Source: a bacterium | Lineage (GTDB): Bacteria; Sysuimicrobiota; Sysuimicrobiia; Sysuimicrobiales; Segetimicrobiaceae | Assembly: GCA_035308905.1 (NCBI GenBank) | Contig: DATGFS010000003.1 | Coordinates: 418-64,417 of the forward strand | DNA: 64,000 bases | Reading direction: 5' to 3' | Shown: positions 1 to 64,000 of the stretch, one piece after another | Numbering within the stretch: position 1 is the stretch's first letter | Layout of the letters: each line of letters opens with the position of its first letter | Program-made: the position numbers and the translations under genes | Notes under the pieces: model-generated | The model's input: the letters and a program-made list of their open reading frames with translations, nothing else | Databases searched by the model: none | Told to the model about the DNA's origin: nothing

Positions 1-80
1 CGGAATCCAGCACCCGGCACGCGGCGTCTTTCATTTCCTGGTCGACGACGGGCCGGAAGGCGACGGTGCGGGTGGCCATG
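1..80 (-). CDS. Partial CDS (N-terminal 26 codons; gene continues leftward out of window), hypothetical protein
   Basis: ATG at 80-78 (minus) reads MATRTVAFRPVVDQEMKDAACRVLDS... and stays open to the window edge. It is divergent from the dehydrogenase gene at 251. Too short to assign a function. Confidence 0.3.
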
Positions 81-250
81 CAAGCCTCCTGTGATCGCTC
101 GTACGGTGATGTCAAGAGGGTTCAGGTGGTCTACACCGAAGTCCTGCGTACTTTGAAACGTCGTTCCGCGCATCGCCATTTCGGGCCTCGGTTTCACACA
201 CCAGTTCCACAAGCGGCTCACCGGCGGCGACTGTCAAGGAAGGTGTAACA

Positions 251-1249
251 GTGACCGGCACGTCCTGGTTCTGCATTCGCACGGAGTCGCGGCGTCTGCC
301 GTCGTACGACATTCGCGTCGAGCGGAAGATCCTCGAAGCGAAGGGTGCCCGCGTCGAATCGATCGACATGGACGACCCGGAGGCGTTCGACCGGGCCGCG
401 CCGCTCGTCGACGCGGTGCTCCACTCCCGCGGGGTCCTCGACGCGGCGCGCATCGACCGGCTCAGCCGCTGCCGGATCATCGCCCACTACGGCACCGGCG
501 TCGACCGGGTCGACGTGGCCGCGGCCACCGCGCGCGGCATCTGGGTGACGAACGGACCGCGCTACGCCGTCGACGAAGTCTCGTCCCACGCGATCGCGCT
601 GCTGCTGGCCGTCGCCCGGAAGATCGTCGCCGCCGACCGGGCCGTCCGCGCCGGCGCCTGGCACATCAAGCCGATCGTGCCGCTCCACCGCATCGCGGGG
701 CGGACGCTCGGGCTGCTCGGCTTCGGCAATATCGCCCGGGCCACGGGCCGCAAAGGCCGGGCGCTCGGACTGGAGGTCATCGCGTACGATCCGTACCTCG
801 ACGCGTCCGTGTTCCGCGACGAAGGCGTCCGGGCCGTTGACCTGCGCGCCTGTCTCGCCGAAGCCGACATGCTCTCGATCCACCTGCCGCTCACGGAAGA
901 GACGCGGGGCATCATCTCGCGGGAGGCGCTCGGCTTGATGAAACCCGGCGCCGTGCTGGTGAACACGTCGCGCGGCCCCGTCGTCGACGAGGCCGCCCTC
1001 GTCGAGGCGCTGCGGTCGGGCCGTCTGGCCGGCGCCGGTCTCGACGTGTTCGAGCAGGAGCCGCTGCGAACGGATCACCCGCTGCTCACGCTCCCCAACG
1101 TGACGGTGTCCGGGCACATCGGCTTCTATTCGGAGGAATCGATCCAGCAGGCGCAGAGCGACGCGGCCGAGCAGGTGGTCGAAGCGATGGAAGGCCGTCC
1201 GCCCGCGTTTCTCGTCAACCGCCAGGTGCTCGAGCGGCCGGCCCGCTGA
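251..1249 (+). CDS. D-isomer-specific 2-hydroxyacid dehydrogenase family (NAD-binding) protein
   Basis: 332-aa ORF with the NAD-binding Rossmann motif GLLGFGNIARATGRKGRALGLEVIAYDP and a catalytic-domain layout typical of the D-2-hydroxyacid dehydrogenase / PGDH family. GTG start at 251 is preceded by GGAAGGTG 8 nt upstream. Confidence 0.8.
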   Translation: MTGTSWFCIRTESRRLPSYDIRVERKILEAKGARVESIDMDDPEAFDRAAPLVDAVLHSRGVLDAARIDRLSRCRIIAHYGTGVDRVDVAAATARGIWVTNGPRYAVDEVSSHAIALLLAVARKIVAADRAVRAGAWHIKPIVPLHRIAGRTLGLLGFGNIARATGRKGRALGLEVIAYDPYLDASVFRDEGVRAVDLRACLAEADMLSIHLPLTEETRGIISREALGLMKPGAVLVNTSRGPVVDEAALVEALRSGRLAGAGLDVFEQEPLRTDHPLLTLPNVTVSGHIGFYSEESIQQAQSDAAEQVVEAMEGRPPAFLVNRQVLERPAR

Positions 1250-1277
1250 CCGCCGGGACCTCAGAGGAGGGAAGATC

Positions 1278-2009
1278 GTGGCCAAGGATCGCGTGTTGTG
1301 CATCAGCGCCCATGCCGCCGACTTCTGCGTGCGCGCGGGCGGAACGCTCGCCCGCTACGCCGCGTCCGGCTCCGACGTGCGGGTGGTCGTCGTCAGCCCG
1401 GGAGCGCGCGGCGAGTCGAACGAGTTCTGGAAGGCCCGTCAAGGCAAGACGACGGAAGACGAGGTCGCGGAGGTCCGCCGGGGGGAGGCGCGCGCGGCCG
1501 CGGAGATTCTCGGCGTCGAGCTCGTCTTCTACGACTACCGCGACCAGCCGCTCACGTTCGACTACGAGCGGCTGATGCGGCTCGTCCGGGAGATCCGGAC
1601 ATTCCGGCCGCGGGTCATCATCACGCACCCCGCGAAGGAGCCGTACAACCCGGACCACACCACGACGTATGAGGCGACGATGGAAGCCGCCTACTACACG
1701 AGTCTCGCCGGCGTGGAGCCGGACCTGCCGGTGCTGGCCCCGACGCAGATCTTCGCCTGCGAGCCGACGCAGCCGCTCACGGAAATGACCGGGTTCGTCC
1801 CCGATCACTTCATCGACATCACGGATGTGATGGACGCGAAGATGCGCGCCACCGCGGAATTCCGCGCGCAGCCGTACCACGTCGAGCGCTACCGCACCCG
1901 CTCGCAGCAGCGCGGCACGCAGGCCGCCTACGTGGCCGGCGATCCCGGCATCAAGTTCGCCGAGGCGTTCCAGCGGCTGACGCCGTGGCAGGGACGGCTG
2001 TTCCCGTAG
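1278..2009 (+). CDS. LmbE/PIG-L family N-acetyl-glycoside deacetylase
   Basis: 243 aa. N-terminus VLCISAHAADFCVRAGGTL and the ITHPAKEPYNPDHTTTYEA motif (metal-binding HxDH-type) are typical of PIG-L/LmbE deacetylases. GTG start follows a GAGGAGGG RBS. Confidence 0.8.
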   Translation: MAKDRVLCISAHAADFCVRAGGTLARYAASGSDVRVVVVSPGARGESNEFWKARQGKTTEDEVAEVRRGEARAAAEILGVELVFYDYRDQPLTFDYERLMRLVREIRTFRPRVIITHPAKEPYNPDHTTTYEATMEAAYYTSLAGVEPDLPVLAPTQIFACEPTQPLTEMTGFVPDHFIDITDVMDAKMRATAEFRAQPYHVERYRTRSQQRGTQAAYVAGDPGIKFAEAFQRLTPWQGRLFP

Positions 2010-2072
2010 CGGGCGCCTAGCGAGTCGATACGCGTCCGCGGCCGCGCGCCCGCGGCACGAGGCGCCGCCCCG

Positions 2073-3218
2073 TCAGGCGGCGCGGCCCTCCTTGAAGAAC
2101 GCGATCACCGTGTCCGCCACGCGCGCCAGCATCTCGCCGGTCATGTGCGGGCCGACCGGCAGCGACATGTTCTCGCGGCACAGCCGTTCGGCGATCGGGA
2201 ACTGCCCCTCGCGCGTGCCGTACCGCGCCTGCACCGGCTCGAGCAGGTGGAGCGGCCGCGGATAGTGCACGCCCACGCCGATCTCTCGTTCGCGCAGGAA
2301 CTCCACCATCTCGTCGCGCTTCGGCGTCCAGATCGCGTAGTGCAGGTAGGACGGGTTGGCCCACGGCCTGGCCGGAGGCAGCCGGACCGGCAGCCCCGCG
2401 TCGCCGAACCGCTTCGTGTAGTACGCGGCCGCGTTCCGGCGGTGCTCCGTGAACGTCGGGAGCAGGCGCAGCTGCAACCGGCCCAGCGCCGCGGCCATCT
2501 CCGACAGGTGCATGTTGTAGCCGATCCAGCGCTGGTCGTACCAGGTCGCGTCCGTGCGCCGGATGAAGCTGACCTTCTCGTCCCGCAGCCGGCCCTGATC
2601 GCGCAGACTCGAGGCGCTCTCCGCGAGACGGCGGTCGTTGGTCACGACGGCGCCGCCGGTGCTGAACACCGTGATCATCTTGCCCGAGAAGCTGAAGAAC
2701 CCCGCGTCGCCGAGCCCGCCCGCCGGGCGGCCCTTGTACTCGGCGCCGAGCGCGTGGGCGGCGTCCTCGAGCACGAACACCTCCCGCGCCCCGGCCGCGG
2801 CGACGATCGGATCCATGTCGCACGGGAACCCGTACATGTGCAGCGGCACGACGGCGCGGGTCTTCGCCGTGATCGCGGCGGCGGCCGCGTCCGGTGAGAT
2901 GTTGCCAGTGTCCGCCTCGACCTCGACGAACACCGGCGTCGCCCCGAGCTTGACGACCGCGGCGAGGACGCCGATGTAGGCGTTCGCGGCCATGACCACC
3001 TCGTCACCCGGCCCGATGCTGCGCGCGTCGAGCGCGAGCATCGTGACCGACGTGCCGGAGTTGGCGGTGACGCCGTAGCGCATGCCGCACAGCCGCGCCA
3101 GCTCCACCTCGAAGCCCTCGGTCTCCGGCCCGCCGAACGTCGTTCCACTTTCGAGCACCTCGAGCGCTTTGCGCCGCATCTCGTCCGTGACGACCGGCGC
3201 GCGGTACGGAATCTTCAT
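2073..3218 (-). CDS. DegT/DnrJ/EryC1/StrS-family PLP-dependent aminotransferase (paralog 1)
   Basis: Begins MKIPYRAPVVTDEMRRKALEVLESG, with the internal ATG at 3218 preceded by GGAGGG; the ORF-track start at 3323 is probably too long. Contains ...YGVTANSGTSV... and the PLP-lysine region FFSFSGKMITVFSTGGAV. Its stop overlaps the start of the upstream gene (ATGA). Confidence 0.85.
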   Translation of the reverse strand: MKIPYRAPVVTDEMRRKALEVLESGTTFGGPETEGFEVELARLCGMRYGVTANSGTSVTMLALDARSIGPGDEVVMAANAYIGVLAAVVKLGATPVFVEVEADTGNISPDAAAAAITAKTRAVVPLHMYGFPCDMDPIVAAAGAREVFVLEDAAHALGAEYKGRPAGGLGDAGFFSFSGKMITVFSTGGAVVTNDRRLAESASSLRDQGRLRDEKVSFIRRTDATWYDQRWIGYNMHLSEMAAALGRLQLRLLPTFTEHRRNAAAYYTKRFGDAGLPVRLPPARPWANPSYLHYAIWTPKRDEMVEFLREREIGVGVHYPRPLHLLEPVQARYGTREGQFPIAERLCRENMSLPVGPHMTGEMLARVADTVIAFFKEGRAA

Positions 3219-4348
3219 GCCCGTCCCTCCCCGCTCCGTCCTTTTTGACGGTGCCCGCGGTAGAACTCGGCGATGCCCGCGACGACGTACTCGATCTCCG
3301 CTTCTCCGACGGCGGGATGGCACGGCAGCGAGAGAATTTCCCGGCAGGCCGCCTCGGCCGCGGGGAATTGGCCCTCACGGTAGGGCAGGCGGCCGGTGAA
3401 CGCTTCGTGCCGATGCACCGGCACCGGATAGTGCACGGACGTCGTCACCCCGCCGACCCGCAGGTGGTCCATCAGCGCGTCGCGGGCGTCGAGCCGGACG
3501 ACGTAATGTAAGAAGGTGTGCCCGGCGTACGGCAGCTCGACCGGGAGCCCGAGCGGGACGCCGGCATCGTCCAGCCGCCGCGTGTAGTCGTCCGCGTTGC
3601 GCCGCCGCTGCGCGTTCCACGCCGGCAGCTGGTCCAGCTGACAGGACGCGACGGCGGCGACCATCTCGGTGAGGCGGAAATTGTACCCGAGCACGTGCGT
3701 CTCGTAGCCGTCCCGGCGGCCGTGGTAGCGGCGGTCCACCAGGTCCTGCGCCAGCCGCTCGTCGGCCGCCGTCGCGGCGCCGCCGACCCCGCACGCGGAG
3801 ATCCCCTTGTTGCTGAACGCGAACACCCCGACGTCGCCGAGCGCGCCGGTGGGCCGGTCCTTATACCGGCCGCCGAGGGCGTGCGCGGCGTCCTCGAGGA
3901 TCCGCACGCCGCGCGGCTCGGCGAGCCGCCGCAGCGGATCCATGTCGACCGCGTGTCCGTAGCTGTGCTGCACGGCGATGGCGCGCGTGCGGGGCGAGAG
4001 CGCCGCTTCCACCTGATCTACGGCGATATTGTAGGTGCGCGGGTCGATGTCGACGAGAACCGGTGTGGCGCCGAGCTGCAGCGCGGCTTCCGGCACGCCG
4101 GCGTAAATGTTGGCCGGCATGATAACCTCGTCGCCCATCCGCACCCCGCACGCGTGCAGCCCGAGGAGCAGGCACGCGCTGCCCGACGACGCCGCGACGG
4201 CCCGGCGGGCTCCGCTCAGCGCGGCCAGCTTGGTCTCGAGCGCCTCCGTGTACGGCCCGAAGTAGTGAATCCGGCGCCGCAGCACGTCCGCCACGACACG
4301 CTGCATCTCGTCCGTCACGGGATAGGGAAACTTGTAAGGGATCTCCAT
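3215..4348 (-). CDS. DegT/DnrJ/EryC1/StrS-family PLP-dependent aminotransferase (paralog 2)
   Basis: Probable start MEIPYKFPYPVTDEMQRVVADVLRR (ATG 4348, GGAGG 11 nt upstream). An alternative in-frame start at 4372 is possible. PLP-Lys region AFSNKGISACGVGGA. Stop TGA overlaps the ATG of paralog 1 (ATGA at 3215-3218). Confidence 0.8.
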   Translation of the reverse strand: MEIPYKFPYPVTDEMQRVVADVLRRRIHYFGPYTEALETKLAALSGARRAVAASSGSACLLLGLHACGVRMGDEVIMPANIYAGVPEAALQLGATPVLVDIDPRTYNIAVDQVEAALSPRTRAIAVQHSYGHAVDMDPLRRLAEPRGVRILEDAAHALGGRYKDRPTGALGDVGVFAFSNKGISACGVGGAATAADERLAQDLVDRRYHGRRDGYETHVLGYNFRLTEMVAAVASCQLDQLPAWNAQRRRNADDYTRRLDDAGVPLGLPVELPYAGHTFLHYVVRLDARDALMDHLRVGGVTTSVHYPVPVHRHEAFTGRLPYREGQFPAAEAACREILSLPCHPAVGEAEIEYVVAGIAEFYRGHRQKGRSGEGRA

Positions 4349-4384
4349 CTTCGCCCGAACCTCCGGGGTCATCGCGCGCCTCTC

Positions 4385-4621
4385 TCAGCGTCCGGCGTGT
4401 GGCGCCGCGTCGTCCGCCGGAACAGCGGGCGGCTCGGCCGGCGGCGCCGGCGGCAAAAACCCATGGCTTACCTCGGGGTCCTCGACGGCGCCGGCCGGCA
4501 CCCGCGCCAGGGCGGCGCGGTTGGCGGCCACGATCGTCGTGATCATGGCGAGGTCGTCGTCGGTCACGGCGATGCCCTGCCGCGCCAGTTCCGCGCGGAT
4601 CTGGTCCGCACCGCCGTTCAT
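4385..4621 (-). CDS. Small (78 aa) GatC/AtzG-like (DUF4089-type) putative amidase partner subunit
   Basis: [44 protein letters not shown]... Its ATG at 4621 overlaps the amidase stop (ATGA at 4618-4621). This arrangement and size match the small subunits that pair with AS-family amidases (GatC with GatA; AtzG with AtzE). The longer ORF-track N-terminus is unlikely. Confidence 0.5.
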   Translation of the reverse strand: MNGGADQIRAELARQGIAVTDDDLAMITTIVAANRAALARVPAGAVEDPEVSHGFLPPAPPAEPPAVPADDAAPHAGR

Positions 4622-6015
4622 GACACCGCCTCCCCAACCGCCGGGCGACGGCCGTGCCACGGCGTCGAGCGCTCGTAGGCGTGCGCGATCCGGAACAGCG
4701 TCGTCTCGTCGAAATAGCGGCCCGCGAGCTGCATGCCGATCGGCAGCCCGGCCGCGGTGAAACCGCACGGCAGCGTGAGCGCCGGGTGCCCCGACAGGTT
4801 GAAATGGCGGGTGCCCCAGCTCGTGTCGGGCGGCTCCCCGGCCTTCTGCACCTCGACGGTAAACGCCGCATGCGGCAGCGTCGGCGTTACGATGGCGTCC
4901 ACCCGCTCGAGCGCCCGCGCCGCCTGCCGGGTCCAGGCCACGCGAACGCGCGTCGCCGCCTCGTACTCCCCGCTCGTGTAGCAGGCGCCCGACGCGATGC
5001 GCCGCCGGGTGCGGTCGCCGTAGTCCGCGGCGCGCTCGCGCAGCTGTCGGGCGTGCAGGCCGTAGGCCTCGGCCATGATAAGGATGCCGCCCGGTCCGGC
5101 GATGTGGCCGACGAGCGGCAGGTCGACCGGCTCGAGCCGGGCGCCCTCCCCCTCGAGGTGCCGGAGCGCCGCGCGCGCGGCGGCGTCGACCTCCGGCTCG
5201 AGCCTCTCATAGAAGTGCTGCTTGGGGACGCCGAGCACCATCCCGCGCACCCCGGCGTCCAGTCCATCGGTGAAATCCGGGACGGGCGTTCGCGCGCTGG
5301 TGGGGTCCAGCGGATCGTGGCCCGCCATCGTGTTCAACAAGAGCGCGCAGTCGGCCACCGTGCGAGCCATCGGCCCGACGTGATCCATGCTCCAGCTCAG
5401 CGGAATGAGGCCGTACCGGCTCACGCGCCCGTAGGTGGGCTTGAGCCCGACGATGCCGCAGAAGCTCGCCGGCACCCGGATCGAGCCGCCCGTGTCCGAG
5501 CCGGTGGCCGCGGGCGCCATCCCCGCCGCGAGCGCGCTGGCGGACCCGGCGCTCGACCCGCCGGTGTAGCGGCTCAGGTCCCAGGGGTTCCGCGCGATCC
5601 CGAACAGGTCCATCGTGCCGCACGCGAACTCGGTGGTGTTCGTCTTGCCGAGCATGATCATGCCGGCCTCGGCGAGGCGCCGGACGTGGGTGGCGTCGCG
5701 ATCGGGCACGTGCTCGATCAGACAGCGCGAGTGCGCGGTCGTGCGGACGCCCTTGGTCAGGCTGATGTCCTTGTGCGCGATCGGCAGGCCGTGCAGCCGC
5801 GTGCGGCGGCCGCCTCCGCCGGTGATCTCCTGCTCGGCCCGGCGGGCCGCGGCCAGCGCCGCCTCGCCGCAGACGGTGATGTAGCCGGCGAGACGGCCGT
5901 TGTACCGCTCGATCCGCTCGAGCGCCGCCCGCACGATCTCCACCGGGGAGACCTTGCGGGCGTCGAGCAGGCGCCCAAGCTCCGTGAGCGAGGTGTACGC
6001 GAGATCGACGGCCAT
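4618..6015 (-). CDS. Amidase-signature (AS) family amidase (GatA/AtzE-like)
   Basis: Contains the AS-signature core [52 protein letters not shown] (Ser-cisSer-Lys triad region). Probable start is [13 protein letters not shown] at ATG 6015; the 108-aa R/P-rich extension in the ORF track is probably not translated. Confidence 0.85.
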
Positions 6016-6023
6016 GACGCCCG

Positions 6024-7289
6024 CTACCGTGCCGCGGCGGCCGGTTCGCCCGCCGCGTCCAGGCGCCCGCCGTAGAACTCTGCGACCTGGTCGAGGACGT
6101 AGTCGATCCCGTCGCCCATGTCGGGGTGAGACGGCAGGGTGACGATCTCCGTCACGATGCGGTCCGTGACGGGCCGCGGCCCCGGATCCTCGCCGGTGCG
6201 CGCGACGTACGCGGGCTCGCGGTATACCGGGTGCTTGTAGTGGATGCCGGCCCCGATGCCGCGTTCTGATAGAAAGGCGATGAGGCCGTCGCGGCGCGGC
6301 ACGCGGATCACGTAATGCAGCCACGCGTGCGAGGCCCACGGCATCTCCACCGGGACGGCCGCGCCGAGCCCGCGCGCCGTGAGGCCCGCGGTGTACCGGC
6401 GCGCGTTCTCGCGGCGGACGGCGTTATACCGATCGAGCCGGGACAGCGACACGCGGCCGACCGCGGCGAGCGACTCGCTCAGGGTGTGATTGAATCCCAC
6501 CAGGCTGAGCCGGCTGCGGTAGGCGTGCCCGCGCTCCCAGCCGTGCCGCCGCAGCAGCGACATCCGGTGGGCCCACTCCGGCTCGGACGTGAACGCCATG
6601 CCGCCCTGCCCCGCGACCGTCACGCCTTTTCGCGCGAAGCTGGTGAAGCTCGCGTCCCCGATCGAGCCGAGCGGCCGGCCCTTGTAGCGCCCGCCGAACG
6701 CGTGCGCCAGGTCTTCGATGACGAAGATGCCGCGCCGCCGCGCGAGCTCCATGAGCGGGTCCATGTCGACCGGATGCCCGTAGAGGTGGACGGCCACGAT
6801 CGCCTTCGTGCGCGGGGACAGCACCGGCTCCACCGTGCGCGCGTCCATGTTGGCGGTCGCCTCGAGCACGTCGCAGTACACCGGCTTGGCGCCGGCGTGA
6901 ATCGCGCACTCCGGCCCGGACAGGTAGCCGTTGGCGGCGCACACGACCTCGTCTCCGGGGCCGATGCCCATCGCCAGCATCGCCAGGTACAGGGCCGTGG
7001 TGCCCGACGAGACCCCCACGCCCCGCGCGACGCCGAGGTAGGCCGCGGCTTCACGCTCGAGCGCCTCGACCTCCGGGCCGTCGTAGTACACGGGACCCGG
7101 CGTGGGACGCAGCATCGCGTCCCGCATCTCGGCGTCGAACGGTGTCCACAGACAGCGGTACTTCACCGGCGTCGGCGCCCCGGCTTCTATGACATCGTTG
7201 CCGGCGTTAGTTTCATGGTTGCGCGCCGCGGAGTCGGCGCGCGGTCCGGCGTCAGCCGGTCCGCCGGCGTCCGGGTCCCCGTTATTCAC
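6024..7289 (-). CDS. DegT/DnrJ/EryC1/StrS-family PLP-dependent aminotransferase (paralog 3)
   Basis: GTG start at 7289 overlaps the stop of paralog 4 (GTGAATAA). Carries ~45-aa N-terminal low-complexity extension. PLP-Lys region FTSFARKGVTVAGQGGMAF. Confidence 0.8.
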   Translation of the reverse strand: MNNGDPDAGGPADAGPRADSAARNHETNAGNDVIEAGAPTPVKYRCLWTPFDAEMRDAMLRPTPGPVYYDGPEVEALEREAAAYLGVARGVGVSSGTTALYLAMLAMGIGPGDEVVCAANGYLSGPECAIHAGAKPVYCDVLEATANMDARTVEPVLSPRTKAIVAVHLYGHPVDMDPLMELARRRGIFVIEDLAHAFGGRYKGRPLGSIGDASFTSFARKGVTVAGQGGMAFTSEPEWAHRMSLLRRHGWERGHAYRSRLSLVGFNHTLSESLAAVGRVSLSRLDRYNAVRRENARRYTAGLTARGLGAAVPVEMPWASHAWLHYVIRVPRRDGLIAFLSERGIGAGIHYKHPVYREPAYVARTGEDPGPRPVTDRIVTEIVTLPSHPDMGDGIDYVLDQVAEFYGGRLDAAGEPAAAAR

Positions 7290-8457
7290 TGTAGAACTGC
7301 CGGATGGCCTCCGCGACGTAGCCGATATCGTTGGCGTCGAGCGTCTGGTAGCAGGGCAACGTCAGGATCGTCTGCGCGAGCCGCTCCGTGACGGGGAACG
7401 TCCCCTCCGGCGCTCCGCAGTGCGGCTGGTAGGCGTGATCGAGATGAATCGGCGTTCCGTACTCCACCATGACGTGGATGCCGCGGGATTCGAGATGGGC
7501 GCGCAGCTCGTCGCGCCGGGGCGTCTGCGCCACGAACCGCATCATCGCATGCTCCGCGTAGGGCTTCGCGGCCGGGAGGGTCAGGTCGTGGCGGAACCGG
7601 CTCAGCAGCGTGCCGTAGAGCGCGGCGTTCTCGCGCCGGCGCGCGTTCCAGCCGTCGAGATACTTGAGCTGGATGCGGCCGATCGCCGAATGGAGCTCGT
7701 TCTGCCGGTAGTTGTAGCCGACCATCTCGATCTGCTGGGCGCGGTAGATATGGTAGGCCTTGTGGCCCTCGAACCACCGGCGGCCGCGGCCGTGGTTGCA
7801 CAGCATCATCGCGGTCTCCCAGACGCGGGCGTCGGAGGTCACCATCATGCCGCCCTCGCCGCCGACCGAGATGCACTTGTTCTGCACGAACGAAAAACAG
7901 CCGGCGTTGCCGAACGTCCCGAGATACCGGCCCTTGTATTTCGCGCCGGCCGCGTGGCAGACGTCCTCCATCACTTTGAGGCCGTGCTTGCGCGCGATCG
8001 CCATCAGCGGGTCCATGTCGACCGGATGCCCGTTCATGTGCACGGGCATGATCGCCTTGGTCCGCGGCGTGATCGCGGCCTCGACCTGGGCGACGTTCAT
8101 GTTGTAGGTGTCCGGCTCGACGTCGACGAGCACCGGCTTGGCGCCGCAGAGGATGATCACGTCGGCGACCGAGGAGAACGTGTTCGGGACCGTGATGACC
8201 TCGTCGCCGGGGCCGACGCCGATCGCCAGCAGCGCGATGTGCATCGCCGCGGTGCCGCTCGACACGTTGACGGCATGCGGCGCGCCGATATAGGCGCAGA
8301 ACTCGTCTTCGAACCGCTTGCCCTCGGACTCTTCGAGCGGGAAGCTGCGAATATACTTGCCGCTTCGCAGCACACGGGTCGCCGCGTCGATCATCTCGTC
8401 GGTCATGACGGGTTTGTAGCGGATCTCTCGGACGGGTGCCTCGCGCGCCATGATCAT
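7282..8457 (-). CDS. DegT/DnrJ/EryC1/StrS-family PLP-dependent aminotransferase (paralog 4)
   Basis: MIMAREAPVREIRYKPVMTDEMIDAATRVLRSG...; PLP-Lys region FSFVQNKCISVGGEGGMM. First gene of the minus-strand operon. Immediately upstream lies an AT-richer 100-bp divergent promoter region. Confidence 0.85.
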   Translation of the reverse strand: MIMAREAPVREIRYKPVMTDEMIDAATRVLRSGKYIRSFPLEESEGKRFEDEFCAYIGAPHAVNVSSGTAAMHIALLAIGVGPGDEVITVPNTFSSVADVIILCGAKPVLVDVEPDTYNMNVAQVEAAITPRTKAIMPVHMNGHPVDMDPLMAIARKHGLKVMEDVCHAAGAKYKGRYLGTFGNAGCFSFVQNKCISVGGEGGMMVTSDARVWETAMMLCNHGRGRRWFEGHKAYHIYRAQQIEMVGYNYRQNELHSAIGRIQLKYLDGWNARRRENAALYGTLLSRFRHDLTLPAAKPYAEHAMMRFVAQTPRRDELRAHLESRGIHVMVEYGTPIHLDHAYQPHCGAPEGTFPVTERLAQTILTLPCYQTLDANDIGYVAEAIRQFYSE

Positions 8458-8594
8458 CCCCTCTCGCGGAAACGAGCAAGGAGATCGTTCGAGAAAAAGA
8501 GAAACAACCCCTCTACTATCTCCGTATTCGTCCCGAAAAACGAAATAGCATTTTGATAATGCGGCGACTATCCGCTAAGGGGGACGGCACAACA
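8458..8594. promoter_or_regulatory. AT-rich divergent intergenic promoter region between the aminotransferase operon (-) and the ABC-importer/hydantoinase operon (+)
   Basis: This is the only markedly AT-rich stretch in the first 18 kb (...gaaaaagagaaacaacccctctactatctccgtattcgtcccgaaaaacgaaatagcattttgataatg...). It contains a GATAAT -10-like hexamer and an AAGGGGGA RBS before the SBP gene ATG at 8595. Confidence 0.45.
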
Positions 8595-10241
8595 ATGGCA
8601 CGTAGGCACGACAGGTCCGATCGGAAAGACGGTCTCTCGCGGCGCGATCTGCTGCGCCTGGCCGGCGCCGGCGCCGGGTTTTCGCTCCTCGGCATGCTGA
8701 AGGACGCCCGCCCCGCGCTGGGCGCCGCGTCGTCGTCGACGCTCACCATCGGCGGCGCCGGATTCGACATCAAGACGCTGGACCCGGGCCGGGAACTCGA
8801 AAACGGCGCCAACAACATCGATCACGCGACATACGACTCGCTCGTGACGTTCGAGGGCGAGGACCTCAGGACGCCGAAGCCGTCGCTCGCCACCGGCTGG
8901 ACCGTCTCGCAGGACGGCAAGACATACACCTTCAAGCTGCGCCCGAACGTCAAGTTTGCAAGCGGCAACCCGCTGACGTCGGCGGACTTCAAGTGGTCGA
9001 TCGACCGCGTGCGGTACCTGAAGGGCAACGCCGCGTTTCTGCTCGAGGGCCTGGATGAGGTGCAGACGCCGGACCCCCTCACGGTCGTCATCCGGATGAC
9101 GGAGCCGCATCCCGCGATCCTGCCGATTCTGTCGAGCCCGGTCCTGAGCGCCGTCGACAGCAAGCTCGTCGCGGCAAACGGAGGCGACGCGAGCCCGGAC
9201 GCCAGGACCAAGGACCAGGCGGAAGCCTATCTCAACGCCCACTCCGCCGGCACGGGCGCGTTCATGCTTCAGAGCTACACGCCGAAGCAGGAGATCGTCC
9301 TCGTCAAGAACCCCAATCACTGGCGCGGCGCGCCGAGGATCGACCGCGTTGTTCTGCGCAACGTCGCCGAGCCGTCGGCGCAGGAGCTGATGATCAAGAA
9401 GGGCGACCTCGACGTGGCGACCGGCATCGGCGCCGATCAGGTCCGCAGCCTGGCGGGCGTTCCCGGCGTGACCGTCAAAACGAGCCTGGCGTCGACGCTC
9501 GTGTACGTGATGATGAACCAGAACCCGCAGGTCGGCGGGCCGTTCGCCAACCCCAAGGTCGTGCAGGCGGTCCGGGCCGCGCTCGACTATCAGGGCATGC
9601 TGGCCCTCGCCGGAAAGGGAGCGCTTCGGCAGGCCGGCATCATCCCGAACAACTTCCCGGGCGCGCTGCCGGCCGCGGAGGCGGCGAGGACGGACCGCGA
9701 GCACGCCAAGCGCCTCCTGCGCGAGGCGAACCTCGGCGAGATCAGCGGGTCGCTCACGTTCGCGAGCGACCTCGTCTTCTACGGGATCCAGGCGAACCTG
9801 ATCGCCCAGAAGGTGCAGGAAGATCTCGGGGCGGTCGGCATCAAGATCAACCTGAACGGCCTGCCGTACAGCGTCGCGATCCAGCAGTACCGCGACGGCA
9901 AGAACCAGCTCGGCATCTGGCAGTGGGCCGCCGACTACCCCGACGTGAGCGACTACCTGGTCTTCGTGCCCGGCCGCACGGTGGCGAAGCGCACCGGCTG
10001 GATGCCGGACGCCAGCGCGGAGGCCCAGCAGATCACGCAGCTCGCCAAGACGACGGAAACCGAGATCAACACGGCGAAGCGGGTGGCGCTGTACCAGCGG
10101 CTCAACCGGATGATCGCCTCGTACGGCCCGTGGGCGCCGCTGTTCCAGCCGGTCACGCCGTACGCGTTCCGGTCCAACGTGCGCGGCGTCACGTTCGCGA
10201 GCGCCTGGATGGTCGACTACTACACGGTGAGCAAGACGTAG
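8595..10241 (+). CDS. ABC transporter substrate-binding protein, family 5 (peptide/opine/nickel type), Tat signal
   Basis: MARRHDRSDRKDGLSRRDLLRLAGAGAGFSLLGML carries a twin-arginine signal. 549 aa, typical family-5 SBP length. Start at 8595 follows AAGGGGGA. Confidence 0.85.
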   Translation: MARRHDRSDRKDGLSRRDLLRLAGAGAGFSLLGMLKDARPALGAASSSTLTIGGAGFDIKTLDPGRELENGANNIDHATYDSLVTFEGEDLRTPKPSLATGWTVSQDGKTYTFKLRPNVKFASGNPLTSADFKWSIDRVRYLKGNAAFLLEGLDEVQTPDPLTVVIRMTEPHPAILPILSSPVLSAVDSKLVAANGGDASPDARTKDQAEAYLNAHSAGTGAFMLQSYTPKQEIVLVKNPNHWRGAPRIDRVVLRNVAEPSAQELMIKKGDLDVATGIGADQVRSLAGVPGVTVKTSLASTLVYVMMNQNPQVGGPFANPKVVQAVRAALDYQGMLALAGKGALRQAGIIPNNFPGALPAAEAARTDREHAKRLLREANLGEISGSLTFASDLVFYGIQANLIAQKVQEDLGAVGIKINLNGLPYSVAIQQYRDGKNQLGIWQWAADYPDVSDYLVFVPGRTVAKRTGWMPDASAEAQQITQLAKTTETEINTAKRVALYQRLNRMIASYGPWAPLFQPVTPYAFRSNVRGVTFASAWMVDYYTVSKT

Positions 10242-10338
10242 CGAAAGGCGGCGCGGGCCGGACGGCGCCGGCGAAGGCGGCGCATCCCGCCGCCTAGTCC
10301 CGCGCCAGCGGGGCGAAGACGGCGCCGTCCGGCATTTT

Positions 10339-11358
10339 ATGACGCTCTACCGATACATCGCCCGGCGGGTGCTGCTGCTGTTCCCGATGCTGGTCGGGAT
10401 CACGCTGCTCAGTTTTCTCTTGTCGCACGCGGTGCCGGCCGACCCCGTGGCGGCCAACCTCGGCGATCAGGCCGCGGCCGACCCGACGATCGTCGCGGCG
10501 TTCCGGCACCACTGGGGCCTCGACCAGCCGCTGTACCGGCAGTACCTGATCTATCTCTGGAATCTCGTCCACGGGAACATGGGCATCTCCATTTCCACGC
10601 GCCAGCCGGTGCTGCTCGATCTGCGGCAGCATCTGCCGGCGACGATCGAAATCGCGGTCGCCGCGATGCTGTTGAGCCTCGTCACCGGCATCCCGCTCGG
10701 CATGCTGGCCGCGGTCAACCGCGAGCGGCCGATCGATCAGGCCGCCCGGGTCGCGTCGCTGGTCGGCGTCTCCACACCGGTCTTCTGGCTGGGGCTCGTC
10801 GCGATCGTCGTCTTCTACGCGCACCTCGGCTGGGCGCCCGCGCCGGGACGGCTCAGCCCCACGATCACCCCGCCGCCGTTTGTGACCGGATTCGTGCTCG
10901 TCGACGCGATGCTGAGCCGCCGCTGGGACGCCGCGGCCGACTGGCTGGGACACCTGGTCCTGCCGGCCGTGGTGCTGTCGTCCTACAGCCTGGGCATCGT
11001 CACGCGGATGATGCGCGGCAGCATGCTCGAGGTGCTCGGGGAGGACTACGTCCGCACCGCCCGCGCCAAAGGCGTCACGCGCTGGGCCGTCGTCGTCAGG
11101 CACGCCGCGCGCAACGCGCTGATCCCGATCATCACGATCGTCGGCCTGAGCTTCGGCGGGCTGCTCTCCGGCGCCGTCGTGACCGAGACCGTCTTCAGCT
11201 GGCCGGGCCTCGGCCTCTACGCGTTCAGCAGCGCGACGTCGCTCGACTTCCCCGCGATCATGGGCAGCGGCATCATCGTCGCCGGGGTGTACGTCCTCGT
11301 CAACCTAGTGGTCGACGTGGCGTACGCGTTCTTCGATCCGCGGATCCGGGTCGCCTGA
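10339..11358 (+). CDS. ABC transporter permease (DppB/OppB-like)
   Basis: MTLYRYIARRVLLLFPMLVGITLLSFLL... is the canonical N-terminus of BPD-transporter permeases. Confidence 0.85.
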   Translation: MTLYRYIARRVLLLFPMLVGITLLSFLLSHAVPADPVAANLGDQAAADPTIVAAFRHHWGLDQPLYRQYLIYLWNLVHGNMGISISTRQPVLLDLRQHLPATIEIAVAAMLLSLVTGIPLGMLAAVNRERPIDQAARVASLVGVSTPVFWLGLVAIVVFYAHLGWAPAPGRLSPTITPPPFVTGFVLVDAMLSRRWDAAADWLGHLVLPAVVLSSYSLGIVTRMMRGSMLEVLGEDYVRTARAKGVTRWAVVVRHAARNALIPIITIVGLSFGGLLSGAVVTETVFSWPGLGLYAFSSATSLDFPAIMGSGIIVAGVYVLVNLVVDVAYAFFDPRIRVA

Positions 11359-11360
11359 GC

Positions 11361-12248
11361 ATGGACGCGGCCATTACCACGCCCGAGGCGGCGGCCGTGC
11401 CCCGGCCGGTCCGGCGGCGCCGTCTGCTGCCCCGGCAGCTCTCCGGCTCGCCGCTGGCACTCGCGGCGCTGGCGGTCGTCGCGGGATGGATCGCCGTCGC
11501 GGTCCTGGCGCCGTCGCTCGCGCCGTACCGGCCCCTCGCCCAATCCATCGCCGGCCGCCTGCAGCCGCCCGGCCCGGCGCACTGGCTCGGCACCGATCCG
11601 CTCGGGCGCGACATCCTGAGCCGCATCCTGTACGGCGCGCGGCTGTCGATCCCGGTCGGCGTGATCGCGGTCGCGCTGGCGGTCGTCCTCGGCACGATGA
11701 TCGGCGGCACGGCCGGCTTCCTCGGCGGAGCCGCCGACGAGGCCATCATGCGGGGCACCGATCTCATGCTCGCCTTTCCCACCGTGATTCTCGCGCTCGT
11801 GATCACGGCCGCGCTCGGGGCCGGCATCCGCAACGCGATCATCGCCATCATGGTCGCGTGGTGGCCGTCCTACGCGCGGCTGGTGCGCGGGCTCGTGCTG
11901 GCGCTGCGGGACCGCGAGTACGTGCAGGCCGCGCGGGCGGTCGGCGGCTCGCGCCTCAGAATCTTCCTCCGGCACGTCCTGCCGGGCACCATCTCGCCGG
12001 TGGTGATCCTCAGCACGCTGGACGTCGGCCACGCGATCCTCACCTTCGCGTCGCTGAGCTTCCTCGGCCTGGGGCCGCCGCCGCAGATCCCGGAGTGGGG
12101 CTCGATGATCGCCGCCGGGCGCAACTACCTCGACCAGTGGTGGATCAGTACGTTTCCGGGGCTGGCGATTCTGACGCTGGTGCTGGCAATGAACGTGCTC
12201 GGCGACGGACTGCGCGACCTGCTCGATCCGCGCTTTCGATCGCGCTAG
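11361..12248 (+). CDS. ABC transporter permease (DppC/OppC-like)
   Basis: Second permease with multi-TM segments. Starts 2 nt after the previous stop. No ATPase gene follows it. Confidence 0.8.
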   Translation: MDAAITTPEAAAVPRPVRRRRLLPRQLSGSPLALAALAVVAGWIAVAVLAPSLAPYRPLAQSIAGRLQPPGPAHWLGTDPLGRDILSRILYGARLSIPVGVIAVALAVVLGTMIGGTAGFLGGAADEAIMRGTDLMLAFPTVILALVITAALGAGIRNAIIAIMVAWWPSYARLVRGLVLALRDREYVQAARAVGGSRLRIFLRHVLPGTISPVVILSTLDVGHAILTFASLSFLGLGPPPQIPEWGSMIAAGRNYLDQWWISTFPGLAILTLVLAMNVLGDGLRDLLDPRFRSR

Positions 12249-12266
12249 CGGCGAACGGGAGGCTCG

Positions 12267-14294
12267 ATGGAGACACGGCATCTCGACACGACCGGACTGC
12301 GGCTCGGCATCGAAGTCGGCGGTACCTTCACCGACTGGGTGCTGTCCCGCGGGGACCAGATCGAAGCGACGGGCAAGGTGATGTCGACCCCGTCCGACCC
12401 CGAGCGCGCGGTGCTGGCGGCGGTGTCGGAGTGCGGCGTCGCGCCGCCGGAGATCGCCGCGTTGATTCACGGCTCGACGGTCGTCACGAACGCCGTCCTC
12501 GAGCACAAGGGCGCGCGCACGTGCCTGGTGACGACCAGAGGCTTCCGCGACGTGCTGCTGATCCAGCGGCAGGCGAAGACGCGGCTCTTCGACCTCTTCT
12601 ACCGCCAACCGGAGCCGCTCGTGTCGCGCGACCACATCGTCGAGGTCGACGAGCGCATGGCGCCGGACGGCAGCGTGCGCCGGCCGCTCGCCGGCTTCGG
12701 CTTCGTCGACGAGGTCCGGCGCCTGGCCGCCGCGGAGGGCATCCAGTCGATCGCGATCTGCCTGCTGCACGCGTACGCCAACCCCGCCCACGAGGTGGCG
12801 GTCGAGGACGCGCTCGCGGCGGCGCTGCCCGGCCTCGCGATCACCCGCTCGTCCGACGTGCTGCCGCAGTTCCGCGAGTACGAGCGCACCAGCACCTGCG
12901 TGATCAGCGCCTACGCCAAGCCGGTCGTCGACCGCTATCTGTCGCGGCTCGAAGAGGGCCTGCGGGCGCGGGCGTTCCGCGGGCCCGTGACCATCGTCCA
13001 GGCGAACGGCGGCACGATCCCCGCGCACGCGATCCGCCGGCACGCCGCGAAGATGATCCTGTCCGGACCGGCCGCGGGCGTGGTCGGGGCGACCACCGCC
13101 GCGGTCGAGGCGGGGTTTCCCAACGCGATCACGTTCGACATGGGCGGCACCAGCACCGACGTGTGCCTGGTCACCGACGGCCGTCCCGGCGTGACCCGCG
13201 AGTACAGGATCGCCGGCCTGCCGCTCAACGTGCCGATGATCGACATCGCGACCGTCGGCGCGGGCGGCGGCAGCATCGCGGACGTCGACCGCGGCGGCAT
13301 TCTCAAGGTCGGACCGGAAAGCGCCGGGGCCGATCCGGGGCCCGCCGCGTACGGGAAGGGCGGCACCGCGTTCACCGTCACGGACGCCAACGTGCTGGCC
13401 GGCCGCATCCGGCCCGAGGCGTTCTTCGGCGGCCGGCTGCGCCTCGACGCCGCGGCGGCCGAGGCGGCGCTCGGATCGCTCGCCGACCGCGTCGGCCTCG
13501 AGCGGCGCGAGACCCTCGACGGCGTGCTGCGGCTGGTCAACGTGACGATGGCGCAGGCGGTGCGGCTCGTCTCGATCGAGCGCGGCTACGATCCGCGCGA
13601 CTACACGATCGTGGCCTACGGTGGCTCCGGCCCGCTCCACGCCGCGGCCGTCGCGGCCGATCTCGGGATCGCGCGCGTCCTGGTCCCGGTCAACCCCGGC
13701 CTCGTCTCGGCCTACGGCCTCCTGATCGCCGACACCCGGCAGGACTTCTCGATGACCCGGGTCACGCCGGCCGGCCGCGTCGCCGACGGCGACGTGGCCG
13801 CGGTGTTCGCGGACCTCGAGCGCCAGGCGCGCCGCGAGTTCGAGGCCTACGAGCGGCCGTGGCGCGACGTGCGCTGCCGCCGCGAGATCGACATGCGCTA
13901 CGCCGGCCAGGCGTACGAGATCAGCGTGCCGGCCGGCGGCCTGGCGGTGCCGGCGGCGGTCGAGGCGTTTCACGAAGCGCACCGCGCCCGGTACGGGCAC
14001 GCGGTGCGCGACCAGGACGTCGAAGTGGTCGGGTACCGCCTCGTCGCGGTGGCGCCGTCGCCGCTGCGGGGCATCCGTCCCGCGCCGGCAGACCGCCTGT
14101 CATCACAGCCCGGCGGGCGGGGCGCCGCCGCGCCGCGCGCCGCCGGCTACCACGCCCGGCATGAGATCGACGCCGGCGCGCGGCTCGCCGGCCCGTGCGT
14201 CGTCGAGGAGCCGACGGCGACGACGTACGTGCCCGAGGGATGGTCCGCCCGCGCGGACCGGTTCGGCAACCTGGTGCTGGAGGCCGGCGAATGA
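12267..14294 (+). CDS. hyuA: Hydantoinase/oxoprolinase family subunit A (HyuA-like)
   Basis: METRHLDTTGLRLGIEVGGTFTDWVLS... is the hallmark Hydantoinase_A N-terminus. 675 aa. Confidence 0.85.
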   Translation: METRHLDTTGLRLGIEVGGTFTDWVLSRGDQIEATGKVMSTPSDPERAVLAAVSECGVAPPEIAALIHGSTVVTNAVLEHKGARTCLVTTRGFRDVLLIQRQAKTRLFDLFYRQPEPLVSRDHIVEVDERMAPDGSVRRPLAGFGFVDEVRRLAAAEGIQSIAICLLHAYANPAHEVAVEDALAAALPGLAITRSSDVLPQFREYERTSTCVISAYAKPVVDRYLSRLEEGLRARAFRGPVTIVQANGGTIPAHAIRRHAAKMILSGPAAGVVGATTAAVEAGFPNAITFDMGGTSTDVCLVTDGRPGVTREYRIAGLPLNVPMIDIATVGAGGGSIADVDRGGILKVGPESAGADPGPAAYGKGGTAFTVTDANVLAGRIRPEAFFGGRLRLDAAAAEAALGSLADRVGLERRETLDGVLRLVNVTMAQAVRLVSIERGYDPRDYTIVAYGGSGPLHAAAVAADLGIARVLVPVNPGLVSAYGLLIADTRQDFSMTRVTPAGRVADGDVAAVFADLERQARREFEAYERPWRDVRCRREIDMRYAGQAYEISVPAGGLAVPAAVEAFHEAHRARYGHAVRDQDVEVVGYRLVAVAPSPLRGIRPAPADRLSSQPGGRGAAAPRAAGYHARHEIDAGARLAGPCVVEEPTATTYVPEGWSARADRFGNLVLEAGE

Positions 14295-15946
14295 ATCCCG
14301 TCACCCTCTCCGTCATCGGCCACGCCTTCGCGGCGACCGCGGAGGAAATGGGCGTCAACCTCTACCGCTCCGCGCATTCGACCATCGTCCGCGAGGTGCG
14401 CGACATCGCGACGGCGATCCTCGACCCCCGCGGCAACACCGTCGCGATCGCGAACTACATCCCGCAGCTGCTGAACGCGATCGACCCGGCCGCCGCGGCG
14501 ATCGCCGAGCAGTACGCGTTCGCCGAGCTGGCCGACGGCGAGGCCTTCGTCCTCAACGATCCCTTCCACGGCGGCCAGCACATCAACGACGTGCTGCTGT
14601 TCACGCCGATCCGCCTCGACGGACGGCTGCTCGGCGTCACCTGCGCGAACGTCCACCACCTCGACCTCGGCGGCGGCGCCGCGGCCAGCAACGCGCGCGC
14701 GACTGACGTCTTCCAGGAAGGCATCGTCTTCCCGCCGATGCGCATCCCGCTGGACGCCGGCTGGCGGACGTCGCCGTTCGGCAAGTTCCTCGGCGCGAAC
14801 GTGCGCGCCCCGCGCACGGTGCTGGCGGACTTCGACGCCCAGATCGCCGCCTGCCGCACCGGGGAGGCGCGGGTGCGGGCGCTCGCCCGCAAGTACGGAG
14901 CGGACGCGATCGCGGAGTTCATGACGGACGTCCAGGACTACGGGGAGCGCATCTCCCGCCAGGCGATCGGCGCGATTCCGGACGGCGAGTACCGCGGCGA
15001 GGCGTTCATGGAGGACGACGGGACGGGCGCCGGCCCGTTCTACGTCCGCGTGGCGGTCCGCATCGCCGGCAGCGAGATGACGATCGACTTCGCCGGCACC
15101 GACGGACAGGCCAAGGGCTTCATCAACGTGCCGTGGGGGTCGACGCTCTCGAGCGTGCGCACCACGGTCGTGGCCATCCTCGGCGTCACGCACATGCTCG
15201 TCAACGCCGGCAGCATGCGGCCGGTGCACGTCACGGCGCCGCTCGGCTCGCTCGTCAATCCGCGCTGGCCGGCCGCGACGCGGGCGCGCACCAGCGCCTG
15301 CTACAAGATCTTCGACGCGATCAACATGGCGCTCGCGCCGGTGCTGCCGAAGCAGGTCACGGCACCGGGCTTCGACGCGCAGACCGGGATCACGTTCGGC
15401 CAGCGCGCGGGAGGCCACACCCGCATTCTCTCGGAGGTGCTCGGCGCGGGGAACGGCGCGCTGTGGTGCCAGGACGGCGCCGACGGCATGATCATGCACC
15501 TCACCAACGGCCACAACACGCCCGTCGAGTCGGTGGAGATCGAGTTCCCGTTCCTCGAGGTGCTGCGGTACCGCCTCGTCCCGGACTCAGGCGGCGACGG
15601 CGAGTACCGCGGCGGACTCGGGATGGAGCGCGCCTACCGGATCCTCGCGGACGACGTCACCTTCGGATTGCACTCCGACCGCCACCGTCACGGCGCGCCG
15701 GGCCTCTTCGGGGGCGGGACCGGGGCCCCCGGGGCCTGCGTGCTCGTTCGCGACGGGACGGCGCGCGTGCTCGGGTCCAAGGTGCACGAAGCGCTGCGCG
15801 CGGGGGATCGCCTGGTCGTGCGGGCGGGCGGCGGCGGCGGCTACGGACCGGCGGAGCGCCGCCCCGCGGAGCGTCTGGACAAGGACACGCGGGAGGGCCG
15901 GCAGACGCGGGGCGGAGCCGTCCCGGATCCGACGGAAGGGCTCTAA
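14291..15946 (+). CDS. hyuB: Hydantoinase/oxoprolinase family subunit B (HyuB-like)
   Basis: Begins MNPVTLSVIGHAFAATAEEMGVNLYRSAHSTIVREVRD (Hydantoinase_B N-terminus). Its ATG overlaps the hyuA stop (ATGA at 14291-14294). Its stop codon overlaps the stop of the convergent aminotransferase paralog 5. Confidence 0.85.
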   Translation: MNPVTLSVIGHAFAATAEEMGVNLYRSAHSTIVREVRDIATAILDPRGNTVAIANYIPQLLNAIDPAAAAIAEQYAFAELADGEAFVLNDPFHGGQHINDVLLFTPIRLDGRLLGVTCANVHHLDLGGGAAASNARATDVFQEGIVFPPMRIPLDAGWRTSPFGKFLGANVRAPRTVLADFDAQIAACRTGEARVRALARKYGADAIAEFMTDVQDYGERISRQAIGAIPDGEYRGEAFMEDDGTGAGPFYVRVAVRIAGSEMTIDFAGTDGQAKGFINVPWGSTLSSVRTTVVAILGVTHMLVNAGSMRPVHVTAPLGSLVNPRWPAATRARTSACYKIFDAINMALAPVLPKQVTAPGFDAQTGITFGQRAGGHTRILSEVLGAGNGALWCQDGADGMIMHLTNGHNTPVESVEIEFPFLEVLRYRLVPDSGGDGEYRGGLGMERAYRILADDVTFGLHSDRHRHGAPGLFGGGTGAPGACVLVRDGTARVLGSKVHEALRAGDRLVVRAGGGGGYGPAERRPAERLDKDTREGRQTRGGAVPDPTEGL

Positions 15947-17103
15947 GCGCCGCCGGCCGCGGACGAGGTCCGCGCGCCGAAGTAGCCGATCACCGCGTCC
16001 GCCACGTAGGCGAGGTGTTCGTCCGTCATGTGCGGGCCGCACGGCAGCGACAGCGTCTCGCGGCAGAGCCGCTCGGCCACGGGAAACTGTCCCGGACGCG
16101 TCCCGTACTGCTCCATCATCGGACGCGCCAGGTGCAGCGGCGTCGGATAGAGCGCAATGGCCTCGATCCCGCGCGCGGCCAGCGCCTCCCGCAGGGCCTC
16201 CCGCTCCGGACTCCAGACGGCGTAATGCAGGTACGATGGCGCGGCCCACGGCCGCGACGGCGGGAGCCGCAGCGGGAGCGCGGCGTCCTGGAAGCGCGCC
16301 GTGTAGTACGCGGCCGCCCGGCGCCGGTGCGCGACGAACGCGGGCAGCGCCCGGAGATCCAGCCGCGCCAGCGCGGCGCACAGCTCGGTCATGTGCATGT
16401 TGTAGCCGACCCAGCGCTGGTCGTACCACGTCGTGTCCGTCCGGCGGACGAAGCTGATCCGCTCGTCACGCACGCGCCCCTGGTCCCGCAGGCTGGCGAG
16501 CCCTTCCGCGAGGTCCCGGTCGTCCGTCACCGCGCCGCCTCCGGGGCCGAACGCGCTGATCATCTTCCCGGAGAAGCTGAAGAACCCCATGTCGCCGATG
16601 CCGCCGGCGCGACGGCCCTTGTACTCTGCGCCGAGCGCGTGCGCCGCGTCCTCGATCACGAAGAGCCCGTGCCGGCGCGCCGTCTCCATGATCGGATCCA
16701 TGTCGCACGGAAAGCCGTAATCGTGGATCGCGACGACCGCGCGGGTGCGCGGCGTCACCGCGGCCGCGACGGCGTCGGGCAGGATGTTCGACGTCTCGGC
16801 GTCCACCTCGGCGAACACCGGCGTGGCGCCGCGCTTCACGACCGCCGCGAGCACCCCCACGTAGCCGTTGGCCGGGAGGATGACCTCGTCGCCGGAACCG
16901 ATGCCCTTCGCGTCGAGGGCGAGCAGGCAGACGGACGTGCCGGAGTTCGCGGTCACGCCGTAGCGGCGCCCGCACCAGGCGGCCAGCTCGGCTTCAAACC
17001 GCTCGGTCTCTTCCCCGCCGTACGTCTTGCCGGTCTCGAGGACCTCGAGCGCCTTCTGCCGCTGCTCGGGCGTCGGGGTCATCTTGCGGTTTGGAATGTG
17101 CAT
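15943..17103 (-). CDS. DegT/DnrJ/EryC1/StrS-family PLP-dependent aminotransferase (paralog 5; close paralog of paralog 1)
   Basis: Starts MHIPNRKMTPTPEQRQKALEVLETG (ATG 17103), collinear with paralog 1 (MKIPYRAPVVTDEMRRKALEVLESG). It shares ...YGVTANSGTSV..., ...YGFPCDMDPI... and FFSFSGKMIS with paralog 1, and the two appear roughly 70% identical by eye. Confidence 0.85.
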   Translation of the reverse strand: MHIPNRKMTPTPEQRQKALEVLETGKTYGGEETERFEAELAAWCGRRYGVTANSGTSVCLLALDAKGIGSGDEVILPANGYVGVLAAVVKRGATPVFAEVDAETSNILPDAVAAAVTPRTRAVVAIHDYGFPCDMDPIMETARRHGLFVIEDAAHALGAEYKGRRAGGIGDMGFFSFSGKMISAFGPGGGAVTDDRDLAEGLASLRDQGRVRDERISFVRRTDTTWYDQRWVGYNMHMTELCAALARLDLRALPAFVAHRRRAAAYYTARFQDAALPLRLPPSRPWAAPSYLHYAVWSPEREALREALAARGIEAIALYPTPLHLARPMMEQYGTRPGQFPVAERLCRETLSLPCGPHMTDEHLAYVADAVIGYFGARTSSAAGGA

Positions 17104-17166
17104 GCGCGCACCACCGGTGAATGAGAGTCGGGACGTCATACGGCTTCGATGAGCGCGGCGCGGGTC

Positions 17167-18549
17167 CTATAGCGGCGCGGTCGGTCCGCGGCGCAGCCAC
17201 CGGCCGCGGCCGCGCGCGGCGGTGACCCCGGTCCGGTCCAGCACGATCTCCCCGCGGCTGATCGTATAGACCGGCCATCCGCGGACGGCGCGGCCGTCGT
17301 ACACGGAATACCCGGCGCGGGAGTGCATCGACGTGCCATCCACCGTCCGGGACGCCTCGGGGTCCCAGATCACCACGTCGGCATCCGACCCGACCGCGAT
17401 CGTCCCCTTCCGTGGATAGAGCCCGAAGAGCTTCGCCACGTTCGTGCTGGTCAGCTCGACGAACCGGCCGAGCGAGATCCGGCCGGCGCGGACGCCCTCG
17501 GAAAAGAGCATGGGCATCAGCGTCTCGAGGTCGGCGACGCCGTTCCGCACCGTCGCCACGGTGAGCGACGGATCGAGCTTCTGCCGCAGCGTCCACGGAG
17601 CGTGGTCGGTGCAAACGCTCTGGATCTCGCCGCCGGCGAGGCCGGCCCAGATCGCCGCCACGTCGGCCGCCTCGCGAAGCGGCGGGGCGCCGGTGTACTT
17701 CGGGCCGTCCGGCTCCGCGAAGCGCTCCCGGGTCAAGTACAGATAGAGCGGCCGCGTCTCGACGTACACGCGGAGCCCGTCCGCGCGCGCGGCGCGGCAG
17801 CGGCCGAGCGCCGCGGCCGACGACAGGTGCACCACGTAGATCGGCGCGCCGGTGGCCTGCGCGAGCGCGATCGCCCGCTCGGTGGCGACGGACTCCGTGT
17901 AGACCGGGCGGCTCTCCGGGTAGTGCGCGAGGCCGTCGCGGCCCTCTTCGGCGAGGCGCGCCTTGAGAAACCGCTGCAGCCCGCCGTCCTCGCAGTGCAT
18001 CAGTGTGATCAGGCCGGTGTCCGCCGCCGCGCGCATCGCGCGAAGATACCCGTCGATCTCGGCGTCGAAATTGTCGCGGCTCATGAAGAGCTTCAGGCTC
18101 GTGTGCCCCTGCGCCGCCAGCCCGGCGACCTCGTCGACGGCGCCCGCCGTCGGGTCGGTCAGGACGGGATGCAGGATGAAGTCGACGGCCGCGTCGCGCG
18201 CGGCCGCCTCGAGATCGCGCGCGAGCGCGTCCCGCAGACGCTCGCCCGCCCACTGGAACGTCATGTTGCCGATCGTGGTGATGCCGCCCGCGATGGCGGC
18301 CTGCGATCCGGTGAAGAAGTCGTCGACCCACAACTCGCGGCCGGGCTCCGGCCGCGCGGCCTGGCTCAGATGGACGTGGACATCCACCCCGCCCGGGAAC
18401 ACGTAAAGCCCCGCCGCGTCGATTTCCGTGCGCCCGCGCATCTCGCCGCCGAGCTGCGCGATCTTCCCGCCCCGCACGCCGACGTCGGCCGCTCCGTGCG
18501 CGGCGGCGGTGACGACCGTCCCGCCGCGGATTACGAGGTCACATTCCAC
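17167..18549 (-). CDS. Cyclic amidohydrolase (dihydropyrimidinase/D-hydantoinase/allantoinase superfamily)
   Basis: MECDLVIRGGTVVTAAAHGAADVGVRGGKIAQLGGEM...GLYVFPGGVDVHVHL is the classic N-terminal metal-binding HxH motif of this amidohydrolase family. 460 aa. Confidence 0.8.
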   Translation of the reverse strand: MECDLVIRGGTVVTAAAHGAADVGVRGGKIAQLGGEMRGRTEIDAAGLYVFPGGVDVHVHLSQAARPEPGRELWVDDFFTGSQAAIAGGITTIGNMTFQWAGERLRDALARDLEAAARDAAVDFILHPVLTDPTAGAVDEVAGLAAQGHTSLKLFMSRDNFDAEIDGYLRAMRAAADTGLITLMHCEDGGLQRFLKARLAEEGRDGLAHYPESRPVYTESVATERAIALAQATGAPIYVVHLSSAAALGRCRAARADGLRVYVETRPLYLYLTRERFAEPDGPKYTGAPPLREAADVAAIWAGLAGGEIQSVCTDHAPWTLRQKLDPSLTVATVRNGVADLETLMPMLFSEGVRAGRISLGRFVELTSTNVAKLFGLYPRKGTIAVGSDADVVIWDPEASRTVDGTSMHSRAGYSVYDGRAVRGWPVYTISRGEIVLDRTGVTAARGRGRWLRRGPTAPL

Positions 18550-18565
18550 GGGGCGCCCGGGAGGG

Positions 18566-19321
18566 CTAGTTGAGGTAGCGGGCCGGGTCCACCGGCACGC
18601 CGTTCCGCCGCACCTCGAAGAACAGATGCGGTCCGGTGCTCCAGCCGGAATTGCCGATGCGCCCGATCTCCTGGCCGCGCGCGACCGTTTGGCCGGGGCT
18701 CACGAGCGCGAGCGAGAGGTGCGAGTACGTCGTCTCGAGTCCGCCGCCGTGATCCAACACGATAATCCGCCCGTAGCCGGATTCCCATCCGACGAAGCGG
18801 ACGAGACCGGCCCGCGCGGCGGTGACGGGCGAGCCATACCGCGTCGCGATGTCCAGGCCTGTGTGAAACTCGGGCCTCCCGAAGAGGGGGTGGATGCGCC
18901 AGCCGAAGCGCGACGTGATGACGCCCCCCGACGGCCGCAGCAGGACAAGAGGCAGAGTCGCGCCCGCGACAGGCGGCGCCGCGGCGGCCGTCACGCCCGC
19001 GGGCCCCGGCTCCGGCGGCACATCGCCGGTATCGTCCCTCCTCGGTGACAATTCGGCGTCGCCGGCGTGGATGGCCCGGGGCCGGTTGAGCGGCAGGGCC
19101 AGGTCTCCGGACAGACCGAGCGCCGCCGCGAACTGCAGCACGCCGGGCGCCGGCGCTCTCAGGATGGCCGGCGGTGCGTTGCCGGTGATAATCGCGGCAG
19201 GGGCCGCCGGGCGATCGCCGGCCGCCGGCCCGCGCTCCCCGCGCCCGTAGCCGCCGGTCGCCGCCGCGATCCCGATTCCCAACACGCCGCATGCGGCGGC
19301 GATAGACACGGTACGCCGCAT
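18566..19321 (-). CDS. M23 family metallopeptidase (signal-anchored)
   Basis: C-terminal M23 domain ...HTGLDIATRYGSPVTAARAGLVRFVGWESGYGRIIVLDHGGGLETTYSHLS...GNSGWSTGPHLFFEVRRNG. Probable start MRRTVSIAAACGVLGIGIAA (ATG 19321), which includes a signal/anchor peptide. Confidence 0.8.
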   Translation of the reverse strand: MRRTVSIAAACGVLGIGIAAATGGYGRGERGPAAGDRPAAPAAIITGNAPPAILRAPAPGVLQFAAALGLSGDLALPLNRPRAIHAGDAELSPRRDDTGDVPPEPGPAGVTAAAAPPVAGATLPLVLLRPSGGVITSRFGWRIHPLFGRPEFHTGLDIATRYGSPVTAARAGLVRFVGWESGYGRIIVLDHGGGLETTYSHLSLALVSPGQTVARGQEIGRIGNSGWSTGPHLFFEVRRNGVPVDPARYLN

Positions 19322-19568
19322 GTTGACAGCCCTACGCCTCCTTGAGGTCGCCATGGATCCTCCCGTGCGTACTTCGCGAGTGGGCGGGGTCGAAACAACA
19401 GACAGTCGTGGGTTGGGCGGGCGCCGGCTCGGGACTTGGTTCACGGTGACGCGGTCGGGAGCCGGGTCCGAACGGTGTCTACTGGCTTACCCCTACAATT
19501 CTTCTTGGGGCGGAGCGGCGGGGATTCCTTCCGCGCGGGGGCCCCCGCCGAGGGAAATTAGAGGGAAA

Positions 19569-20375
19569 TTAGTTGAGGTAGCGGGCCGGGTCGACCGGTG
19601 TACCGTTCCGCCGGACCTCAAAGAAGAGGTGCGGTCCGGTGCTCCAGCCGGAGCTGCCGATGCGTCCGATCATCTGGCCCTCCGCGACGCGCTGCCCGGG
19701 GGTCACCTGCGCCGCGGACAGGTGCGAATACGCGGTCTCGAAGCCGCCGTCGTGCGCGAGCACGACGATGCGGCCGTAGCCGGACTTCCAGCCGACGAAG
19801 CGCACCACGCCCGTGCGCGCCGCGACGACCGGCGATCCGTAGCGCGTCGCGATGTCCATGCCGGTATGAAATTCACGGCCCCCGAAGATCGGATGAACCC
19901 GCCAGCCGAATCGAGACGTGACGATACCGCGCGACGGCCACAGCAGCGCCAAACGGCGGGCCGCCACGAACACCGCCGCCGCCGGGGGAGGCGCCGGCGC
20001 GCCGGCTGATGCCGCCACAGGGGGTACGGAGACATGCCGCGGCACCGGAGCGCCGGCGGGCGGGATCGTCAAGACCCGTCCCAGCCGCAGCACCGCGTTC
20101 TCGGATAGGCCGTTCACGGCGGCCAACGCCCCGACGCCGACGCCCGCGGATGCGGCGATGTCCCAGAGCGTGTCGCCTGCGACAACCGTGTGCGTCGCAA
20201 CGACCGGCGCCGGCCGGGTCTCGGGCGGCGACGAGATGGACGCCTCCGGCGAGTCCGCGGGCACCGGCGAGGGTTGCGCGCTTCGGACCTGCCGCGGAGA
20301 TGACTCCAGCGCCGCCATGAGCACGCAGACCGCGCAGAACAAGACGGCGGCCGCGAGCCTCCATAGGGTCGTCAT
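19569..20375 (-). CDS. LysM + M23 family metallopeptidase (tandem paralog of 18566-19321)
   Basis: Probable start MTTLWRLAAAVLFCAVCVL (ATG 20375 after AGGAGGG). LysM motif HTVVAGDTLWDIAASAGVGVGALAAVNGL...LTIP. M23 domain nearly identical to the downstream paralog. The 3' roughly 100 nt of the two genes are near-identical at the DNA level. Confidence 0.8.
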   Translation of the reverse strand: MTTLWRLAAAVLFCAVCVLMAALESSPRQVRSAQPSPVPADSPEASISSPPETRPAPVVATHTVVAGDTLWDIAASAGVGVGALAAVNGLSENAVLRLGRVLTIPPAGAPVPRHVSVPPVAASAGAPAPPPAAAVFVAARRLALLWPSRGIVTSRFGWRVHPIFGGREFHTGMDIATRYGSPVVAARTGVVRFVGWKSGYGRIVVLAHDGGFETAYSHLSAAQVTPGQRVAEGQMIGRIGSSGWSTGPHLFFEVRRNGTPVDPARYLN

Positions 20376-20575
20376 CGACCCTCCTGTGAAGCGTTCGGGT
20401 GCGCGTTGCCGTGCAGGGGTGAACCGGCGGGCGATCATGCGGGATGTGGGCGCCGGCGTCTTGGCGCTGCGAGGACGCGCCAACCGGAAGCCGGCGCTCG
20501 AACGGGATCTTCTGGCTTTCCCCCCGGTGCCTGTGTTTTACCTGGGCCGCGTGTATTCCTGCGGGTGTGCTCCGC

Positions 20576-21835
20576 CTATGTGTCTTCTTCGGCGCTCTTG
20601 ATGATCGATCGCAGGAAGCCCTGATTGTTGGGCGTCTTGCGGAGCCGGTCGAGAATCAACTCCGTCATCGCGACCGTGTCGAGCGACTCGAGGCTCTTCC
20701 TCAAAACCCAGACCTTGCGCAGCTCCTCATCGGTCAGCAGCAGTTCCTCGCGCCGGGTGCCGGACAGCTTGATGTCGATCGCCGGGAACGTCCGCCGCTC
20801 CTGCAGCTTGCGGTTGAGGTGGAGCTCCATGTTGCCGGTGCCCTTGAACTCCTCGTAGATCACGTCGTCCATCCGGCTGCCGGTGTCGATCAGCGCCGTC
20901 GCGACGATCGTGATGCTGCCGCCCTCCTCGATCTTCCGCGCGGCGCCGAAGAAGCGCTTGGGGCGGTGCAGCGCCGCGGGGTCGAGACCACCGGAGAGCG
21001 TCCGGCCGCTCGGCGGGATGACGAGGTTGTTGGCCCGGGAAAATCGGGTGAGGCTGTCGAGCAGGACGACGACGTCGCGCCCGCCTTCGACGAGGCGCTT
21101 GGCGCGCTCGAGCACGAGGTCGGCGACCTGCACGTGCTCTTCCGGCGGCCGGTCGAACGTCGACGCGACGACCTCCGCCTCCACCGAGCGGCGCATGTCG
21201 GTGACTTCCTCCGGCCGCTCGTCGAGCAGCAGCACCATCAGGTAGACCTCCTGGTGGTTCTGCACCATGCTCTGGCCGATCTTCTTGAGCAGGGTCGTCT
21301 TGCCGGCCTTCGGCGGCGAGACGATCATCGCGCGCTGGCCTTTGCCGATCGGCGCGAAGAGGTCCACGATGCGCACGGTGAGATCGCTCTGCGGCAGCTC
21401 GAGCTTGAGCCGCTCGTGCGGGAAGACCGGCGTCAGCTTCTCGAAATCCGGCCGCGAGCGCGCCTGTTCCGGATCGAGGCCGTTGACCGCCTCGACCCGC
21501 AGCAGCGCGTAGTATTTCTCGTTGTCCTTGGGCGCCCGAACCTGTCCGAGCACTTCGTCGCCGACACGCAGGCCGAACCGCTTGATCTGCGATGGGGAGA
21601 CGTAGATGTCCTCGGATCCCGGCAGGTAGCCGCTCGTGCGGAGGAACCCGTACCCCTCCTGCATGATCTCGAGGATGCCGGAGCGGAACATCAGTCCGCT
21701 CTGCTCGGTTTGGGCTTGCAAGATCTTCATGATCAGCTCCTGTTTACGGTAGCGTCGGAAATTCTGAACGTTCAGTTCTTTGGCGAGGTCCTGCAGCTCG
21801 TCGAGACTCTTGCCCTCCAGCTCCGCGATCGCCAC
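20576..21835 (-). CDS. rho: Transcription termination factor Rho
   Basis: MAIAELEGKSLDELQDLAKELNVQNFRRYRKQELIMKILQ... (N-terminal RNA-binding domain), P-loop GKTTLLKKIGQ, 419 aa. Confidence 0.95.
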   Translation of the reverse strand: MAIAELEGKSLDELQDLAKELNVQNFRRYRKQELIMKILQAQTEQSGLMFRSGILEIMQEGYGFLRTSGYLPGSEDIYVSPSQIKRFGLRVGDEVLGQVRAPKDNEKYYALLRVEAVNGLDPEQARSRPDFEKLTPVFPHERLKLELPQSDLTVRIVDLFAPIGKGQRAMIVSPPKAGKTTLLKKIGQSMVQNHQEVYLMVLLLDERPEEVTDMRRSVEAEVVASTFDRPPEEHVQVADLVLERAKRLVEGGRDVVVLLDSLTRFSRANNLVIPPSGRTLSGGLDPAALHRPKRFFGAARKIEEGGSITIVATALIDTGSRMDDVIYEEFKGTGNMELHLNRKLQERRTFPAIDIKLSGTRREELLLTDEELRKVWVLRKSLESLDTVAMTELILDRLRKTPNNQGFLRSIIKSAEEDT

Positions 21836-21924
21836 GCCGCCCCACCTCCACGCCTGCCGGCCCGCCGTGCCCGGCCGCGGTGGCGCGGCCCGCCGGCGTC
21901 GCGGGTCGGGGTGCGGGGTCCGCG

Positions 21925-23175
21925 CTAGGGACCGGTCGCCTCGATATACCCTGCGCGCCCCCGCGGGCCCGTGAGCAGCAGCAGAATCTTGTCGTTCGGC
22001 TTGAGATCGGCGGCCGCCGCCGGCTTGTCGTTGCGGTAGATCGCGACCTGCGGCGTCAGCGCGTAACTCGTCACGGCTTTCTGATCGTTGGCCACCGTGA
22101 TGTCGCCCTGCGCGATCGACGCGAGGGTACCCTTCACATAGTTGAAGCGGCTCTGCGCCTCCATGATCGCCGAAACCGCGCCCGCCGCCTCGCCGCGCGT
22201 GGTCGGCGCGTTCGGCCGGAACGCGTTGTTCGTCACGGCGAGGAGCTTGTGGTCGATCGCGACCGCGACGTACCCGTGGAGCGGCGCCGGGATGTCAGCG
22301 GCGTCGGAGACCGCGAGCTGCGCCTGCGCCTTCTGCGTTGCCTCACCCTGCAGCCCCAGCGCCCGCACCAGCAGCGCCGAGAACTCCGCACGGGTCACCT
22401 GGGCGGCCGGCCGGAAGGTGTTGTCGGGAAAGGCCGTGAGGATGCCCTTCTGAAATTCCAAGTTTACGGTCACCGGCTTGTCCTTCAGCGTGAACACGGC
22501 CGAAATGTTGTAGGTGCCCGGCCCGACCACATGGCTGTCCTGGTCCTTCTGCAGCCAGCGTGTATTGAAGGTCATCGACTTCCCCGAGGCCAGGAACAGG
22601 GGCTGCGGGTTCGGCACGAAGGTCTGGCCGAGCGACCACCGTGCGATCTGCTCTTCGCCGCGCTTGATCACGAAGTCGTAGTACTGCGTCGTCGGAAACT
22701 CGAACTTCACGTCTTCCTTGCCGGTATTGGTGATCGTGAACGTCAGGTCCACCGGATCGTCGATGCCGTACACCGCCCGGTCGGTCGTGAGGGTGTACGC
22801 GACGGCATCCTGCGTGACCGTCGCCTTCTGCTGCGACGCCGCGCCGGTGTTCAGGAGGGCGGCGATCGTCGGCCGCACTGCCTCGGGGATATCCGCGAGA
22901 TCCTTGAAGTTCGGGATCGTCCCGCTGCCCTTGACGTCCAGGCCGCGCGCCAGCGCCTCGACGACCGTGAGGCGCGTGATCGGCTGATCGGGCTTGAACG
23001 TCCCGTCCGGATAGCCGGTGATGACGCCGACGACCGACAGCTTCTCGATCGCGCGCGCGTAGGGGTTGTTCTGCGTGTCCGAGTACGCGCCCGCGGTACC
23101 CGCGAGCGCGAGCGCCATGCCTGCCGCGGCCGCCAGGGCCGCCAGCCGTTGTGTGATTGTCCCTGTCCTCATCAT
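21925..23175 (-). CDS. S-layer-homology (SLH) domain cell-wall protein with central BsuPI-like (intracellular proteinase inhibitor) domain
   Basis: Start MMRTGTITQRLAALAAAAGMALALAGTAGA (signal peptide; ATG 23175 after GGGGGAGGAG). SLH motifs GYPDGTFKPDQPITRLTVVEAL and FPDNTFRPAAQVTRAEFSALLVRAL. The middle segment TFTITNTGKEDVKFEFPTTQYYDFVI... resembles the BsuPI fold. Confidence 0.7.
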   Translation of the reverse strand: MMRTGTITQRLAALAAAAGMALALAGTAGAYSDTQNNPYARAIEKLSVVGVITGYPDGTFKPDQPITRLTVVEALARGLDVKGSGTIPNFKDLADIPEAVRPTIAALLNTGAASQQKATVTQDAVAYTLTTDRAVYGIDDPVDLTFTITNTGKEDVKFEFPTTQYYDFVIKRGEEQIARWSLGQTFVPNPQPLFLASGKSMTFNTRWLQKDQDSHVVGPGTYNISAVFTLKDKPVTVNLEFQKGILTAFPDNTFRPAAQVTRAEFSALLVRALGLQGEATQKAQAQLAVSDAADIPAPLHGYVAVAIDHKLLAVTNNAFRPNAPTTRGEAAGAVSAIMEAQSRFNYVKGTLASIAQGDITVANDQKAVTSYALTPQVAIYRNDKPAAAADLKPNDKILLLLTGPRGRAGYIEATGP

Positions 23176-23555
23176 CGTTGCTCTCCTCCCCCTCACTCTA
23201 CCCAGCGGCGTTCTGCCAAAGACCCGGCCCGCGTCCTCGCCGCCGCGGGTGCCGGTGGACGCGGCCGGGGCGTGACGTCGCGGCACCTGCGGCCGCGCGC
23301 GGGCTCAAAGGCATCGCCGGCTGGAGACGTCGGCTGTCGTGGGTCTCTCGTCGCGATCGGACAAAGCGCGGACGGGCCATGTGAACGTTGCGCCGCGTAT
23401 TCGCCGTACCCTGAAGTTCTCCTGCCGCCTGTGTCGGCCACTCAAACCCTCGTTTTGATTTCATGGTGGCCGGGGCGCTTTGGCCCGCGCCGCAGGCCCA
23501 GGAGTCGACCGGCACGGGGCCGCGCCCCCAAGGGCGCCCCCGTATCTGCGATTGC

Positions 23556-25229
23556 CTACATTCGCTCGACGGCCGTCACTCCGGCGAGATCGAGCGTGTT
23601 GCGCAGCACCCGCCGCGCCGCGTCGACCAGGACGAGCCGGGCCGCCGTCACCGCCGCGTCGTCGGTCAGGACCCGGCACTGTCCGTAGAATACGTGAAAC
23701 GCCTCGGCGAGTTCCCTCGCGTACGCGCACAGGCGCTGAGGCTCCCGCCGCGTCCCGGCCGCGAACACTACGTCCGGCATCGCGACGATCCGCTTCGCGA
23801 GAGTCCATTCTTCGGGCGTGCGCAGCGGGAGAAGATCCGTCCGCCCGGCGTCCGGCAGCGGTACACCCTGGCGTTCCGCTTCCCGGAGAATGCTCGAAAT
23901 ACGGGCGTGCGCGTACTGGACATAGTATACCGGATTTTCGGCCGATTGGCGCGTCGCCAGGGCAAAATCGAAATCCATCGGCACGGACGGGCTCGTCATG
24001 ATGAAGAAGAACCGCGCCGCGTCCCGGCCGACGGCCTCGATCAGCTCGCCGAGCGTGACGAACTCGCCGCTGCGCTTGCTCATCCGCACGGCCTCGCCCT
24101 CGTTGCGCAGCCGGACGTGCTGATACAGGATGACCTCGACGCTGTCCGGATCGTAGCCGAGGGCCTGGAGGCCGCCGCGGACGCGCGCCGTGTCGCCGAT
24201 GTGGTCGACGCCCCAGACGTCGATGAGGTGCTCGAAGCCGCGCGCGTACTTGTCGACGTGGTACGGGATGTCGGAGGCAAAGTAGGTCGGCCGCCCGTCC
24301 CGGCGCACGACGACGCGGTCCTTGTCGTCCCCGAATTGCGTGGAGCGGAACCACAAGGCGCCGTCCTGCTCGTACACCACGTCACGGCGCCGCAGTTCTT
24401 CGAGGCAGCGCTCCACGGCGCCGCTCTCGTGCAGGCTCCGCTCGCTGAACCAGCGGTCGAAGGTGATCCCGAACGCCTCGAGCGTCGCGCGGATCTGGTC
24501 CAGCATGAGGCGCAGCGCGGTGTCGCGGATGTGGCTCAGGCGCTGCTCCGGCGGCATCGCGAGCACCTGCCGGCCGCTCTCCCGGACGAGGTGCGCGGCG
24601 ATGTCCCGCACGTAGTCGCCCTGGTAGCCGTCTTCCGGAAACTCCGCCGGCTCGTTCAGCAATGCCATGTAGCGCGCTTCGACGGAACGGGCGAGCGTAT
24701 CGACCTGGGTGCCGTAATCGTTCACATAGTACTCGCGCCCGACCTCGTATCCCAAGGCGTCGAGCAGCCGCGCGATCGTCTCGCCGACGGCCCCGTTGCG
24801 CCCCGTGCCGACGTGAAGCGGCCCGGTCGGGTTCGCGCTGACGTACTCGACCAGCACCCGCCGTCCGCCGCCGGTGTCGCTGCGGCCGAACCGCCGGTCC
24901 TCCGCGTGCACCCGCCGCAGCCACCGGTGCATGAACGCGGGCGCAAGATGCAGGTTCAGAAAGCCGGGCCCGGCGATCTCGACGGCGCGGAGCGCGTCCG
25001 ACGGGACGGCCAGTTGGGCTTGAATCGCGGCGGCGATCTCCCGGGGCGGGCGGCCCAGCGTGCGCGCCAGCACGAGCGCGGCGTTCGCCGCGTAGTCGCC
25101 GTGCCGGGGGTCGCGGGGCGGCTCGACCTCGAAGGCCGGGAGCGGGTCGGGAGGCGCGGGAAGGGCGCCGGCGGCCGCCGCGCGCCCGATCGCGTCCGCG
25201 ACGAGCTGCCGCAGTTCCTGGGTGACCAC
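23556..25229 (-). CDS. argS: Arginine--tRNA ligase
   Basis: 557 aa with a GTG start. Class I aaRS features and a C-terminal DALR anticodon-binding region; overall collinear with ArgS. Confidence 0.85.
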   Translation of the reverse strand: MVTQELRQLVADAIGRAAAAGALPAPPDPLPAFEVEPPRDPRHGDYAANAALVLARTLGRPPREIAAAIQAQLAVPSDALRAVEIAGPGFLNLHLAPAFMHRWLRRVHAEDRRFGRSDTGGGRRVLVEYVSANPTGPLHVGTGRNGAVGETIARLLDALGYEVGREYYVNDYGTQVDTLARSVEARYMALLNEPAEFPEDGYQGDYVRDIAAHLVRESGRQVLAMPPEQRLSHIRDTALRLMLDQIRATLEAFGITFDRWFSERSLHESGAVERCLEELRRRDVVYEQDGALWFRSTQFGDDKDRVVVRRDGRPTYFASDIPYHVDKYARGFEHLIDVWGVDHIGDTARVRGGLQALGYDPDSVEVILYQHVRLRNEGEAVRMSKRSGEFVTLGELIEAVGRDAARFFFIMTSPSVPMDFDFALATRQSAENPVYYVQYAHARISSILREAERQGVPLPDAGRTDLLPLRTPEEWTLAKRIVAMPDVVFAAGTRREPQRLCAYARELAEAFHVFYGQCRVLTDDAAVTAARLVLVDAARRVLRNTLDLAGVTAVERM

Positions 25230-25230
25230 G

Positions 25231-26199
25231 CTACAGCCGGACTTCGCCCACGCGGCTCGGGTCCTGGATGTGGATGGTGTCGATGAAGCGCACCTGCCGG
25301 GTCTGGGCCGTCATGACGATCGAATGCGTGCGGACGCCGCCGCCGAAGAAGCGCACGCCGCGGAAGAGGTCGCCGTCGGTGATGCCGGTCGCCGCGAACA
25401 GCAGGTTGCCGCCCGGACACAGCTCGTCGGTGCGGAAGATCCGCTCGGGATCGGTAATCCCCATCTCGTGCGCCCGCTCCCGCTCGCCGTCGTTGCGGTA
25501 CCAGAACCGTCCCTGGATCTCGCCGCCGAGGCAGCGCAGCGCCGCGGCGGTGAGCACGCCCTCGGGCGCGCCGCCGATGCCCATCACGGCGTGCACCGCC
25601 GTGCCGGAGACCGCGGCCGAGATCGCCGGCGCGACGTCGCCGTCGGAGATCAGCTTGATCCGCGCGCCGGCCGCCCGCACCGCGGCGATGAGATCGGCGT
25701 GCCGCGGCCGGTTGAGGATGACGACTGTGATATCCTCGATCCGGCGCCGGAGACACTCCGCCAGCACTTGTAAATTGCGCTGCGGCGGCCAGCGGAGATC
25801 CACTTTGCCCGCCGCCTGCGGCGGCACGACGAGTTTCTCCATGTAGATGTCGGGCGCGTGGAGGATGCCGCCGCGCTCCGCGACGGCCAGCATGGCGATC
25901 GCGTTCGGCAGGCCGTTCGCCACCAGGTTGGTTCCCTCGACGGGGTCCACCGCGATGTCGACGGCGAGTCCCTTCCCGGCCCCGACGTCCTCCCCGATGA
26001 AGAGCATCGGCGCCTGATCGCGTTCGCCCTCGCCGATCACCACGCGGCCGTGAATCGGGAGATCCGCCAGCATCTCCCGCATCGCGGTCACCGCGGCCTG
26101 ATCGGTGCGATCGGTATCGCCCTCGCCCATGTGACGGCCGGCCGCGATCGCCGCCGCCTCCGTTACCTTGACCACGTCGAGGACGAGCGTCTGCTCCAT
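25231..26199 (-). CDS. glpX: Fructose-1,6-bisphosphatase class II (GlpX)
   Basis: [28 protein letters not shown]...[23 protein letters not shown] is a typical GlpX. Internal ATG at 26199 is preceded by GGGGGAGGA, and the 118-aa upstream extension of the ORF track is unlikely. 322 aa. Confidence 0.85.
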
Positions 26200-26252
26200 G
26201 AGCGTCCTCCCCCCTCGCAGGGACAGGCCGGGCCGCCTCGCGGCCCGGCGCG

Positions 26253-27449
26253 TTACTTGGGTTCGGCGGGCCGTTCGGCCAGGACGACGGGGACCTGCCG
26301 GCTCCCGGTCCCGCGCACGACCGTCAGCGTGACGGTGTCGCCGATCTTCCTGTTGACGATATCGCGGACGAAGTCGCTCCAGGTGTCGACCTGCTCGGAC
26401 CCCACCGCGGTGACGATGTCGCCCGAGGCGATGCCGGCCTTCGCCGCCGGCGACCCGGACTCGACGCTGCGGACCAGCACGCCGTGCTTCGCGCCGAGGT
26501 TGTACGCCTGTGCCGTCTGCGCGTCCACGTCGCCGCCGTAGACGATGCCGACCCACGGCCGCACGATGTGGCCGAGCGCGATCAGCTGCTGCATCTCAGA
26601 CCGCGCGAGGTCGCTCGGGATCGCAAACCCGATGCCCTGGGCGTTCGGGATGATCGCCGTGTTGATGCCGACGACGTGGCCCGAGGTGTCCACCAGCGCG
26701 CCGCCGCTGTTGCCGGGATTGATCAGCGCGGAGGTCTGAATCAGATTCTCGACGATCAGGTTCGGCAGCTGAATGTTGCGGTTGAGCGCGCTGATCACGC
26801 CGGTCGTCACGGTGCTGCCGAGCCCAAACGGGTTCCCGATCGCGATCGCCGTCTGGCCGACCTGCAGATCGCCGCTCGATCCGAGCTGGGCGGCCGGCAG
26901 CGATTCCGGCGACGCCACCTTGATCACGGCGAGATCCGCGATCGGGTCCGTCCCAACGATCTTGCCGGTGAGCACCTTGCCGCTCAGCAGCGTGACCTTG
27001 ATCGTCTGCGCGCCCTGAACCACGTGGTTGTTCGTCAGAATGTAGCCGTCCGACCGCACGATCACTCCGGACCCCGCGCCCTGCTGCGGAAACACGCCGA
27101 ACATCGTCTGGACCTGCGCTTCCGTGTCGATATTGACGACGGAGGGGCGCACGCGCTTGACCACGTTGATGACGACGCGCTCGTCCGGCGTCAGCCCGGC
27201 CGCCGGGGCGGGCGCCGGGACCGCCGGCACCTGGGCGGCCGGCGGGTTGGCCGGCGGCGCGGCCGACGGCACCGACGGCTGCTGCGGCGCGGCCGCCTGC
27301 GGGTGCCCCGAAAAGACCGGATGGAAGTATTGCGGAAGCAGGACGCCGCCGAGTCCCGCGCCTACCACCACGGCGGCCAGGACGAGCACCACGGCAGCGG
27401 CATACCCAAGCCGTCCGCGGCGGAGCCCGCCCGGAGTCTCAGTCACCAT
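26253..27449 (-). CDS. htrA: HtrA/DegP-family trypsin-like serine protease with PDZ domain
   Basis: Start [27 protein letters not shown] (TM anchor; ATG 27449 after GGGAGGGA). Catalytic region [19 protein letters not shown]...DLAVIKV...GNSGGALVD, with a C-terminal PDZ. Confidence 0.85.
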
Positions 27450-27530
27450 CGAAGAATCCCTCCCTGACGTTCCCGGCGTTTCCATTATAACATCCGGTAA
27501 GATATGCCCCGGCCGCCGGCGGGCGCGTGC

Positions 27531-27560
27531 GTTTGCCGCATCCGGGGGCGTACGGTATAA
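27531..27560 (+). promoter_or_regulatory. Sigma70-like promoter for the accDABC operon (-35 TTGCCG, 17-nt spacer, -10 TATAAT)
   Basis: Read directly: tTTGCCGcatccgggggcgtacggTATAATcg, about 40 nt upstream of the accD GTG start at 27600. Confidence 0.5.
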
Positions 27561-27599
27561 TCGCGCCGTGGCGAAACCCTCGGGGTTCCGGGCCGTCCC

Positions 27600-28520
27600 G
27601 TGCTGAACTGGCTGAGCCGGCCAAAGGTCGCCTCCTCCGGACGCCGGGAGATCCCCGCAGGCCTCTGGATTAAGTGTCCCCGCTGTGCCGGCCTGATCTA
27701 CCGCCGCGAGCTCGAGCGCGCCTACCGGGTGTGCCCGAAGTGCGGCTACCACCACCGCCTTTCCGCCGCGGAGCGCCTCGCCCTGGTGCTGGACGCCGGG
27801 TCGTTTCAGGAGTTCGACGGGCATCTCGCCCCCGATGACCCCTTGGGATTTGTCGACGAGAAGCCCTACCCGCAGCGGGTGGACGAGGCGCAGCGGCGCA
27901 CGTCGATGCCCGAAGCCGTCCTGACCGGAATCGGGACGGTCGAGGGCGCCGGGCTTGTCGCCGCGGCGATGGAGTTCGGATTTCTCGGCGGCAGCATGGG
28001 CGCCGTCGTCGGGGAGAAGATCGCCCGGGCGGCCGAACGCGCCGCGGAGGCGCGCACCCCGCTCGTCGTCTTCTCCGCCTCCGGGGGCGCGCGCATGCAG
28101 GAAGGCACCCTGTCGCTCATGCAGATGGCGAAAACCAGCGTGGCGCTGGGCCGCCTCGGGGACGCCGGCGTCGCGTTTCTCTCGGTGCTGTGCGACCCGA
28201 CGACCGGCGGCGTCGCCGCGAGTTTCGCGTTTCAAGGCGACGTGGTGCTGGCCGAACCGGGCGCCCTCATCGGGTTCGCGGGCCGCCGCGTCATCGAGCA
28301 GACCATTCGTCAGAAGCTTCCCGACGGCTTTCAAACCGCCGAGTTCGTGCTCGAGCACGGACTGATCGACGCGATCGTCCCCCGCGCCGAGCTGCGGGCC
28401 ACGCTCGGCCGCCTGCTGCGGCTGTGCGGCGCGCCGGTCGATTCAGCCTGGGTCGAAGCCGACGGCGCCGCGGGCTGGGCCGCGGAGGAGGTCACCGCCG
28501 GTGAGCAGCCAGGCGTCTGA
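27600..28520 (+). CDS. accD: Acetyl-CoA carboxylase carboxyltransferase subunit beta
   Basis: N-terminal Zn-ribbon [31 protein letters not shown]. Carboxyltransferase domain. Confidence 0.9.
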
Positions 28521-29601
28521 CGCGCCGCTGCCCCCGGGCGGGCTCGCCGCCGGCTCCCCGGTTCTGCCCTCCCCGCCGGCGGGTGACGCCCTCGAGCGCA
28601 CCCTCGCCGAGGTCGAACGTGAGATTCGCGAGCTCCGGAAGATCACGAACGAGCAGCGCATGGATCTGAACTCGCAGATCGCGATCCTCGAGGCCCGGGC
28701 GCAGGAGCTGCGCGAGGCAATCGCGCGCGACCCGTCGCCGTGGCAGACCGTCCAGCTGGCCCGCCATCCGGAACGGCCGAAGGTCGGCGACTACATCGCG
28801 GCGCTGGCGCGGGACTTCGTCGAGCTGCACGGCGACCGCATGTACCGGGACGACCCGGCGATCGTCGCGGGGCTCGGATGGATCGACATGCCGTCCGGCG
28901 GCGCAGGCACGGCAGTGGCGCTGATCGGCCACGCGAAGGGACGCGACACGCGGGAAAACATCGCGCGCAACTTCGCGATGCCGAACCCCGAAGGGTACCG
29001 CAAGGCCGTCCGCGTGATGAAGCTCGCGGAGAAGCTGCGGTGTCCGGTCGTCACCCTGATCGATACGCCCGGCGCCTATCCCGGCAAGGACGCCGAAGAG
29101 CGCGGCCAGAGCGAGGCGATCGCGCGCGCGCTGCTGGAGATGGCGCGGCTGCGCACGCCGATCGTCACGGTCATCACCGGCGAGGGCGGCAGCGGCGGGG
29201 CGCTCGCGATCGGCATCGGCGACGTCGTGCTGATGCTCGAACACGCCGTCTATTCCGTGATCTCGCCGGAGGGCTGCGCGGCGATCCTGTGGCGCGACGG
29301 CACGAGAAGCCGCGAGGCGGCGGCGGCGCTCCGGATCACCGCGCCCGATCTCGCGGGCTTCGGCATCGTCGACGAGATCATACCCGAGCCGGCCGGCGGC
29401 GCCCACGCGGACCGCGGCGCCGCCGCGAACGCGGTGGCCGGGGCCGTCCGGCGTAGGCTCGGCCTCCTGCTCGGCCGCCCCCTCGACGCGCTGCTCGACG
29501 CCCGCTACGAGAAGTTCCGCCGCATCGGGCGCGTCCGGGAGATGGACGTGTCCGCGGCGCCCGCCGGCGGCGCCGCCCCGCCGGTGACCCCGGGCCGATG
29601 A
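28501..29601 (+). CDS. accA: Acetyl-CoA carboxylase carboxyltransferase subunit alpha
   Basis: ...[45 protein letters not shown]..., collinear with AccA. Overlaps accD by 20 nt. Confidence 0.9.
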
Positions 29602-30092
29602 GCGACCACGACCGGCTCGACCTCGACGAGATCCGCGCGATCATCCGCCTCGCCACGGAGGCGGACATCGCCGAGCTCGTCGTCGAAGCGGCGCACGTCA
29701 AAGTCCACGTGAAGAAGACGGCCGCGGGAACGGCCCCGGCGTCCGTCTCCGCCGCGGTGCCCGGCGGGACCGCCGCGGCCCCGCCGGAGGCGGGCGGGCA
29801 CGCCGCGACATCCGACGGGACCCGGCCCGCGGGCGAAGGCACGGCGCGCTACGTGCCGATCGTCGCGCCGATGGTCGGTACGTTTTACCGGGCGCCGAAG
29901 CCCGACGCCCCGCCCTTCGTCAACGAGGGCGACGTGGTGCAGACCGGGCAGACCGTCTGCGTGCTCGAAGCGATGAAGATGTTCAACGAGATCCCAAGCG
30001 AAGTCGCCGGCCGCGTCGTCCGCGTCCTGGCCGAAAACGGCGCGCCGGTGGAGTACGGACAGCCCCTGTTCCTCGTCGACCCCGCCGCCTGA
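29598..30092 (+). CDS. accB: Biotin carboxyl carrier protein
   Basis: Biotinylation motif CVLEAMKMFNEIPSEVAGRVV. Start overlaps the accA stop (ATGA). Confidence 0.9.
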   Translation: MSDHDRLDLDEIRAIIRLATEADIAELVVEAAHVKVHVKKTAAGTAPASVSAAVPGGTAAAPPEAGGHAATSDGTRPAGEGTARYVPIVAPMVGTFYRAPKPDAPPFVNEGDVVQTGQTVCVLEAMKMFNEIPSEVAGRVVRVLAENGAPVEYGQPLFLVDPAA

Positions 30093-30101
30093 CCCGCCCC
30101 G

Positions 30102-31457
30102 ATGTTCAAGAAGGTTCTGATCGCCAACCGCGGGGAGATCGCCGTGCGCGTCATCCGCGCCTGCCACGAGCTCGGCATCCGGACGGTGGCGATCTATTCG
30201 GACGCGGACCGCGGCGCGCTGCACGTGCAGATGGCCGACGAGGCGTTCTGCGTCGGCCCGGCCCAGGCCCGCGACAGCTACCTCAACGTCCCGAACATCA
30301 TCAGCACGGCCGAACTGCTCAACGTCGACGCGATCCATCCCGGCTACGGGTTCCTCGCCGAGAACGCGCACTTCGCCGAGGTCTGCCGCGACTGCAAGAT
30401 CACGTTCATCGGGCCGTCTCCCGAAGCGATCGCCAAGATGGGCAACAAGTCGCAGGCGCGGGAGATCATGCGCCGCGCCGGCGTCCCGGTCATCCCCGGC
30501 AGCACGGGGCCCGTCCGCGACGAGGCGGCCGCGCTCGCGACGGCGCGCGCGATCGGCTACCCGCTGATCATCAAGGCCGCCGCCGGCGGCGGCGGCCGCG
30601 GTATGCGGGTCGTGCATACGGCCGACGATGTGCGCCGGGCGCTCGCCGCGGCGCACGTGGAGGCGGAGGCGGCGTTCGGCGACGGCGCGCTGTACGTCGA
30701 GAAATACCTCGAAGAGCCCCGCCACGTGGAGGTACAGATCCTCGCCGACGGGCGCGGCGCGATCGTCTCGCTCGGCGAGCGCGACTGCTCGGTGCAGCGC
30801 CGCCACCAGAAACTGCTCGAAGAGGCGCCGTCGCCCGGGGTGACGCCCCGCCTCCGGCGCGCCCTCTCCCGGGCCGCGGTGCGGGCGGCCGAGGTGGTGG
30901 GCTACGCCAACGCCGGGACGGTCGAGTTTCTCGTGGACCACGGCGAGCACTTCTACTTCATGGAGATGAACACGCGCGTGCAGGTCGAGCACCCGGTCAC
31001 GGAGACCGTGACCGACGTGGACATCGTGAAGGAACAGATCCGGATCGCCGCCGGCGAGCGCATGACACTCCCCCGCGAGATCGAGCCGCGGGGACACGCG
31101 ATCGAATGCCGGGTCAACGCCGAGGACCCGGCGCGCGAGTTTCTGCCGTCGCCGGGGCCGATCACGGCGTTCTTCCCGCCCGGCGGGCCCGGCGTACGGG
31201 TGGACACCCACGCGTTTGCCGGCTATACCATCCCGCCCTACTACGACTCGCTGATCGCCAAGGTGATCGCGTGGGGCCGCGACCGCGACGAATCGATCGC
31301 GCGGATGACGCGGGCGCTCCGCGAGTTCGAGGTGGGCGGCATCCGGACAACGATTCCGTTTCACCTCACGGTCCTCGACAACGCGTTCTTCCGCCGCGGC
31401 GAGGTCTACGTCAACTTCGTCCAGCGCCGCATTGACCTGAGCGCGATCCGGGAGTGA
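30102..31457 (+). CDS. accC: Biotin carboxylase
   Basis: MFKKVLIANRGEIAVRVIRACHELGIRTVAIYSDADRGALHV... ATP-grasp, 451 aa. Confidence 0.95.
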   Translation: MFKKVLIANRGEIAVRVIRACHELGIRTVAIYSDADRGALHVQMADEAFCVGPAQARDSYLNVPNIISTAELLNVDAIHPGYGFLAENAHFAEVCRDCKITFIGPSPEAIAKMGNKSQAREIMRRAGVPVIPGSTGPVRDEAAALATARAIGYPLIIKAAAGGGGRGMRVVHTADDVRRALAAAHVEAEAAFGDGALYVEKYLEEPRHVEVQILADGRGAIVSLGERDCSVQRRHQKLLEEAPSPGVTPRLRRALSRAAVRAAEVVGYANAGTVEFLVDHGEHFYFMEMNTRVQVEHPVTETVTDVDIVKEQIRIAAGERMTLPREIEPRGHAIECRVNAEDPAREFLPSPGPITAFFPPGGPGVRVDTHAFAGYTIPPYYDSLIAKVIAWGRDRDESIARMTRALREFEVGGIRTTIPFHLTVLDNAFFRRGEVYVNFVQRRIDLSAIRE

Positions 31458-31467
31458 CCCCGGTGTA

Positions 31468-31507
31468 GCGCCGGACGCCGCGTCGAGAGCGCCGCGGCGT
31501 CCGGCGC
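31468..31507 (+). terminator. Stem-loop terminator-like element downstream of accC (15-bp perfect inverted repeat, 10-nt loop, no U-tract)
   Basis: GCGCCGGACGCCGCG tcgagagcgc CGCGGCGTCCGGCGC, read directly, 10 nt after the accC stop. Confidence 0.5.
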
Positions 31508-31570
31508 CCAAAGGAGGGGTGCCGGGGCGGCACGAACGGTGCCATTGAGAATACAGGGGGGAGTCGCTCT

Positions 31571-32431
31571 ATGGGTTTCGCACTCGGCATCCTGATCATC
31601 CTCGTGCTGATCTTTTGGAACGGCGTCAAGGTCGTGCGCGAATACCAGCGGCTGGTCGTGTTCCGCATGGGCCGCAGCTTTGGTCCGAAGGGGCCCGGCA
31701 TCGTGTTTCTGATCCCGGTTGTGGACAAGGCGGTGTGGGCGGACCTCCGCGAGGTGTTCCTCGAGATCCCCGCCCAGACGTGCATCACCAAGGACAACGC
31801 GCCGATCTCGATCGACTTCCTGATCTACTACAAGGTGATCGACCCGCAGTTGAGCGTCATTCAGGTCGGCAACTTCGCCGGCGCGGCGCAGGGCATCGCG
31901 ACGACGGGCCTCCGGGCGGTCATCGGCGACATCATCCTCGACGACGTGCTGGCCAAGCGCGACCAGATCAACCAGGTCCTGCGGCTCAAACTCGACGAGG
32001 TCACCGAGCGGTGGGGCGTCAAGGTCACCACCGTCGAGATCCGGGAGATCACGCCGCCGAAGGACGTGCAGGAGGCGATGACGCGCCAGATGTCGGCCGA
32101 GCGCAGCCGCCGCGCCCTCGTCACCGAGGCGGACGGCAAGAAGCAGGCCGCGATCACGATCGCGGAAGGCGCGAAGCAGGCCGCGATCCTCAACGCGGAG
32201 GGCGACCGGCAGGCCGCCATCCTCCGGGCCGAGGGGTTCTCGCTCGCGCTCGACAAGATCTTCAGCGTCGCCAAGACCGTCGACACCAACACGATGAGCC
32301 TGCAGTACCTCGAAGCGCTCAAGGCCCTCGGCGCGGGCGCGTCGACCAAGTTCGTGTTCCCCATGGAGTTCGCGCGCTTTCTGCAGCCGTTCGTCGCGCC
32401 GCCGGCGAAGGTGGACGGCGGAGGCCGCTGA
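31571..32431 (+). CDS. SPFH/band-7 (stomatin/prohibitin-like) membrane protein
   Basis: N-terminal TM helix MGFALGILIILVLIFWNG followed by an SPFH core ...VVFRMGRSFGPKGPGIVFLIPVVDK.... RBS AGGGGGGAG. Confidence 0.85.
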   Translation: MGFALGILIILVLIFWNGVKVVREYQRLVVFRMGRSFGPKGPGIVFLIPVVDKAVWADLREVFLEIPAQTCITKDNAPISIDFLIYYKVIDPQLSVIQVGNFAGAAQGIATTGLRAVIGDIILDDVLAKRDQINQVLRLKLDEVTERWGVKVTTVEIREITPPKDVQEAMTRQMSAERSRRALVTEADGKKQAAITIAEGAKQAAILNAEGDRQAAILRAEGFSLALDKIFSVAKTVDTNTMSLQYLEALKALGAGASTKFVFPMEFARFLQPFVAPPAKVDGGGR

Positions 32432-32562
32432 CACCGCGGGGCCGCCGGACAGCCTGATCGACAACTTAGCGGCTAAGTGCATCGGCGGTTGAAGGATTCA
32501 CGCGCCCGGACTGGGTAAGGAACCCCCCGGTGGCGTAGATACGCTACAGGAGGGGAAGCGTC

Positions 32563-33234
32563 ATGAGCCGATGCGCCGGTGACCCTTGGACGGGCCTCGC
32601 CGCGGCGGCGGCCGCGGCCGGGCGCGAATCGTTGCGGTTGATGCAATGCGCCTGCCGGCCCGTTGCGCTCTGGTACGACTTCCAGGAGTTGCGGTACACA
32701 CGTAACCGGCTCTGGGCGCGGCTCGCAGCCGAGCGCCGGCGATGGCATCTGCGGGAATATGCCCTCGATCTCGCGGAGCCCCCTGTCTATGCCTTTACCA
32801 CGACCGCCGCCGGTGCGCGGCGTCTGGTTCGGCGCCCTCGCCTTTCCGGCGGAGCCGGCCTCGACGATACGCGGGCGCATGCGCTGGTCTGCACGCTGCG
32901 GGAAGACGGCGTCGCGACGTGTCTGTCGGTCGACGGGGAGCTGGACCTGGCCAGCGTGGCGTCGTTCCTCGGCTACTTGAAACGGGCCGGGGACGGCGGG
33001 CGACACGTCATCGTGGATCTGCAGAAGCTCCGGTACATCGACTCCTCCGGCATCAACGCGCTGCTGCGCGCCCGCGAGCGATATACGCGGAACGGCCAGC
33101 GGATCGTGCTGGCGGACGTTCCGGCGAGGATACGGCGGGTATTAGACATCATCGCGGTGGAAGCGGTCATCCCGATGTTCCCGACGGTCGACGCCGCCCT
33201 CGCCGCGCTCCGCGACGGGACGAAGCCGAAGTAA
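32563..33234 (+). CDS. STAS-domain protein (anti-sigma-factor antagonist, SpoIIAA-like) with ~100-aa N-terminal extension
   Basis: C-terminal STAS: ...LSVDGELDLASVASFLGYLK...IDSSGINALLRARERYTRNGQRIVLADVPARIRRVLDIIAV.... The N-terminal 100 aa have no recognisable domain, and the true start may lie downstream (e.g. M27). Confidence 0.6.
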   Translation: MSRCAGDPWTGLAAAAAAAGRESLRLMQCACRPVALWYDFQELRYTRNRLWARLAAERRRWHLREYALDLAEPPVYAFTTTAAGARRLVRRPRLSGGAGLDDTRAHALVCTLREDGVATCLSVDGELDLASVASFLGYLKRAGDGGRHVIVDLQKLRYIDSSGINALLRARERYTRNGQRIVLADVPARIRRVLDIIAVEAVIPMFPTVDAALAALRDGTKPK

Positions 33235-33247
33235 CCCCTGGAATCCT

Positions 33248-33285
33248 CGGGGCCCCCGCCCGCCGCGCGCGGACCGGGGGCCCCG
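33248..33285. terminator. Bidirectional hairpin between convergent genes (11-bp stem CGGGGCCCCCG / CGGGGGCCCCG, 16-nt loop)
   Basis: Read directly between the STAS gene stop (33234) and the ABC ATPase stop (33310). Confidence 0.4.
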
Positions 33286-33309
33286 GTCTTGCGGGCCTCC
33301 CGGCGCGCG

Positions 33310-34404
<1,095 letters not shown>

Positions 34405-34517
34405 GATCGTGCCTCCCGGCGGAAGACCAGTCTCCGCGCCGCGCCGGTGGCGCCGCGCCTGGGAGTTTCTTCCGCGCGTCCGAGTCCTACGACGCGGGCC
34501 GCGGCGGGCCCTTCAGG

Positions 34518-35582
34518 CTATCCCTCGCGCATCCGCTGCTTGAGGATCGTGATGGCCTCGATCGGCGTCGGATCGACGCCGCGCAGGTAGGCGAGATACA
34601 CGCTCGTGAGATCGCCGATCAGGACGAGCGAGAGCAGCCGCGCGAGCCGGCTCTCGCCGCACCCGGTGACCTCCTGGACGCCGGCGATGCCCCGCGGCAT
34701 CGCCTCACAGGCGGCTTCGACCAGCCGGCGCGTCCGGGCGCCCTCCGTTCCCGAGAACAGCACGACCATCTCGAGCAGTCCGGCAATCTCCTCCGCGGCC
34801 CCCCACCCCACGACCTCGTTGTGGGCCACCTCGGGGAAGGCGTGCCACGCGGCGACGGTCTTGCTGTTCTCGTTGAACTGGCACTTCCACCGGCGCGCCG
34901 CCGGCTCGACCTCCGGACTCGCGGCGAAGACGATGGGGATCCGCCCGTTGACGCGGCCGGCGAGCCGTTTCGCCGCGTTGCGCTCCTCGGGTACCTGGGG
35001 GCCGAGGTCCCGGCCGAGCACGTCCAACACGCCCGCGGCTTCTTCGACGTCGGCGGCGCACGGGGGGCACACGTCCCACCGCTCGAGCATCGCAAGCGCC
35101 GGGCCGACAAGATACCCGAGCGCCGCGCGCGGCGGCAGACCGCCGGGCACACGCACCAGCGCCCGGCCCCGGGACTCCGCCAGCGCGGCGAGCCGCCCGC
35201 CGGAGGTGACCGCCAGCAGCGACGCCCCGGCCGCGACGGCCGATTCGGCGGCCTCGACGGTCTCGTCGGTCTCGCCGGAGTAGCTGGAGGCGACCACCAG
35301 GGACTGCGCCCCTATATATGAAGGAAGCCGCGCGTCGCGGACCACCACGGCAGGGAACGGAAGTGCCGGCGCCAGAGCCGCCGCCAGCAGATCGCCCCCG
35401 ATCGCCGATCCTCCCAACCCCACGAAGATGAGGTGCGCCGGACGGCCGCCGAGGGGCGTGAGATTCGCCGCCCGCCCGAGCCGCCACCCCTCCCGCAGTT
35501 GGCGGGGGAGGGACAGCACGGTGTCGAGCATGCCGGAGGGATCCGCGGCGCGGTCCACCGCGCGTTCGTCGAGACTGCGCAT
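34518..35582 (-). CDS. SIS-domain bifunctional phosphoglucose/phosphomannose isomerase family protein
   Basis: Two SIS segments (LIFVGLGGSAIGGDLL...; ...SYSGETDETVEAAE...), 354 aa, typical of the PGI/PMI family. Confidence 0.7.
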   Translation of the reverse strand: MRSLDERAVDRAADPSGMLDTVLSLPRQLREGWRLGRAANLTPLGGRPAHLIFVGLGGSAIGGDLLAAALAPALPFPAVVVRDARLPSYIGAQSLVVASSYSGETDETVEAAESAVAAGASLLAVTSGGRLAALAESRGRALVRVPGGLPPRAALGYLVGPALAMLERWDVCPPCAADVEEAAGVLDVLGRDLGPQVPEERNAAKRLAGRVNGRIPIVFAASPEVEPAARRWKCQFNENSKTVAAWHAFPEVAHNEVVGWGAAEEIAGLLEMVVLFSGTEGARTRRLVEAACEAMPRGIAGVQEVTGCGESRLARLLSLVLIGDLTSVYLAYLRGVDPTPIEAITILKQRMREG

Positions 35583-35660
35583 CGCGGACTACTTCAGGAG
35601 ACGGCGGCGGGCGCCCTGCCCGCAGGGGTGCTTCGCGGTGAGCCCGAACGATTGGCGGCG

Positions 35661-36938
35661 ATGCCACTTCGCGGCCACCACGCGACGATCGCGCTCGTGC
35701 ATTTCACCAGCCCCCCGATCATCGGCGGCGTGGAGGCGGTGCTGGGCCGGCACGCCCGGCTGCTCGCCGAGCGCGGCGTCGACGTCCGCGTCATCACGGG
35801 CCGCGGGGGTCCGCTCGGAGGCCGGGTGCGGGTCCGGCGGGTGCCGCTGCTCGACTCCCGGCATCCGCGCGTCCTGGCCGTGACGCAGCAGCTCGCCGAG
35901 GGGCGGGTCACCCCGGCCTTCGCGGCCCTCTCGGCGCAGGTCCAGGAGGGGCTCGAGCGCGCGCTCGCCGGGACGTCCGTCTGCGTCGTCCACAACGCGC
36001 TCACGCTGCACAAGAACCTCGCGCTCACCGCGGCGCTCCACCGGATCGCGGCGCGGCGGCCGCCGATCCGATTTGTGGCGTGGTGCCACGATCTCGCCTG
36101 GACCAACCCGCAGTATCGCGAGGACCTGCATCCCGGCCAGCCGTGGCGTCTGCTCACGACGCCGCTCGCCGGCGCGACGTACGTCACGGTGTCGCGCGAC
36201 CGCCAGCGCGCCTTGAGCGCGGCGCTGCGCCTCAGCGGGTCGCAGATCGAGATCATCCCAAACGGCATCGATCCCGCGGCGTTCCTCCGCCTCAGTCCCG
36301 CGGGCCGCTGGCTCGCGGAGACGCTGCGTCTCTGGGACCAGCAGGTCGTCCTGCTCCTGCCGGTCCGGATCACCCGGCGCAAGCAGATCGAGTACGCGCT
36401 GCGCGTGACCGAAGAACTGGTCCGCCGCGAGCTGTCGGTGCGGCTCTTGATCACCGGCCCGCTCGGCGCGCACAACCCGCGCAATCGCGACTACCTCGAC
36501 GAGCTGCGCGCGCTGCGGGCCGGGCTCGGTCTGGAGGAACAGGTGGTCTTCTGCGGGGACGTCCCCGGTCCGGGAGGCGCGTCGATCACCCTGACGGACC
36601 GCGTGGTCACCGACCTGTACGCGCTGGCGGACGCGCTCCTGCTGCCGAGCCGCGAGGAAGGGTTCGGGCTGCCGCTGCTGGAGACCGGCCTCGCGCGCGT
36701 GCCGGCGTTCGTCACCGACATCCCGCCGTTCCGCGAAATCGGCGGCGACGCGGTGCAGACATTCGGCCTCGACGACTCCCCGACGGTCTGCGCGCAGCGC
36801 ATCATCCACGGGCTGATGGACGACCGCGGTTACCGCCTGCGCCGGCGCGTGCTCGGCACCTACACGTGGGACGTCATCATGCGGGACCGGATCGTGCCTC
36901 TGCTGACCCAGCTCACCGCGGCGGCCAAGCCGACGTGA
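35661..36938 (+). CDS. GT4-family glycosyltransferase (Rv3032-like alpha-glucosyltransferase candidate)
   Basis: Probable start MPLRGHHATIALVHFTSPPIIGGVEAVLGRHARLL (typical GT4 N-terminus). C-terminal E-x7-E-type region ...LLLPSREEGFGLPLLETGLARVPAFVTDIPPFREI. The ORF-track start at 35433 would overlap the divergent SIS gene. Confidence 0.75.
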   Translation: MPLRGHHATIALVHFTSPPIIGGVEAVLGRHARLLAERGVDVRVITGRGGPLGGRVRVRRVPLLDSRHPRVLAVTQQLAEGRVTPAFAALSAQVQEGLERALAGTSVCVVHNALTLHKNLALTAALHRIAARRPPIRFVAWCHDLAWTNPQYREDLHPGQPWRLLTTPLAGATYVTVSRDRQRALSAALRLSGSQIEIIPNGIDPAAFLRLSPAGRWLAETLRLWDQQVVLLLPVRITRRKQIEYALRVTEELVRRELSVRLLITGPLGAHNPRNRDYLDELRALRAGLGLEEQVVFCGDVPGPGGASITLTDRVVTDLYALADALLLPSREEGFGLPLLETGLARVPAFVTDIPPFREIGGDAVQTFGLDDSPTVCAQRIIHGLMDDRGYRLRRRVLGTYTWDVIMRDRIVPLLTQLTAAAKPT

Positions 36939-37939
36939 CGGCCTGCCCCTGGCGGTCCGCCGTCGACGCGTGGTTTACGCGCAGCACGTTCCACGCGCGC
37001 GACTTCAGCGACCTTCAGGCCCTGGCGGCGCTGAAGCGCCGCCAGGGCCTGACGATCAGCCTCGGCCTCCCCGCCCTCAACGAAGAGGCCACGATCGGCG
37101 ACGAGATCGCGGTCCTCCGGCGCGCCCTCATGAACGACGTGCCGCTGCTCGACGAGATCGCGGTCATCGACAGCGGCTCCGCTGACCGCACGGTCGCCGT
37201 GGCCCGCGGGCTCGGCGTGCCGGCCTACCAGCACGCGGAGATCCTACCGGAGACGGGGACGTTCGAGGGCAAGGGCGAGGCGCTCTGGAAGAGCCTGCAC
37301 GTCCTGCGCGGCGACCTCATCGTCTGGCTCGACACCGACATCCGCAACATCCACCCGCAGTTCGTCTACGGCCTCCTCGGACCGCTGCTGCGCGAGCCGC
37401 GCATCGCCTACGTGAAAGGCTACTATCAGCGGCCGCTCACCGACGGCCCGTCCCAGTCCGCGAACGGCGGGGGACGCGTCACGGAGCTCACGGCGCGCCC
37501 GCTCCTCAACTTGTTTTTTCCGGAGCTGTCCGGCGTCATTCAGCCGCTCGCGGGCGAGTACGCGGGGCGGCGCGAATTGCTCGAGCGCCTGCCGTTCTTT
37601 ACCGGGTACGGCGTCGAGATCGGGCACCTCATCGACATTCTGGAGCGGTTCGGCCTCGACCGGATCGGGCAGGTCGACCTCGACACCCGCGTGCACCGCA
37701 ACCGCGAACTCGGCTCGCTGTCGCTCATGGCGTTCGCGATCATCCAGGTCGTGATGGCGCGCGTCGGCGACCGCGCCGGCTACCCCCTCCGCCGGCAGAT
37801 GAACACGGCGATGAAGCTGATCCGGACCGGGCCGTCCCCCGCCCTCGACGTGAAGGAGCTCCGCGAGCACGAACGGCCGCCGATCGTGTCCGTGCCTGCC
37901 TATCGGACACGGGGCGCCGCCGTCGCGGCACGCGACTGA
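36935..37939 (+). CDS. gpgS: Glucosyl-3-phosphoglycerate synthase (GT81)
   Basis: Collinear with my recollection of mycobacterial GpgS (Rv1208): ...GLTISLGLPALNEEATIGDEI...DSGSADRT...GKGEALWKSL...GGGRVTELTARPLL...QPLAGEYAGRRELL...GYGVEIGHLIDI...HRNRELG. GTG start overlaps the GT4 stop (GTGA). Confidence 0.8.
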   Translation: MTACPWRSAVDAWFTRSTFHARDFSDLQALAALKRRQGLTISLGLPALNEEATIGDEIAVLRRALMNDVPLLDEIAVIDSGSADRTVAVARGLGVPAYQHAEILPETGTFEGKGEALWKSLHVLRGDLIVWLDTDIRNIHPQFVYGLLGPLLREPRIAYVKGYYQRPLTDGPSQSANGGGRVTELTARPLLNLFFPELSGVIQPLAGEYAGRRELLERLPFFTGYGVEIGHLIDILERFGLDRIGQVDLDTRVHRNRELGSLSLMAFAIIQVVMARVGDRAGYPLRRQMNTAMKLIRTGPSPALDVKELREHERPPIVSVPAYRTRGAAVAARD

Positions 37940-37947
37940 CCCGCGGC

Positions 37948-38769
37948 GTGTCGGCCGGCGACGTCCTCGGTCAGATCGCGCACGACGTCGGGGATCCCCG
38001 CGCCTGGGCCGCGGTGATCGAGCACGCCGTCGCGCTCCTGATCATCGCGTTCGCGGCCTGGGCGGTCGTGGCCGTGCTTACGTCGGCCATCCGGCGCGCG
38101 GGCCGGCGGCCCGGCCGGCCGGTCACGCTCGCGCCGCTCGCCGAGAGCGCCGTGCGGTACGCGGTCGGATTCGCGGCGCTCATGCTGATGCTGGAGGCCG
38201 TCCACGTCAACGTGACGGCGATCCTCGCGAGCGCCGGCATCGTCAGCCTGGCGTTCGGCTTCGGCGCGCAGTACGTGATTCGCGACGTGCTCGCCGGACT
38301 GTTCCTCCTGTCCGAGGGCCTCGTGCAGATCGGCGATCTCGTGCGCCTGGACGCCGACACCGGCACGGTCGAGCGGATCACGCTGCGCACAATGCAGATT
38401 CGCAAGTTCAACGGCGAGCTGCTGACCGTGCCGAACGGCGCCGTGACCCGGATCGGCAATCTGAGCCGCGGCTTCGGCCGGGCGATCGTGCAGGTCACGG
38501 TCCCCTATCGGGCGGACCTCGGCCGGGTGCTGGAAGTGCTGCGTGGCGTGGGCCGGGAGTGGGCGGCCGCCCATCCCGACGACGCCCGCGGCGCGCCCTC
38601 GGTCGACGGCGCGGTCGACATGAAGGACGCCGGGATCACGGTGCAGCTGTCCGTGCTGGTCCCGGCGGGCCGGCAGTGGGCGGCGGAGGCCGCGATGCGG
38701 CAGCGCGTGCTCGAAGTCCTCGCGGAACAGGGAATAAAAATGGACACACGCGTTTCTGTTACAATATGA
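37948..38769 (+). CDS. Mechanosensitive ion channel, MscS family
   Basis: TM helices followed by the MscS core ...AFGFGAQYVIRDVLAGLFLLSEGLVQIGDLVRLD...GTVERITLRTMQIRKFNGELLTVPNG.... Confidence 0.8.
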   Translation: MSAGDVLGQIAHDVGDPRAWAAVIEHAVALLIIAFAAWAVVAVLTSAIRRAGRRPGRPVTLAPLAESAVRYAVGFAALMLMLEAVHVNVTAILASAGIVSLAFGFGAQYVIRDVLAGLFLLSEGLVQIGDLVRLDADTGTVERITLRTMQIRKFNGELLTVPNGAVTRIGNLSRGFGRAIVQVTVPYRADLGRVLEVLRGVGREWAAAHPDDARGAPSVDGAVDMKDAGITVQLSVLVPAGRQWAAEAAMRQRVLEVLAEQGIKMDTRVSVTI

Positions 38770-38876
38770 CCGAGCCCTGAAACCGGGCACGGACGTTCGC
38801 GGCGGGACGGAGGGTACCGGCTCATCCCCTGAGCCGGTGGGGGACCCCCGATGCGGAAGGTTGTGGCGCATTCCCC

Positions 38877-40604
38877 GTGAGGCAAATGACGAAAGCCGAC
38901 GCGAACCTGGTCTTCACGCTCCACACGCATCTTCCGTTCGTGCTGAACCACGGCCGCTGGCCGCACGGCAGCGACTGGCTGTGCGAAGTCGCGGTCGAAT
39001 GCTACCTGCCGCTGCTCGCCGCGCTCCGGCGTCTGTCGGACCAGGACGTGCGCGCCGGGATCACGATCAACTTCTCCCCGGTCCTGAGCGAGCAGCTTGC
39101 AAGCGCGGCCTTCCGCGACGAGGTCGACGCGTTCCTGACGCACCGCCGCGAAGCGTGCGACAGCACCCGCCGGTACTTTCTCGACCAGCACGAGACGCAC
39201 CTCGCCGGACTGTGCGACTACTGGGCGGCGGAGTACAACCGGGCGCGGGCGGATCTCGATGCGCTGCACGGCGACATCCTCGGGGCGTACCGGCGCCTCG
39301 CCGAGCGCGGAACGGTCGAGCTGATCACGACCGGGGCGACGCACGGCTACATGCCGCTGCTCAGCCGCGACGAGAGCATCGATCTGCAGTTCCGGGTCGC
39401 GGTCGCGACGCACGTCCGGCACTTCGGGACGGCGCCGAAGGGGGCGTGGCTGCCGGAGTGCGCCTACCGGCCGCGGTACGAGTGGACGCCGCCGGTCGGC
39501 CCGCAGAGCGGCAAGGTCCGCTACCGCCGCCGCGGCGTCGAGGAGCTGCTGTCGGCCCACAACCTGGGCTTCTTCTTCACCGACATCCATCTGATCCGGG
39601 GCGGGCGCGCGCTCTCCGCGTACGGCGATTACTTCCCGCGCCTCAAGGCGGTGCAGGGGCCGGAGGCGCAGCTCACGCGGCGCGGCGACCAGACGCCCTA
39701 CGCCCCCCGCCACGTGGCCTCGCGCGGCGGCACCGGGGATGCCGTCGCATTCGTGCGCGATCCGGAGGCGACGCAGCAGGTCTGGAGCCGCGACGCCGGC
39801 TACCCCGGTGACGGCGAGTATCTCGAGTTTCACAAACGGCACTTCCCCGGCGGGCTCCGCCTGTGGCGCGTCACGGACCCGAAGGCGGACCTCGGGGACA
39901 AGCAGCCCTACCAGCCGGACCGGGCCGCGGAACGCGCCCGGGCCCACGCCGAGCACTTTGTGGGGCTCGTCGCCGGCATCCTGGATCGGCACGTCCGCCG
40001 GTCGGGCGGCCCGGCGGTCCTCTGCGCCCCGTTTGACACCGAGTTGTTCGGACACTGGTGGGCCGAAGGACCGGCGTGGCTCGAGCACGTGCTGCGCCTT
40101 GCCGCCGAGGGCCCGGTGACCTCGACGACCGTCTCAGCGTGCCTCGACCGGTTTCCCGTCCAGCCCGCGATCACGCTGCTCGAGGGGTCGTGGGGCGAGG
40201 GCGGCGACCACCGGGTCTGGCTGAACAAAGACACCGAGTGGACCTGGGAGATGGTCTACCAGGCGGAAGACGACCTGTGGGCGCTCGCCGCGGCGCCCGG
40301 ATGGCAGCGCAGCCCGCTGCTGCGGCGCCTCGTCGCTCAGATGGGACGGGAGCTGCTGCTGCTGCAGGCGTCGGACTGGCAGTTTCTCATCACGACGTGG
40401 GCCGCGCGCAACTACGCCGAGACGCGCTTCGCGGAGCACTGCGCGGACTTCCGGCGGCTGCACGAGATGGCCAAGCGCGTGCGCGACGGCGGGGCCTTGA
40501 CGTGGGACGAGGAACAGTTTCTCGCCACCAAGGAAGGACAGGACTTCTGCTTCCCGGACGTCGCGGAGCACATCGAGGCCGCCGCGGCGCTGCCGAAGGC
40601 CTAG
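38877..40604 (+). CDS. Glycoside hydrolase family 57 protein (branching-enzyme type; Rv3031-like)
   Basis: ANLVFTLHTHLPFVLNHGRWPHG... matches the GH57 N-terminal catalytic signature. 575 aa. Confidence 0.75.
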   Translation: MRQMTKADANLVFTLHTHLPFVLNHGRWPHGSDWLCEVAVECYLPLLAALRRLSDQDVRAGITINFSPVLSEQLASAAFRDEVDAFLTHRREACDSTRRYFLDQHETHLAGLCDYWAAEYNRARADLDALHGDILGAYRRLAERGTVELITTGATHGYMPLLSRDESIDLQFRVAVATHVRHFGTAPKGAWLPECAYRPRYEWTPPVGPQSGKVRYRRRGVEELLSAHNLGFFFTDIHLIRGGRALSAYGDYFPRLKAVQGPEAQLTRRGDQTPYAPRHVASRGGTGDAVAFVRDPEATQQVWSRDAGYPGDGEYLEFHKRHFPGGLRLWRVTDPKADLGDKQPYQPDRAAERARAHAEHFVGLVAGILDRHVRRSGGPAVLCAPFDTELFGHWWAEGPAWLEHVLRLAAEGPVTSTTVSACLDRFPVQPAITLLEGSWGEGGDHRVWLNKDTEWTWEMVYQAEDDLWALAAAPGWQRSPLLRRLVAQMGRELLLLQASDWQFLITTWAARNYAETRFAEHCADFRRLHEMAKRVRDGGALTWDEEQFLATKEGQDFCFPDVAEHIEAAAALPKA

Positions 40605-40605
40605 C

Positions 40606-41850
40606 GTGGCGGCCCGGTCGCGGATCCTCGGGCTGATTCTCGCCGGCGGACGGGGCGAACGTCTGCACCCGCTGACGAAGGACCGCAGCAAGCCGGCCGT
40701 GCCCTTCGGCAGCAAGTACCGGATCATCGACTTCGTGCTCAGCAACTTCATCAACTCGCACATCTATTCGCTGTACATCCTGGTCCAGTACAAGTCCCAG
40801 TCGCTGATCGACCACATCCGCCGCGGCTGGCGGCTCGGCGGCCTGGTCCCGGAGCAGTTCATCATCGCGGTGCCCCCGCAGATGCGCTGGGGCGATATGT
40901 GGTACCGGGGGACGGCCGACGCCGTGTTCCAGAACCTCAACCTGGTGCGCGACGTGGACCCCGATCTGGTCGCGATCTTCGGCGCCGACCACATCTACCG
41001 GATGGACCTGCAGCAGATGATCGACGCCCACCTCGCCCACCGCGCGGACGTCACGGTCGCGACGCTGCCGGTGCCGATCGAGCAGGCGACGGGCTTCGGC
41101 ATCGTGGAGACGGACGAGGAGGGCCGCGTGATCGGCTGGGAGGAAAAACCGGCCGCGCCCCGGCCGATGCCCTCCGATCCGCGCCAGGCGCTCTCGTCGA
41201 TGGGCAACTACATCTTCAACACCGACCTGCTCGAGGACGTGCTGGTGGAGGACGCCCGCCGCAGCACCGACCACGACTTCGGGCGGACGATCATTCCGGA
41301 ACTGTACCCCTACGCGCGCGTCTTCGCCTACAACTTCCTGGACAACGAGGTCCCCGGCCTCCGGCCGACGGAGGAGCGCGGGTACTGGCGGGACGTCGGG
41401 ACGATCGAAGCGTTCTGGCAGGCCAACATGGACCTGCTCGGCGCATCACCGGCCCTCGACCTCGACAACCCGCGGTGGCCGATCCTGGCCGCCCCGTTCG
41501 AGGGGCCGTCCGCCCGCATGGTCGCCGGCGACGTCACGGACGCGATTCTCGGCGAGGGGTCGGTCATCGCCGGCGGAACCGTCCGGCGCTCGATCCTCGG
41601 CCAGGGTGTGCTGGTGGAGCGCGGCGCCGTCGTCGAGGACAGCGTCATCATGGACAACACCGTCGTCGGCAGCGGTGCCCGCATCCGCCGCGCCATCGTC
41701 GATCGGTTCAACATGATCGAGTCGGAACGGACGATCGGCTGGGACCGCGCGCGGGATCTCGAGGCCGGGCTGCTCGACGTGCCGTCGGGGATCGCCGTCC
41801 TCCCGCGCGGCACGACGCGCGTCCGGGGAGCGGTGCCGGTCTCGCGTTGA
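40606..41850 (+). CDS. glgC: Glucose-1-phosphate adenylyltransferase
   Basis: RILGLILAGGRGERLHPLTKDRSKPAVPFGSKYRIIDFVLSNFINS is the canonical GlgC N-terminus. A left-handed beta-helix C-terminus is present. Confidence 0.9.
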   Translation: MAARSRILGLILAGGRGERLHPLTKDRSKPAVPFGSKYRIIDFVLSNFINSHIYSLYILVQYKSQSLIDHIRRGWRLGGLVPEQFIIAVPPQMRWGDMWYRGTADAVFQNLNLVRDVDPDLVAIFGADHIYRMDLQQMIDAHLAHRADVTVATLPVPIEQATGFGIVETDEEGRVIGWEEKPAAPRPMPSDPRQALSSMGNYIFNTDLLEDVLVEDARRSTDHDFGRTIIPELYPYARVFAYNFLDNEVPGLRPTEERGYWRDVGTIEAFWQANMDLLGASPALDLDNPRWPILAAPFEGPSARMVAGDVTDAILGEGSVIAGGTVRRSILGQGVLVERGAVVEDSVIMDNTVVGSGARIRRAIVDRFNMIESERTIGWDRARDLEAGLLDVPSGIAVLPRGTTRVRGAVPVSR

Positions 41851-41866
41851 CGCGCCGGGCCCCGTA

Positions 41867-44332
41867 ATGGCCGACCGTCCGCCTGCCGGACCCGCCGGCG
41901 GGCCCCCCACCCGTCGGATCTGCGTCCACGGGCACTTCTACCAGCCGCCGCGCGAGAACCCGTGGCTCGAGGCGGTCGAAGTCGAAGACTCCGCGCGGCC
42001 GTATCACGACTGGAACGCCCGCGTGACCGCGGAGTGCTACGCGCCGAACGGCGCCTCCCGCGTGCTGGACGCGGAGCGCCGGATCCTCCGGATCCGCAAC
42101 AACTACCGCCGCATGAGCTTCAACCTCGGCCCCACGCTCGCCGCGTGGTTGGAGCGCGGGGCCCCGGAGGCGTACGCGCGGATCGTGGACGCCGACCGCG
42201 CGGCGCTCGCCGAGCGCGGCGGCCACGGGAACGCGATCGCGCAGGTCTACAACCACATGATCCTGCCGCTCGCGACGCGCCGCGACAAGGAGACCCAGAT
42301 CCGCTGGGGGATCGCCGACTTCCGCCACCGCTTCGGCCGTCCCCCGGAAGGCATGTGGCTGCCGGAGACGGCGGTCGACACGGAGACGCTCGAGGTCCTC
42401 GCGCAGCACGGGATCGCCTTCACGATTCTGGCCCCCCACCAGGCGGCGCGCGTGCGCCCGCCGGACGGCGAGGGGGCCGACGTGAGCGGCGGGCGCATCG
42501 ATCCGCGGCGGCCGTACCGGTGTCCCTTGCCGAGCGGCGCGTCCATCGCGCTGTTCTTCTACGACGGGCCGGTCGCGCACGACGTCGCCTTCGGCGGCCT
42601 GCTCGACAGCGGCGACGCCTTCGCCGGGCGGCTGTTGGGCGCGTTCGCCGAGGACGACCCGCGGCCGCAGCTCGTGCACATCGCCACGGACGGCGAGTCC
42701 TACGGCCATCATCACCCGTTCGGGGAGATGGCGCTCACCTACGCTTTCGAGGTGATCGAATCGCGGGAGCAGGCGCGCCTCGCGAACTACGGCGAGGTCC
42801 TCGCGGATACGCCGCCCGAGCAGGAGGTGCAGATCGTCGAGCCCACGTCGTGGTCGTGCGCCCACGGCGTGGAGCGGTGGCGCGCGAACTGCGGCTGCCG
42901 CGCCGGCCATCCGGAGTGGTCGCAGGAGTGGCGGCGCGGGCTGCGCGAGGCGCTCGACTGGCTCCGCGACGGGCTCGCGCGGGTGTTCGAGGAGCACGGC
43001 CCCCGCTATCTGCGCGATCCCTGGGCGGCGCGCGACGGGTACATCGACGTGATCCTGGACCGGTCGTCCGACACGCTCGACGCGTTCTTCGCCGCGCACG
43101 GCCGCCCGGGCGCCGCGGAGGCCGACCGCGTGCCGGCGCTGCGCCTGCTCGAGATGCAGCGGCACGCGATGCTGATGTACACCTCCTGCGGCTGGTTCTT
43201 CGACGAGCTGTCGGGGATCGAGACGGTGCAGGTGATCAAGTACGCGGCGCGGGCGCTGCAGCTGGCCGAAGAGTTCGGGGAGCGGTTCGAGGACGAGTTC
43301 ACCCGCCGGCTCGGCGCGGCCAAGAGCAATCTGCGGCAGTGGCGCGACGGCACGACCGTCTACCGCCGGGCGGTGCGGCCCTCGTTCGTCACGCTGCCGC
43401 GGGTCGTCGCGCACTACGGCATCAGCTCGCTGTTCGAGACCTACGCGGAGACGGAAGAAGTCTTTTGCTTCACCGTCCGGCAGCGCGACGTCCGCCGCGA
43501 GAACGGCGGCGGCCACACGTTCGCGACCGGCCTCGTCACGGTCACCTCGCAGATCACCCGCGAGGAGTCGACCGCCGCCTACGCGGTGCTGCACCTCGGC
43601 GGGCACGACGTCCAATGCGGCGTTCGGGCGGAGGTGACGCCGGAGTGGTACGAGGCGATGAAGAACGGCGTGACCGGCGCCCTCGTCGAGCACGGCGCCA
43701 GCGCCGCCGTGCGCATGCTCGACGCGCAGTTCGGCGGGTCGCTGTACGGCCTGCGCGACCTGTTCAAGGAGGAGCGCCGCAAGGTCCTCGGCCTGCTGAT
43801 CGAGGAACGGCTCGGCCGGTTCGAGGGCGTGTATGACTCGTTGTACGAGGAGTCCCGGCCGCTCATCGCGGTCATGCGGGACTCCGACGTGCCGGTGCCG
43901 CCGGCGCTCCGGATGGCCGCGGAGGAGACGCTGACCCGCCGCATGATCGCGGAGCTGCGCGCCGCGGCCGCCGAGCCGCTGTCCGACCGCGCGTTCGAGA
44001 TCGCCGCCGAACTGGTGACGTTCGACCTCGTGGACCAGTGGACCGACGGCTCGATCCTGCTGCGCCGTGCGATCGAGGCCCGCGCCGAAGGCCTGCGCCG
44101 GCAGCCGCTGGGCCCCGACCTCGATCAGATCCACCGGCTCCTCGACCTCGCGGAGACCCTCGGCATCACGCTGAACCTGTGGCAGACCCAGAACGCCTAT
44201 CACACCGCGGCCAGAGCGCACATGAACGATCTCCGCGAGACGCACGACGCCTCGGACCGCGCCGGCCTCTTCTGGAAGCTCGGCGAGCGCCTGCACTTCA
44301 ACCTCGACGCGGTGCGGACTCCCCCCGGATAG
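41867..44332 (+). CDS. Large glycoside hydrolase family 57 protein (alpha-amylase/glucanotransferase-like)
   Basis: ICVHGHFYQPPRENPWLEAVE... (GH57 motif), 821 aa with a long C-terminal helical region. Confidence 0.75.
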   Translation: MADRPPAGPAGGPPTRRICVHGHFYQPPRENPWLEAVEVEDSARPYHDWNARVTAECYAPNGASRVLDAERRILRIRNNYRRMSFNLGPTLAAWLERGAPEAYARIVDADRAALAERGGHGNAIAQVYNHMILPLATRRDKETQIRWGIADFRHRFGRPPEGMWLPETAVDTETLEVLAQHGIAFTILAPHQAARVRPPDGEGADVSGGRIDPRRPYRCPLPSGASIALFFYDGPVAHDVAFGGLLDSGDAFAGRLLGAFAEDDPRPQLVHIATDGESYGHHHPFGEMALTYAFEVIESREQARLANYGEVLADTPPEQEVQIVEPTSWSCAHGVERWRANCGCRAGHPEWSQEWRRGLREALDWLRDGLARVFEEHGPRYLRDPWAARDGYIDVILDRSSDTLDAFFAAHGRPGAAEADRVPALRLLEMQRHAMLMYTSCGWFFDELSGIETVQVIKYAARALQLAEEFGERFEDEFTRRLGAAKSNLRQWRDGTTVYRRAVRPSFVTLPRVVAHYGISSLFETYAETEEVFCFTVRQRDVRRENGGGHTFATGLVTVTSQITREESTAAYAVLHLGGHDVQCGVRAEVTPEWYEAMKNGVTGALVEHGASAAVRMLDAQFGGSLYGLRDLFKEERRKVLGLLIEERLGRFEGVYDSLYEESRPLIAVMRDSDVPVPPALRMAAEETLTRRMIAELRAAAAEPLSDRAFEIAAELVTFDLVDQWTDGSILLRRAIEARAEGLRRQPLGPDLDQIHRLLDLAETLGITLNLWQTQNAYHTAARAHMNDLRETHDASDRAGLFWKLGERLHFNLDAVRTPPG

Positions 44333-44343
44333 ACCCGCGGGCG

Positions 44344-45234
44344 CTACACCGCGCTGAGCTTGTCCGGGTTGCCGATCGCCCAGATCGTCCGGACGCGCGC
44401 GCCGTCCACTTCGATGCTCACGACGACCACGGGCGTCCCGTCGGCGCGCCGCACGAGTAGCGTCGGCCGGCCGTTCACGTCGGCGACCGCGTAGCGCGCG
44501 TCGGCGGGCGCGAACCGCGCCGTGACGCCGATCAGGAACCGGGCCACGTTCGCCGGCCCGTGCACGGGCCGGAGCGCCGCGCCGGGGATCTTGCCCCCGC
44601 CGTCGGCCCACACCGTCACGTCGTCCGCGAGCATCGCCATCAGCCCGTCGAGATCGCCTGTTCGCGCCGCCCGCATGAACTGCTCGAGGAGGCGCCGGTG
44701 CTCCTCCGGACTCGCTTGAAACCGCGGCCGGTGCCGCGCGATGTGCTCGCGCGCCCGGCTGAACAATTTCCGGCAGGCCGGCTCCGAGCGCTCGAGGATC
44801 TGGGCGATCTCGTCGTACTCGTACTCGAAGACCTCCCGCAGCAGGAACACCGCGCGCTCCGCGGGCGTGAGCCGCTCGAGCAGCACGAGAAACGCGAGCG
44901 AGATCGTGTCGGCCTCGACCGCGCGGGCCTCCGGCCCGGCCAGTTCGGGATGCGCCGCGTCAAGCACGGGTTCCGGCAGCCATGGCCCCACGTAGGTCTC
45001 CCGTCTCACCCGCGCCGAGGCGAGGTGATTGAGGCACAGCCGGATCACGATCGCGGAGAGGTACGCCTTCGGCGACTCGATCGCGTCCAGCCGCGCCGGC
45101 TGAAACCGCAAATACGCGTCCTGCACGATGTCTTCGGCCTCCGCGGCGCTGCTCACCATCCGGTAGGCAAGGGAGAAGAGCAGCGGACGGTACTCTTGAA
45201 AGACCGCGGCGTGGCCGTCCTGCGCCGTGCTCAC
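44344..45234 (-). CDS. ECF-type RNA polymerase sigma-70 factor with C-terminal SnoaL-like extension (SigJ/ECF41-56-like)
   Basis: Sigma2 region ...YRPLLFSLAYRMVSSAAEAEDIVQDAYLRF...; sigma4 region ...LTPAERAVFLLREVFEYEYDEIAQILERSEPACRKLFSRAREHI.... About 120 aa of C-terminal extension. Probable GTG start at 45234, abutting the stop of the upstream ndh-like gene; the ORF-track start at 45312 would overlap that gene by 77 nt. Confidence 0.75.
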   Translation of the reverse strand: MSTAQDGHAAVFQEYRPLLFSLAYRMVSSAAEAEDIVQDAYLRFQPARLDAIESPKAYLSAIVIRLCLNHLASARVRRETYVGPWLPEPVLDAAHPELAGPEARAVEADTISLAFLVLLERLTPAERAVFLLREVFEYEYDEIAQILERSEPACRKLFSRAREHIARHRPRFQASPEEHRRLLEQFMRAARTGDLDGLMAMLADDVTVWADGGGKIPGAALRPVHGPANVARFLIGVTARFAPADARYAVADVNGRPTLLVRRADGTPVVVVSIEVDGARVRTIWAIGNPDKLSAV

Positions 45235-45235
45235 C

Positions 45236-46492
45236 CTATCGCTCCGCCGGAACCGTCGATTCCACGCGAACCGGCGTGTGCGCGGGGCGGGCCGGCGGCG
45301 CGACCGGGACATGCCGCATCTTCCGGCGGCCCGGCCACTCGAAGACCCACGGGACCGTGCGCTGCGCCTTGATCATGCCGAGCGCCACCCGCACGAAGAA
45401 CTCCCGCACGCTCACGGCCAGCCGGCCGGTGAGGATCGCACGGCGCGGCGTGTCGCGGCTGCCGTCGAGAAACTGCACGACGCCGTTGCGGCGGCCGAGG
45501 CTGATGCCGGCCGCGCCGTAGGACATGCCGAACGCCGTCGGCGGCGTCCCGCGGAGGTGCGCGGCCAAGGAGTCGGCGCCGTGGGCGCCCATCATCAGGG
45601 CCGTCACCACGGACATTCGCACCGGCGCGCCGGGCGCGTCCGCGGGCATCGCGGCGTCGCCGACCGCGTAGATCTCGGGGTGCGACAGCGACCGCATCGT
45701 GCGGTCGATCAGGACCTGGCCGAGGCCGTTGACCCGAAGCCCGGACCGGCGCGCGAGATCGGACACGCCGAACCCGCCGGTCAGGACGCAGGCGTCAAAC
45801 GGAAACCGGCGGCCGTCGTCCGCGACCGCCGCGTCCGCCCGCACCTCGGCGATCGCGGTGCGCTCCACCAGCTCGATGCCCAAGCCCGCGAGCGCGCCGC
45901 GGACGTAGGCGCGCGCCGCCTCGGAGAATCGCGGCAGGACCTCGCGGCGCGTCACGAGGACCACCCGCAGGCCCGGATGGGCGTCGGCCACCTCGGTGGC
46001 GAGTTCGACGCCCGTCGGCCCGCCCCCGACCACGAGGACCCGGCCCCCGCTCCGCGCAAGCTCCGGCAGCCGCGCCGACAGCGCCGCGACCGACGGGTGG
46101 TCGAGCGTGTAGGCATGCTCCCGGGCGCCGGGGATCCGGCCGGTCTGGCTCGTGCTGCCGAGCGCGTACACGAGATAATCGTAGGCGATCGACCGCTCGT
46201 CTGCCTCCCCGCCGGCGCCGCGCACCAGCACGCGGCGGCCCGCCGGATCGACGCCCGTCACGACGGCCTGCACCAGCCGGATACGGGTGCCCCGCACCAG
46301 GGCGGCCAGCGGATGCCGGCCGACGGATTCGCCGGCGGCCAGTTGATGGTTGCGGACGCGCTCGTAGAAGGCGTCGCCCGCGTTGACGAGCGTGATCGCG
46401 ACGTCGGGCCGGGTCTTCTTGGCCAGCCGCATCGCCGCCATGAGGCCGGCGTAGCCCGCGCCCAGCACGACGACGTGTGATGGCTGCTGCAT
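45236..46492 (-). CDS. FAD/NAD(P)-binding oxidoreductase, type II NADH dehydrogenase (Ndh)-like
   Basis: Start MQQPSHVVVLGAGYAGLMAAMRLAK (first Rossmann GxGxxG; ATG 46492 after GGAGGTG). Second dinucleotide motif VLVVGGGPTGVELA. The roughly 100-aa upstream extension in the ORF track is unlikely. Confidence 0.8.
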   Translation of the reverse strand: MQQPSHVVVLGAGYAGLMAAMRLAKKTRPDVAITLVNAGDAFYERVRNHQLAAGESVGRHPLAALVRGTRIRLVQAVVTGVDPAGRRVLVRGAGGEADERSIAYDYLVYALGSTSQTGRIPGAREHAYTLDHPSVAALSARLPELARSGGRVLVVGGGPTGVELATEVADAHPGLRVVLVTRREVLPRFSEAARAYVRGALAGLGIELVERTAIAEVRADAAVADDGRRFPFDACVLTGGFGVSDLARRSGLRVNGLGQVLIDRTMRSLSHPEIYAVGDAAMPADAPGAPVRMSVVTALMMGAHGADSLAAHLRGTPPTAFGMSYGAAGISLGRRNGVVQFLDGSRDTPRRAILTGRLAVSVREFFVRVALGMIKAQRTVPWVFEWPGRRKMRHVPVAPPARPAHTPVRVESTVPAER

Positions 46493-46560
46493 ACTGCACC
46501 TCCATGTCCGGATCTCAACTATGAGACCGGGGAGGCGCCGGTTTTGTGACGCGCCGGCCG

Positions 46561-46971
46561 CTAGATCGACGGGCGGAACGAGTGGTGCGGGACCAGGAGC
46601 GAGAGGATCATTCCGACCAGGAGGAGCGCGGCGATCACCATCGTCCACACGACCGCGGCGCGCGTCCACGCGCGCTGGCAGGCGAGAAAGTCGTCGAAGT
46701 CGCGCCAGCGCCGGCTCTGCCAGGCGATCCGCTTGCCGTACATGCCGTAGACGATCCACGAGGCCGGCCAAAACACCGCGATGAGAATGAGCGCGAGCAG
46801 CGCGTGGCCCCACGCCCGCATCGCCAGCAGGTAGATCCAGTTGAAGAACGCCGCGCCGTAGGAGGGCGACTCAATGACCTGGCGGCGCTGCGCCTCGTCG
46901 GGCGTCCCGGCGGCGCCGATCGGTCCGCCCGCGACCGCGGGGCCGCCTCCGGCCTGTGGTATCTCCGTCAT
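46561..46971 (-). CDS. Small integral membrane protein, function unknown
   Basis: Gly/Ala-rich N-terminus followed by two predicted TM helices (FFNWIYLLAMRAWGHALLALILIAVFW; VVWTMVIAALLLVGMILSLLV). Confidence 0.5.
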   Translation of the reverse strand: MTEIPQAGGGPAVAGGPIGAAGTPDEAQRRQVIESPSYGAAFFNWIYLLAMRAWGHALLALILIAVFWPASWIVYGMYGKRIAWQSRRWRDFDDFLACQRAWTRAAVVWTMVIAALLLVGMILSLLVPHHSFRPSI

Positions 46972-47064
46972 GACCGAGCCATGTTAGATGGGCGGCACGG
47001 GGCCCCCTGCCCGGCGCGGGGCCGCCTCCCGGGCCGGACGTCCTTGACGCGGCACAGCCCCGGG

Positions 47065-54671: not shown

Positions 54672-57154
54672 ACGTCCCTCCGTTGGCGGGCCAGCTGCTC
54701 GATGGCGGGCCACGTCCCGATTTGTGCGGCCAAGCGGTCGCGTTCACGGCGCTCGGCGGCGGTGGTGGTGCCGATCAGGTAGTCTTCGGCTATCTCGCGC
54801 AGGACTACGACGCCGCCTTCGCGGCCTTCGAGCAGATCGAGGAGAATCAACACCTCGTTCGAAACGCCGCGCTGCTGCGTCAGGCTCTTCCACAGCATCC
54901 GATGCTGGTCGTTGAGATTCAGCAGCGGCGCAACCCGATCGACATCGGCCGCGCGCGTCAGTACTTTCAGCGGCGCGTTCTCCAAGATGCCGCGGGCGTG
55001 CTCGTTCTCGAAATCCGCGAGACGCTGACTGATGGCCATGATGCCCGCGCCGAACTTCCGGAACCGGCGAAACATTCCGACCAACGACTCCGCGGCGACG
55101 CGATTGAGCAGCGACGCCCAGGTTTCGTCGCTCACCACGTATTTGAGGCGGCCCGAATCCGCGCGCACCCGTTGGTAGATCAAATGGTTGGCCAGCAGCG
55201 CGACGATCGGCGTCAACTCGGGATATTGCTCGTCGAGCCCCTCGGTGTCGAAACAGACGACGTCGGCGCGGAGGTCCACGCTGGACGGACGGTCCAGGAG
55301 CCGGCCGTACACCCCATCGCCGACCCACAACTCGAGTCGGCCGGCGATGTCCCGCGCGGCGCGCCAGTCGTCGACGCCGGTCTCGCGGCCGCCGGCCTGC
55401 TCGAAGGTGCGCAGCGTGTGGCAAAGGTCGTGCAGGTAGACGGACGCCCCGGCGGCGCGGGCATAGGTCTGGCGAATCCCCGCGTCGATGAGCGCCATTT
55501 CCCGGCGTCCCGGCGCGTCGCCCGGCTCGGCGACCATGAGCGCGATGAGGGACCGCAGAAGTCCAAGGTGCGCGGAGTCCGGTTCCGTCTCGCCGGGCAA
55601 GAGAGCAAACGGGTTGATCGAGACCTCGGCGCCAGGATCGATCTGAACATATTGGCCGCGGTACACCTCGCAAAACGTGCGATATGCCCCGCCTTTGTCG
55701 ACGACGAAGACGATGGGATCCAGCACAAGGAGACGCGACAGCCAAGCGAGCGCAAAATGAGTCTTGCCGCCGCCGGACTCACCGACGACGATCGCGTTCC
55801 ACGAGGGCAGCCGCGGATCGAACGGGTCGAGGCCCACCAGAGTGTGCGCCCGCGTCGTGAACAGACACACCGGCCGCGCGGCGCCGCGCCAGGGCGCGGC
55901 GCAGGGAACGAAGTCCGCGGCGTTGCTCGTCAGCATGCGGAGGAGGCGCTCGTTCGGCAGTCCGCTAAACGGGGCGAGCTGAAAGAACTGCCGCCGAAGC
56001 GCGACCGATTCGATCCGGGCGTCCACACCGGGAATCTGCCGGAACGCGTCGAGCGCGCGCCGGGCCGCTTCGCGCGCCAGCTCGGGGGTCCGTTCCTGGA
56101 CCACCACGGCGACACCGACTCGCATCACGCGCTCGCTGGTCAGCTGCATCAGGTCTAGAGCGTCGGCGATCTGCTGCTCGACCGCGCGGGCGTTGGAGTC
56201 CCCGCCGTCCTGCGCAAGAACGGCCTGACGGCTCAACCGGCTCTTCAGTTCAAGCCGTTTCAGTTGGTCCGACCGCCGGTCGTTCCAGGCCTCCACGACG
56301 AGCCAGTACGTGCCGGGTAGTTCGAGGAGCGGGGCGACCACGTTCGGCGTCGTCGGCTGGTCGGGCAGCACGTCCATCGCAATAACGGCGTGCGCGAAAC
56401 CGTCCATCCACAAGAAGTCCCAGCGGCGGTAGAGATCCGACCGCACGACGGCGGTCCGCAGCGAGCTTCGACCGAAGGACGACGACGCGCCAAGTAATTG
56501 CCGGGGAATCTCGAGCGGCGTATCGGGCGGGACGGCCGGAGGGGCGCTCCGTCCTTTCCGTCCGGGGTTGAAGAAACGCCAGATCAGCGCGGTCAGCTCG
56601 GCATCATCGAGCGGCCGCGCGTCGAACCCGCATCGGGCACAGTGGGTCACCATCACCTCGCGCAGGGCGCGGAGCTCGACCTGGTGGAGCCGGTAGGCGC
56701 CGGCATCGACCGGGGTCCACCACCGTCGGGGGCGGCTGGCGGGATGGTAGGACAGGTCGAGAATGAGACGATAGTTGGTGAAGCGGCCGGCCTCATGTGT
56801 TCCGGCGAGCGCGGCCGCCCGGCGGCGGTGAAGATCGAGCACGCGCTCGTCTCGCGCGCCGCCGGCGACCGCAGCGTGGGCGCGCAAGACGTCCCGGCAG
56901 TCGTCGTGCACCTCGAGCAGAACACGAAGGCATTCGCCTTCCGGGACGGCGGCGTTGAGCAGCACGCGCAGATGCTCGTTGCTTCGAGTCAGCTGCGTGG
57001 CGTCCCACACTTCGGTTCCCGGAAGAGTCAGATCGAAGCCGAGCCGGTAACTGCCGTCGCGAAGCACCACGGCGCCGTCCCGCACCGCCCAATACGGCAG
57101 CTCGCGGGTCAGATTGCCGGGCAGATCTATCGGCCGCACCGGTGGCTCATACAA
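54662..57154 (-). CDS. Type IV secretion ATPase VirB4/TrbE/CagE family
   Basis: Walker A NAIVVGESGGGKTHFALAWLS. 830 aa; overall layout of VirB4. Confidence 0.85.
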   Translation of the reverse strand: MYEPPVRPIDLPGNLTRELPYWAVRDGAVVLRDGSYRLGFDLTLPGTEVWDATQLTRSNEHLRVLLNAAVPEGECLRVLLEVHDDCRDVLRAHAAVAGGARDERVLDLHRRRAAALAGTHEAGRFTNYRLILDLSYHPASRPRRWWTPVDAGAYRLHQVELRALREVMVTHCARCGFDARPLDDAELTALIWRFFNPGRKGRSAPPAVPPDTPLEIPRQLLGASSSFGRSSLRTAVVRSDLYRRWDFLWMDGFAHAVIAMDVLPDQPTTPNVVAPLLELPGTYWLVVEAWNDRRSDQLKRLELKSRLSRQAVLAQDGGDSNARAVEQQIADALDLMQLTSERVMRVGVAVVVQERTPELAREAARRALDAFRQIPGVDARIESVALRRQFFQLAPFSGLPNERLLRMLTSNAADFVPCAAPWRGAARPVCLFTTRAHTLVGLDPFDPRLPSWNAIVVGESGGGKTHFALAWLSRLLVLDPIVFVVDKGGAYRTFCEVYRGQYVQIDPGAEVSINPFALLPGETEPDSAHLGLLRSLIALMVAEPGDAPGRREMALIDAGIRQTYARAAGASVYLHDLCHTLRTFEQAGGRETGVDDWRAARDIAGRLELWVGDGVYGRLLDRPSSVDLRADVVCFDTEGLDEQYPELTPIVALLANHLIYQRVRADSGRLKYVVSDETWASLLNRVAAESLVGMFRRFRKFGAGIMAISQRLADFENEHARGILENAPLKVLTRAADVDRVAPLLNLNDQHRMLWKSLTQQRGVSNEVLILLDLLEGREGGVVVLREIAEDYLIGTTTAAERRERDRLAAQIGTWPAIEQLARQRRDVCG

Positions 57155-57470
57155 TGTACGGGTTCACGTCCTGATCCGCGCCGAGGACGTATGCGTTCGG
57201 TTCGCCGACGAACTCCATAAAATGCCTGAGGAAATGGCGCGGCGCCCGCTCGCGCAGCCGCCGCCATACAGCAAACACCAACCCCGTGGCGCAGGCGGAT
57301 ACCGCGGCCTCGGCCCGAGGCCACCCCATGGCGCGTCCCACAAACAAGTCGCTCAGTCTGGACAGCACGACAAAGGCTACGCCGAGTCCGAACCAGTCCT
57401 CCAGTTCTACGCCCAAGAGCGTGACCGGAGCATCCAACTTCCGGTAGACGACATGGCGGGGCAGCATCAC
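57147..57470 (-). CDS. VirB3/TrbD-like small membrane protein
   Basis: 107 aa with a hydrophobic segment WFGLGVAFVVLSRL. Lies immediately upstream of VirB4 and overlaps it by 8 nt, the usual VirB3 position. Confidence 0.5.
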   Translation of the reverse strand: MMLPRHVVYRKLDAPVTLLGVELEDWFGLGVAFVVLSRLSDLFVGRAMGWPRAEAAVSACATGLVFAVWRRLRERAPRHFLRHFMEFVGEPNAYVLGADQDVNPYIV

Positions 57471-57488
57471 CGACCCTCGTCCGTGGCA

Positions 57489-57791
57489 TTATCCGTGGAT
57501 CATGCGGATGATCTGCCCGCCGAAAAACAACACGACGGAACCGATGATGACCCACAACGCGTTTCGAATGCCGTTGCGGTGGTCCGCGATGATGACGGCC
57601 CCGGCCACTAGCAGCGCAGCCGTGGCATATGCCAGGCCGAAAGCACCGGACAGGCTGAGCGCGGCCTGGTTGAATAGGTTCGTGAGCGGCGCGAAGAGAT
57701 CGCCGCCCGTGGATCCGGGGGTCTGGGCATGGGCGCGAACTTGCGCAACCAGCACAATCACGACTGCGAGGCCGGGGGGCGTCAATCGCAT
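57489..57791 (-). CDS. VirB2/TrbC-like pilin
   Basis: 100 aa: signal peptide MRLTPPGLAVVIVLVAQVRAHAQT, then two hydrophobic helices (GAFGLAYATAALLVAGAVIIA; ALWVIIGSVVLFFGGQII), the T4SS pilin architecture. Confidence 0.6.
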   Translation of the reverse strand: MRLTPPGLAVVIVLVAQVRAHAQTPGSTGGDLFAPLTNLFNQAALSLSGAFGLAYATAALLVAGAVIIADHRNGIRNALWVIIGSVVLFFGGQIIRMIHG

Positions 57792-57792
57792 T

Positions 57793-59121
57793 TCAGTGCG
57801 CCTCTGTCACCAAAATGATGCACCGGGTCCCGGCCGGGATCTCAAGTGTTTCGACGACCGCCCCTGACGTCTGAGGGTTCAACGTATCGGCAAGGCGCGA
57901 AGCGGCATATGTCCATCCCGGTGCCGCCCCGCCGACAGACACCTGGGTCGCACCGTCGGCCACGGTAACCTGGGCCGCACGCGCCAGCGCCTGCAGGTAG
58001 TCCGAAACGGCCAGCACCACGGCGCGGATGGCCGACGCCGCCGCAGCCCGGCGGCGAATGACGACCCGGCCGGACAGCCCATCCGACAGCGAGTCCGGGT
58101 CAAGCGCGACGCCGCTCACAGGTCCGCCGGCCGTCCGCGATCCGCCGGACCCGCCACCGGCGTCGCGGTCCGCGGTCTGGAATGAAATGTGCACCCGTCC
58201 GTCTGGTTCGGCCTCGGCGTGACCGAGCCAAGACGACCCGTCCACTCCCTCCGCGATGACGGGTACCGGAGGCACGCCGGCCGCCACGACGACGCCGGTC
58301 GCAAGCCGCGCCGCGAGCTGATCGCCGACTTTCCGTGCACCGGCTCGCATGCCGCGAACTTCTTCGGTCGTGCTCGCGCGCAATGTGGGTGCCGCCCCGG
58401 TGTCGCCCCCCGCATTACGGGCATATACCACCGGAGAGCGCGGCGCGGCGTCGACGTTGGGTGACGGGATGCCGCTCGACTCGGGCATACGGTTGAAAAC
58501 GATCGACGGTGAAAGTGCTCTCTCGACGGCGCCTGTTCCCGAGAGAACAGACGGAAGCGGCAGAACGGGCACAGGCGGCAGCTGCGAAAGCGAGCGCATT
58601 GCGGGGGCGGGCGGCACAGCCGGCAGCGCCGTCCGCCCCCGCATCCACAGCAGTGTGCCCCGCACGGTGCCCGGAGCAACCGCGGGCGTTGCTTCGTGCG
58701 TGGAGCTGCCGGCCCGGTGCAGCGCGCCGACCGGCGCCGGCGAGATCGACGTGCGGTGGGAACGGGTCAGCAGCGAGGACGCGCCGGCGGCTACCAGCAG
58801 GACGGCGGCAAGGCCGAGCGGCACCGTCGCCGCGACGCGCCGTTTTGCGAGGAGCCGGTCACCGGCGTCGCTTTCGTACTCACCCCATCCGAACAGCGCG
58901 CGACGCAGAACCGTGCGTCGGTGACGGCGGTGCAATACCCGCTCGCTGTCGAGCCGGATGTCCGACCCCGAGAGTTGATCCAGCACTTCGGAATAGAGGT
59001 CAGGCGCCGCCTCGGCGAGGCGCGCCAAGACCTGGGGCACCGCTGCCGGCGAGAGGTCTACGGAATCGCCCAGAACCGCGCGAATGCGGGAGGCGGATTC
59101 GGGAGCGAGCACGATTTCCAC
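57793..59121 (-). CDS. Bitopic membrane protein of unknown function, first gene of the T4SS operon
   Basis: About 100-aa cytoplasmic N-terminus, one TM (ATVPLGLAAVLLVAAGASSLL), and a Pro/Ala/Ser-rich periplasmic region. Ends ...LEIPAGTRCIILVTEAH. Confidence 0.4.
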   Translation of the reverse strand: MEIVLAPESASRIRAVLGDSVDLSPAAVPQVLARLAEAAPDLYSEVLDQLSGSDIRLDSERVLHRRHRRTVLRRALFGWGEYESDAGDRLLAKRRVAATVPLGLAAVLLVAAGASSLLTRSHRTSISPAPVGALHRAGSSTHEATPAVAPGTVRGTLLWMRGRTALPAVPPAPAMRSLSQLPPVPVLPLPSVLSGTGAVERALSPSIVFNRMPESSGIPSPNVDAAPRSPVVYARNAGGDTGAAPTLRASTTEEVRGMRAGARKVGDQLAARLATGVVVAAGVPPVPVIAEGVDGSSWLGHAEAEPDGRVHISFQTADRDAGGGSGGSRTAGGPVSGVALDPDSLSDGLSGRVVIRRRAAAASAIRAVVLAVSDYLQALARAAQVTVADGATQVSVGGAAPGWTYAASRLADTLNPQTSGAVVETLEIPAGTRCIILVTEAH

Positions 59122-59233
59122 GTCGCGCCTCCTGAGATGCTTTTATGTTTAGATGTTCACACATCACTATAGAGCAGGGCCAGCCTACGTCAAGAGGCGA
59201 ACGCTTGCTCCTGAACGAACGAGAAAAATTGTC
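59122..59233. promoter_or_regulatory. AT-rich divergent promoter region between T4SS operon (-) and Lon-like protease gene (+)
   Basis: ...tgcttttatgtttagatgttcacacatcactatagagcagggccagcctacgtcaagaggcgaacgcttgctcctgaacgaacgagaaaaattgtcATG. This is the lowest-GC intergenic stretch in the second half of the window. Confidence 0.4.
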
Positions 59234-61858
59234 ATGTCCACCTCCCTCGGTGACGACCGGCAGCTAAGCCCCGACGCGCTCCGCCGCCGCAGCGACCCGG
59301 CGAGCCTCGGGTTTCAGACCACCGCCGAATTGCAATCGGACGGCGGGCCGCGCCTCGTGGGCCAGCCGCGGGCGGTGCGCGCGCTCGACTTCGGGCTGCG
59401 CGTCGACCAGCCGGGCTACAACGTCTTCATGAGCGGGCCGCCCGGTACGGGGCGCATGACCTACGCGCGCTCGGCGGTCGAGGAGGCCGCCCGCGGAGGC
59501 CGCGTGCCGCCGGACTGGTGCTACGTCCGCAACTTCGCCGCGCCGAGCCAGCCGATCGCGATCATGCTGCCCTCCGGGATCGGCCGCAAGTTCCAGCGCG
59601 ACGTGCGGGAGTTGCTCGTCGAGATCCGGGAGGGGCTCCGCCAGGCGTTCACGAGCGAGCTCTATGAGCGCCGGCGCGCGGAGGTCGTGAAGCGCTACGA
59701 GCAGCGGGTGGGCCAGATCTGGGAGGGGCTCGAGGCCGAGGCGCGCACGAGGGGCCTCATGCTGCAGCGGACCCCGACCGGCATCGCCACGGTCCCCGTT
59801 GACCTGCAGGGCAAGCCCATCCCCGAGGAAGTCTTCAACCAGCTGCCTGAGGCCGACCGGACGAAGCTGCAACAACGCACGACCGAGCTCGGCGACGCGG
59901 TGACCGAGGCGCTGCGGCAGGTGCGCGCGCTCGAGCGCGAAGGCCGCGACGCCCTCCGCGACCTCGAGCGGCAGACCGCCCAGTACATGATCGACGCGCC
60001 GGTGGCGCGGCTCCGCGAGCAGTACGCGGACCACCTGCGGGTCCTCACGTACTTCGACGCCTTGAAGCAGGACATGCTCGACCATCTCTCCGAGATCACC
60101 CAGACCGGCGACGAGGAAGGCGGCGGGAGGCCGTCCGTCGAGATGCCGGGCATGCCGCGGCGCGACCCCTTCGCCCGCTACCAGGTCAACCTGCTCGTGG
60201 ATCACGCCGACACCAAAGGCGCGCCGGTCATCGTCGAAACCAACCCGACCTACTACAACCTCGTCGGCCGGGCCGAACTGCGCGTGGAGTTCGGCGCGCT
60301 CGTCACCGACCTCACGATGATCAAGCCGGGCGCGCTGCACCTCGCGAACGGGGGCTACCTGATCCTGCACGTGCGGGACGTGCTGACGAGCCCGTTCGCG
60401 TACGAGGGGCTCAAGCGCGCGCTGCGCGGGCGCGAGATCCGCATCGAGCCGCTCGGGGAAGCGGCCGGCATGCTGCCGACGGCGACCCTGCGGCCCGACC
60501 CGATCCCGCTCGACCTCAAGGTCATCCTGGTCGGCACCCCCTACCTCTACCACGCGCTCTACGCGCTCGACGAGGACTTCGAGCAGCTGTTCAAGATCCG
60601 GGCCGATTTCGACACCGTGGTCGAGCGCACGCCGGAGACGATGCGGGAGTACGCGCGGGCCATCGCCGGGATCGCGCGGCGCTGCGGGATCTGCGAGTTC
60701 GACGCGGGGGCCGTCGCGGAGGTCATCGACCACGGGGCGCGCGTCGCCGGCGAGCAGGACAAGCTCAGCACCCGCTTCAACGAGGTCACCGAGATCGTCT
60801 TCGAAGCGGCCACCTGGGCCAAGCAGGCCGGGCGGACCGTCGCGACGCGCGACGACGTCCGGCGCGCGGTCGATGAGAAGGCGCTCCGCAGCAACCTCAT
60901 CGAGGAGAAGATCCGCGAGGCAATCGAGACCGGGCAGATCCTCGTCGACATCCAGGGCAAGGTCACGGGCCAGATCAACGGGCTCGCCGTGCTGCAGTTG
61001 GGGGACTACATGTTCGGACAGCCGAGCCGGATCACCGCGCGTGTGCACGTCGGCTCCCGCGGCGTCGTCAACATCGAGCGGGAGACGCAGATGTCGGGCA
61101 AGATCCACACCAAAGGCGTGTTTGTCCTGTCGTCGTTCTTCGCCAGCCGGTTCGCGCAGCAGGCGCCGCTCAGCCTCTCGGCCTCTCTCACCTTCGAACA
61201 GCTCTACTCGGAAGTCGACGGGGACAGCGCGAGCTCAACCGAACTGTACGCGCTCCTCAGCGAGCTCTCCGGGATCCCGATCGACCAGGGCATCGCCACG
61301 ACGGGGTCGGTCAACCAGCGGGGCGAGATTCAGCCGATCGGCGGCGTCAACGAAAAGATCGAGGGCTTCTACTACACGTGCAAGGCGCGGGAGCTCACGG
61401 GCCGCCAGGGCGTGATCATCCCTCACCAAAACGTCCGCAACCTGATGCTGCGAGAGGAAGTCGTCGACGCGGTGCGCAGCGGCAAATTCCACGTATGGAC
61501 GGCGCGGACGGTCGACGACGGCATCGAGATCTTGACGGGGGTCCGGGCCGGGGCGCCGGATGCGAACGGCGCCTACCCACCGGACACGATCAACGGACGG
61601 GTCGTGGCACGGCTGGCCGACCTGGCGCAGCGCCTCCGGCAGTTTGGCGACCGCCGCGACAACATCCGGGAGACGATCATCATGCAGGGCGGTCCCGCAG
61701 CCCCGCCGGTGCCGGGCCCGCCGCCCGGGCCGCCCGAACCGCCCCCGCCCGGCAGTCCCCCCCCCGAGCCGCCGCCGCCTGGGCCGCCGCCCGGCGGTCC
61801 GCCGCCGACGTTGCTCACCGATCGAGGTACGGGAGAACCCGAGCCGTTCGGGCCGTAA
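59234..61858 (+). CDS. LonC-type Lon-like protease (AAA+-like module with degenerate Walker A, S16 Ser-Lys protease domain, proline-rich C-terminal tail)
   Basis: Start MSTSLGDDRQL. Walker A-like FMSGPPGTGRMTY has Arg in place of the canonical Lys. Long helical insertion. The C-terminal S16 domain (...GQINGLAVLQLGDYMFGQPSRITARVHVG...VDGDSASSTELYALLSELSGIPIDQGIATTGSVNQRGEIQPIGGVNEKIEGF...) retains the catalytic Ser and Lys. The last roughly 55 aa are Pro-rich (PAAPPVPGPPPGPPEPPPPGSPPPEPPPPGPPPGGPPP). Confidence 0.8.
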   Translation: MSTSLGDDRQLSPDALRRRSDPASLGFQTTAELQSDGGPRLVGQPRAVRALDFGLRVDQPGYNVFMSGPPGTGRMTYARSAVEEAARGGRVPPDWCYVRNFAAPSQPIAIMLPSGIGRKFQRDVRELLVEIREGLRQAFTSELYERRRAEVVKRYEQRVGQIWEGLEAEARTRGLMLQRTPTGIATVPVDLQGKPIPEEVFNQLPEADRTKLQQRTTELGDAVTEALRQVRALEREGRDALRDLERQTAQYMIDAPVARLREQYADHLRVLTYFDALKQDMLDHLSEITQTGDEEGGGRPSVEMPGMPRRDPFARYQVNLLVDHADTKGAPVIVETNPTYYNLVGRAELRVEFGALVTDLTMIKPGALHLANGGYLILHVRDVLTSPFAYEGLKRALRGREIRIEPLGEAAGMLPTATLRPDPIPLDLKVILVGTPYLYHALYALDEDFEQLFKIRADFDTVVERTPETMREYARAIAGIARRCGICEFDAGAVAEVIDHGARVAGEQDKLSTRFNEVTEIVFEAATWAKQAGRTVATRDDVRRAVDEKALRSNLIEEKIREAIETGQILVDIQGKVTGQINGLAVLQLGDYMFGQPSRITARVHVGSRGVVNIERETQMSGKIHTKGVFVLSSFFASRFAQQAPLSLSASLTFEQLYSEVDGDSASSTELYALLSELSGIPIDQGIATTGSVNQRGEIQPIGGVNEKIEGFYYTCKARELTGRQGVIIPHQNVRNLMLREEVVDAVRSGKFHVWTARTVDDGIEILTGVRAGAPDANGAYPPDTINGRVVARLADLAQRLRQFGDRRDNIRETIIMQGGPAAPPVPGPPPGPPEPPPPGSPPPEPPPPGPPPGGPPPTLLTDRGTGEPEPFGP

Positions 61859-61865
61859 GCCCGCC

Positions 61866-62465
61866 TTAACTCCGTGACGGCCGACGGTGCGCGACCTGCG
61901 GCATCGGGGCCGTTCGCCGCGGGCCGGTCCGGCCCGAAAGCAGGAGGCCGATCCGGGTGTAGACACGGCGGAGCCCGATCGTCGTATTGGGATCGTCGAC
62001 GCCCCGCCGCGTCAGGTAGTCGTGTAGCACGCAAAGCAGCATGCCCGACGACATCCGGTTGAGCAGGCGGCGGCTCGCGCGGGCGACCGCCTCCATCTCC
62101 ACGATCTGCTCCTCGAGCACGTCGTCGTCGAGATCTTCGCCCGCGCGCTGCCGGCGGGCGTGCACGAGCTCGTGCAGGATCGTGAACTGCTTCTCCGGCG
62201 CGGGCAGGCCCGCTTCCACCCAGATCTCGTTGCCGTCGTCGCCCATATTGAGCAGGCCGTCGAAGGTCGTATCCGGACTCAGCGGGATGTCCGTCAGTTG
62301 ACGGGCGAGCGTGCGAAACCGTCTCAGGTACTTCTCGCGAATCACATAGGAACGCTTCGGGAGCCGCGTGAGGCGGGCGGCCCGCTTTTTGGAGCGAATA
62401 AGAACGACCCCGCGCGTCGCAGGACGCCTCAGGCGCACCGCGCGGATCCGTGTCTTGCGCGACAT
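61866..62465 (-). CDS. ImmA/IrrE-family (DUF955) zinc metallopeptidase
   Basis: HExxH motif in FTILHELVHARRQRAGEDLDDDVLEEQIVEMEA. Start MSRKTRIRAV... (ATG 62465 after GGGAGGA). 199 aa. No HTH/XRE partner gene is adjacent. Confidence 0.7.
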   Translation of the reverse strand: MSRKTRIRAVRLRRPATRGVVLIRSKKRAARLTRLPKRSYVIREKYLRRFRTLARQLTDIPLSPDTTFDGLLNMGDDGNEIWVEAGLPAPEKQFTILHELVHARRQRAGEDLDDDVLEEQIVEMEAVARASRRLLNRMSSGMLLCVLHDYLTRRGVDDPNTTIGLRRVYTRIGLLLSGRTGPRRTAPMPQVAHRRPSRS

Positions 62466-62717
62466 ACGTCCTCCCACACGAATCGGTGCAAACGATTACC
62501 GGGCGAAACGAGCGCCCGGCGCGGAATGTTCCACCGGGACGGGGGAACCCCGATCAGGTGTTCGTGGCCGCGCCGATATCGCTACCCGGTGTATTCCCCG
62601 GACGCGGACCGGCCGTGGCGCGCTTCCGGCGGAGGATCGAGGGGCGGTCGAGACGTTGCATCGGACAAAAGATAGAGGGGCCGGAGAACCCCGGCCCCCA
62701 AACACCGCTTCTGTTCT

Positions 62718-62882
62718 TTAGGCGTCTTTCGCCATTTTCATTACTTCTTCGCGTGGAACTCCTTGCGGAAAGTCCTTGCTGTGCGCGTGTTTGACGTGCA
62801 CGTTCACAACCTCGACCAACTCATCAACGGTATGGACTTTGAATTCAGCTCCACAAGGACTGGGGCATGTGATCTTCTTCAT
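62718..62882 (-). CDS. DUF1059-family small metal-binding protein (54 aa), low-GC mini-ORF not in the supplied ORF track
   Basis: Hand translation gives MKKITCPSPCGAEFKVHTVDELVEVVNVHVKHAHSKDFPQGVPREEVMKMAKDA*, preceded by GGGAGGTGATCC. The M-K-K-I-x-C-x-x-x-C-G-x-E motif plus a His-rich centre matches DUF1059. GC content is clearly below the local average. Confidence 0.6.
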   Translation of the reverse strand: MKKITCPSPCGAEFKVHTVDELVEVVNVHVKHAHSKDFPQGVPREEVMKMAKDA

Positions 62883-63002
62883 GGATCACCTCCCTTGTCG
62901 GCTCTCAGAGCGACCGATTAGAAGACGCACGCCGGATTCCTTCCGAGCGACTGCCACGTAAGCCTTTGCAGGGCTTCAGCGTCCTATGTTAATGTGGGGA
63001 CG

Positions 63003-63081
63003 GCCCCGATCGTCTAGGTCGGCCTAGGACATCGGCCCTTCAAGCCGGTAACGCGGGTTCAAATCCCGCTCGGGGCACCAT
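63003..63081 (+). tRNA. tRNA-Glu (anticodon UUC)
   Basis: Hand-folded cloverleaf: acceptor GCCCCGA/TCGGGGC, D-arm GTCT-AGGTCGGCCTA-GGAC, anticodon stem TCGGC/GCCGG with loop CCTTCAA, T-arm GCGGG-TTC(C)AAAT-CCCGC, discriminator A, encoded CCA. Overall similar to bacterial tRNA-Glu. T-loop length and position 33 are uncertain by 1 nt in my reading. Confidence 0.75.
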
Positions 63082-63110
63082 CCAACATGCCGCCTTTCTT
63101 CCGCGAGGTC

Positions 63111-64000: not shown

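Follow-up and report, generated by a model that had tools for sequence, protein, structure and literature searches.

A conserved gene cluster of uncultured soil bacteria joins ring-opening and amide-cleaving enzymes to a separate branch of "sugar" aminotransferases

In a window of 64,000 nucleotides (the whole stretch of DNA that was analysed) lies a conserved gene cluster of uncultured soil bacteria, of which we found no published description. Alongside enzymes that open rings and cleave amides, it encodes DegT "sugar" aminotransferases that form a branch of their own. We give a probability of about one half to the reading that the cluster is an IclR-associated, nitrogen-scavenging pathway that breaks down an imported, carboxylate-bearing cyclic amide or ureide. 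The candidate substrate is most likely a cyclic ureide, hydantoin, lactam or peptide-like amide; among the compounds offered in a preliminary description of this DNA, the evidence favours the cyclic amide.

Gene content and layout of the cluster

Genes were called by GC3 and domains by Pfam (Table 1). Five DegT genes lie on the minus strand, and all five retain the PLP lysine and the pyridine-binding Asp. Four of them form an operon with an amidase-signature (AS) amidase, g6, and a 78-aa ORF, g5. Overlaps were read at g6/g5 and g4/g3 (both ATGA) and at g8/g7 (GTGAATAA), where the start of g7 overlaps the end of g8 by 8 nt. The five paralogs with their lysine and the tightly overlapped operon were thus correctly described at the outset. 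The cluster DegTs are anciently diverged paralogs (37-49% identity); g3 and g14 share 68% identity, and g14 has an alternative start at 17139.

The left edge of the window cuts the cluster, since a sixth DegT starts at 79 and continues past position 1. Its translation, MATRTVAFRPVVDQEMKDAACRVLDS, matches the N-terminus of the 394-396-aa DegT6 in L001 and L090. On contig L090 (100% identical), DegT6 is followed by genes for an asparaginase, an IclR regulator, an SDR and a second family-5 solute-binding protein (SBP5). No nucleotidyltransferase, 4,6-dehydratase or glycosyltransferase was found within the cluster, in agreement with the preliminary description. The latter had also called the region an accessory island, for which there is no compositional support: its GC content (0.66-0.73) is similar to that of the remainder of the window, and housekeeping genes adjoin it directly. 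The gene set first listed is real, while its edge and its deacetylase, AtzE/AtzG and island labels are corrected here.

Table 1. Features of the cluster, with window positions
Feature	Position	Strand	Domains and remarks
Sixth DegT (DegT6), first 26 codons	1..79	-	g8-like subclade; runs off left window edge
D-isomer-specific 2-hydroxyacid dehydrogenase, 332 aa	251..1249	+	PF02826, PF00389
PIG-L-fold GalB-type protein	1278..2009	+	PF02585
DegT g3, 381 aa	2073..3218	-	PF01041, 332 bits; last operon gene; ATGA overlap with g4
DegT g4, 385 aa	3215..4372	-	PF01041, 315 bits; PLP Lys kept
Amidase partner g5, 78 aa	4385..4621	-	ATGA overlap with amidase stop
AS amidase g6, 465 aa	4618..6015	-	PF01425, 380 bits
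DegT g7, 421 aa	6024..7289	-	PF01041, 312 bits; PLP Lys kept; GTG start
DegT g8, 389 aa	7282..8451	-	PF01041, 378 bits; first operon gene; anchor of conserved cluster
SBP5, 548 aa	8595..10241	+	PF00496; divergent from g8
Two Opp/Dpp-type ABC permeases	10339..11358, 11361..12248	+	PF00528, PF19300, PF12911
HyuA	12267..14294	+	PF01968, PF05378, PF19278, PF02538 (jointly with HyuB); importer operon
HyuB	14291..15946	+	ATGA overlap with HyuA; importer operon
DegT g14, 386 aa	15943..17103	-	PF01041, 327 bits; PLP Lys kept; downstream of D-hydantoinase
D-hydantoinase/dihydropyrimidinase g15, 460 aa	17167..18549	-	TIGR02033

The aminotransferases form a separate clade

Like PseC, ArnB, DesV, QdtB and BtrR/StsC, the cluster DegTs have a complete fold-type I domain with the PLP Lys and Asp, and they are roughly 40% identical to solved members of the family. 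They nevertheless formed one clade (185 of 200 bootstraps, 92%) apart from 100 ordinary DegTs and five solved sugar aminotransferases (7b0d, DesV, QdtB, ArnB and perosamine synthase), in a neighbour-joining tree of a biased sample in which these five were the only characterised enzymes. Position -3 relative to the PLP lysine is aromatic in 105 of 106 ordinary DegTs and in none of 20 clade members. The column of QdtB Lys219, which we take to be that of the NDP-phosphate-contacting Lys of Pcryo_0638 (the QdtB residue roles being reportedly those given by Thoden and colleagues in 2009), holds K or R in 87 of 106 ordinary DegTs and in only 5 of 20 clade members. In Pcryo_0638, a Lys of the neighbouring subunit contacts the NDP phosphates (PMC8040287). 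The g8 group carries a 13-residue insertion.

The gene context differs as well. SBP5 or HyuA/B genes occur at none of 68 ordinary DegT loci, whereas SBP5 is found at 9 and HyuA/B likewise at 9 of 13 clade loci. Across the contexts compared, clade DegTs never stand beside sugar-nucleotide genes. The phylogenetic check proposed in the preliminary description therefore separates the cluster DegTs from ordinary O-antigen and NDP-sugar enzymes.

Amide hydrolases, importer and oxo-acid enzymes

Among solved enzymes, amidase g6 best matches GatA (302 bits, against 170 for AtzE), and it falls below every curated NCBIfam cutoff (AtzE models, 281.5 against 461 and 266.5 against 425.75; GatA, 351.9 against 481.1). 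It is 100% identical to P0121. The catalytic Lys-Ser-Ser is retained. Two of the three substrate-binding residues of S. aureus GatA are lost, Tyr309 being replaced by Gly and Asp425 missing, while Arg358 is kept. Since the Arg equivalent binds carboxylate and the two lost residues bind glutamine, this pattern would suit a carboxylate-bearing amide other than glutamine. Judged by its sequence, the amidase is GatA-related and not a glutaminase.

The 78-aa partner is conserved: its gene follows that of the amidase in many relatives, even in one cluster that has no DegTs, and it has twelve homologs among 1.8 billion representatives. It had no significant match to AtzG, GatC or any family by sequence, profile or fold. 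Its AF2 model (pLDDT 78.5; helices 3-14 and 21-39) predicts a two-helix hairpin with an extended Pro-rich tail, and it is possibly a GatC/AtzG-like stabilising subunit. AtzE-AtzG is a 1,3-dicarboxyurea amidohydrolase with a GatC-like subunit. Both it and GatCAB resemble the cluster in having the Lys-Ser-Ser triad in an AS enzyme followed by a translationally coupled ORF of 60-80 aa, but the cluster has neither GatB nor cyanuric-acid genes. The original AtzE/AtzG label is therefore an analogy only.

The importer genes bear out what was first reported, a Tat-type SBP5 and two permeases lacking an ATPase. The twin-arginine motif SRRDLLRL is read in the SBP5 translation, and the best solved matches are the peptide-binding protein 8upi (135 bits) and AapF (117 bits). 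No importer ATPase gene lies within the cluster, and the same layout recurs in L001, L006, L007, L088 and L119. By Pfam, HyuAB is an ATP-dependent hydantoinase/oxoprolinase/lactamase pair. Its nearest curated family is the caprolactamase CapA/CapB (487 and 225 bits, under 1000-bit cutoffs), and its solved relatives are N-methylhydantoinase (245 bits) and caprolactamase (180 bits). The amidohydrolase g15, initially called dihydropyrimidinase-like, passes the NCBIfam D-hydantoinase/dihydropyrimidinase model (404.1 against 393.25), and its metal-ligand motifs (HxH, Lys, His, His, Asp) are read in the translation. The HyuA/HyuB call likewise held.

The PIG-L protein had been taken for an LmbE deacetylase. 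Its best solved match is instead the 4-oxalomesaconate hydratase 5cgz (143 bits, 38.6% identity over the full length), whereas no deacetylase exceeds 70 bits or 29% identity. Its motifs AHAAD and NPDH resemble the AHSAD and NYDH of GalB and not the HPDD and HPDH of deacetylases, and we rejected the deacetylase assignment. GalB is the 4-oxalomesaconate/4-carboxy-2-hydroxymuconate hydratase of gallate catabolism, and hydratases of this type act on 2-oxo/enol polycarboxylates; the substrate of the cluster protein is probably a different unsaturated oxo-acid. The 2-hydroxyacid dehydrogenase, correctly named from the start, adjoins the GalB-like gene in all relatives that have it. It is related to phosphoglycerate dehydrogenase (PGDH) and glyoxylate reductase, falls under all NCBIfam equivalog cutoffs, and would interconvert 2-oxo and 2-hydroxy acids.

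Conservation and distant relatives

About 64 database homologs of g8 share 62-99% identity with it. Synteny is kept in 24 loci of the g8 orthogroup (62-100% identity), and g8 stands beside another DegT in every one. The recurring genes are the amidase and its partner, HyuAB, the GalB-like protein with the 2-hydroxyacid dehydrogenase, DegT6, the asparaginase, IclR and the SDR. This indicates a functional unit and not a chance juxtaposition, the point on which the preliminary description had called for a neighbourhood comparison. Gene content varies among relatives, and DegT pseudogene fragments occur in them. The D-hydantoinase, g14 (confined to the closest relatives), g4 (absent or only a fragment) and g7 are missing from some. 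Since these four are dispensable there, the core chemistry may be narrower than we propose.

More distant relatives (46-52% identity) contain SBP5, two permeases without an ATPase, two to three DegTs and carbamoyl or amide hydrolases. Their hydrolase partners are, variously, CN_hydrolase (carbon-nitrogen hydrolase, nitrilase superfamily), a RutB/BiuH-like isochorismatase, an M20 peptidase, an alpha/beta hydrolase, HyuA, creatininase or AstE/AspA. Some g8 relatives at this distance are fused to CN_hydrolase in proteins of 683 aa. The fused domain scores 157 bits against N-carbamoylputrescine amidohydrolase, 143 against beta-ureidopropionase, 94 against D-carbamoylase and 93 against omega-amidase Nit2, which suggests a Rosetta-stone fusion of the decarbamoylase type. 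By homology, the recurring partners would act on carboxylate-bearing amides and ureides. The SBP5 importer, the IclR regulator and the ring-opening and amide hydrolases agree with the earlier view that the partners look catabolic.

Proposed pathway and known systems

As we infer the substrate and the order of steps, the Tat-exported SBP5 and the two permeases would import the compound using an ATPase encoded elsewhere. HyuAB, with ATP, and/or the D-hydantoinase would cleave the ring, giving an N-carbamoyl or omega-amido acid. The terminal amide or ureido group of this acid would then be hydrolysed to a primary amine by the GatA-like amidase bound to its partner, and the asparaginase beyond the window edge may assist in this. 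Transamination by the dedicated-clade DegTs would convert the freed amino group(s) into oxo groups. Finally, the GalB-like hydratase and the 2-hydroxyacid dehydrogenase, with the SDR outside the window, would process 2-oxo and enoyl acids. Two points speak against this scheme. It leaves five to six anciently diverged DegT paralogs unaccounted for, and it departs from the substrates so far known for the DegT family, which do not include amino acids.

Reductive pyrimidine catabolism consists of dihydropyrimidinase, beta-ureidopropionase, beta-alanine transaminase and a semialdehyde reductase. With this and the hydantoinase/carbamoylase route, the cluster shares ring opening, carbamoyl or amide hydrolysis, transamination and an oxidoreductase, and its relatives carry the decarbamoylase-type CN_hydrolase. 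In contrast to these pathways, which use class III or IV transaminases, the cluster uses five to six DegTs, its hydrolase is a GatA-like AS enzyme with a small partner, and it adds a GalB-like hydratase. Neither dihydropyrimidine dehydrogenase nor hydantoin racemase was seen with the cluster. The creatinine/N-methylhydantoin and caprolactam routes proceed by a HyuAB-type N-methylhydantoinase or CapAB, followed by an amidase or omega-transaminase. They too place HyuA/HyuB beside amide hydrolases and transaminases, and relatives of the cluster carry creatininase and isochorismatase-type amidases. The cluster differs in its transaminase family and in lacking sarcosine oxidase and adipate-semialdehyde dehydrogenase.

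Alternative interpretations

We consider it unlikely that the cluster breaks down or salvages a poly-aminated sugar or cyclitol (aminoglycoside-, rhizopine- or opine-like), with the DegTs reversing biosynthetic transaminations and the hydrolases removing acyl or carbamoyl decorations. Multiple paralogs would suit multiple amino positions, and family-5 binding proteins also take opines (e.g. AgaA, AccA). The adjoining SDR resembles glucose 1-dehydrogenase and KduD-type enzymes (210.8 bits, against a 215-bit cutoff), and characterised DegT enzymes all use keto-sugars or inososes. However, every sampled sugar aminotransferase falls outside the clade, and g8 is farther from BtrR-type aminocyclitol aminotransferases (144 bits) than from NDP-sugar enzymes. 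The DegT fusion partner is of the decarbamoylase type, and no glycosidase, sugar kinase or inositol/inosose catabolic gene is among the annotated genes of cluster-clade contexts. The reading also loses its second mainstay, the supposed N-deacetylase, which proved GalB-hydratase-like. The preliminary interpretation is thus weakened as to the aminoglycoside and amino sugar, and its AtzE/AtzG and island labels are not supported; its conserved unit, its non-NDP-sugar DegTs and its catabolic partners are.

Quite unlikely, in our view, is Gln/Asn-dependent transamination with by-product removal. In that scheme, amination of an imported oxo compound would fall to the DegTs, the amidase would be an omega-amidase on 2-oxoglutaramate or 2-oxosuccinamate, and HyuAB would cleave the lactam of 2-oxoglutaramate, leaving the oxo acids to the 2-hydroxyacid dehydrogenase. 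The amidase residues could suit 2-oxoglutaramate, the asparaginase is conserved and HyuAB belongs to the oxoprolinase family. Glutamine transaminase/omega-amidase pairs are known, and the aminotransferase-CN_hydrolase fusion recalls them; the fused domain, however, is nearer to decarbamoylases than to Nit2. The scheme gives no role to the D-hydantoinase or to the creatininase, RutB/BiuH-like and M20 partners, and the importer and IclR indicate breakdown, not amination.

It is very improbable that the cluster makes a cell-envelope component or a new aminated natural product. DegTs are common in natural-product clusters and several tailoring-type enzymes occur together here, but the annotated contexts contain no core biosynthetic enzyme such as an NRPS, PKS, cyclase, glycosyltransferase, nucleotidyltransferase or ATP-grasp, the uptake system shares an operon with HyuAB, the regulator is IclR-type, and the gene content varies, DegT pseudogene fragments included. 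Ordinary NDP-sugar (O-antigen/LPS) aminotransferases set by chance beside unrelated catabolic genes deserve almost no credence, as the top NCBIfam models are PseC, ArnB and WecE-type but all score far under curated cutoffs, and the separate clade, its lost near-universal aromatic residue, its SBP5 and HyuA/B context and an arrangement kept in 24 loci and echoed in distant lineages contradict this.

To our knowledge, the biochemically known enzymes of the DegT family all act on keto-sugars, inososes or related carbocycles, and none on amino acids. The branch described here seems to have departed from sugar-nucleotide chemistry; its members probably remove nitrogen from a cyclic amide or ureide taken up by the cell.

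Organization of the gene cluster

We suggest that the DegT-rich cluster serves the catabolism of an imported, amide-rich and carboxylate-bearing compound through a general five-step route, a reading to which we assign a probability of about one half. Genes in the window, which has a G+C content of ~70%, were called from third-position GC and then checked against Pfam and NCBIfam, and their junctions were read base by base. The gene inventory of the preliminary description proved essentially correct, apart from four points that are corrected below. ATGA overlaps were found at the g6/g5, g4/g3 and HyuA/HyuB junctions, and the g8/g7 overlap reads GTGAATAA. As co-translated pairs, g8/g7 and g4/g3 may form heteromers or carry out successive steps.

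The intergenic region between the divergent g8 and SBP genes (8452-8594) is AT-rich and contains a 5-8-5 palindrome, TTCGTCCCGAAAAACGAA, at 8527, which could be a candidate operator. A search for an operator motif common to the divergent intergenic regions revealed nothing convincing: the 8527 palindrome is weak and has no match in the region between DegT6, the sixth DegT, and the 2-hydroxyacid dehydrogenase gene.

Genes of the cluster in the window
Feature	Position	Strand	Basis
Start of sixth DegT (DegT6), off the window edge	79-1	-	gene call and junction reading
D-2-hydroxyacid dehydrogenase	251-1249	+	
PIG-L-fold protein	1278-2009	+	
DegT g3	2073-3218	-	
DegT g4	3215-4372	-	
78-aa ORF g5	4385-4621	-	
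Amidase-signature (AS-family) amidase g6	4618-6015	-	
DegT g7	6024-7289	-	
DegT g8	7282-8451	-	
SBP5 with SRRDLLRL twin-arginine motif	8595-10241	+	
Two permeases	10339-11358, 11361-12248	+	
HyuA	12267-14294	+	
HyuB	14291-15946	+	
DegT g14	15943-17103	-	
D-hydantoinase g15	17167-18549	-	

Conservation and genomic surroundings

An exact look-up of the amidase returned an identical copy (P0121) in a MAG and thereby contig L090, whose cluster proteins are 100% identical to those of the window. The cluster is a conserved one and extends beyond the window: past the left edge, L090 carries DegT6 (396 aa), an asparaginase, an IclR regulator, an SDR and a second SBP5. A tblastn survey identified 24 loci with g8 orthologs at 62-100% identity, and in every one of them g8 had one or more further DegTs beside it. 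Recurrent genes in these loci were those for the amidase and its small ORF, HyuAB, the pair of PIG-L and 2-hydroxyacid dehydrogenase, DegT6, the asparaginase, IclR and the SDR, while g4, g7, g14 and the D-hydantoinase were variably present. A LIV-type ABC system took the place of the SBP5 system in one lineage. Every known carrier is a metagenome contig or MAG, and the closest named relatives are Armatimonadota MAGs.

The preliminary description had considered that synteny might be absent in relatives. It is kept across the 24 loci, and on this synteny, together with the separate DegT clade and the context contrast described below, we reject a chance juxtaposition of the cluster genes. Related clusters also contain DegT fragments of 73-97 aa (L003:12948-13169, L006:14382-14621 and L120:3115-3408), which look like pseudogene remnants and suggest continuing gain and loss of DegT paralogs. 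At L097:1418-2398, a cyclic amidohydrolase of the creatininase family (PF02633) and a NUDIX gene border the cluster of a relative with 84% identity. This putative creatininase adds a further ring-opening amidohydrolase to the accessory set.

The composition of the cluster carries no island signal, and we no longer refer to it as an accessory island. Downstream in the window lie ArgS, acetyl-CoA carboxylase and glycogen genes. The right boundary is formed by tandem M23 peptidase paralogs on the minus strand (18566-19444 and 19569-20483), which have near-identical C-terminal domains and of which one additionally carries LysM. They are followed by an SLH+BsuPI protein (21925-23286), all of these being cell-envelope genes. 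Further away, the region at ~50-62 kb has a lower GC of 0.66-0.71 and an AT skew raised to between +0.09 and +0.22; judging from its gene content and composition, it probably represents an integrated conjugative element. It encodes, on the minus strand, a VirD4/TraG-type coupling protein (50003-52033) and a TraC/VirB4-like ATPase (54662-57154) of type IV secretion or conjugation. Near the conjugation genes are an MrfA-like DEAD-box helicase with an MZB zinc-binding domain and a LonC/LonB-like AAA protease (47065-49377, 59153-61858).

PIG-L-fold protein, ring-opening enzymes and importer

The PIG-L-fold protein had been described as an LmbE deacetylase. It has the PF02585 fold, and its nearest relative is the 4-oxalomesaconate hydratase GalB (5cgz; 38.6% identity, 143 bits), compared to at most 29% identity and 70 bits for deacetylases. 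Its motifs are AHAAD and NPDH, as in the AH(S/A)AD and N(Y/P)DH of GalB, rather than the HPDD/HPDH of deacetylases, and scores for the BshB, Mca and MshB models were far under their cutoffs. No GalA, GalC or GalD neighbors were found in the window cluster or the L090 context. The protein is predicted to be GalB-type hydratase-like and not a deacetylase. This corrects a transferable mis-annotation, in which GalB-type hydratases are taken for LmbE deacetylases.

The g15 protein scored above the D-hydantoinase/dihydropyrimidinase cutoff of TIGR02033 (404.1 versus 393.25 bits), and all metal ligands (motifs HxH, Lys, His, His and Asp) can be read in its translation. HyuA and HyuB have complete Pfam domains, and their nearest relatives are caprolactamase and N-methylhydantoinase. 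The CapA and CapB models gave 486.7 and 225.1 bits, each against a cutoff of 1000 bits. By homology, the pair is assigned to the caprolactamase/N-methylhydantoinase family.

Opp/Dpp-type ABC importers consist of an SBP5, two permeases and two ATPases. The importer of the cluster comprises the SBP5 and two permeases, and the ATPases are missing here and in five related contexts. The lone ABC ATPase among the window genes scanned is of the MalK type (33310-34404).

None of the annotated genes of the cluster and the relatives' contexts encodes a glycosidase, a sugar kinase, an inositol-catabolic enzyme or a natural-product core enzyme. Catabolism of an amino sugar or aminocyclitol, as the preliminary description had proposed among its options, would give DegT enzymes a customary type of substrate. 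The main points against this reading are the GalB-type protein and the absence of sugar-handling genes, and we consider it unlikely.

The amidase, its small partner and the fusion proteins

Among solved enzymes, the amidase resembles GatA (302 bits) more than AtzE (6c62; 170 bits). It scored below the cutoffs of both AtzE models (NF006631, 281.5 versus 461; TIGR02715, 266.5 versus 425.75), which does not support its description as AtzE-like, and also below that of the GatA equivalog TIGR00132 (351.9 versus 481.1). GatB is absent from the cluster. The substrate-binding residues of Staphylococcus aureus GatA are Tyr309, Arg358 and Asp425 (bioRxiv 10.1101/733030). The amidase retains the Lys-Ser-Ser triad and an Arg358 equivalent, has Gly at the position of Tyr309 and has lost Asp425. 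Judged from its sequence, its substrate is likely a carboxylate-bearing amide other than glutamine.

The small partner has 12 homologs, and in every case there is translational coupling to the amidase. Its AlphaFold model is a two-helix hairpin with an extended tail. The 78-aa protein had no significant Pfam match at E-values up to 10, and neither a profile of the partner family searched against PDB sequences nor a Pfam search with 13 homologs gave a match to AtzG or GatC. The same was true of an hhalign comparison with an approximate S. aureus GatC sequence. A Foldseek search with the model returned nothing with E<2, with GatC chains among the weak matches. Its size, coupling and modeled fold would be compatible with an AtzG/GatC-like subunit. 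On a 4.9-Mb contig (L091:10001-11570), an amidase with 63% identity and an overlapping 60-aa partner occur after an SBP5 and permeases, near M55 (D-aminopeptidase family) and M42 peptidases. Since no DegT is nearby, the amidase and its small ORF form an independent module.

In distant relatives of g8 (46-52% identity), a CN_hydrolase, a carbon-nitrogen hydrolase of the nitrilase superfamily, is fused to the N-terminus, giving proteins of 683 aa. This hydrolase domain scored 157 bits with N-carbamoylputrescine amidohydrolase, 143 with beta-ureidopropionase, 94 with D-carbamoylase and 93 with the omega-amidase Nit2. Because decarbamoylases match it better than Nit2 does, we downgraded an omega-amidase reading of the fusion. 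The distant contexts have a recurrent layout of an SBP5, two permeases without an ATPase and two to three DegTs. Additional genes encode RutB/BiuH-like isochorismatases, M20, an alpha/beta hydrolase, HyuA, separate CN_hydrolases, and a creatininase or AstE/AspA. To judge by their families, these partners point to carboxylate-bearing amides or ureides rather than sugars.

If the DegTs instead performed amination dependent on glutamine or asparagine, an omega-amidase-type enzyme would be required for clean-up. The active site of the amidase could fit such a role, but the decarbamoylase fusion and the other hydrolases do not, which makes this reading improbable. A role in natural-product biosynthesis is very improbable, given that there is an uptake system and no core biosynthetic enzyme.

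The DegT paralogs form a separate clade

All five DegTs in the window have a full-length PF01041 domain (312-378 bits versus the 19.8-bit Pfam gathering cutoff), and 21 aligned cluster DegTs all have the PLP-binding Lys and the pyridine-nitrogen-binding Asp. None scored above any NCBIfam equivalog cutoff. The top hit was PseC, with 265 bits versus 423.5, followed by lower scores for ArnB, WecE, DesI and LegC. The paralogs share 37-49% identity, except for g3 and g14 with 68%, and at such identities they are taken to be old and anciently diverged.

A scan of a genome collection with a profile of g8 homologs, in which the back-translated motifs proved generic, yielded among the matches listed none but ordinary DegTs (35-44% identity), which were useless for synteny and were reused as outgroup and context control. 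Our neighbor-joining tree included the window paralogs, the cluster relatives, 100 ordinary DegTs and five solved enzymes (7b0d, DesV, QdtB, ArnB and perosamine synthase), whose sequences were transcribed from HMMER alignments. In this biased sample of 126 sequences, filtered at <70% identity, all cluster-associated DegTs formed a single clade in 185 of 200 bootstraps. Within it, g8, DegT6 and the fusion proteins formed one subclade (193/200), and g7, g4, g3, g14 and the 372-aa type another (189/200).

The clade also has a signature at two sequence positions. The third residue before the PLP lysine is aromatic in 105 of 106 ordinary DegTs and in none of the 20 clade members, where it is deleted in 11 and Val in seven. 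In the column of QdtB Lys219, K or R occurs in 87 of 106 ordinary DegTs versus 5 of 20 clade members. In work by Thoden et al. in 2009, Tyr183 and Lys219 of QdtB reportedly anchor the dTDP-sugar, and both columns presumably have a nucleotide-binding role in NDP-sugar aminotransferases. In Pcryo_0638, a Lys of the partner subunit contacts the NDP phosphates (PMC8040287), and we assume that it matches the Lys219 column. Relative to 7b0d, DesV and QdtB, g8 and its orthologs have a 13-residue insertion (RRWFEGHKAYHIYRAQQIE region; g8 residues ~222-242) in the loop with this column. The N-terminus of g7 (7206-7289) contains a low-complexity insertion of ~28 aa, GPADAGPRADSAARNHETNAGNDVIEAGA, which is present in the 100%-identical L090 copy and absent from the 94%-identical, 393-aa ortholog in L001.

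The genomic contexts differ as well. Among the matches listed, none of 68 ordinary DegT loci, whose neighbors were checked for SBP5 and HyuAB only, has either nearby, whereas 9 of 13 clade loci have each. No nucleotidyltransferase, dehydratase or glycosyltransferase genes were found in the window cluster or among the annotated genes of its relatives. The preliminary description had also considered that the paralogs might cluster with O-antigen enzymes. Tree, signature and context indicate otherwise, and we reject ordinary O-antigen aminotransferases on the separate clade, the context contrast and the conserved synteny, which together speak against both this grouping and a lack of synteny in relatives. 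That the paralogs are displaced ordinary sugar aminotransferases is contradicted by synteny, phylogeny and context and is hardly credible.

A proposed catabolic pathway

In the proposed catabolism of an amide-rich, carboxylate-bearing compound, the compound would first be imported, after which HyuAB and/or the D-hydantoinase would open its ring. The amidase and its partner would then hydrolyze a terminal carbamoyl or amide group, to which the asparaginase may contribute. The freed amine or amines would be transaminated by the DegT clade, and the resulting oxo or enoyl acids would be processed by the GalB-like hydratase, the 2-hydroxyacid dehydrogenase and the SDR.

The cluster resembles the hydantoinase/carbamoylase or reductive-pyrimidine route, whose logic would be extended by transamination, and a similar logic is found in the N-methylhydantoin and caprolactam routes. 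Unlike these routes, the cluster has transaminases from a different family, a GatA-like amidase with an unclassified partner as its hydrolase, and a GalB-type hydratase. It belongs to none of them and comprises known enzyme families within an uncharacterized pathway. In the literature, we found no published description of the cluster arrangement, of PDB 7b0d or of a DegT linked to hydantoinase or dihydropyrimidinase.

The DegT clade probably has a new substrate class. More tentatively, the whole clade may have left sugar-nucleotide chemistry and, possibly as co-translated heteromeric pairs, form the deaminating core of an undescribed catabolic pathway for a multi-amino or multi-amide compound. 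Such a pathway would be fed by HyuAB/hydantoinase ring opening and by the GatA-like amidase with a new small subunit, and would occur widely across uncultured lineages of soil (MAGs resembling Armatimonadota and Thermomicrobiales). If true, this would add a new substrate class to the DegT family and a new route of organic-nitrogen mineralization.

By routine annotation, DegT/DnrJ/EryC1/StrS enzymes are sugar or aminocyclitol aminotransferases, and they serve to flag glycan and antibiotic biosynthesis. The separate clade described here, which is well supported, is missing an aromatic residue of the active site that is nearly universal elsewhere, and it is consistently tied to importers of the peptide type as well as to ring-opening and carbamoyl/amide hydrolases. 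Should its members transaminate non-sugar amines, a whole branch of the family, known to date only from metagenome contigs and MAGs, would have to be re-annotated. This would also reveal a new route by which poorly known phyla of soil scavenge organic nitrogen, and provide a new family of transaminases and a new amidase/small-subunit pair for hydantoinase-type biocatalysis.

What the first reader, a model, noticed from the sequence alone, without database searches (positions are those of the whole stretch)
59234..61858. LonC-type protease with Lys-to-Arg Walker A and a 55-aa polyproline-rich C-terminal tail, divergent from the T4SS operon
The Walker A reads GPPGTGRMT, with Arg replacing the catalytic Lys. 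From memory this matches the ATPase-dead LonC class described in Meiothermus. The S16 Ser-Lys dyad region is intact, so it is probably an ATP-independent protease. The tail PAAPPVPGPPPGPPEPPPPGSPPPEPPPPGPPPGGPPP is unusual for Lon-family proteins; it could be a PPII spacer or protein-interaction tail, for example binding SH3-like domains, or a tether. Lon-like proteases occur in phage-defence systems such as BrxL in BREX. Its position in a mobile-element context next to an ImmA/IrrE peptidase raises the possibility of a regulatory or defence role.
Basis: partly seen in the sequence, partly recalled or inferred. Interest (0 to 1): 0.6.

Follow-up and report, generated by a model that had tools for sequence, protein, structure and literature searches.

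The report
LonC protease with proline-rich tail
This gene encodes an ordinary member of the known LonC family of ATP-independent Lon-like proteases that, in one uncultured bacterial lineage, has gained a disordered proline-rich tail and sits next to an old chromosomal type IV secretion gene cluster; nothing indicates a phage-defence role.

Summary
The ORF at 59234-61858 (+) encodes an 874-aa protein with the full LonC architecture. Its best sequence and fold match is Meiothermus LonC. The Ser665-Lys708 dyad is intact, the P-loop reads GPPGTGRMT, and residues 806-874 form a disordered tail with 29 prolines.

- Meiothermus LonC keeps the Walker A lysine. Arg at that position is the majority state in the family (242 of 347 sequences), so it is not distinctive.
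- Predicted ATPase loss rests at least as much on the Walker B site (H379-V380), which is never "DE" anywhere in the family.
- The tail is neither strain-specific nor family-wide. It marks one subclade (at least 79% identity, about 20 clusters), varies by 10-aa units, and has dN/dS of 0.2-0.7 against 0.1-0.2 for the core.
- The divergent neighbour is a VirB10-like protein, the first gene of a T4SS operon.
- LonC-T4SS adjacency defines one clade of 72 sequences and looks vertically inherited. LonC survives two T4SS losses, has core-like codon usage, and sits in unrelated contexts in 80 of 80 wider homolog loci.
- There is no BrxL or other defence signal, and the ImmA/IrrE call is sub-threshold.

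Verdict: a new member of a known kind, of low to moderate interest.

The parts
59234..61858 (+). LonC-subfamily Lon-like protease CDS (874 aa plus stop)
   Evidence: Pfam LonC_helical, AAA_32, LonB_AAA-LID and Lon_C. MtaLonC match at E=7.5e-90. Foldseek top hit 8k8v_A at E=2e-43, TMt 0.77. No TM segment: maximum Kyte-Doolittle 19-aa mean is 1.09.
59435..59461 (+). Degenerate P-loop (Walker A-like) GPPGTGRMT with Arg74 in place of Lys
   Evidence: Coordinates verified. Arg is invariant in 121 of 121 close homologs. Family-wide counts are 242 Arg, 99 Lys and 6 other.
59579..60103 (+). Helical-hairpin extension (HHE) inserted in the AAA-like alpha/beta domain, with a beta-hairpin at aa 175-189
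   Evidence: The AF2 model has helices 116-172 and 206-288 and strands 175-180 and 183-189, mostly at pLDDT 81-95. Fold match to the MtaLonC N-terminal fragment 4fwv, TMt 0.82. The HHE is described.
60350..60379 (+). Walker B-like strand GGYLILHVRD with no acidic pair (His379, Val380)
   Evidence: The 'Glu' position is never acidic in 347 sequences. The 'Asp' position is Q, H or N in the close clade.
61226..61228 (+). Catalytic Ser665, preceded by Asp664 as in LonB and LonC
   Evidence: Aligned to MtaLonC S582. Invariant in 347 of 347.
61355..61357 (+). Catalytic Lys708
   Evidence: Aligned to MtaLonC K625. Invariant in 347 of 347.
61379..61402 (+). LonC-specific insertion 1, CKARELTG (consensus CX3GLX(G/E))
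   Evidence: Cys, Leu and the final Gly fit the consensus. Position 720 is Glu here but Gly in 117 of 121.
61460..61474 (+). LonC-specific insertion 2, VVDAV (consensus phi-X2-A-phi)
61649..61855 (+). Disordered C-terminal extension (aa 806-874) with a poly-Pro core PGPPPGPPEPPPPGSPPPEPPPPGPPPGGPPP
   Evidence: 29 Pro in 69 aa. AF2 pLDDT below 50 with no secondary structure. Imperfect 15-nt periodicity. Present only in the clade at least 79% identical. dN/dS 0.17-0.68.
59166..59193 (-). Sigma-70-like promoter TTGACG-16-TATAGT reading into the T4SS operon
   Evidence: 10 of 12 matches, against 0.2 expected. The core of both hexamers (TTGAC and TATA) is invariant in six loci spanning 64-86% LonC identity.
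59189..59202 (.). Invariant 14-nt block GTCAAGAGGCGAAC in the divergent intergenic region; it overlaps the -35 element
   Evidence: Invariant in all six aligned loci. Coordinates verified. Function unknown.
57793..59121 (-). VirB10-like T4SS core protein, first gene of the divergent operon
   Evidence: No Pfam hit. AF2 gives an N-terminal helical domain, a TM helix at 93-117, a disordered linker at 120-255, and a C-terminal beta domain with a helix-loop-helix. The top six Foldseek hits are all T4SS outer-membrane core-complex chains of VirB10-CTD length, E=4e-6 to 3e-4; the next hit has E above 1.
50003..57791 (-). Rest of the T4SS operon: TrbC/VirB2 57489-57791, VirB3-like 57147-57470, VirB4/TraC 54662-57154, 360-aa and 347-aa (weak VirB6/TrbL) proteins, a roughly 207-aa protein, and T4CP 50003-52033
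   Evidence: The same order is seen in L001, L004, L005, L008, L089, L091 and L092.
61866..62477 (-). M78-like HExxH protein, convergent with LonC
   Evidence: Pfam M78 at E=3e-4, 21 bits against a cut-off of 22. PHROG metalloprotease at E=7e-4. No PDB hit. Conserved next to LonC in 7 of 9 related loci, displaced about 3 kb in L008 and absent from L006.
63003..63080 (+). tRNA-Glu(TTC), a conserved landmark on the 3' side of the block
   Evidence: Present at the equivalent place in all nine related loci and absent from three outgroup loci.

Best explanation
The gene encodes a soluble cytoplasmic LonC-subfamily protease. By homology to Meiothermus LonC it should form a ring-shaped (hexameric or heptameric) chamber. 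The helical-hairpin 'basket' would capture unfolded polypeptides, and the Ser665-Lys708 dyad would cleave them without ATP hydrolysis. ATP hydrolysis is unlikely because the AAA-like module has lost the Walker A lysine (Arg74) and both Walker B acidic residues (His379, Val380). The P-loop may still bind phosphate or nucleotide as a structural or allosteric ligand. The last 69 residues are an intrinsically disordered, probably PPII-like, proline-rich extension that arose by expansion of a short Pro/Gly-rich C-terminus in one subclade. It is kept under weak purifying selection. The most likely role is a flexible spacer or bristle on the outside of the protease ring, possibly a low-affinity docking element. 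Its many PPP/PPG motifs would also make synthesis depend on EF-P. The position next to the T4SS operon reflects a single ancient juxtaposition in the ancestor of this lineage, inherited vertically since. LonC is best read as a resident quality-control or stress protease, not as cargo of a mobile element or a defence gene. Shown here: family membership, motif states, tail distribution and selection, neighbour identity, and synteny history. Inferred: oligomer state, ATP independence, tail conformation and role, and absence of functional coupling to the T4SS.
For: Family:
- Pfam gives the four-domain LonC architecture.
- phmmer against MtaLonC gives E=7.5e-90 with the dyad aligned.
- The Foldseek top 10 hits are all MtaLonC, best 8k8v_A at E=2e-43 and TMt 0.77.
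- Both LonC-specific insertions and the Asp before the catalytic Ser are present.
- An HHE with a beta-hairpin is predicted, and there is no TM segment.

ATPase loss:
- Arg74 is invariant in 121 close homologs.
- Walker B is H/Q/N followed by a hydrophobic residue, and the Glu position is never acidic in 347 sequences.
- MtaLonC and TTC1975, which carry a milder degeneration, have no measurable ATPase activity.

Tail:
- It is disordered in the AF2 model.
- It occurs only in the clade at least 79% identical: all 20 full-length sequences including the query have at least 46 aa and at least 18 Pro, and the 21st entry is truncated. Median tail length elsewhere is 0-11 aa.
- It shows a 10-aa unit indel and dN/dS of 0.17-0.68 against 0.09-0.19 for the core, with dS of 0.2-1.5.
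- It is an outlier in the local proteome.

Context:
- The T4SS is adjacent in 8 distinct loci spanning 64-100% LonC identity. VirB4 identity tracks LonC identity at 88/72/71% against 84/70/66%.
- VirB10-linked LonCs form one 72-tip NJ clade, and all verified-unlinked homologs fall outside it.
- LonC persists in L090 and L006, where the T4SS is gone.
- LonC GC3 is 0.93, like core genes at 0.89-0.95, while the T4SS genes are at 0.75-0.82.
- None of 80 wider LonC loci, from many phyla, has a T4SS, VirB10-like or M78-like gene within 10 kb.
- The same tRNA-Glu flanks all nine related loci, and the same TauE-ECH-aminotransferase genes flank seven of them.
Against: - No biochemistry was done. ATP independence, oligomer state and substrate class are extrapolated from a homolog with about 27% structure-aligned identity.
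- The adjacency has been kept over deep divergence (dS near or beyond saturation). The divergent intergenic region holds an invariant 14-nt block and a conserved promoter, so co-regulation with the T4SS is not excluded.
- The M78-like gene on the other side has T4SS-like GC3 (0.83). LonC could therefore lie inside an old island rather than beside it.
- Whether these genomes carry a second LonC copy could not be checked.
- The tail dN/dS rests on only 30-45 synonymous sites and could be biased by GC-driven codon constraints.
- The AF2 protease domain is low-confidence at residues 575-665.
Confidence: 0.7

Rival explanations
1. LonC has been recruited as a dedicated accessory of the T4SS. It would be co-regulated from the shared divergent promoter region. 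It would act as a regulatory protease or chaperone for a T4SS component, repressor or substrate, with the poly-Pro tail or the M78-like peptidase as part of that module.
For: The divergent arrangement with the VirB10-like first gene is kept in 8 distinct loci down to 64% LonC identity. VirB10-like and LonC share a contig in at least 21 further clusters, judged by matching contig lengths. The intergenic region has an invariant 14-nt block and conserved promoter hexamers. The M78-like gene is kept beside LonC even in T4SS-less L090.
Against: LonC, and in L090 the tail too, persists after loss of the T4SS in two lineages. The tail is absent from the 69-70% tier, which still has the T4SS, so tail and T4SS are uncoupled. 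LonC has core-like GC3. Flanking housekeeping genes and tRNA-Glu are just as syntenic, so conserved adjacency alone does not show coupling. LonC orthologs in 80 of 80 wider loci have no T4SS. No paper in the library combines all three search terms for Lon-like proteases and T4SS or conjugation.
Confidence: 0.15
2. It is an anti-phage or anti-MGE defence protease: BrxL-like, or a Lon-type effector working with the ImmA-like peptidase.
For: Lon-like domains occur in BrxL. The nearby DEAD/MZB helicase matches PADLOC helicase models including BrxHI, DruE and DrmA at E around 1e-42 to 1e-19. The M78-like protein has a weak PADLOC hit, PDC-M69B, at E=0.002.
Against: LonC has no PADLOC hit at E up to 0.01. 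BrxL (8emh) ranks 44th by fold with TMt 0.17, against 0.77 for MtaLonC. The helicase hits cover only the generic helicase core and match many unrelated systems at once; its Pfam architecture of DEAD, Helicase_C, WHD_HRQ1 and MZB is the MrfA repair-helicase type. No PglZ, PglX, BrxA/B/C or other partner genes lie between 41 and 64 kb. The gene is vertically inherited and syntenic, unlike typical defence islands.
Confidence: 0.03
3. The poly-Pro tail is functionally neutral. It would be a slippage-prone GC-rich low-complexity expansion, or read-through after stop-codon loss, that is merely tolerated at the C-terminus.
For: The tail is absent outside one subclade. It shows a 10-aa unit copy-number difference and a variable distal end. 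It has imperfect 15-nt periodicity. Its dN/dS is 2-5 times higher than the core. It has no predicted structure.
Against: dN/dS stays below 1 (0.17-0.68) despite dS of 0.2-1.5. The motif PGPPP-PPEPPPPG is kept in the six sequences aligned and, with single substitutions, across all ~20 clusters. It is retained in every full-length member of the clade. Six EF-P-dependent PPP runs would be costly if useless (general knowledge of polyproline stalling).
Confidence: 0.12

Closest known systems
MtaLonC / TTC1975 (LonC subfamily, MEROPS S16.007; Meiothermus taiwanensis, Thermus thermophilus)
   Same: Same four-part architecture: N-terminal helical region, an AAA-like alpha/beta domain carrying the HHE insertion, a lid, and an S16 protease domain. 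Same Ser-Lys dyad with Asp before the Ser. Both LonC-specific protease-domain insertions are present. The AAA+ motifs are degenerate, the protein is soluble, and MtaLonC is the top sequence and fold match.
   Different: Sequence identity is only about 27% over the structure alignment. Walker A has Arg where MtaLonC keeps Lys (GPPGTGRMT against GPPSLGKHE). Walker B has lost the Asp as well (LILHV against LILDA). Insertion 1 has Glu where the consensus has Gly. There is a 69-aa disordered poly-Pro C-terminal extension. The source is a high-GC (about 70%) MAG from environmental metagenomes, whereas the characterised LonCs come from thermophiles. The gene sits next to a T4SS operon.
Archaeal LonB (TonLonB, AfLonB)
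   Same: AAA_32 and LonB_AAA-LID domains, Asp before the catalytic Ser, and second-best structural match (3k1j, E=2e-24).
   Different: There is no membrane-anchoring insertion; an HHE occupies that place and no TM segment is found. The Walker motifs are non-canonical. The TIGR00764 score of 125.6 bits is far below its 516.6 cut-off.
BrxL (BREX Lon-like AAA+ factor)
   Same: Distant sharing of the AAA+ and Lon-like folds (8emh_L, E=1.4e-6).
   Different: TMt is 0.17, there is no PADLOC BrxL hit, no BREX genes are nearby, and this protein has an intact dyad and an HHE.
Proline-rich spacers and tails in other bacterial proteins, such as the TonB (EP)n(KP)n spacer, the VirB10 Pro-rich region, and the GroEL C-terminal tails reported to adopt PPII
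   Same: A low-complexity Pro-rich segment with E-P or K-P periodicity, predicted to be unstructured or PPII and attached to an oligomeric machine. The TonB and VirB10 comparison comes from general knowledge; the GroEL tail paper was only listed.
   Different: No homology is implied. Here the segment is at the extreme C-terminus of a cytoplasmic protease ring, not a periplasm-spanning linker, and its function is untested.

Membership tests
LonC subfamily of Lon proteases (Liao et al. 2012; MEROPS S16.007) | S16 protease domain with a Ser-Lys catalytic dyad, and Asp (not Pro) before the Ser | tested here: met
   D664-S665 and K708 align to MtaLonC S582/K625. Both are invariant in 347 of 347.
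LonC subfamily of Lon proteases (Liao et al. 2012; MEROPS S16.007) | Insertion CX3GLX(G/E) in the alpha3-beta9 loop after the catalytic Lys | tested here: met
   C716-KAR-E-L-T-G723. The length and the Cys, Leu and terminal Gly fit the consensus. Position 720 is Glu here and Gly in 117 of 121 relatives.
LonC subfamily of Lon proteases (Liao et al. 2012; MEROPS S16.007) | Insertion phi-X2-A-phi in helix alpha5 | tested here: met
   V743-V-D-A-V747, conserved.
LonC subfamily of Lon proteases (Liao et al. 2012; MEROPS S16.007) | Helical-hairpin extension (HHE) inserted in the AAA-like alpha/beta domain in place of the LonB membrane anchor; soluble protein | tested here: met
   Pfam LonC_helical. 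AF2 helices 116-172 and 206-288 with a beta-hairpin at 175-189. Fold match to 4fwv, TMt 0.82, and to full-length 8k8v. No TM segment.
LonC subfamily of Lon proteases (Liao et al. 2012; MEROPS S16.007) | Non-canonical Walker A and Walker B motifs (loss of ATP-hydrolysis residues) | tested here: met
   Arg74 replaces Lys. His379-Val380 replace Asp-Glu. The Glu position is never acidic in the family.
LonC subfamily of Lon proteases (Liao et al. 2012; MEROPS S16.007) | Sensor-1 and sensor-2 replaced and Arg finger disrupted | not tested
   This needs a residue-level alignment to TonLonB, which was not made here.
LonC subfamily of Lon proteases (Liao et al. 2012; MEROPS S16.007) | No ATPase activity; ATP-independent cleavage of unfolded substrates; chaperone activity | not testable with these tools
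   A biochemical property, inferred from motif loss and from MtaLonC and TTC1975 data.
BrxL (BREX) | Match to BrxL profile models | tested here: not met
   No PADLOC hit at E up to 0.01. The 8emh fold match ranks 44th with TMt 0.17.
BrxL (BREX) | Genomic association with BREX core genes (PglZ, PglX, BrxA/B/C) | tested here: not met
   None is found among the genes between 41 and 64 kb. Only a generic helicase-core match to BrxHI appears, on an MrfA-type helicase.
Archaeal-type LonB (TIGR00764) | Score above the curated cut-off; membrane-anchoring insertion; canonical Walker motifs | tested here: not met
   125.6 bits against a 516.6 cut-off. No TM segment. Walker motifs are degenerate.
Bacillus sporulation proteases LonB and 'LonC' (TIGR02902 / TIGR02903) | Score above the curated cut-off | tested here: not met
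   47.2 and 50.7 bits against cut-offs of 723 and 679. The shared name 'LonC' is a coincidence of nomenclature.
ImmA/IrrE (Peptidase_M78), for the neighbour at 61866-62477 | Pfam M78 match above the gathering score | tested here: inconclusive
   21.0 bits against 22 (E=3e-4). An HExxH motif is present. Homologs also score only 'weak' or 'faint'. No PDB hit.
ImmA/IrrE (Peptidase_M78), for the neighbour at 61866-62477 | Adjacent cognate HTH (XRE/ImmR/DdrO-type) repressor gene | tested here: not met
   No HTH gene flanks it in the window or in the seven related loci where it lies directly beside LonC; its flanks in L008 carry only genes with no Pfam hit.
VirB10/TrbI, for the neighbour at 57793-59121 | Bitopic topology: cytoplasmic N-terminus, one TM helix, a Pro-rich linker, and a C-terminal beta-barrel with a helix-loop-helix antenna | tested here: met
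   The AF2 model. The top six Foldseek hits are T4SS outer-membrane core-complex chains of VirB10-CTD length, at probability 1.00. The sequence-level Pfam TrbI model does not hit.

The most novel reading that the evidence does not exclude
In this lineage a normally free-standing, ATP-independent LonC chaperone-protease has been captured as a fixed partner of a chromosomal T4SS. It would share a conserved bidirectional control region with the VirB10-first operon. In one subclade it would have gained a PPII tail that tethers the ring to the secretion machine or envelope-associated partners. That would be a Lon-family protease acting as a dedicated T4SS quality-control or gating factor.
Probability: 0.08. 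Interest if true: 0.55.

Novelty: new member of a known kind. Interest (0 to 1): 0.25.

Why it matters
LonC proteases have been characterised only in two thermophiles, and MEROPS listed eight members in 2022. This work shows the family is large: 2336 representatives at E below 1e-30. It is spread across many bacterial phyla and some archaeal groups (Bathyarchaeia, Thermoproteota, Methanomethylicia), and Arg is the usual residue at the Walker A 'lysine' position. That is useful for annotation and for understanding how the dead AAA module is used. The poly-Pro tail gives a clean natural variant for asking what a disordered C-terminal appendage does to a ring protease. The long-held adjacency to a T4SS is a testable, though currently weak, lead on regulation. 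None of this overturns current understanding.

Tried and rejected
- BrxL or a defence role: rejected on PADLOC, fold rank and missing partner genes.
- LonB and the Bacillus sporulation LonB/'LonC': scores are far below the NCBIfam cut-offs.
- Tail as a frameshift or annotation artefact: rejected. It is in frame, conserved at the protein level across about 20 clusters with synonymous divergence, and has dN/dS below 1.
- Tail as a marker of T4SS linkage: rejected. The 69-70% tier has the T4SS without the tail, and L090 has the tail without the T4SS.
- T4SS-LonC-M78 as a tRNA-integrated island: rejected. The block lies on the 5' side of tRNA-Glu in all nine loci, the variable DNA is on the 3' side, and the only tRNA-like direct repeat is a 17-nt 82-88% match, at a level the repeat tool itself flags as often chance.
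- My early idea that the VirB10-like protein is a LonC-specific partner because it survives T4SS loss: weakened. It has a VirB10 fold, T4SS-like GC3, and both losses stop at the same trbC codon.
- Rfam on 58900-63200 found only the tRNA, so there is no known RNA element in the conserved intergenic region.
- PDB sequence searches with the M78-like protein and the VirB10-like profile gave nothing useful.
The nearest labelled relatives are mostly 'Armatimonadota' or plain 'bacterium', plus one 69%-identical partial labelled 'Planctomycetota'.
- A first MAFFT run timed out.

Full report
**1. What is there**

The window holds an ORF on the + strand ending at 61858, with possible starts at 59153 and 59234. 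The alignment of the upstream region with five related loci, and the gene calls in those loci, support 59234, giving 874 aa. Pfam finds LonC_helical (aa 94-127), AAA_32 (328-460, E=1e-52), LonB_AAA-LID (488-552) and Lon_C (662-763).

The best solved relative is the Lon-like protease MtaLonC/TTC1975, at E=7.5e-90. An AlphaFold model built on 28 homologs has mean pLDDT 74. Its ten best PDB matches are all MtaLonC chains, led by the full-length cryo-EM chain 8k8v_A (E=2e-43, TM 0.77 on the target). Archaeal LonB comes next, and BrxL ranks only 44th with TM 0.17.

The P-loop GPPGTGRMT (aa 68-76), the dyad (Ser665, Lys708) and the quoted tail are all present at the computed coordinates.

**2. Membership in LonC**

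Liao et al. 2012 define LonC by several features: two protease-domain insertions (CX3GLX(G/E) after the catalytic Lys, and phi-X2-A-phi in helix alpha5), non-canonical AAA+ motifs and no ATPase activity. Later work adds the helical-hairpin extension (HHE) and notes Asp rather than Pro before the catalytic Ser.

The query meets these as follows:
- It has CKARELTG and VVDAV at the right places.
- It has Asp664-Ser665.
- It has a predicted HHE with the inward beta-hairpin (strands 175-180 and 183-189).
- It has no hydrophobic segment that could span a membrane.

NCBIfam scores for LonB, LonA and the Bacillus sporulation 'LonB/LonC' are far below their cut-offs. I did not test sensor-1, sensor-2 or the Arg finger. 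ATP independence cannot be tested here.

**3. The Walker A arginine**

It is not. MtaLonC reads GPPSLGKHE and keeps the Lys.

I aligned 347 family members: 120 close hits, 150 representatives at 50% clustering, and proteins from 80 genome loci spread over many phyla. The counts at this position are Arg 242, Lys 99 and other 6. Every sequence at least 55% identical to the query has Arg. Arg is therefore the commoner state of the family and not a peculiarity of this gene.

The Walker B site is more telling. The Glu position is never acidic in any of the 347. The Asp position is acidic in only 69, and it is His in the query (LILHV). With both sites dead, loss of ATP hydrolysis is a safe inference. 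MtaLonC, with milder changes, has no ATPase activity and retains only phosphate binding in the P-loop.

**4. The proline-rich tail**

Residues 806-874 follow the last conserved helix (786-805). They have pLDDT below 50 and no secondary structure. They contain 29 Pro, 11 Gly and 5 Glu, and the densest 40 residues hold 26 Pro. No other called protein in the window exceeds 14 Pro per 40 aa. The DNA shows only imperfect 15-nt periodicity.

Across the family, a tail of at least 46 aa with at least 18 Pro occurs in all 20 full-length members (query included) of the clade at least 79% identical. The 21st entry in that clade is truncated. Such tails occur nowhere else, and median tail length elsewhere is 0-11 aa. 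A few 64-66% relatives carry shorter PPK/PPP-rich ends.

Six DNA sequences from the tail clade show a 10-aa unit present or absent (PPEPPPPG[S/T]P) and a variable distal end. The core motifs PGPPP and PPEPPPPG are invariant among them, and the longer PGPPPG…PPEPPPPG holds with single substitutions across the ~20 clusters. Pairwise dN/dS is 0.17-0.68 in the tail against 0.09-0.19 in the core, with tail dS of 0.2-1.5.

The tail is therefore translated and weakly constrained. It is a clade-level innovation, not a strain-level accident. Its function remains inferred: a flexible PPII-like appendage on the outside of the protease ring. An obvious side-effect is strong EF-P dependence of synthesis.

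**5. The neighbours**

The divergent gene at 57793-59121 has no Pfam hit and only 80 homolog clusters, all from this lineage. Its model shows a helical N-domain, one TM helix (93-117), a 135-aa disordered Pro/Ala/Ser-rich linker, and a confident beta domain with a helix-loop-helix. The six significant PDB fold matches are all T4SS outer-membrane core-complex entries (Dot/Icm dome, R388 Trw, X. citri, F plasmid, H. pylori Cag), and the matched chains have VirB10-CTD length. It is a VirB10-like protein and the first gene of the operon.

That operon continues with TrbC/VirB2, a VirB3-sized protein, VirB4/TraC, three poorly characterised proteins (one weakly VirB6-like) and a VirD4-type coupling protein. 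Beyond it lie a small coiled-coil protein, an MrfA-type DEAD/MZB helicase and ordinary metabolic genes. No relaxase or integrase is seen between 41 and 64 kb.

On the other side of LonC is a convergent 203-aa HExxH protein. Its M78 match is just under Pfam's threshold, and it has no adjacent HTH partner. A tRNA-Glu follows.

**6. History of the adjacency**

I fetched the context of 12 homologs, with these results:
- The same arrangement (T4SS operon, divergent LonC, M78-like gene, tRNA-Glu) is present in eight distinct loci, with LonC 64-92% identical to the query. In L008 a GGDEF gene separates LonC from the M78-like gene.
- Two loci have lost the T4SS but keep the VirB10-like gene, a trbC stub and LonC: L090 (82% identical, tail present, M78-like gene kept) and L006 (64%, no M78-like gene).
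- Three outgroup loci at 57-66% identity have none of these features and no tRNA-Glu. So do all 80 loci from the wider genome scan.

Identities of T4SS proteins track LonC identity. In a neighbour-joining tree, the LonCs known to share a contig with the VirB10-like gene are scattered through one 72-tip clade, and the verified-unlinked ones fall outside it. The tail-bearing sequences form a nested subclade.

LonC has GC3 of 0.93, like the surrounding core genes at 0.89-0.95. The T4SS genes, including the VirB10-like gene, are at 0.75-0.82.

The simplest reading is that a T4SS island landed next to a resident LonC once, in the ancestor of this lineage, and the block has been inherited vertically since. 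The T4SS then decayed occasionally, and the tail arose later. This does not prove functional independence. The 112-bp divergent region carries a conserved sigma-70-like promoter for the T4SS operon and an invariant 14-nt block, so shared regulation remains possible.

**7. Defence hypothesis**

LonC has no PADLOC match. Its only PHROG match is a generic Lon protease-domain family. The helicase matches many PADLOC helicase models at once, over the helicase core only. No partner genes of BREX, DISARM or Druantia are present. In the paper library, none of the listed papers holds 'Lon-like protease' together with the T4SS or conjugation terms.

**8. Verdict**

This is a bona fide LonC-subfamily protease. 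It is more degenerate in its nucleotide site than the characterised enzyme, and it carries a lineage-specific disordered poly-Pro tail. It sits in an anciently fixed position beside a chromosomal T4SS.

It is a new member of a known kind, and I score interest at 0.25. The most novel reading still open is that LonC is a dedicated T4SS-associated factor with the tail as a tether. I put that at about 8%.

**Limitations**
- The tree is a simple NJ tree.
- Part of the co-occurrence evidence rests on matching contig lengths.
- The tail dN/dS uses few sites.
- The source lineage could not be named.
- No biochemical property was tested.

Noticed in passing
window 57793-59121 (-): This 'hypothetical' 442-aa protein has no Pfam hit and only 80 homolog clusters. 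It has a VirB10-like topology and fold: an N-terminal helical domain, a TM helix, a disordered Pro-rich linker, and a beta domain with an antenna-like helix-loop-helix. It therefore looks like a very divergent VirB10/TrbI family confined to this lineage, and it implies a diderm-type T4SS.
   Followed up: yes
L090 about 8369-8420 and L006 about 8400-8440; corresponds to window trbC around 57620: Both T4SS-less loci keep the VirB10-like gene plus the first ~57 codons of trbC. Homology to intact trbC stops at the same codon in both. Both junctions read CGCAATAC and then diverge. In L006 a 516-aa large serine recombinase gene abuts the junction. This looks like a site-specific insertion or deletion hotspot inside trbC.
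   Followed up: partly
window 59122-59233: The divergent LonC/T4SS intergenic region holds a conserved sigma-70-like promoter on the minus strand (TTGACG-16-TATAGT). It also holds a 14-nt block, GTCAAGAGGCGAAC, that is invariant across loci whose LonC is only 64-86% identical. A GATGT-N4-ACATC inverted repeat sits in the promoter spacer of the window. There is no Rfam match, and no obvious Shine-Dalgarno sequence precedes the LonC start.
   Followed up: partly
window 49455-49964 (-), repeats at 49554-49817: A 169-aa proline-free coiled-coil protein lies between the MrfA-type helicase and the coupling protein. It is built from six or more tandem 33-nt (11-aa) repeats and has the lowest GC3 in the region (0.66). 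L001 has only a 67-aa gene at the equivalent place.
   Followed up: no
window 63003-63080 and the downstream sequence; L001, L004, L005, L089-L092: tRNA-Glu(TTC) is conserved 3' of the LonC block in all nine related loci, but the DNA just beyond its 3' end differs. The window has a glycolipid-binding protein, L001 and L089 have an ankyrin-repeat protein, and others run directly into TauE. This suggests the tRNA's 3' side is an integration hotspot. (In L004 a Cupin gene lies on the tRNA's 5' side, between the M78-like gene and the tRNA.)
   Followed up: partly
window 47065-49377 (-): A DEAD/Helicase_C/WHD_HRQ1/MZB (MrfA-type) helicase sits directly next to the T4SS coupling-protein end. It is 88-96% identical over the part seen in four of the five close loci (L001, L004, L089, L091) and absent from L090. 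It matches PADLOC helicase models (DruE, BrxHI, SngC, DrmA) only over the generic helicase core.
   Followed up: partly
window 50003-59121: The T4SS gene set is minimal: VirB10-like, VirB2, VirB3-like, VirB4, two or three unknown proteins, a weak VirB6-like protein and T4CP. No relaxase, VirB11, VirB9 or VirB7 is recognisable by Pfam. Its GC3 is 0.75-0.82 against about 0.9 for neighbouring core genes. Its substrate, DNA or protein, is unknown.
   Followed up: no
LonC family at large: The family is far larger and more widely spread than the literature suggests; MEROPS listed 8 members in 2022. Here there are 2336 representatives at E below 1e-30, including Bathyarchaeia, Thermoproteota and Methanomethylicia archaea. 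The Walker A position flips between Lys and Arg many times across the family.
   Followed up: partly
window 53631-54713 (-): The 360-aa T4SS protein of unknown family has the second most Pro-rich stretch in the window, with 14 Pro in 40 aa near residue 50. It evolves fast, at 42-73% identity where VirB4 is 71-92%.
   Followed up: no
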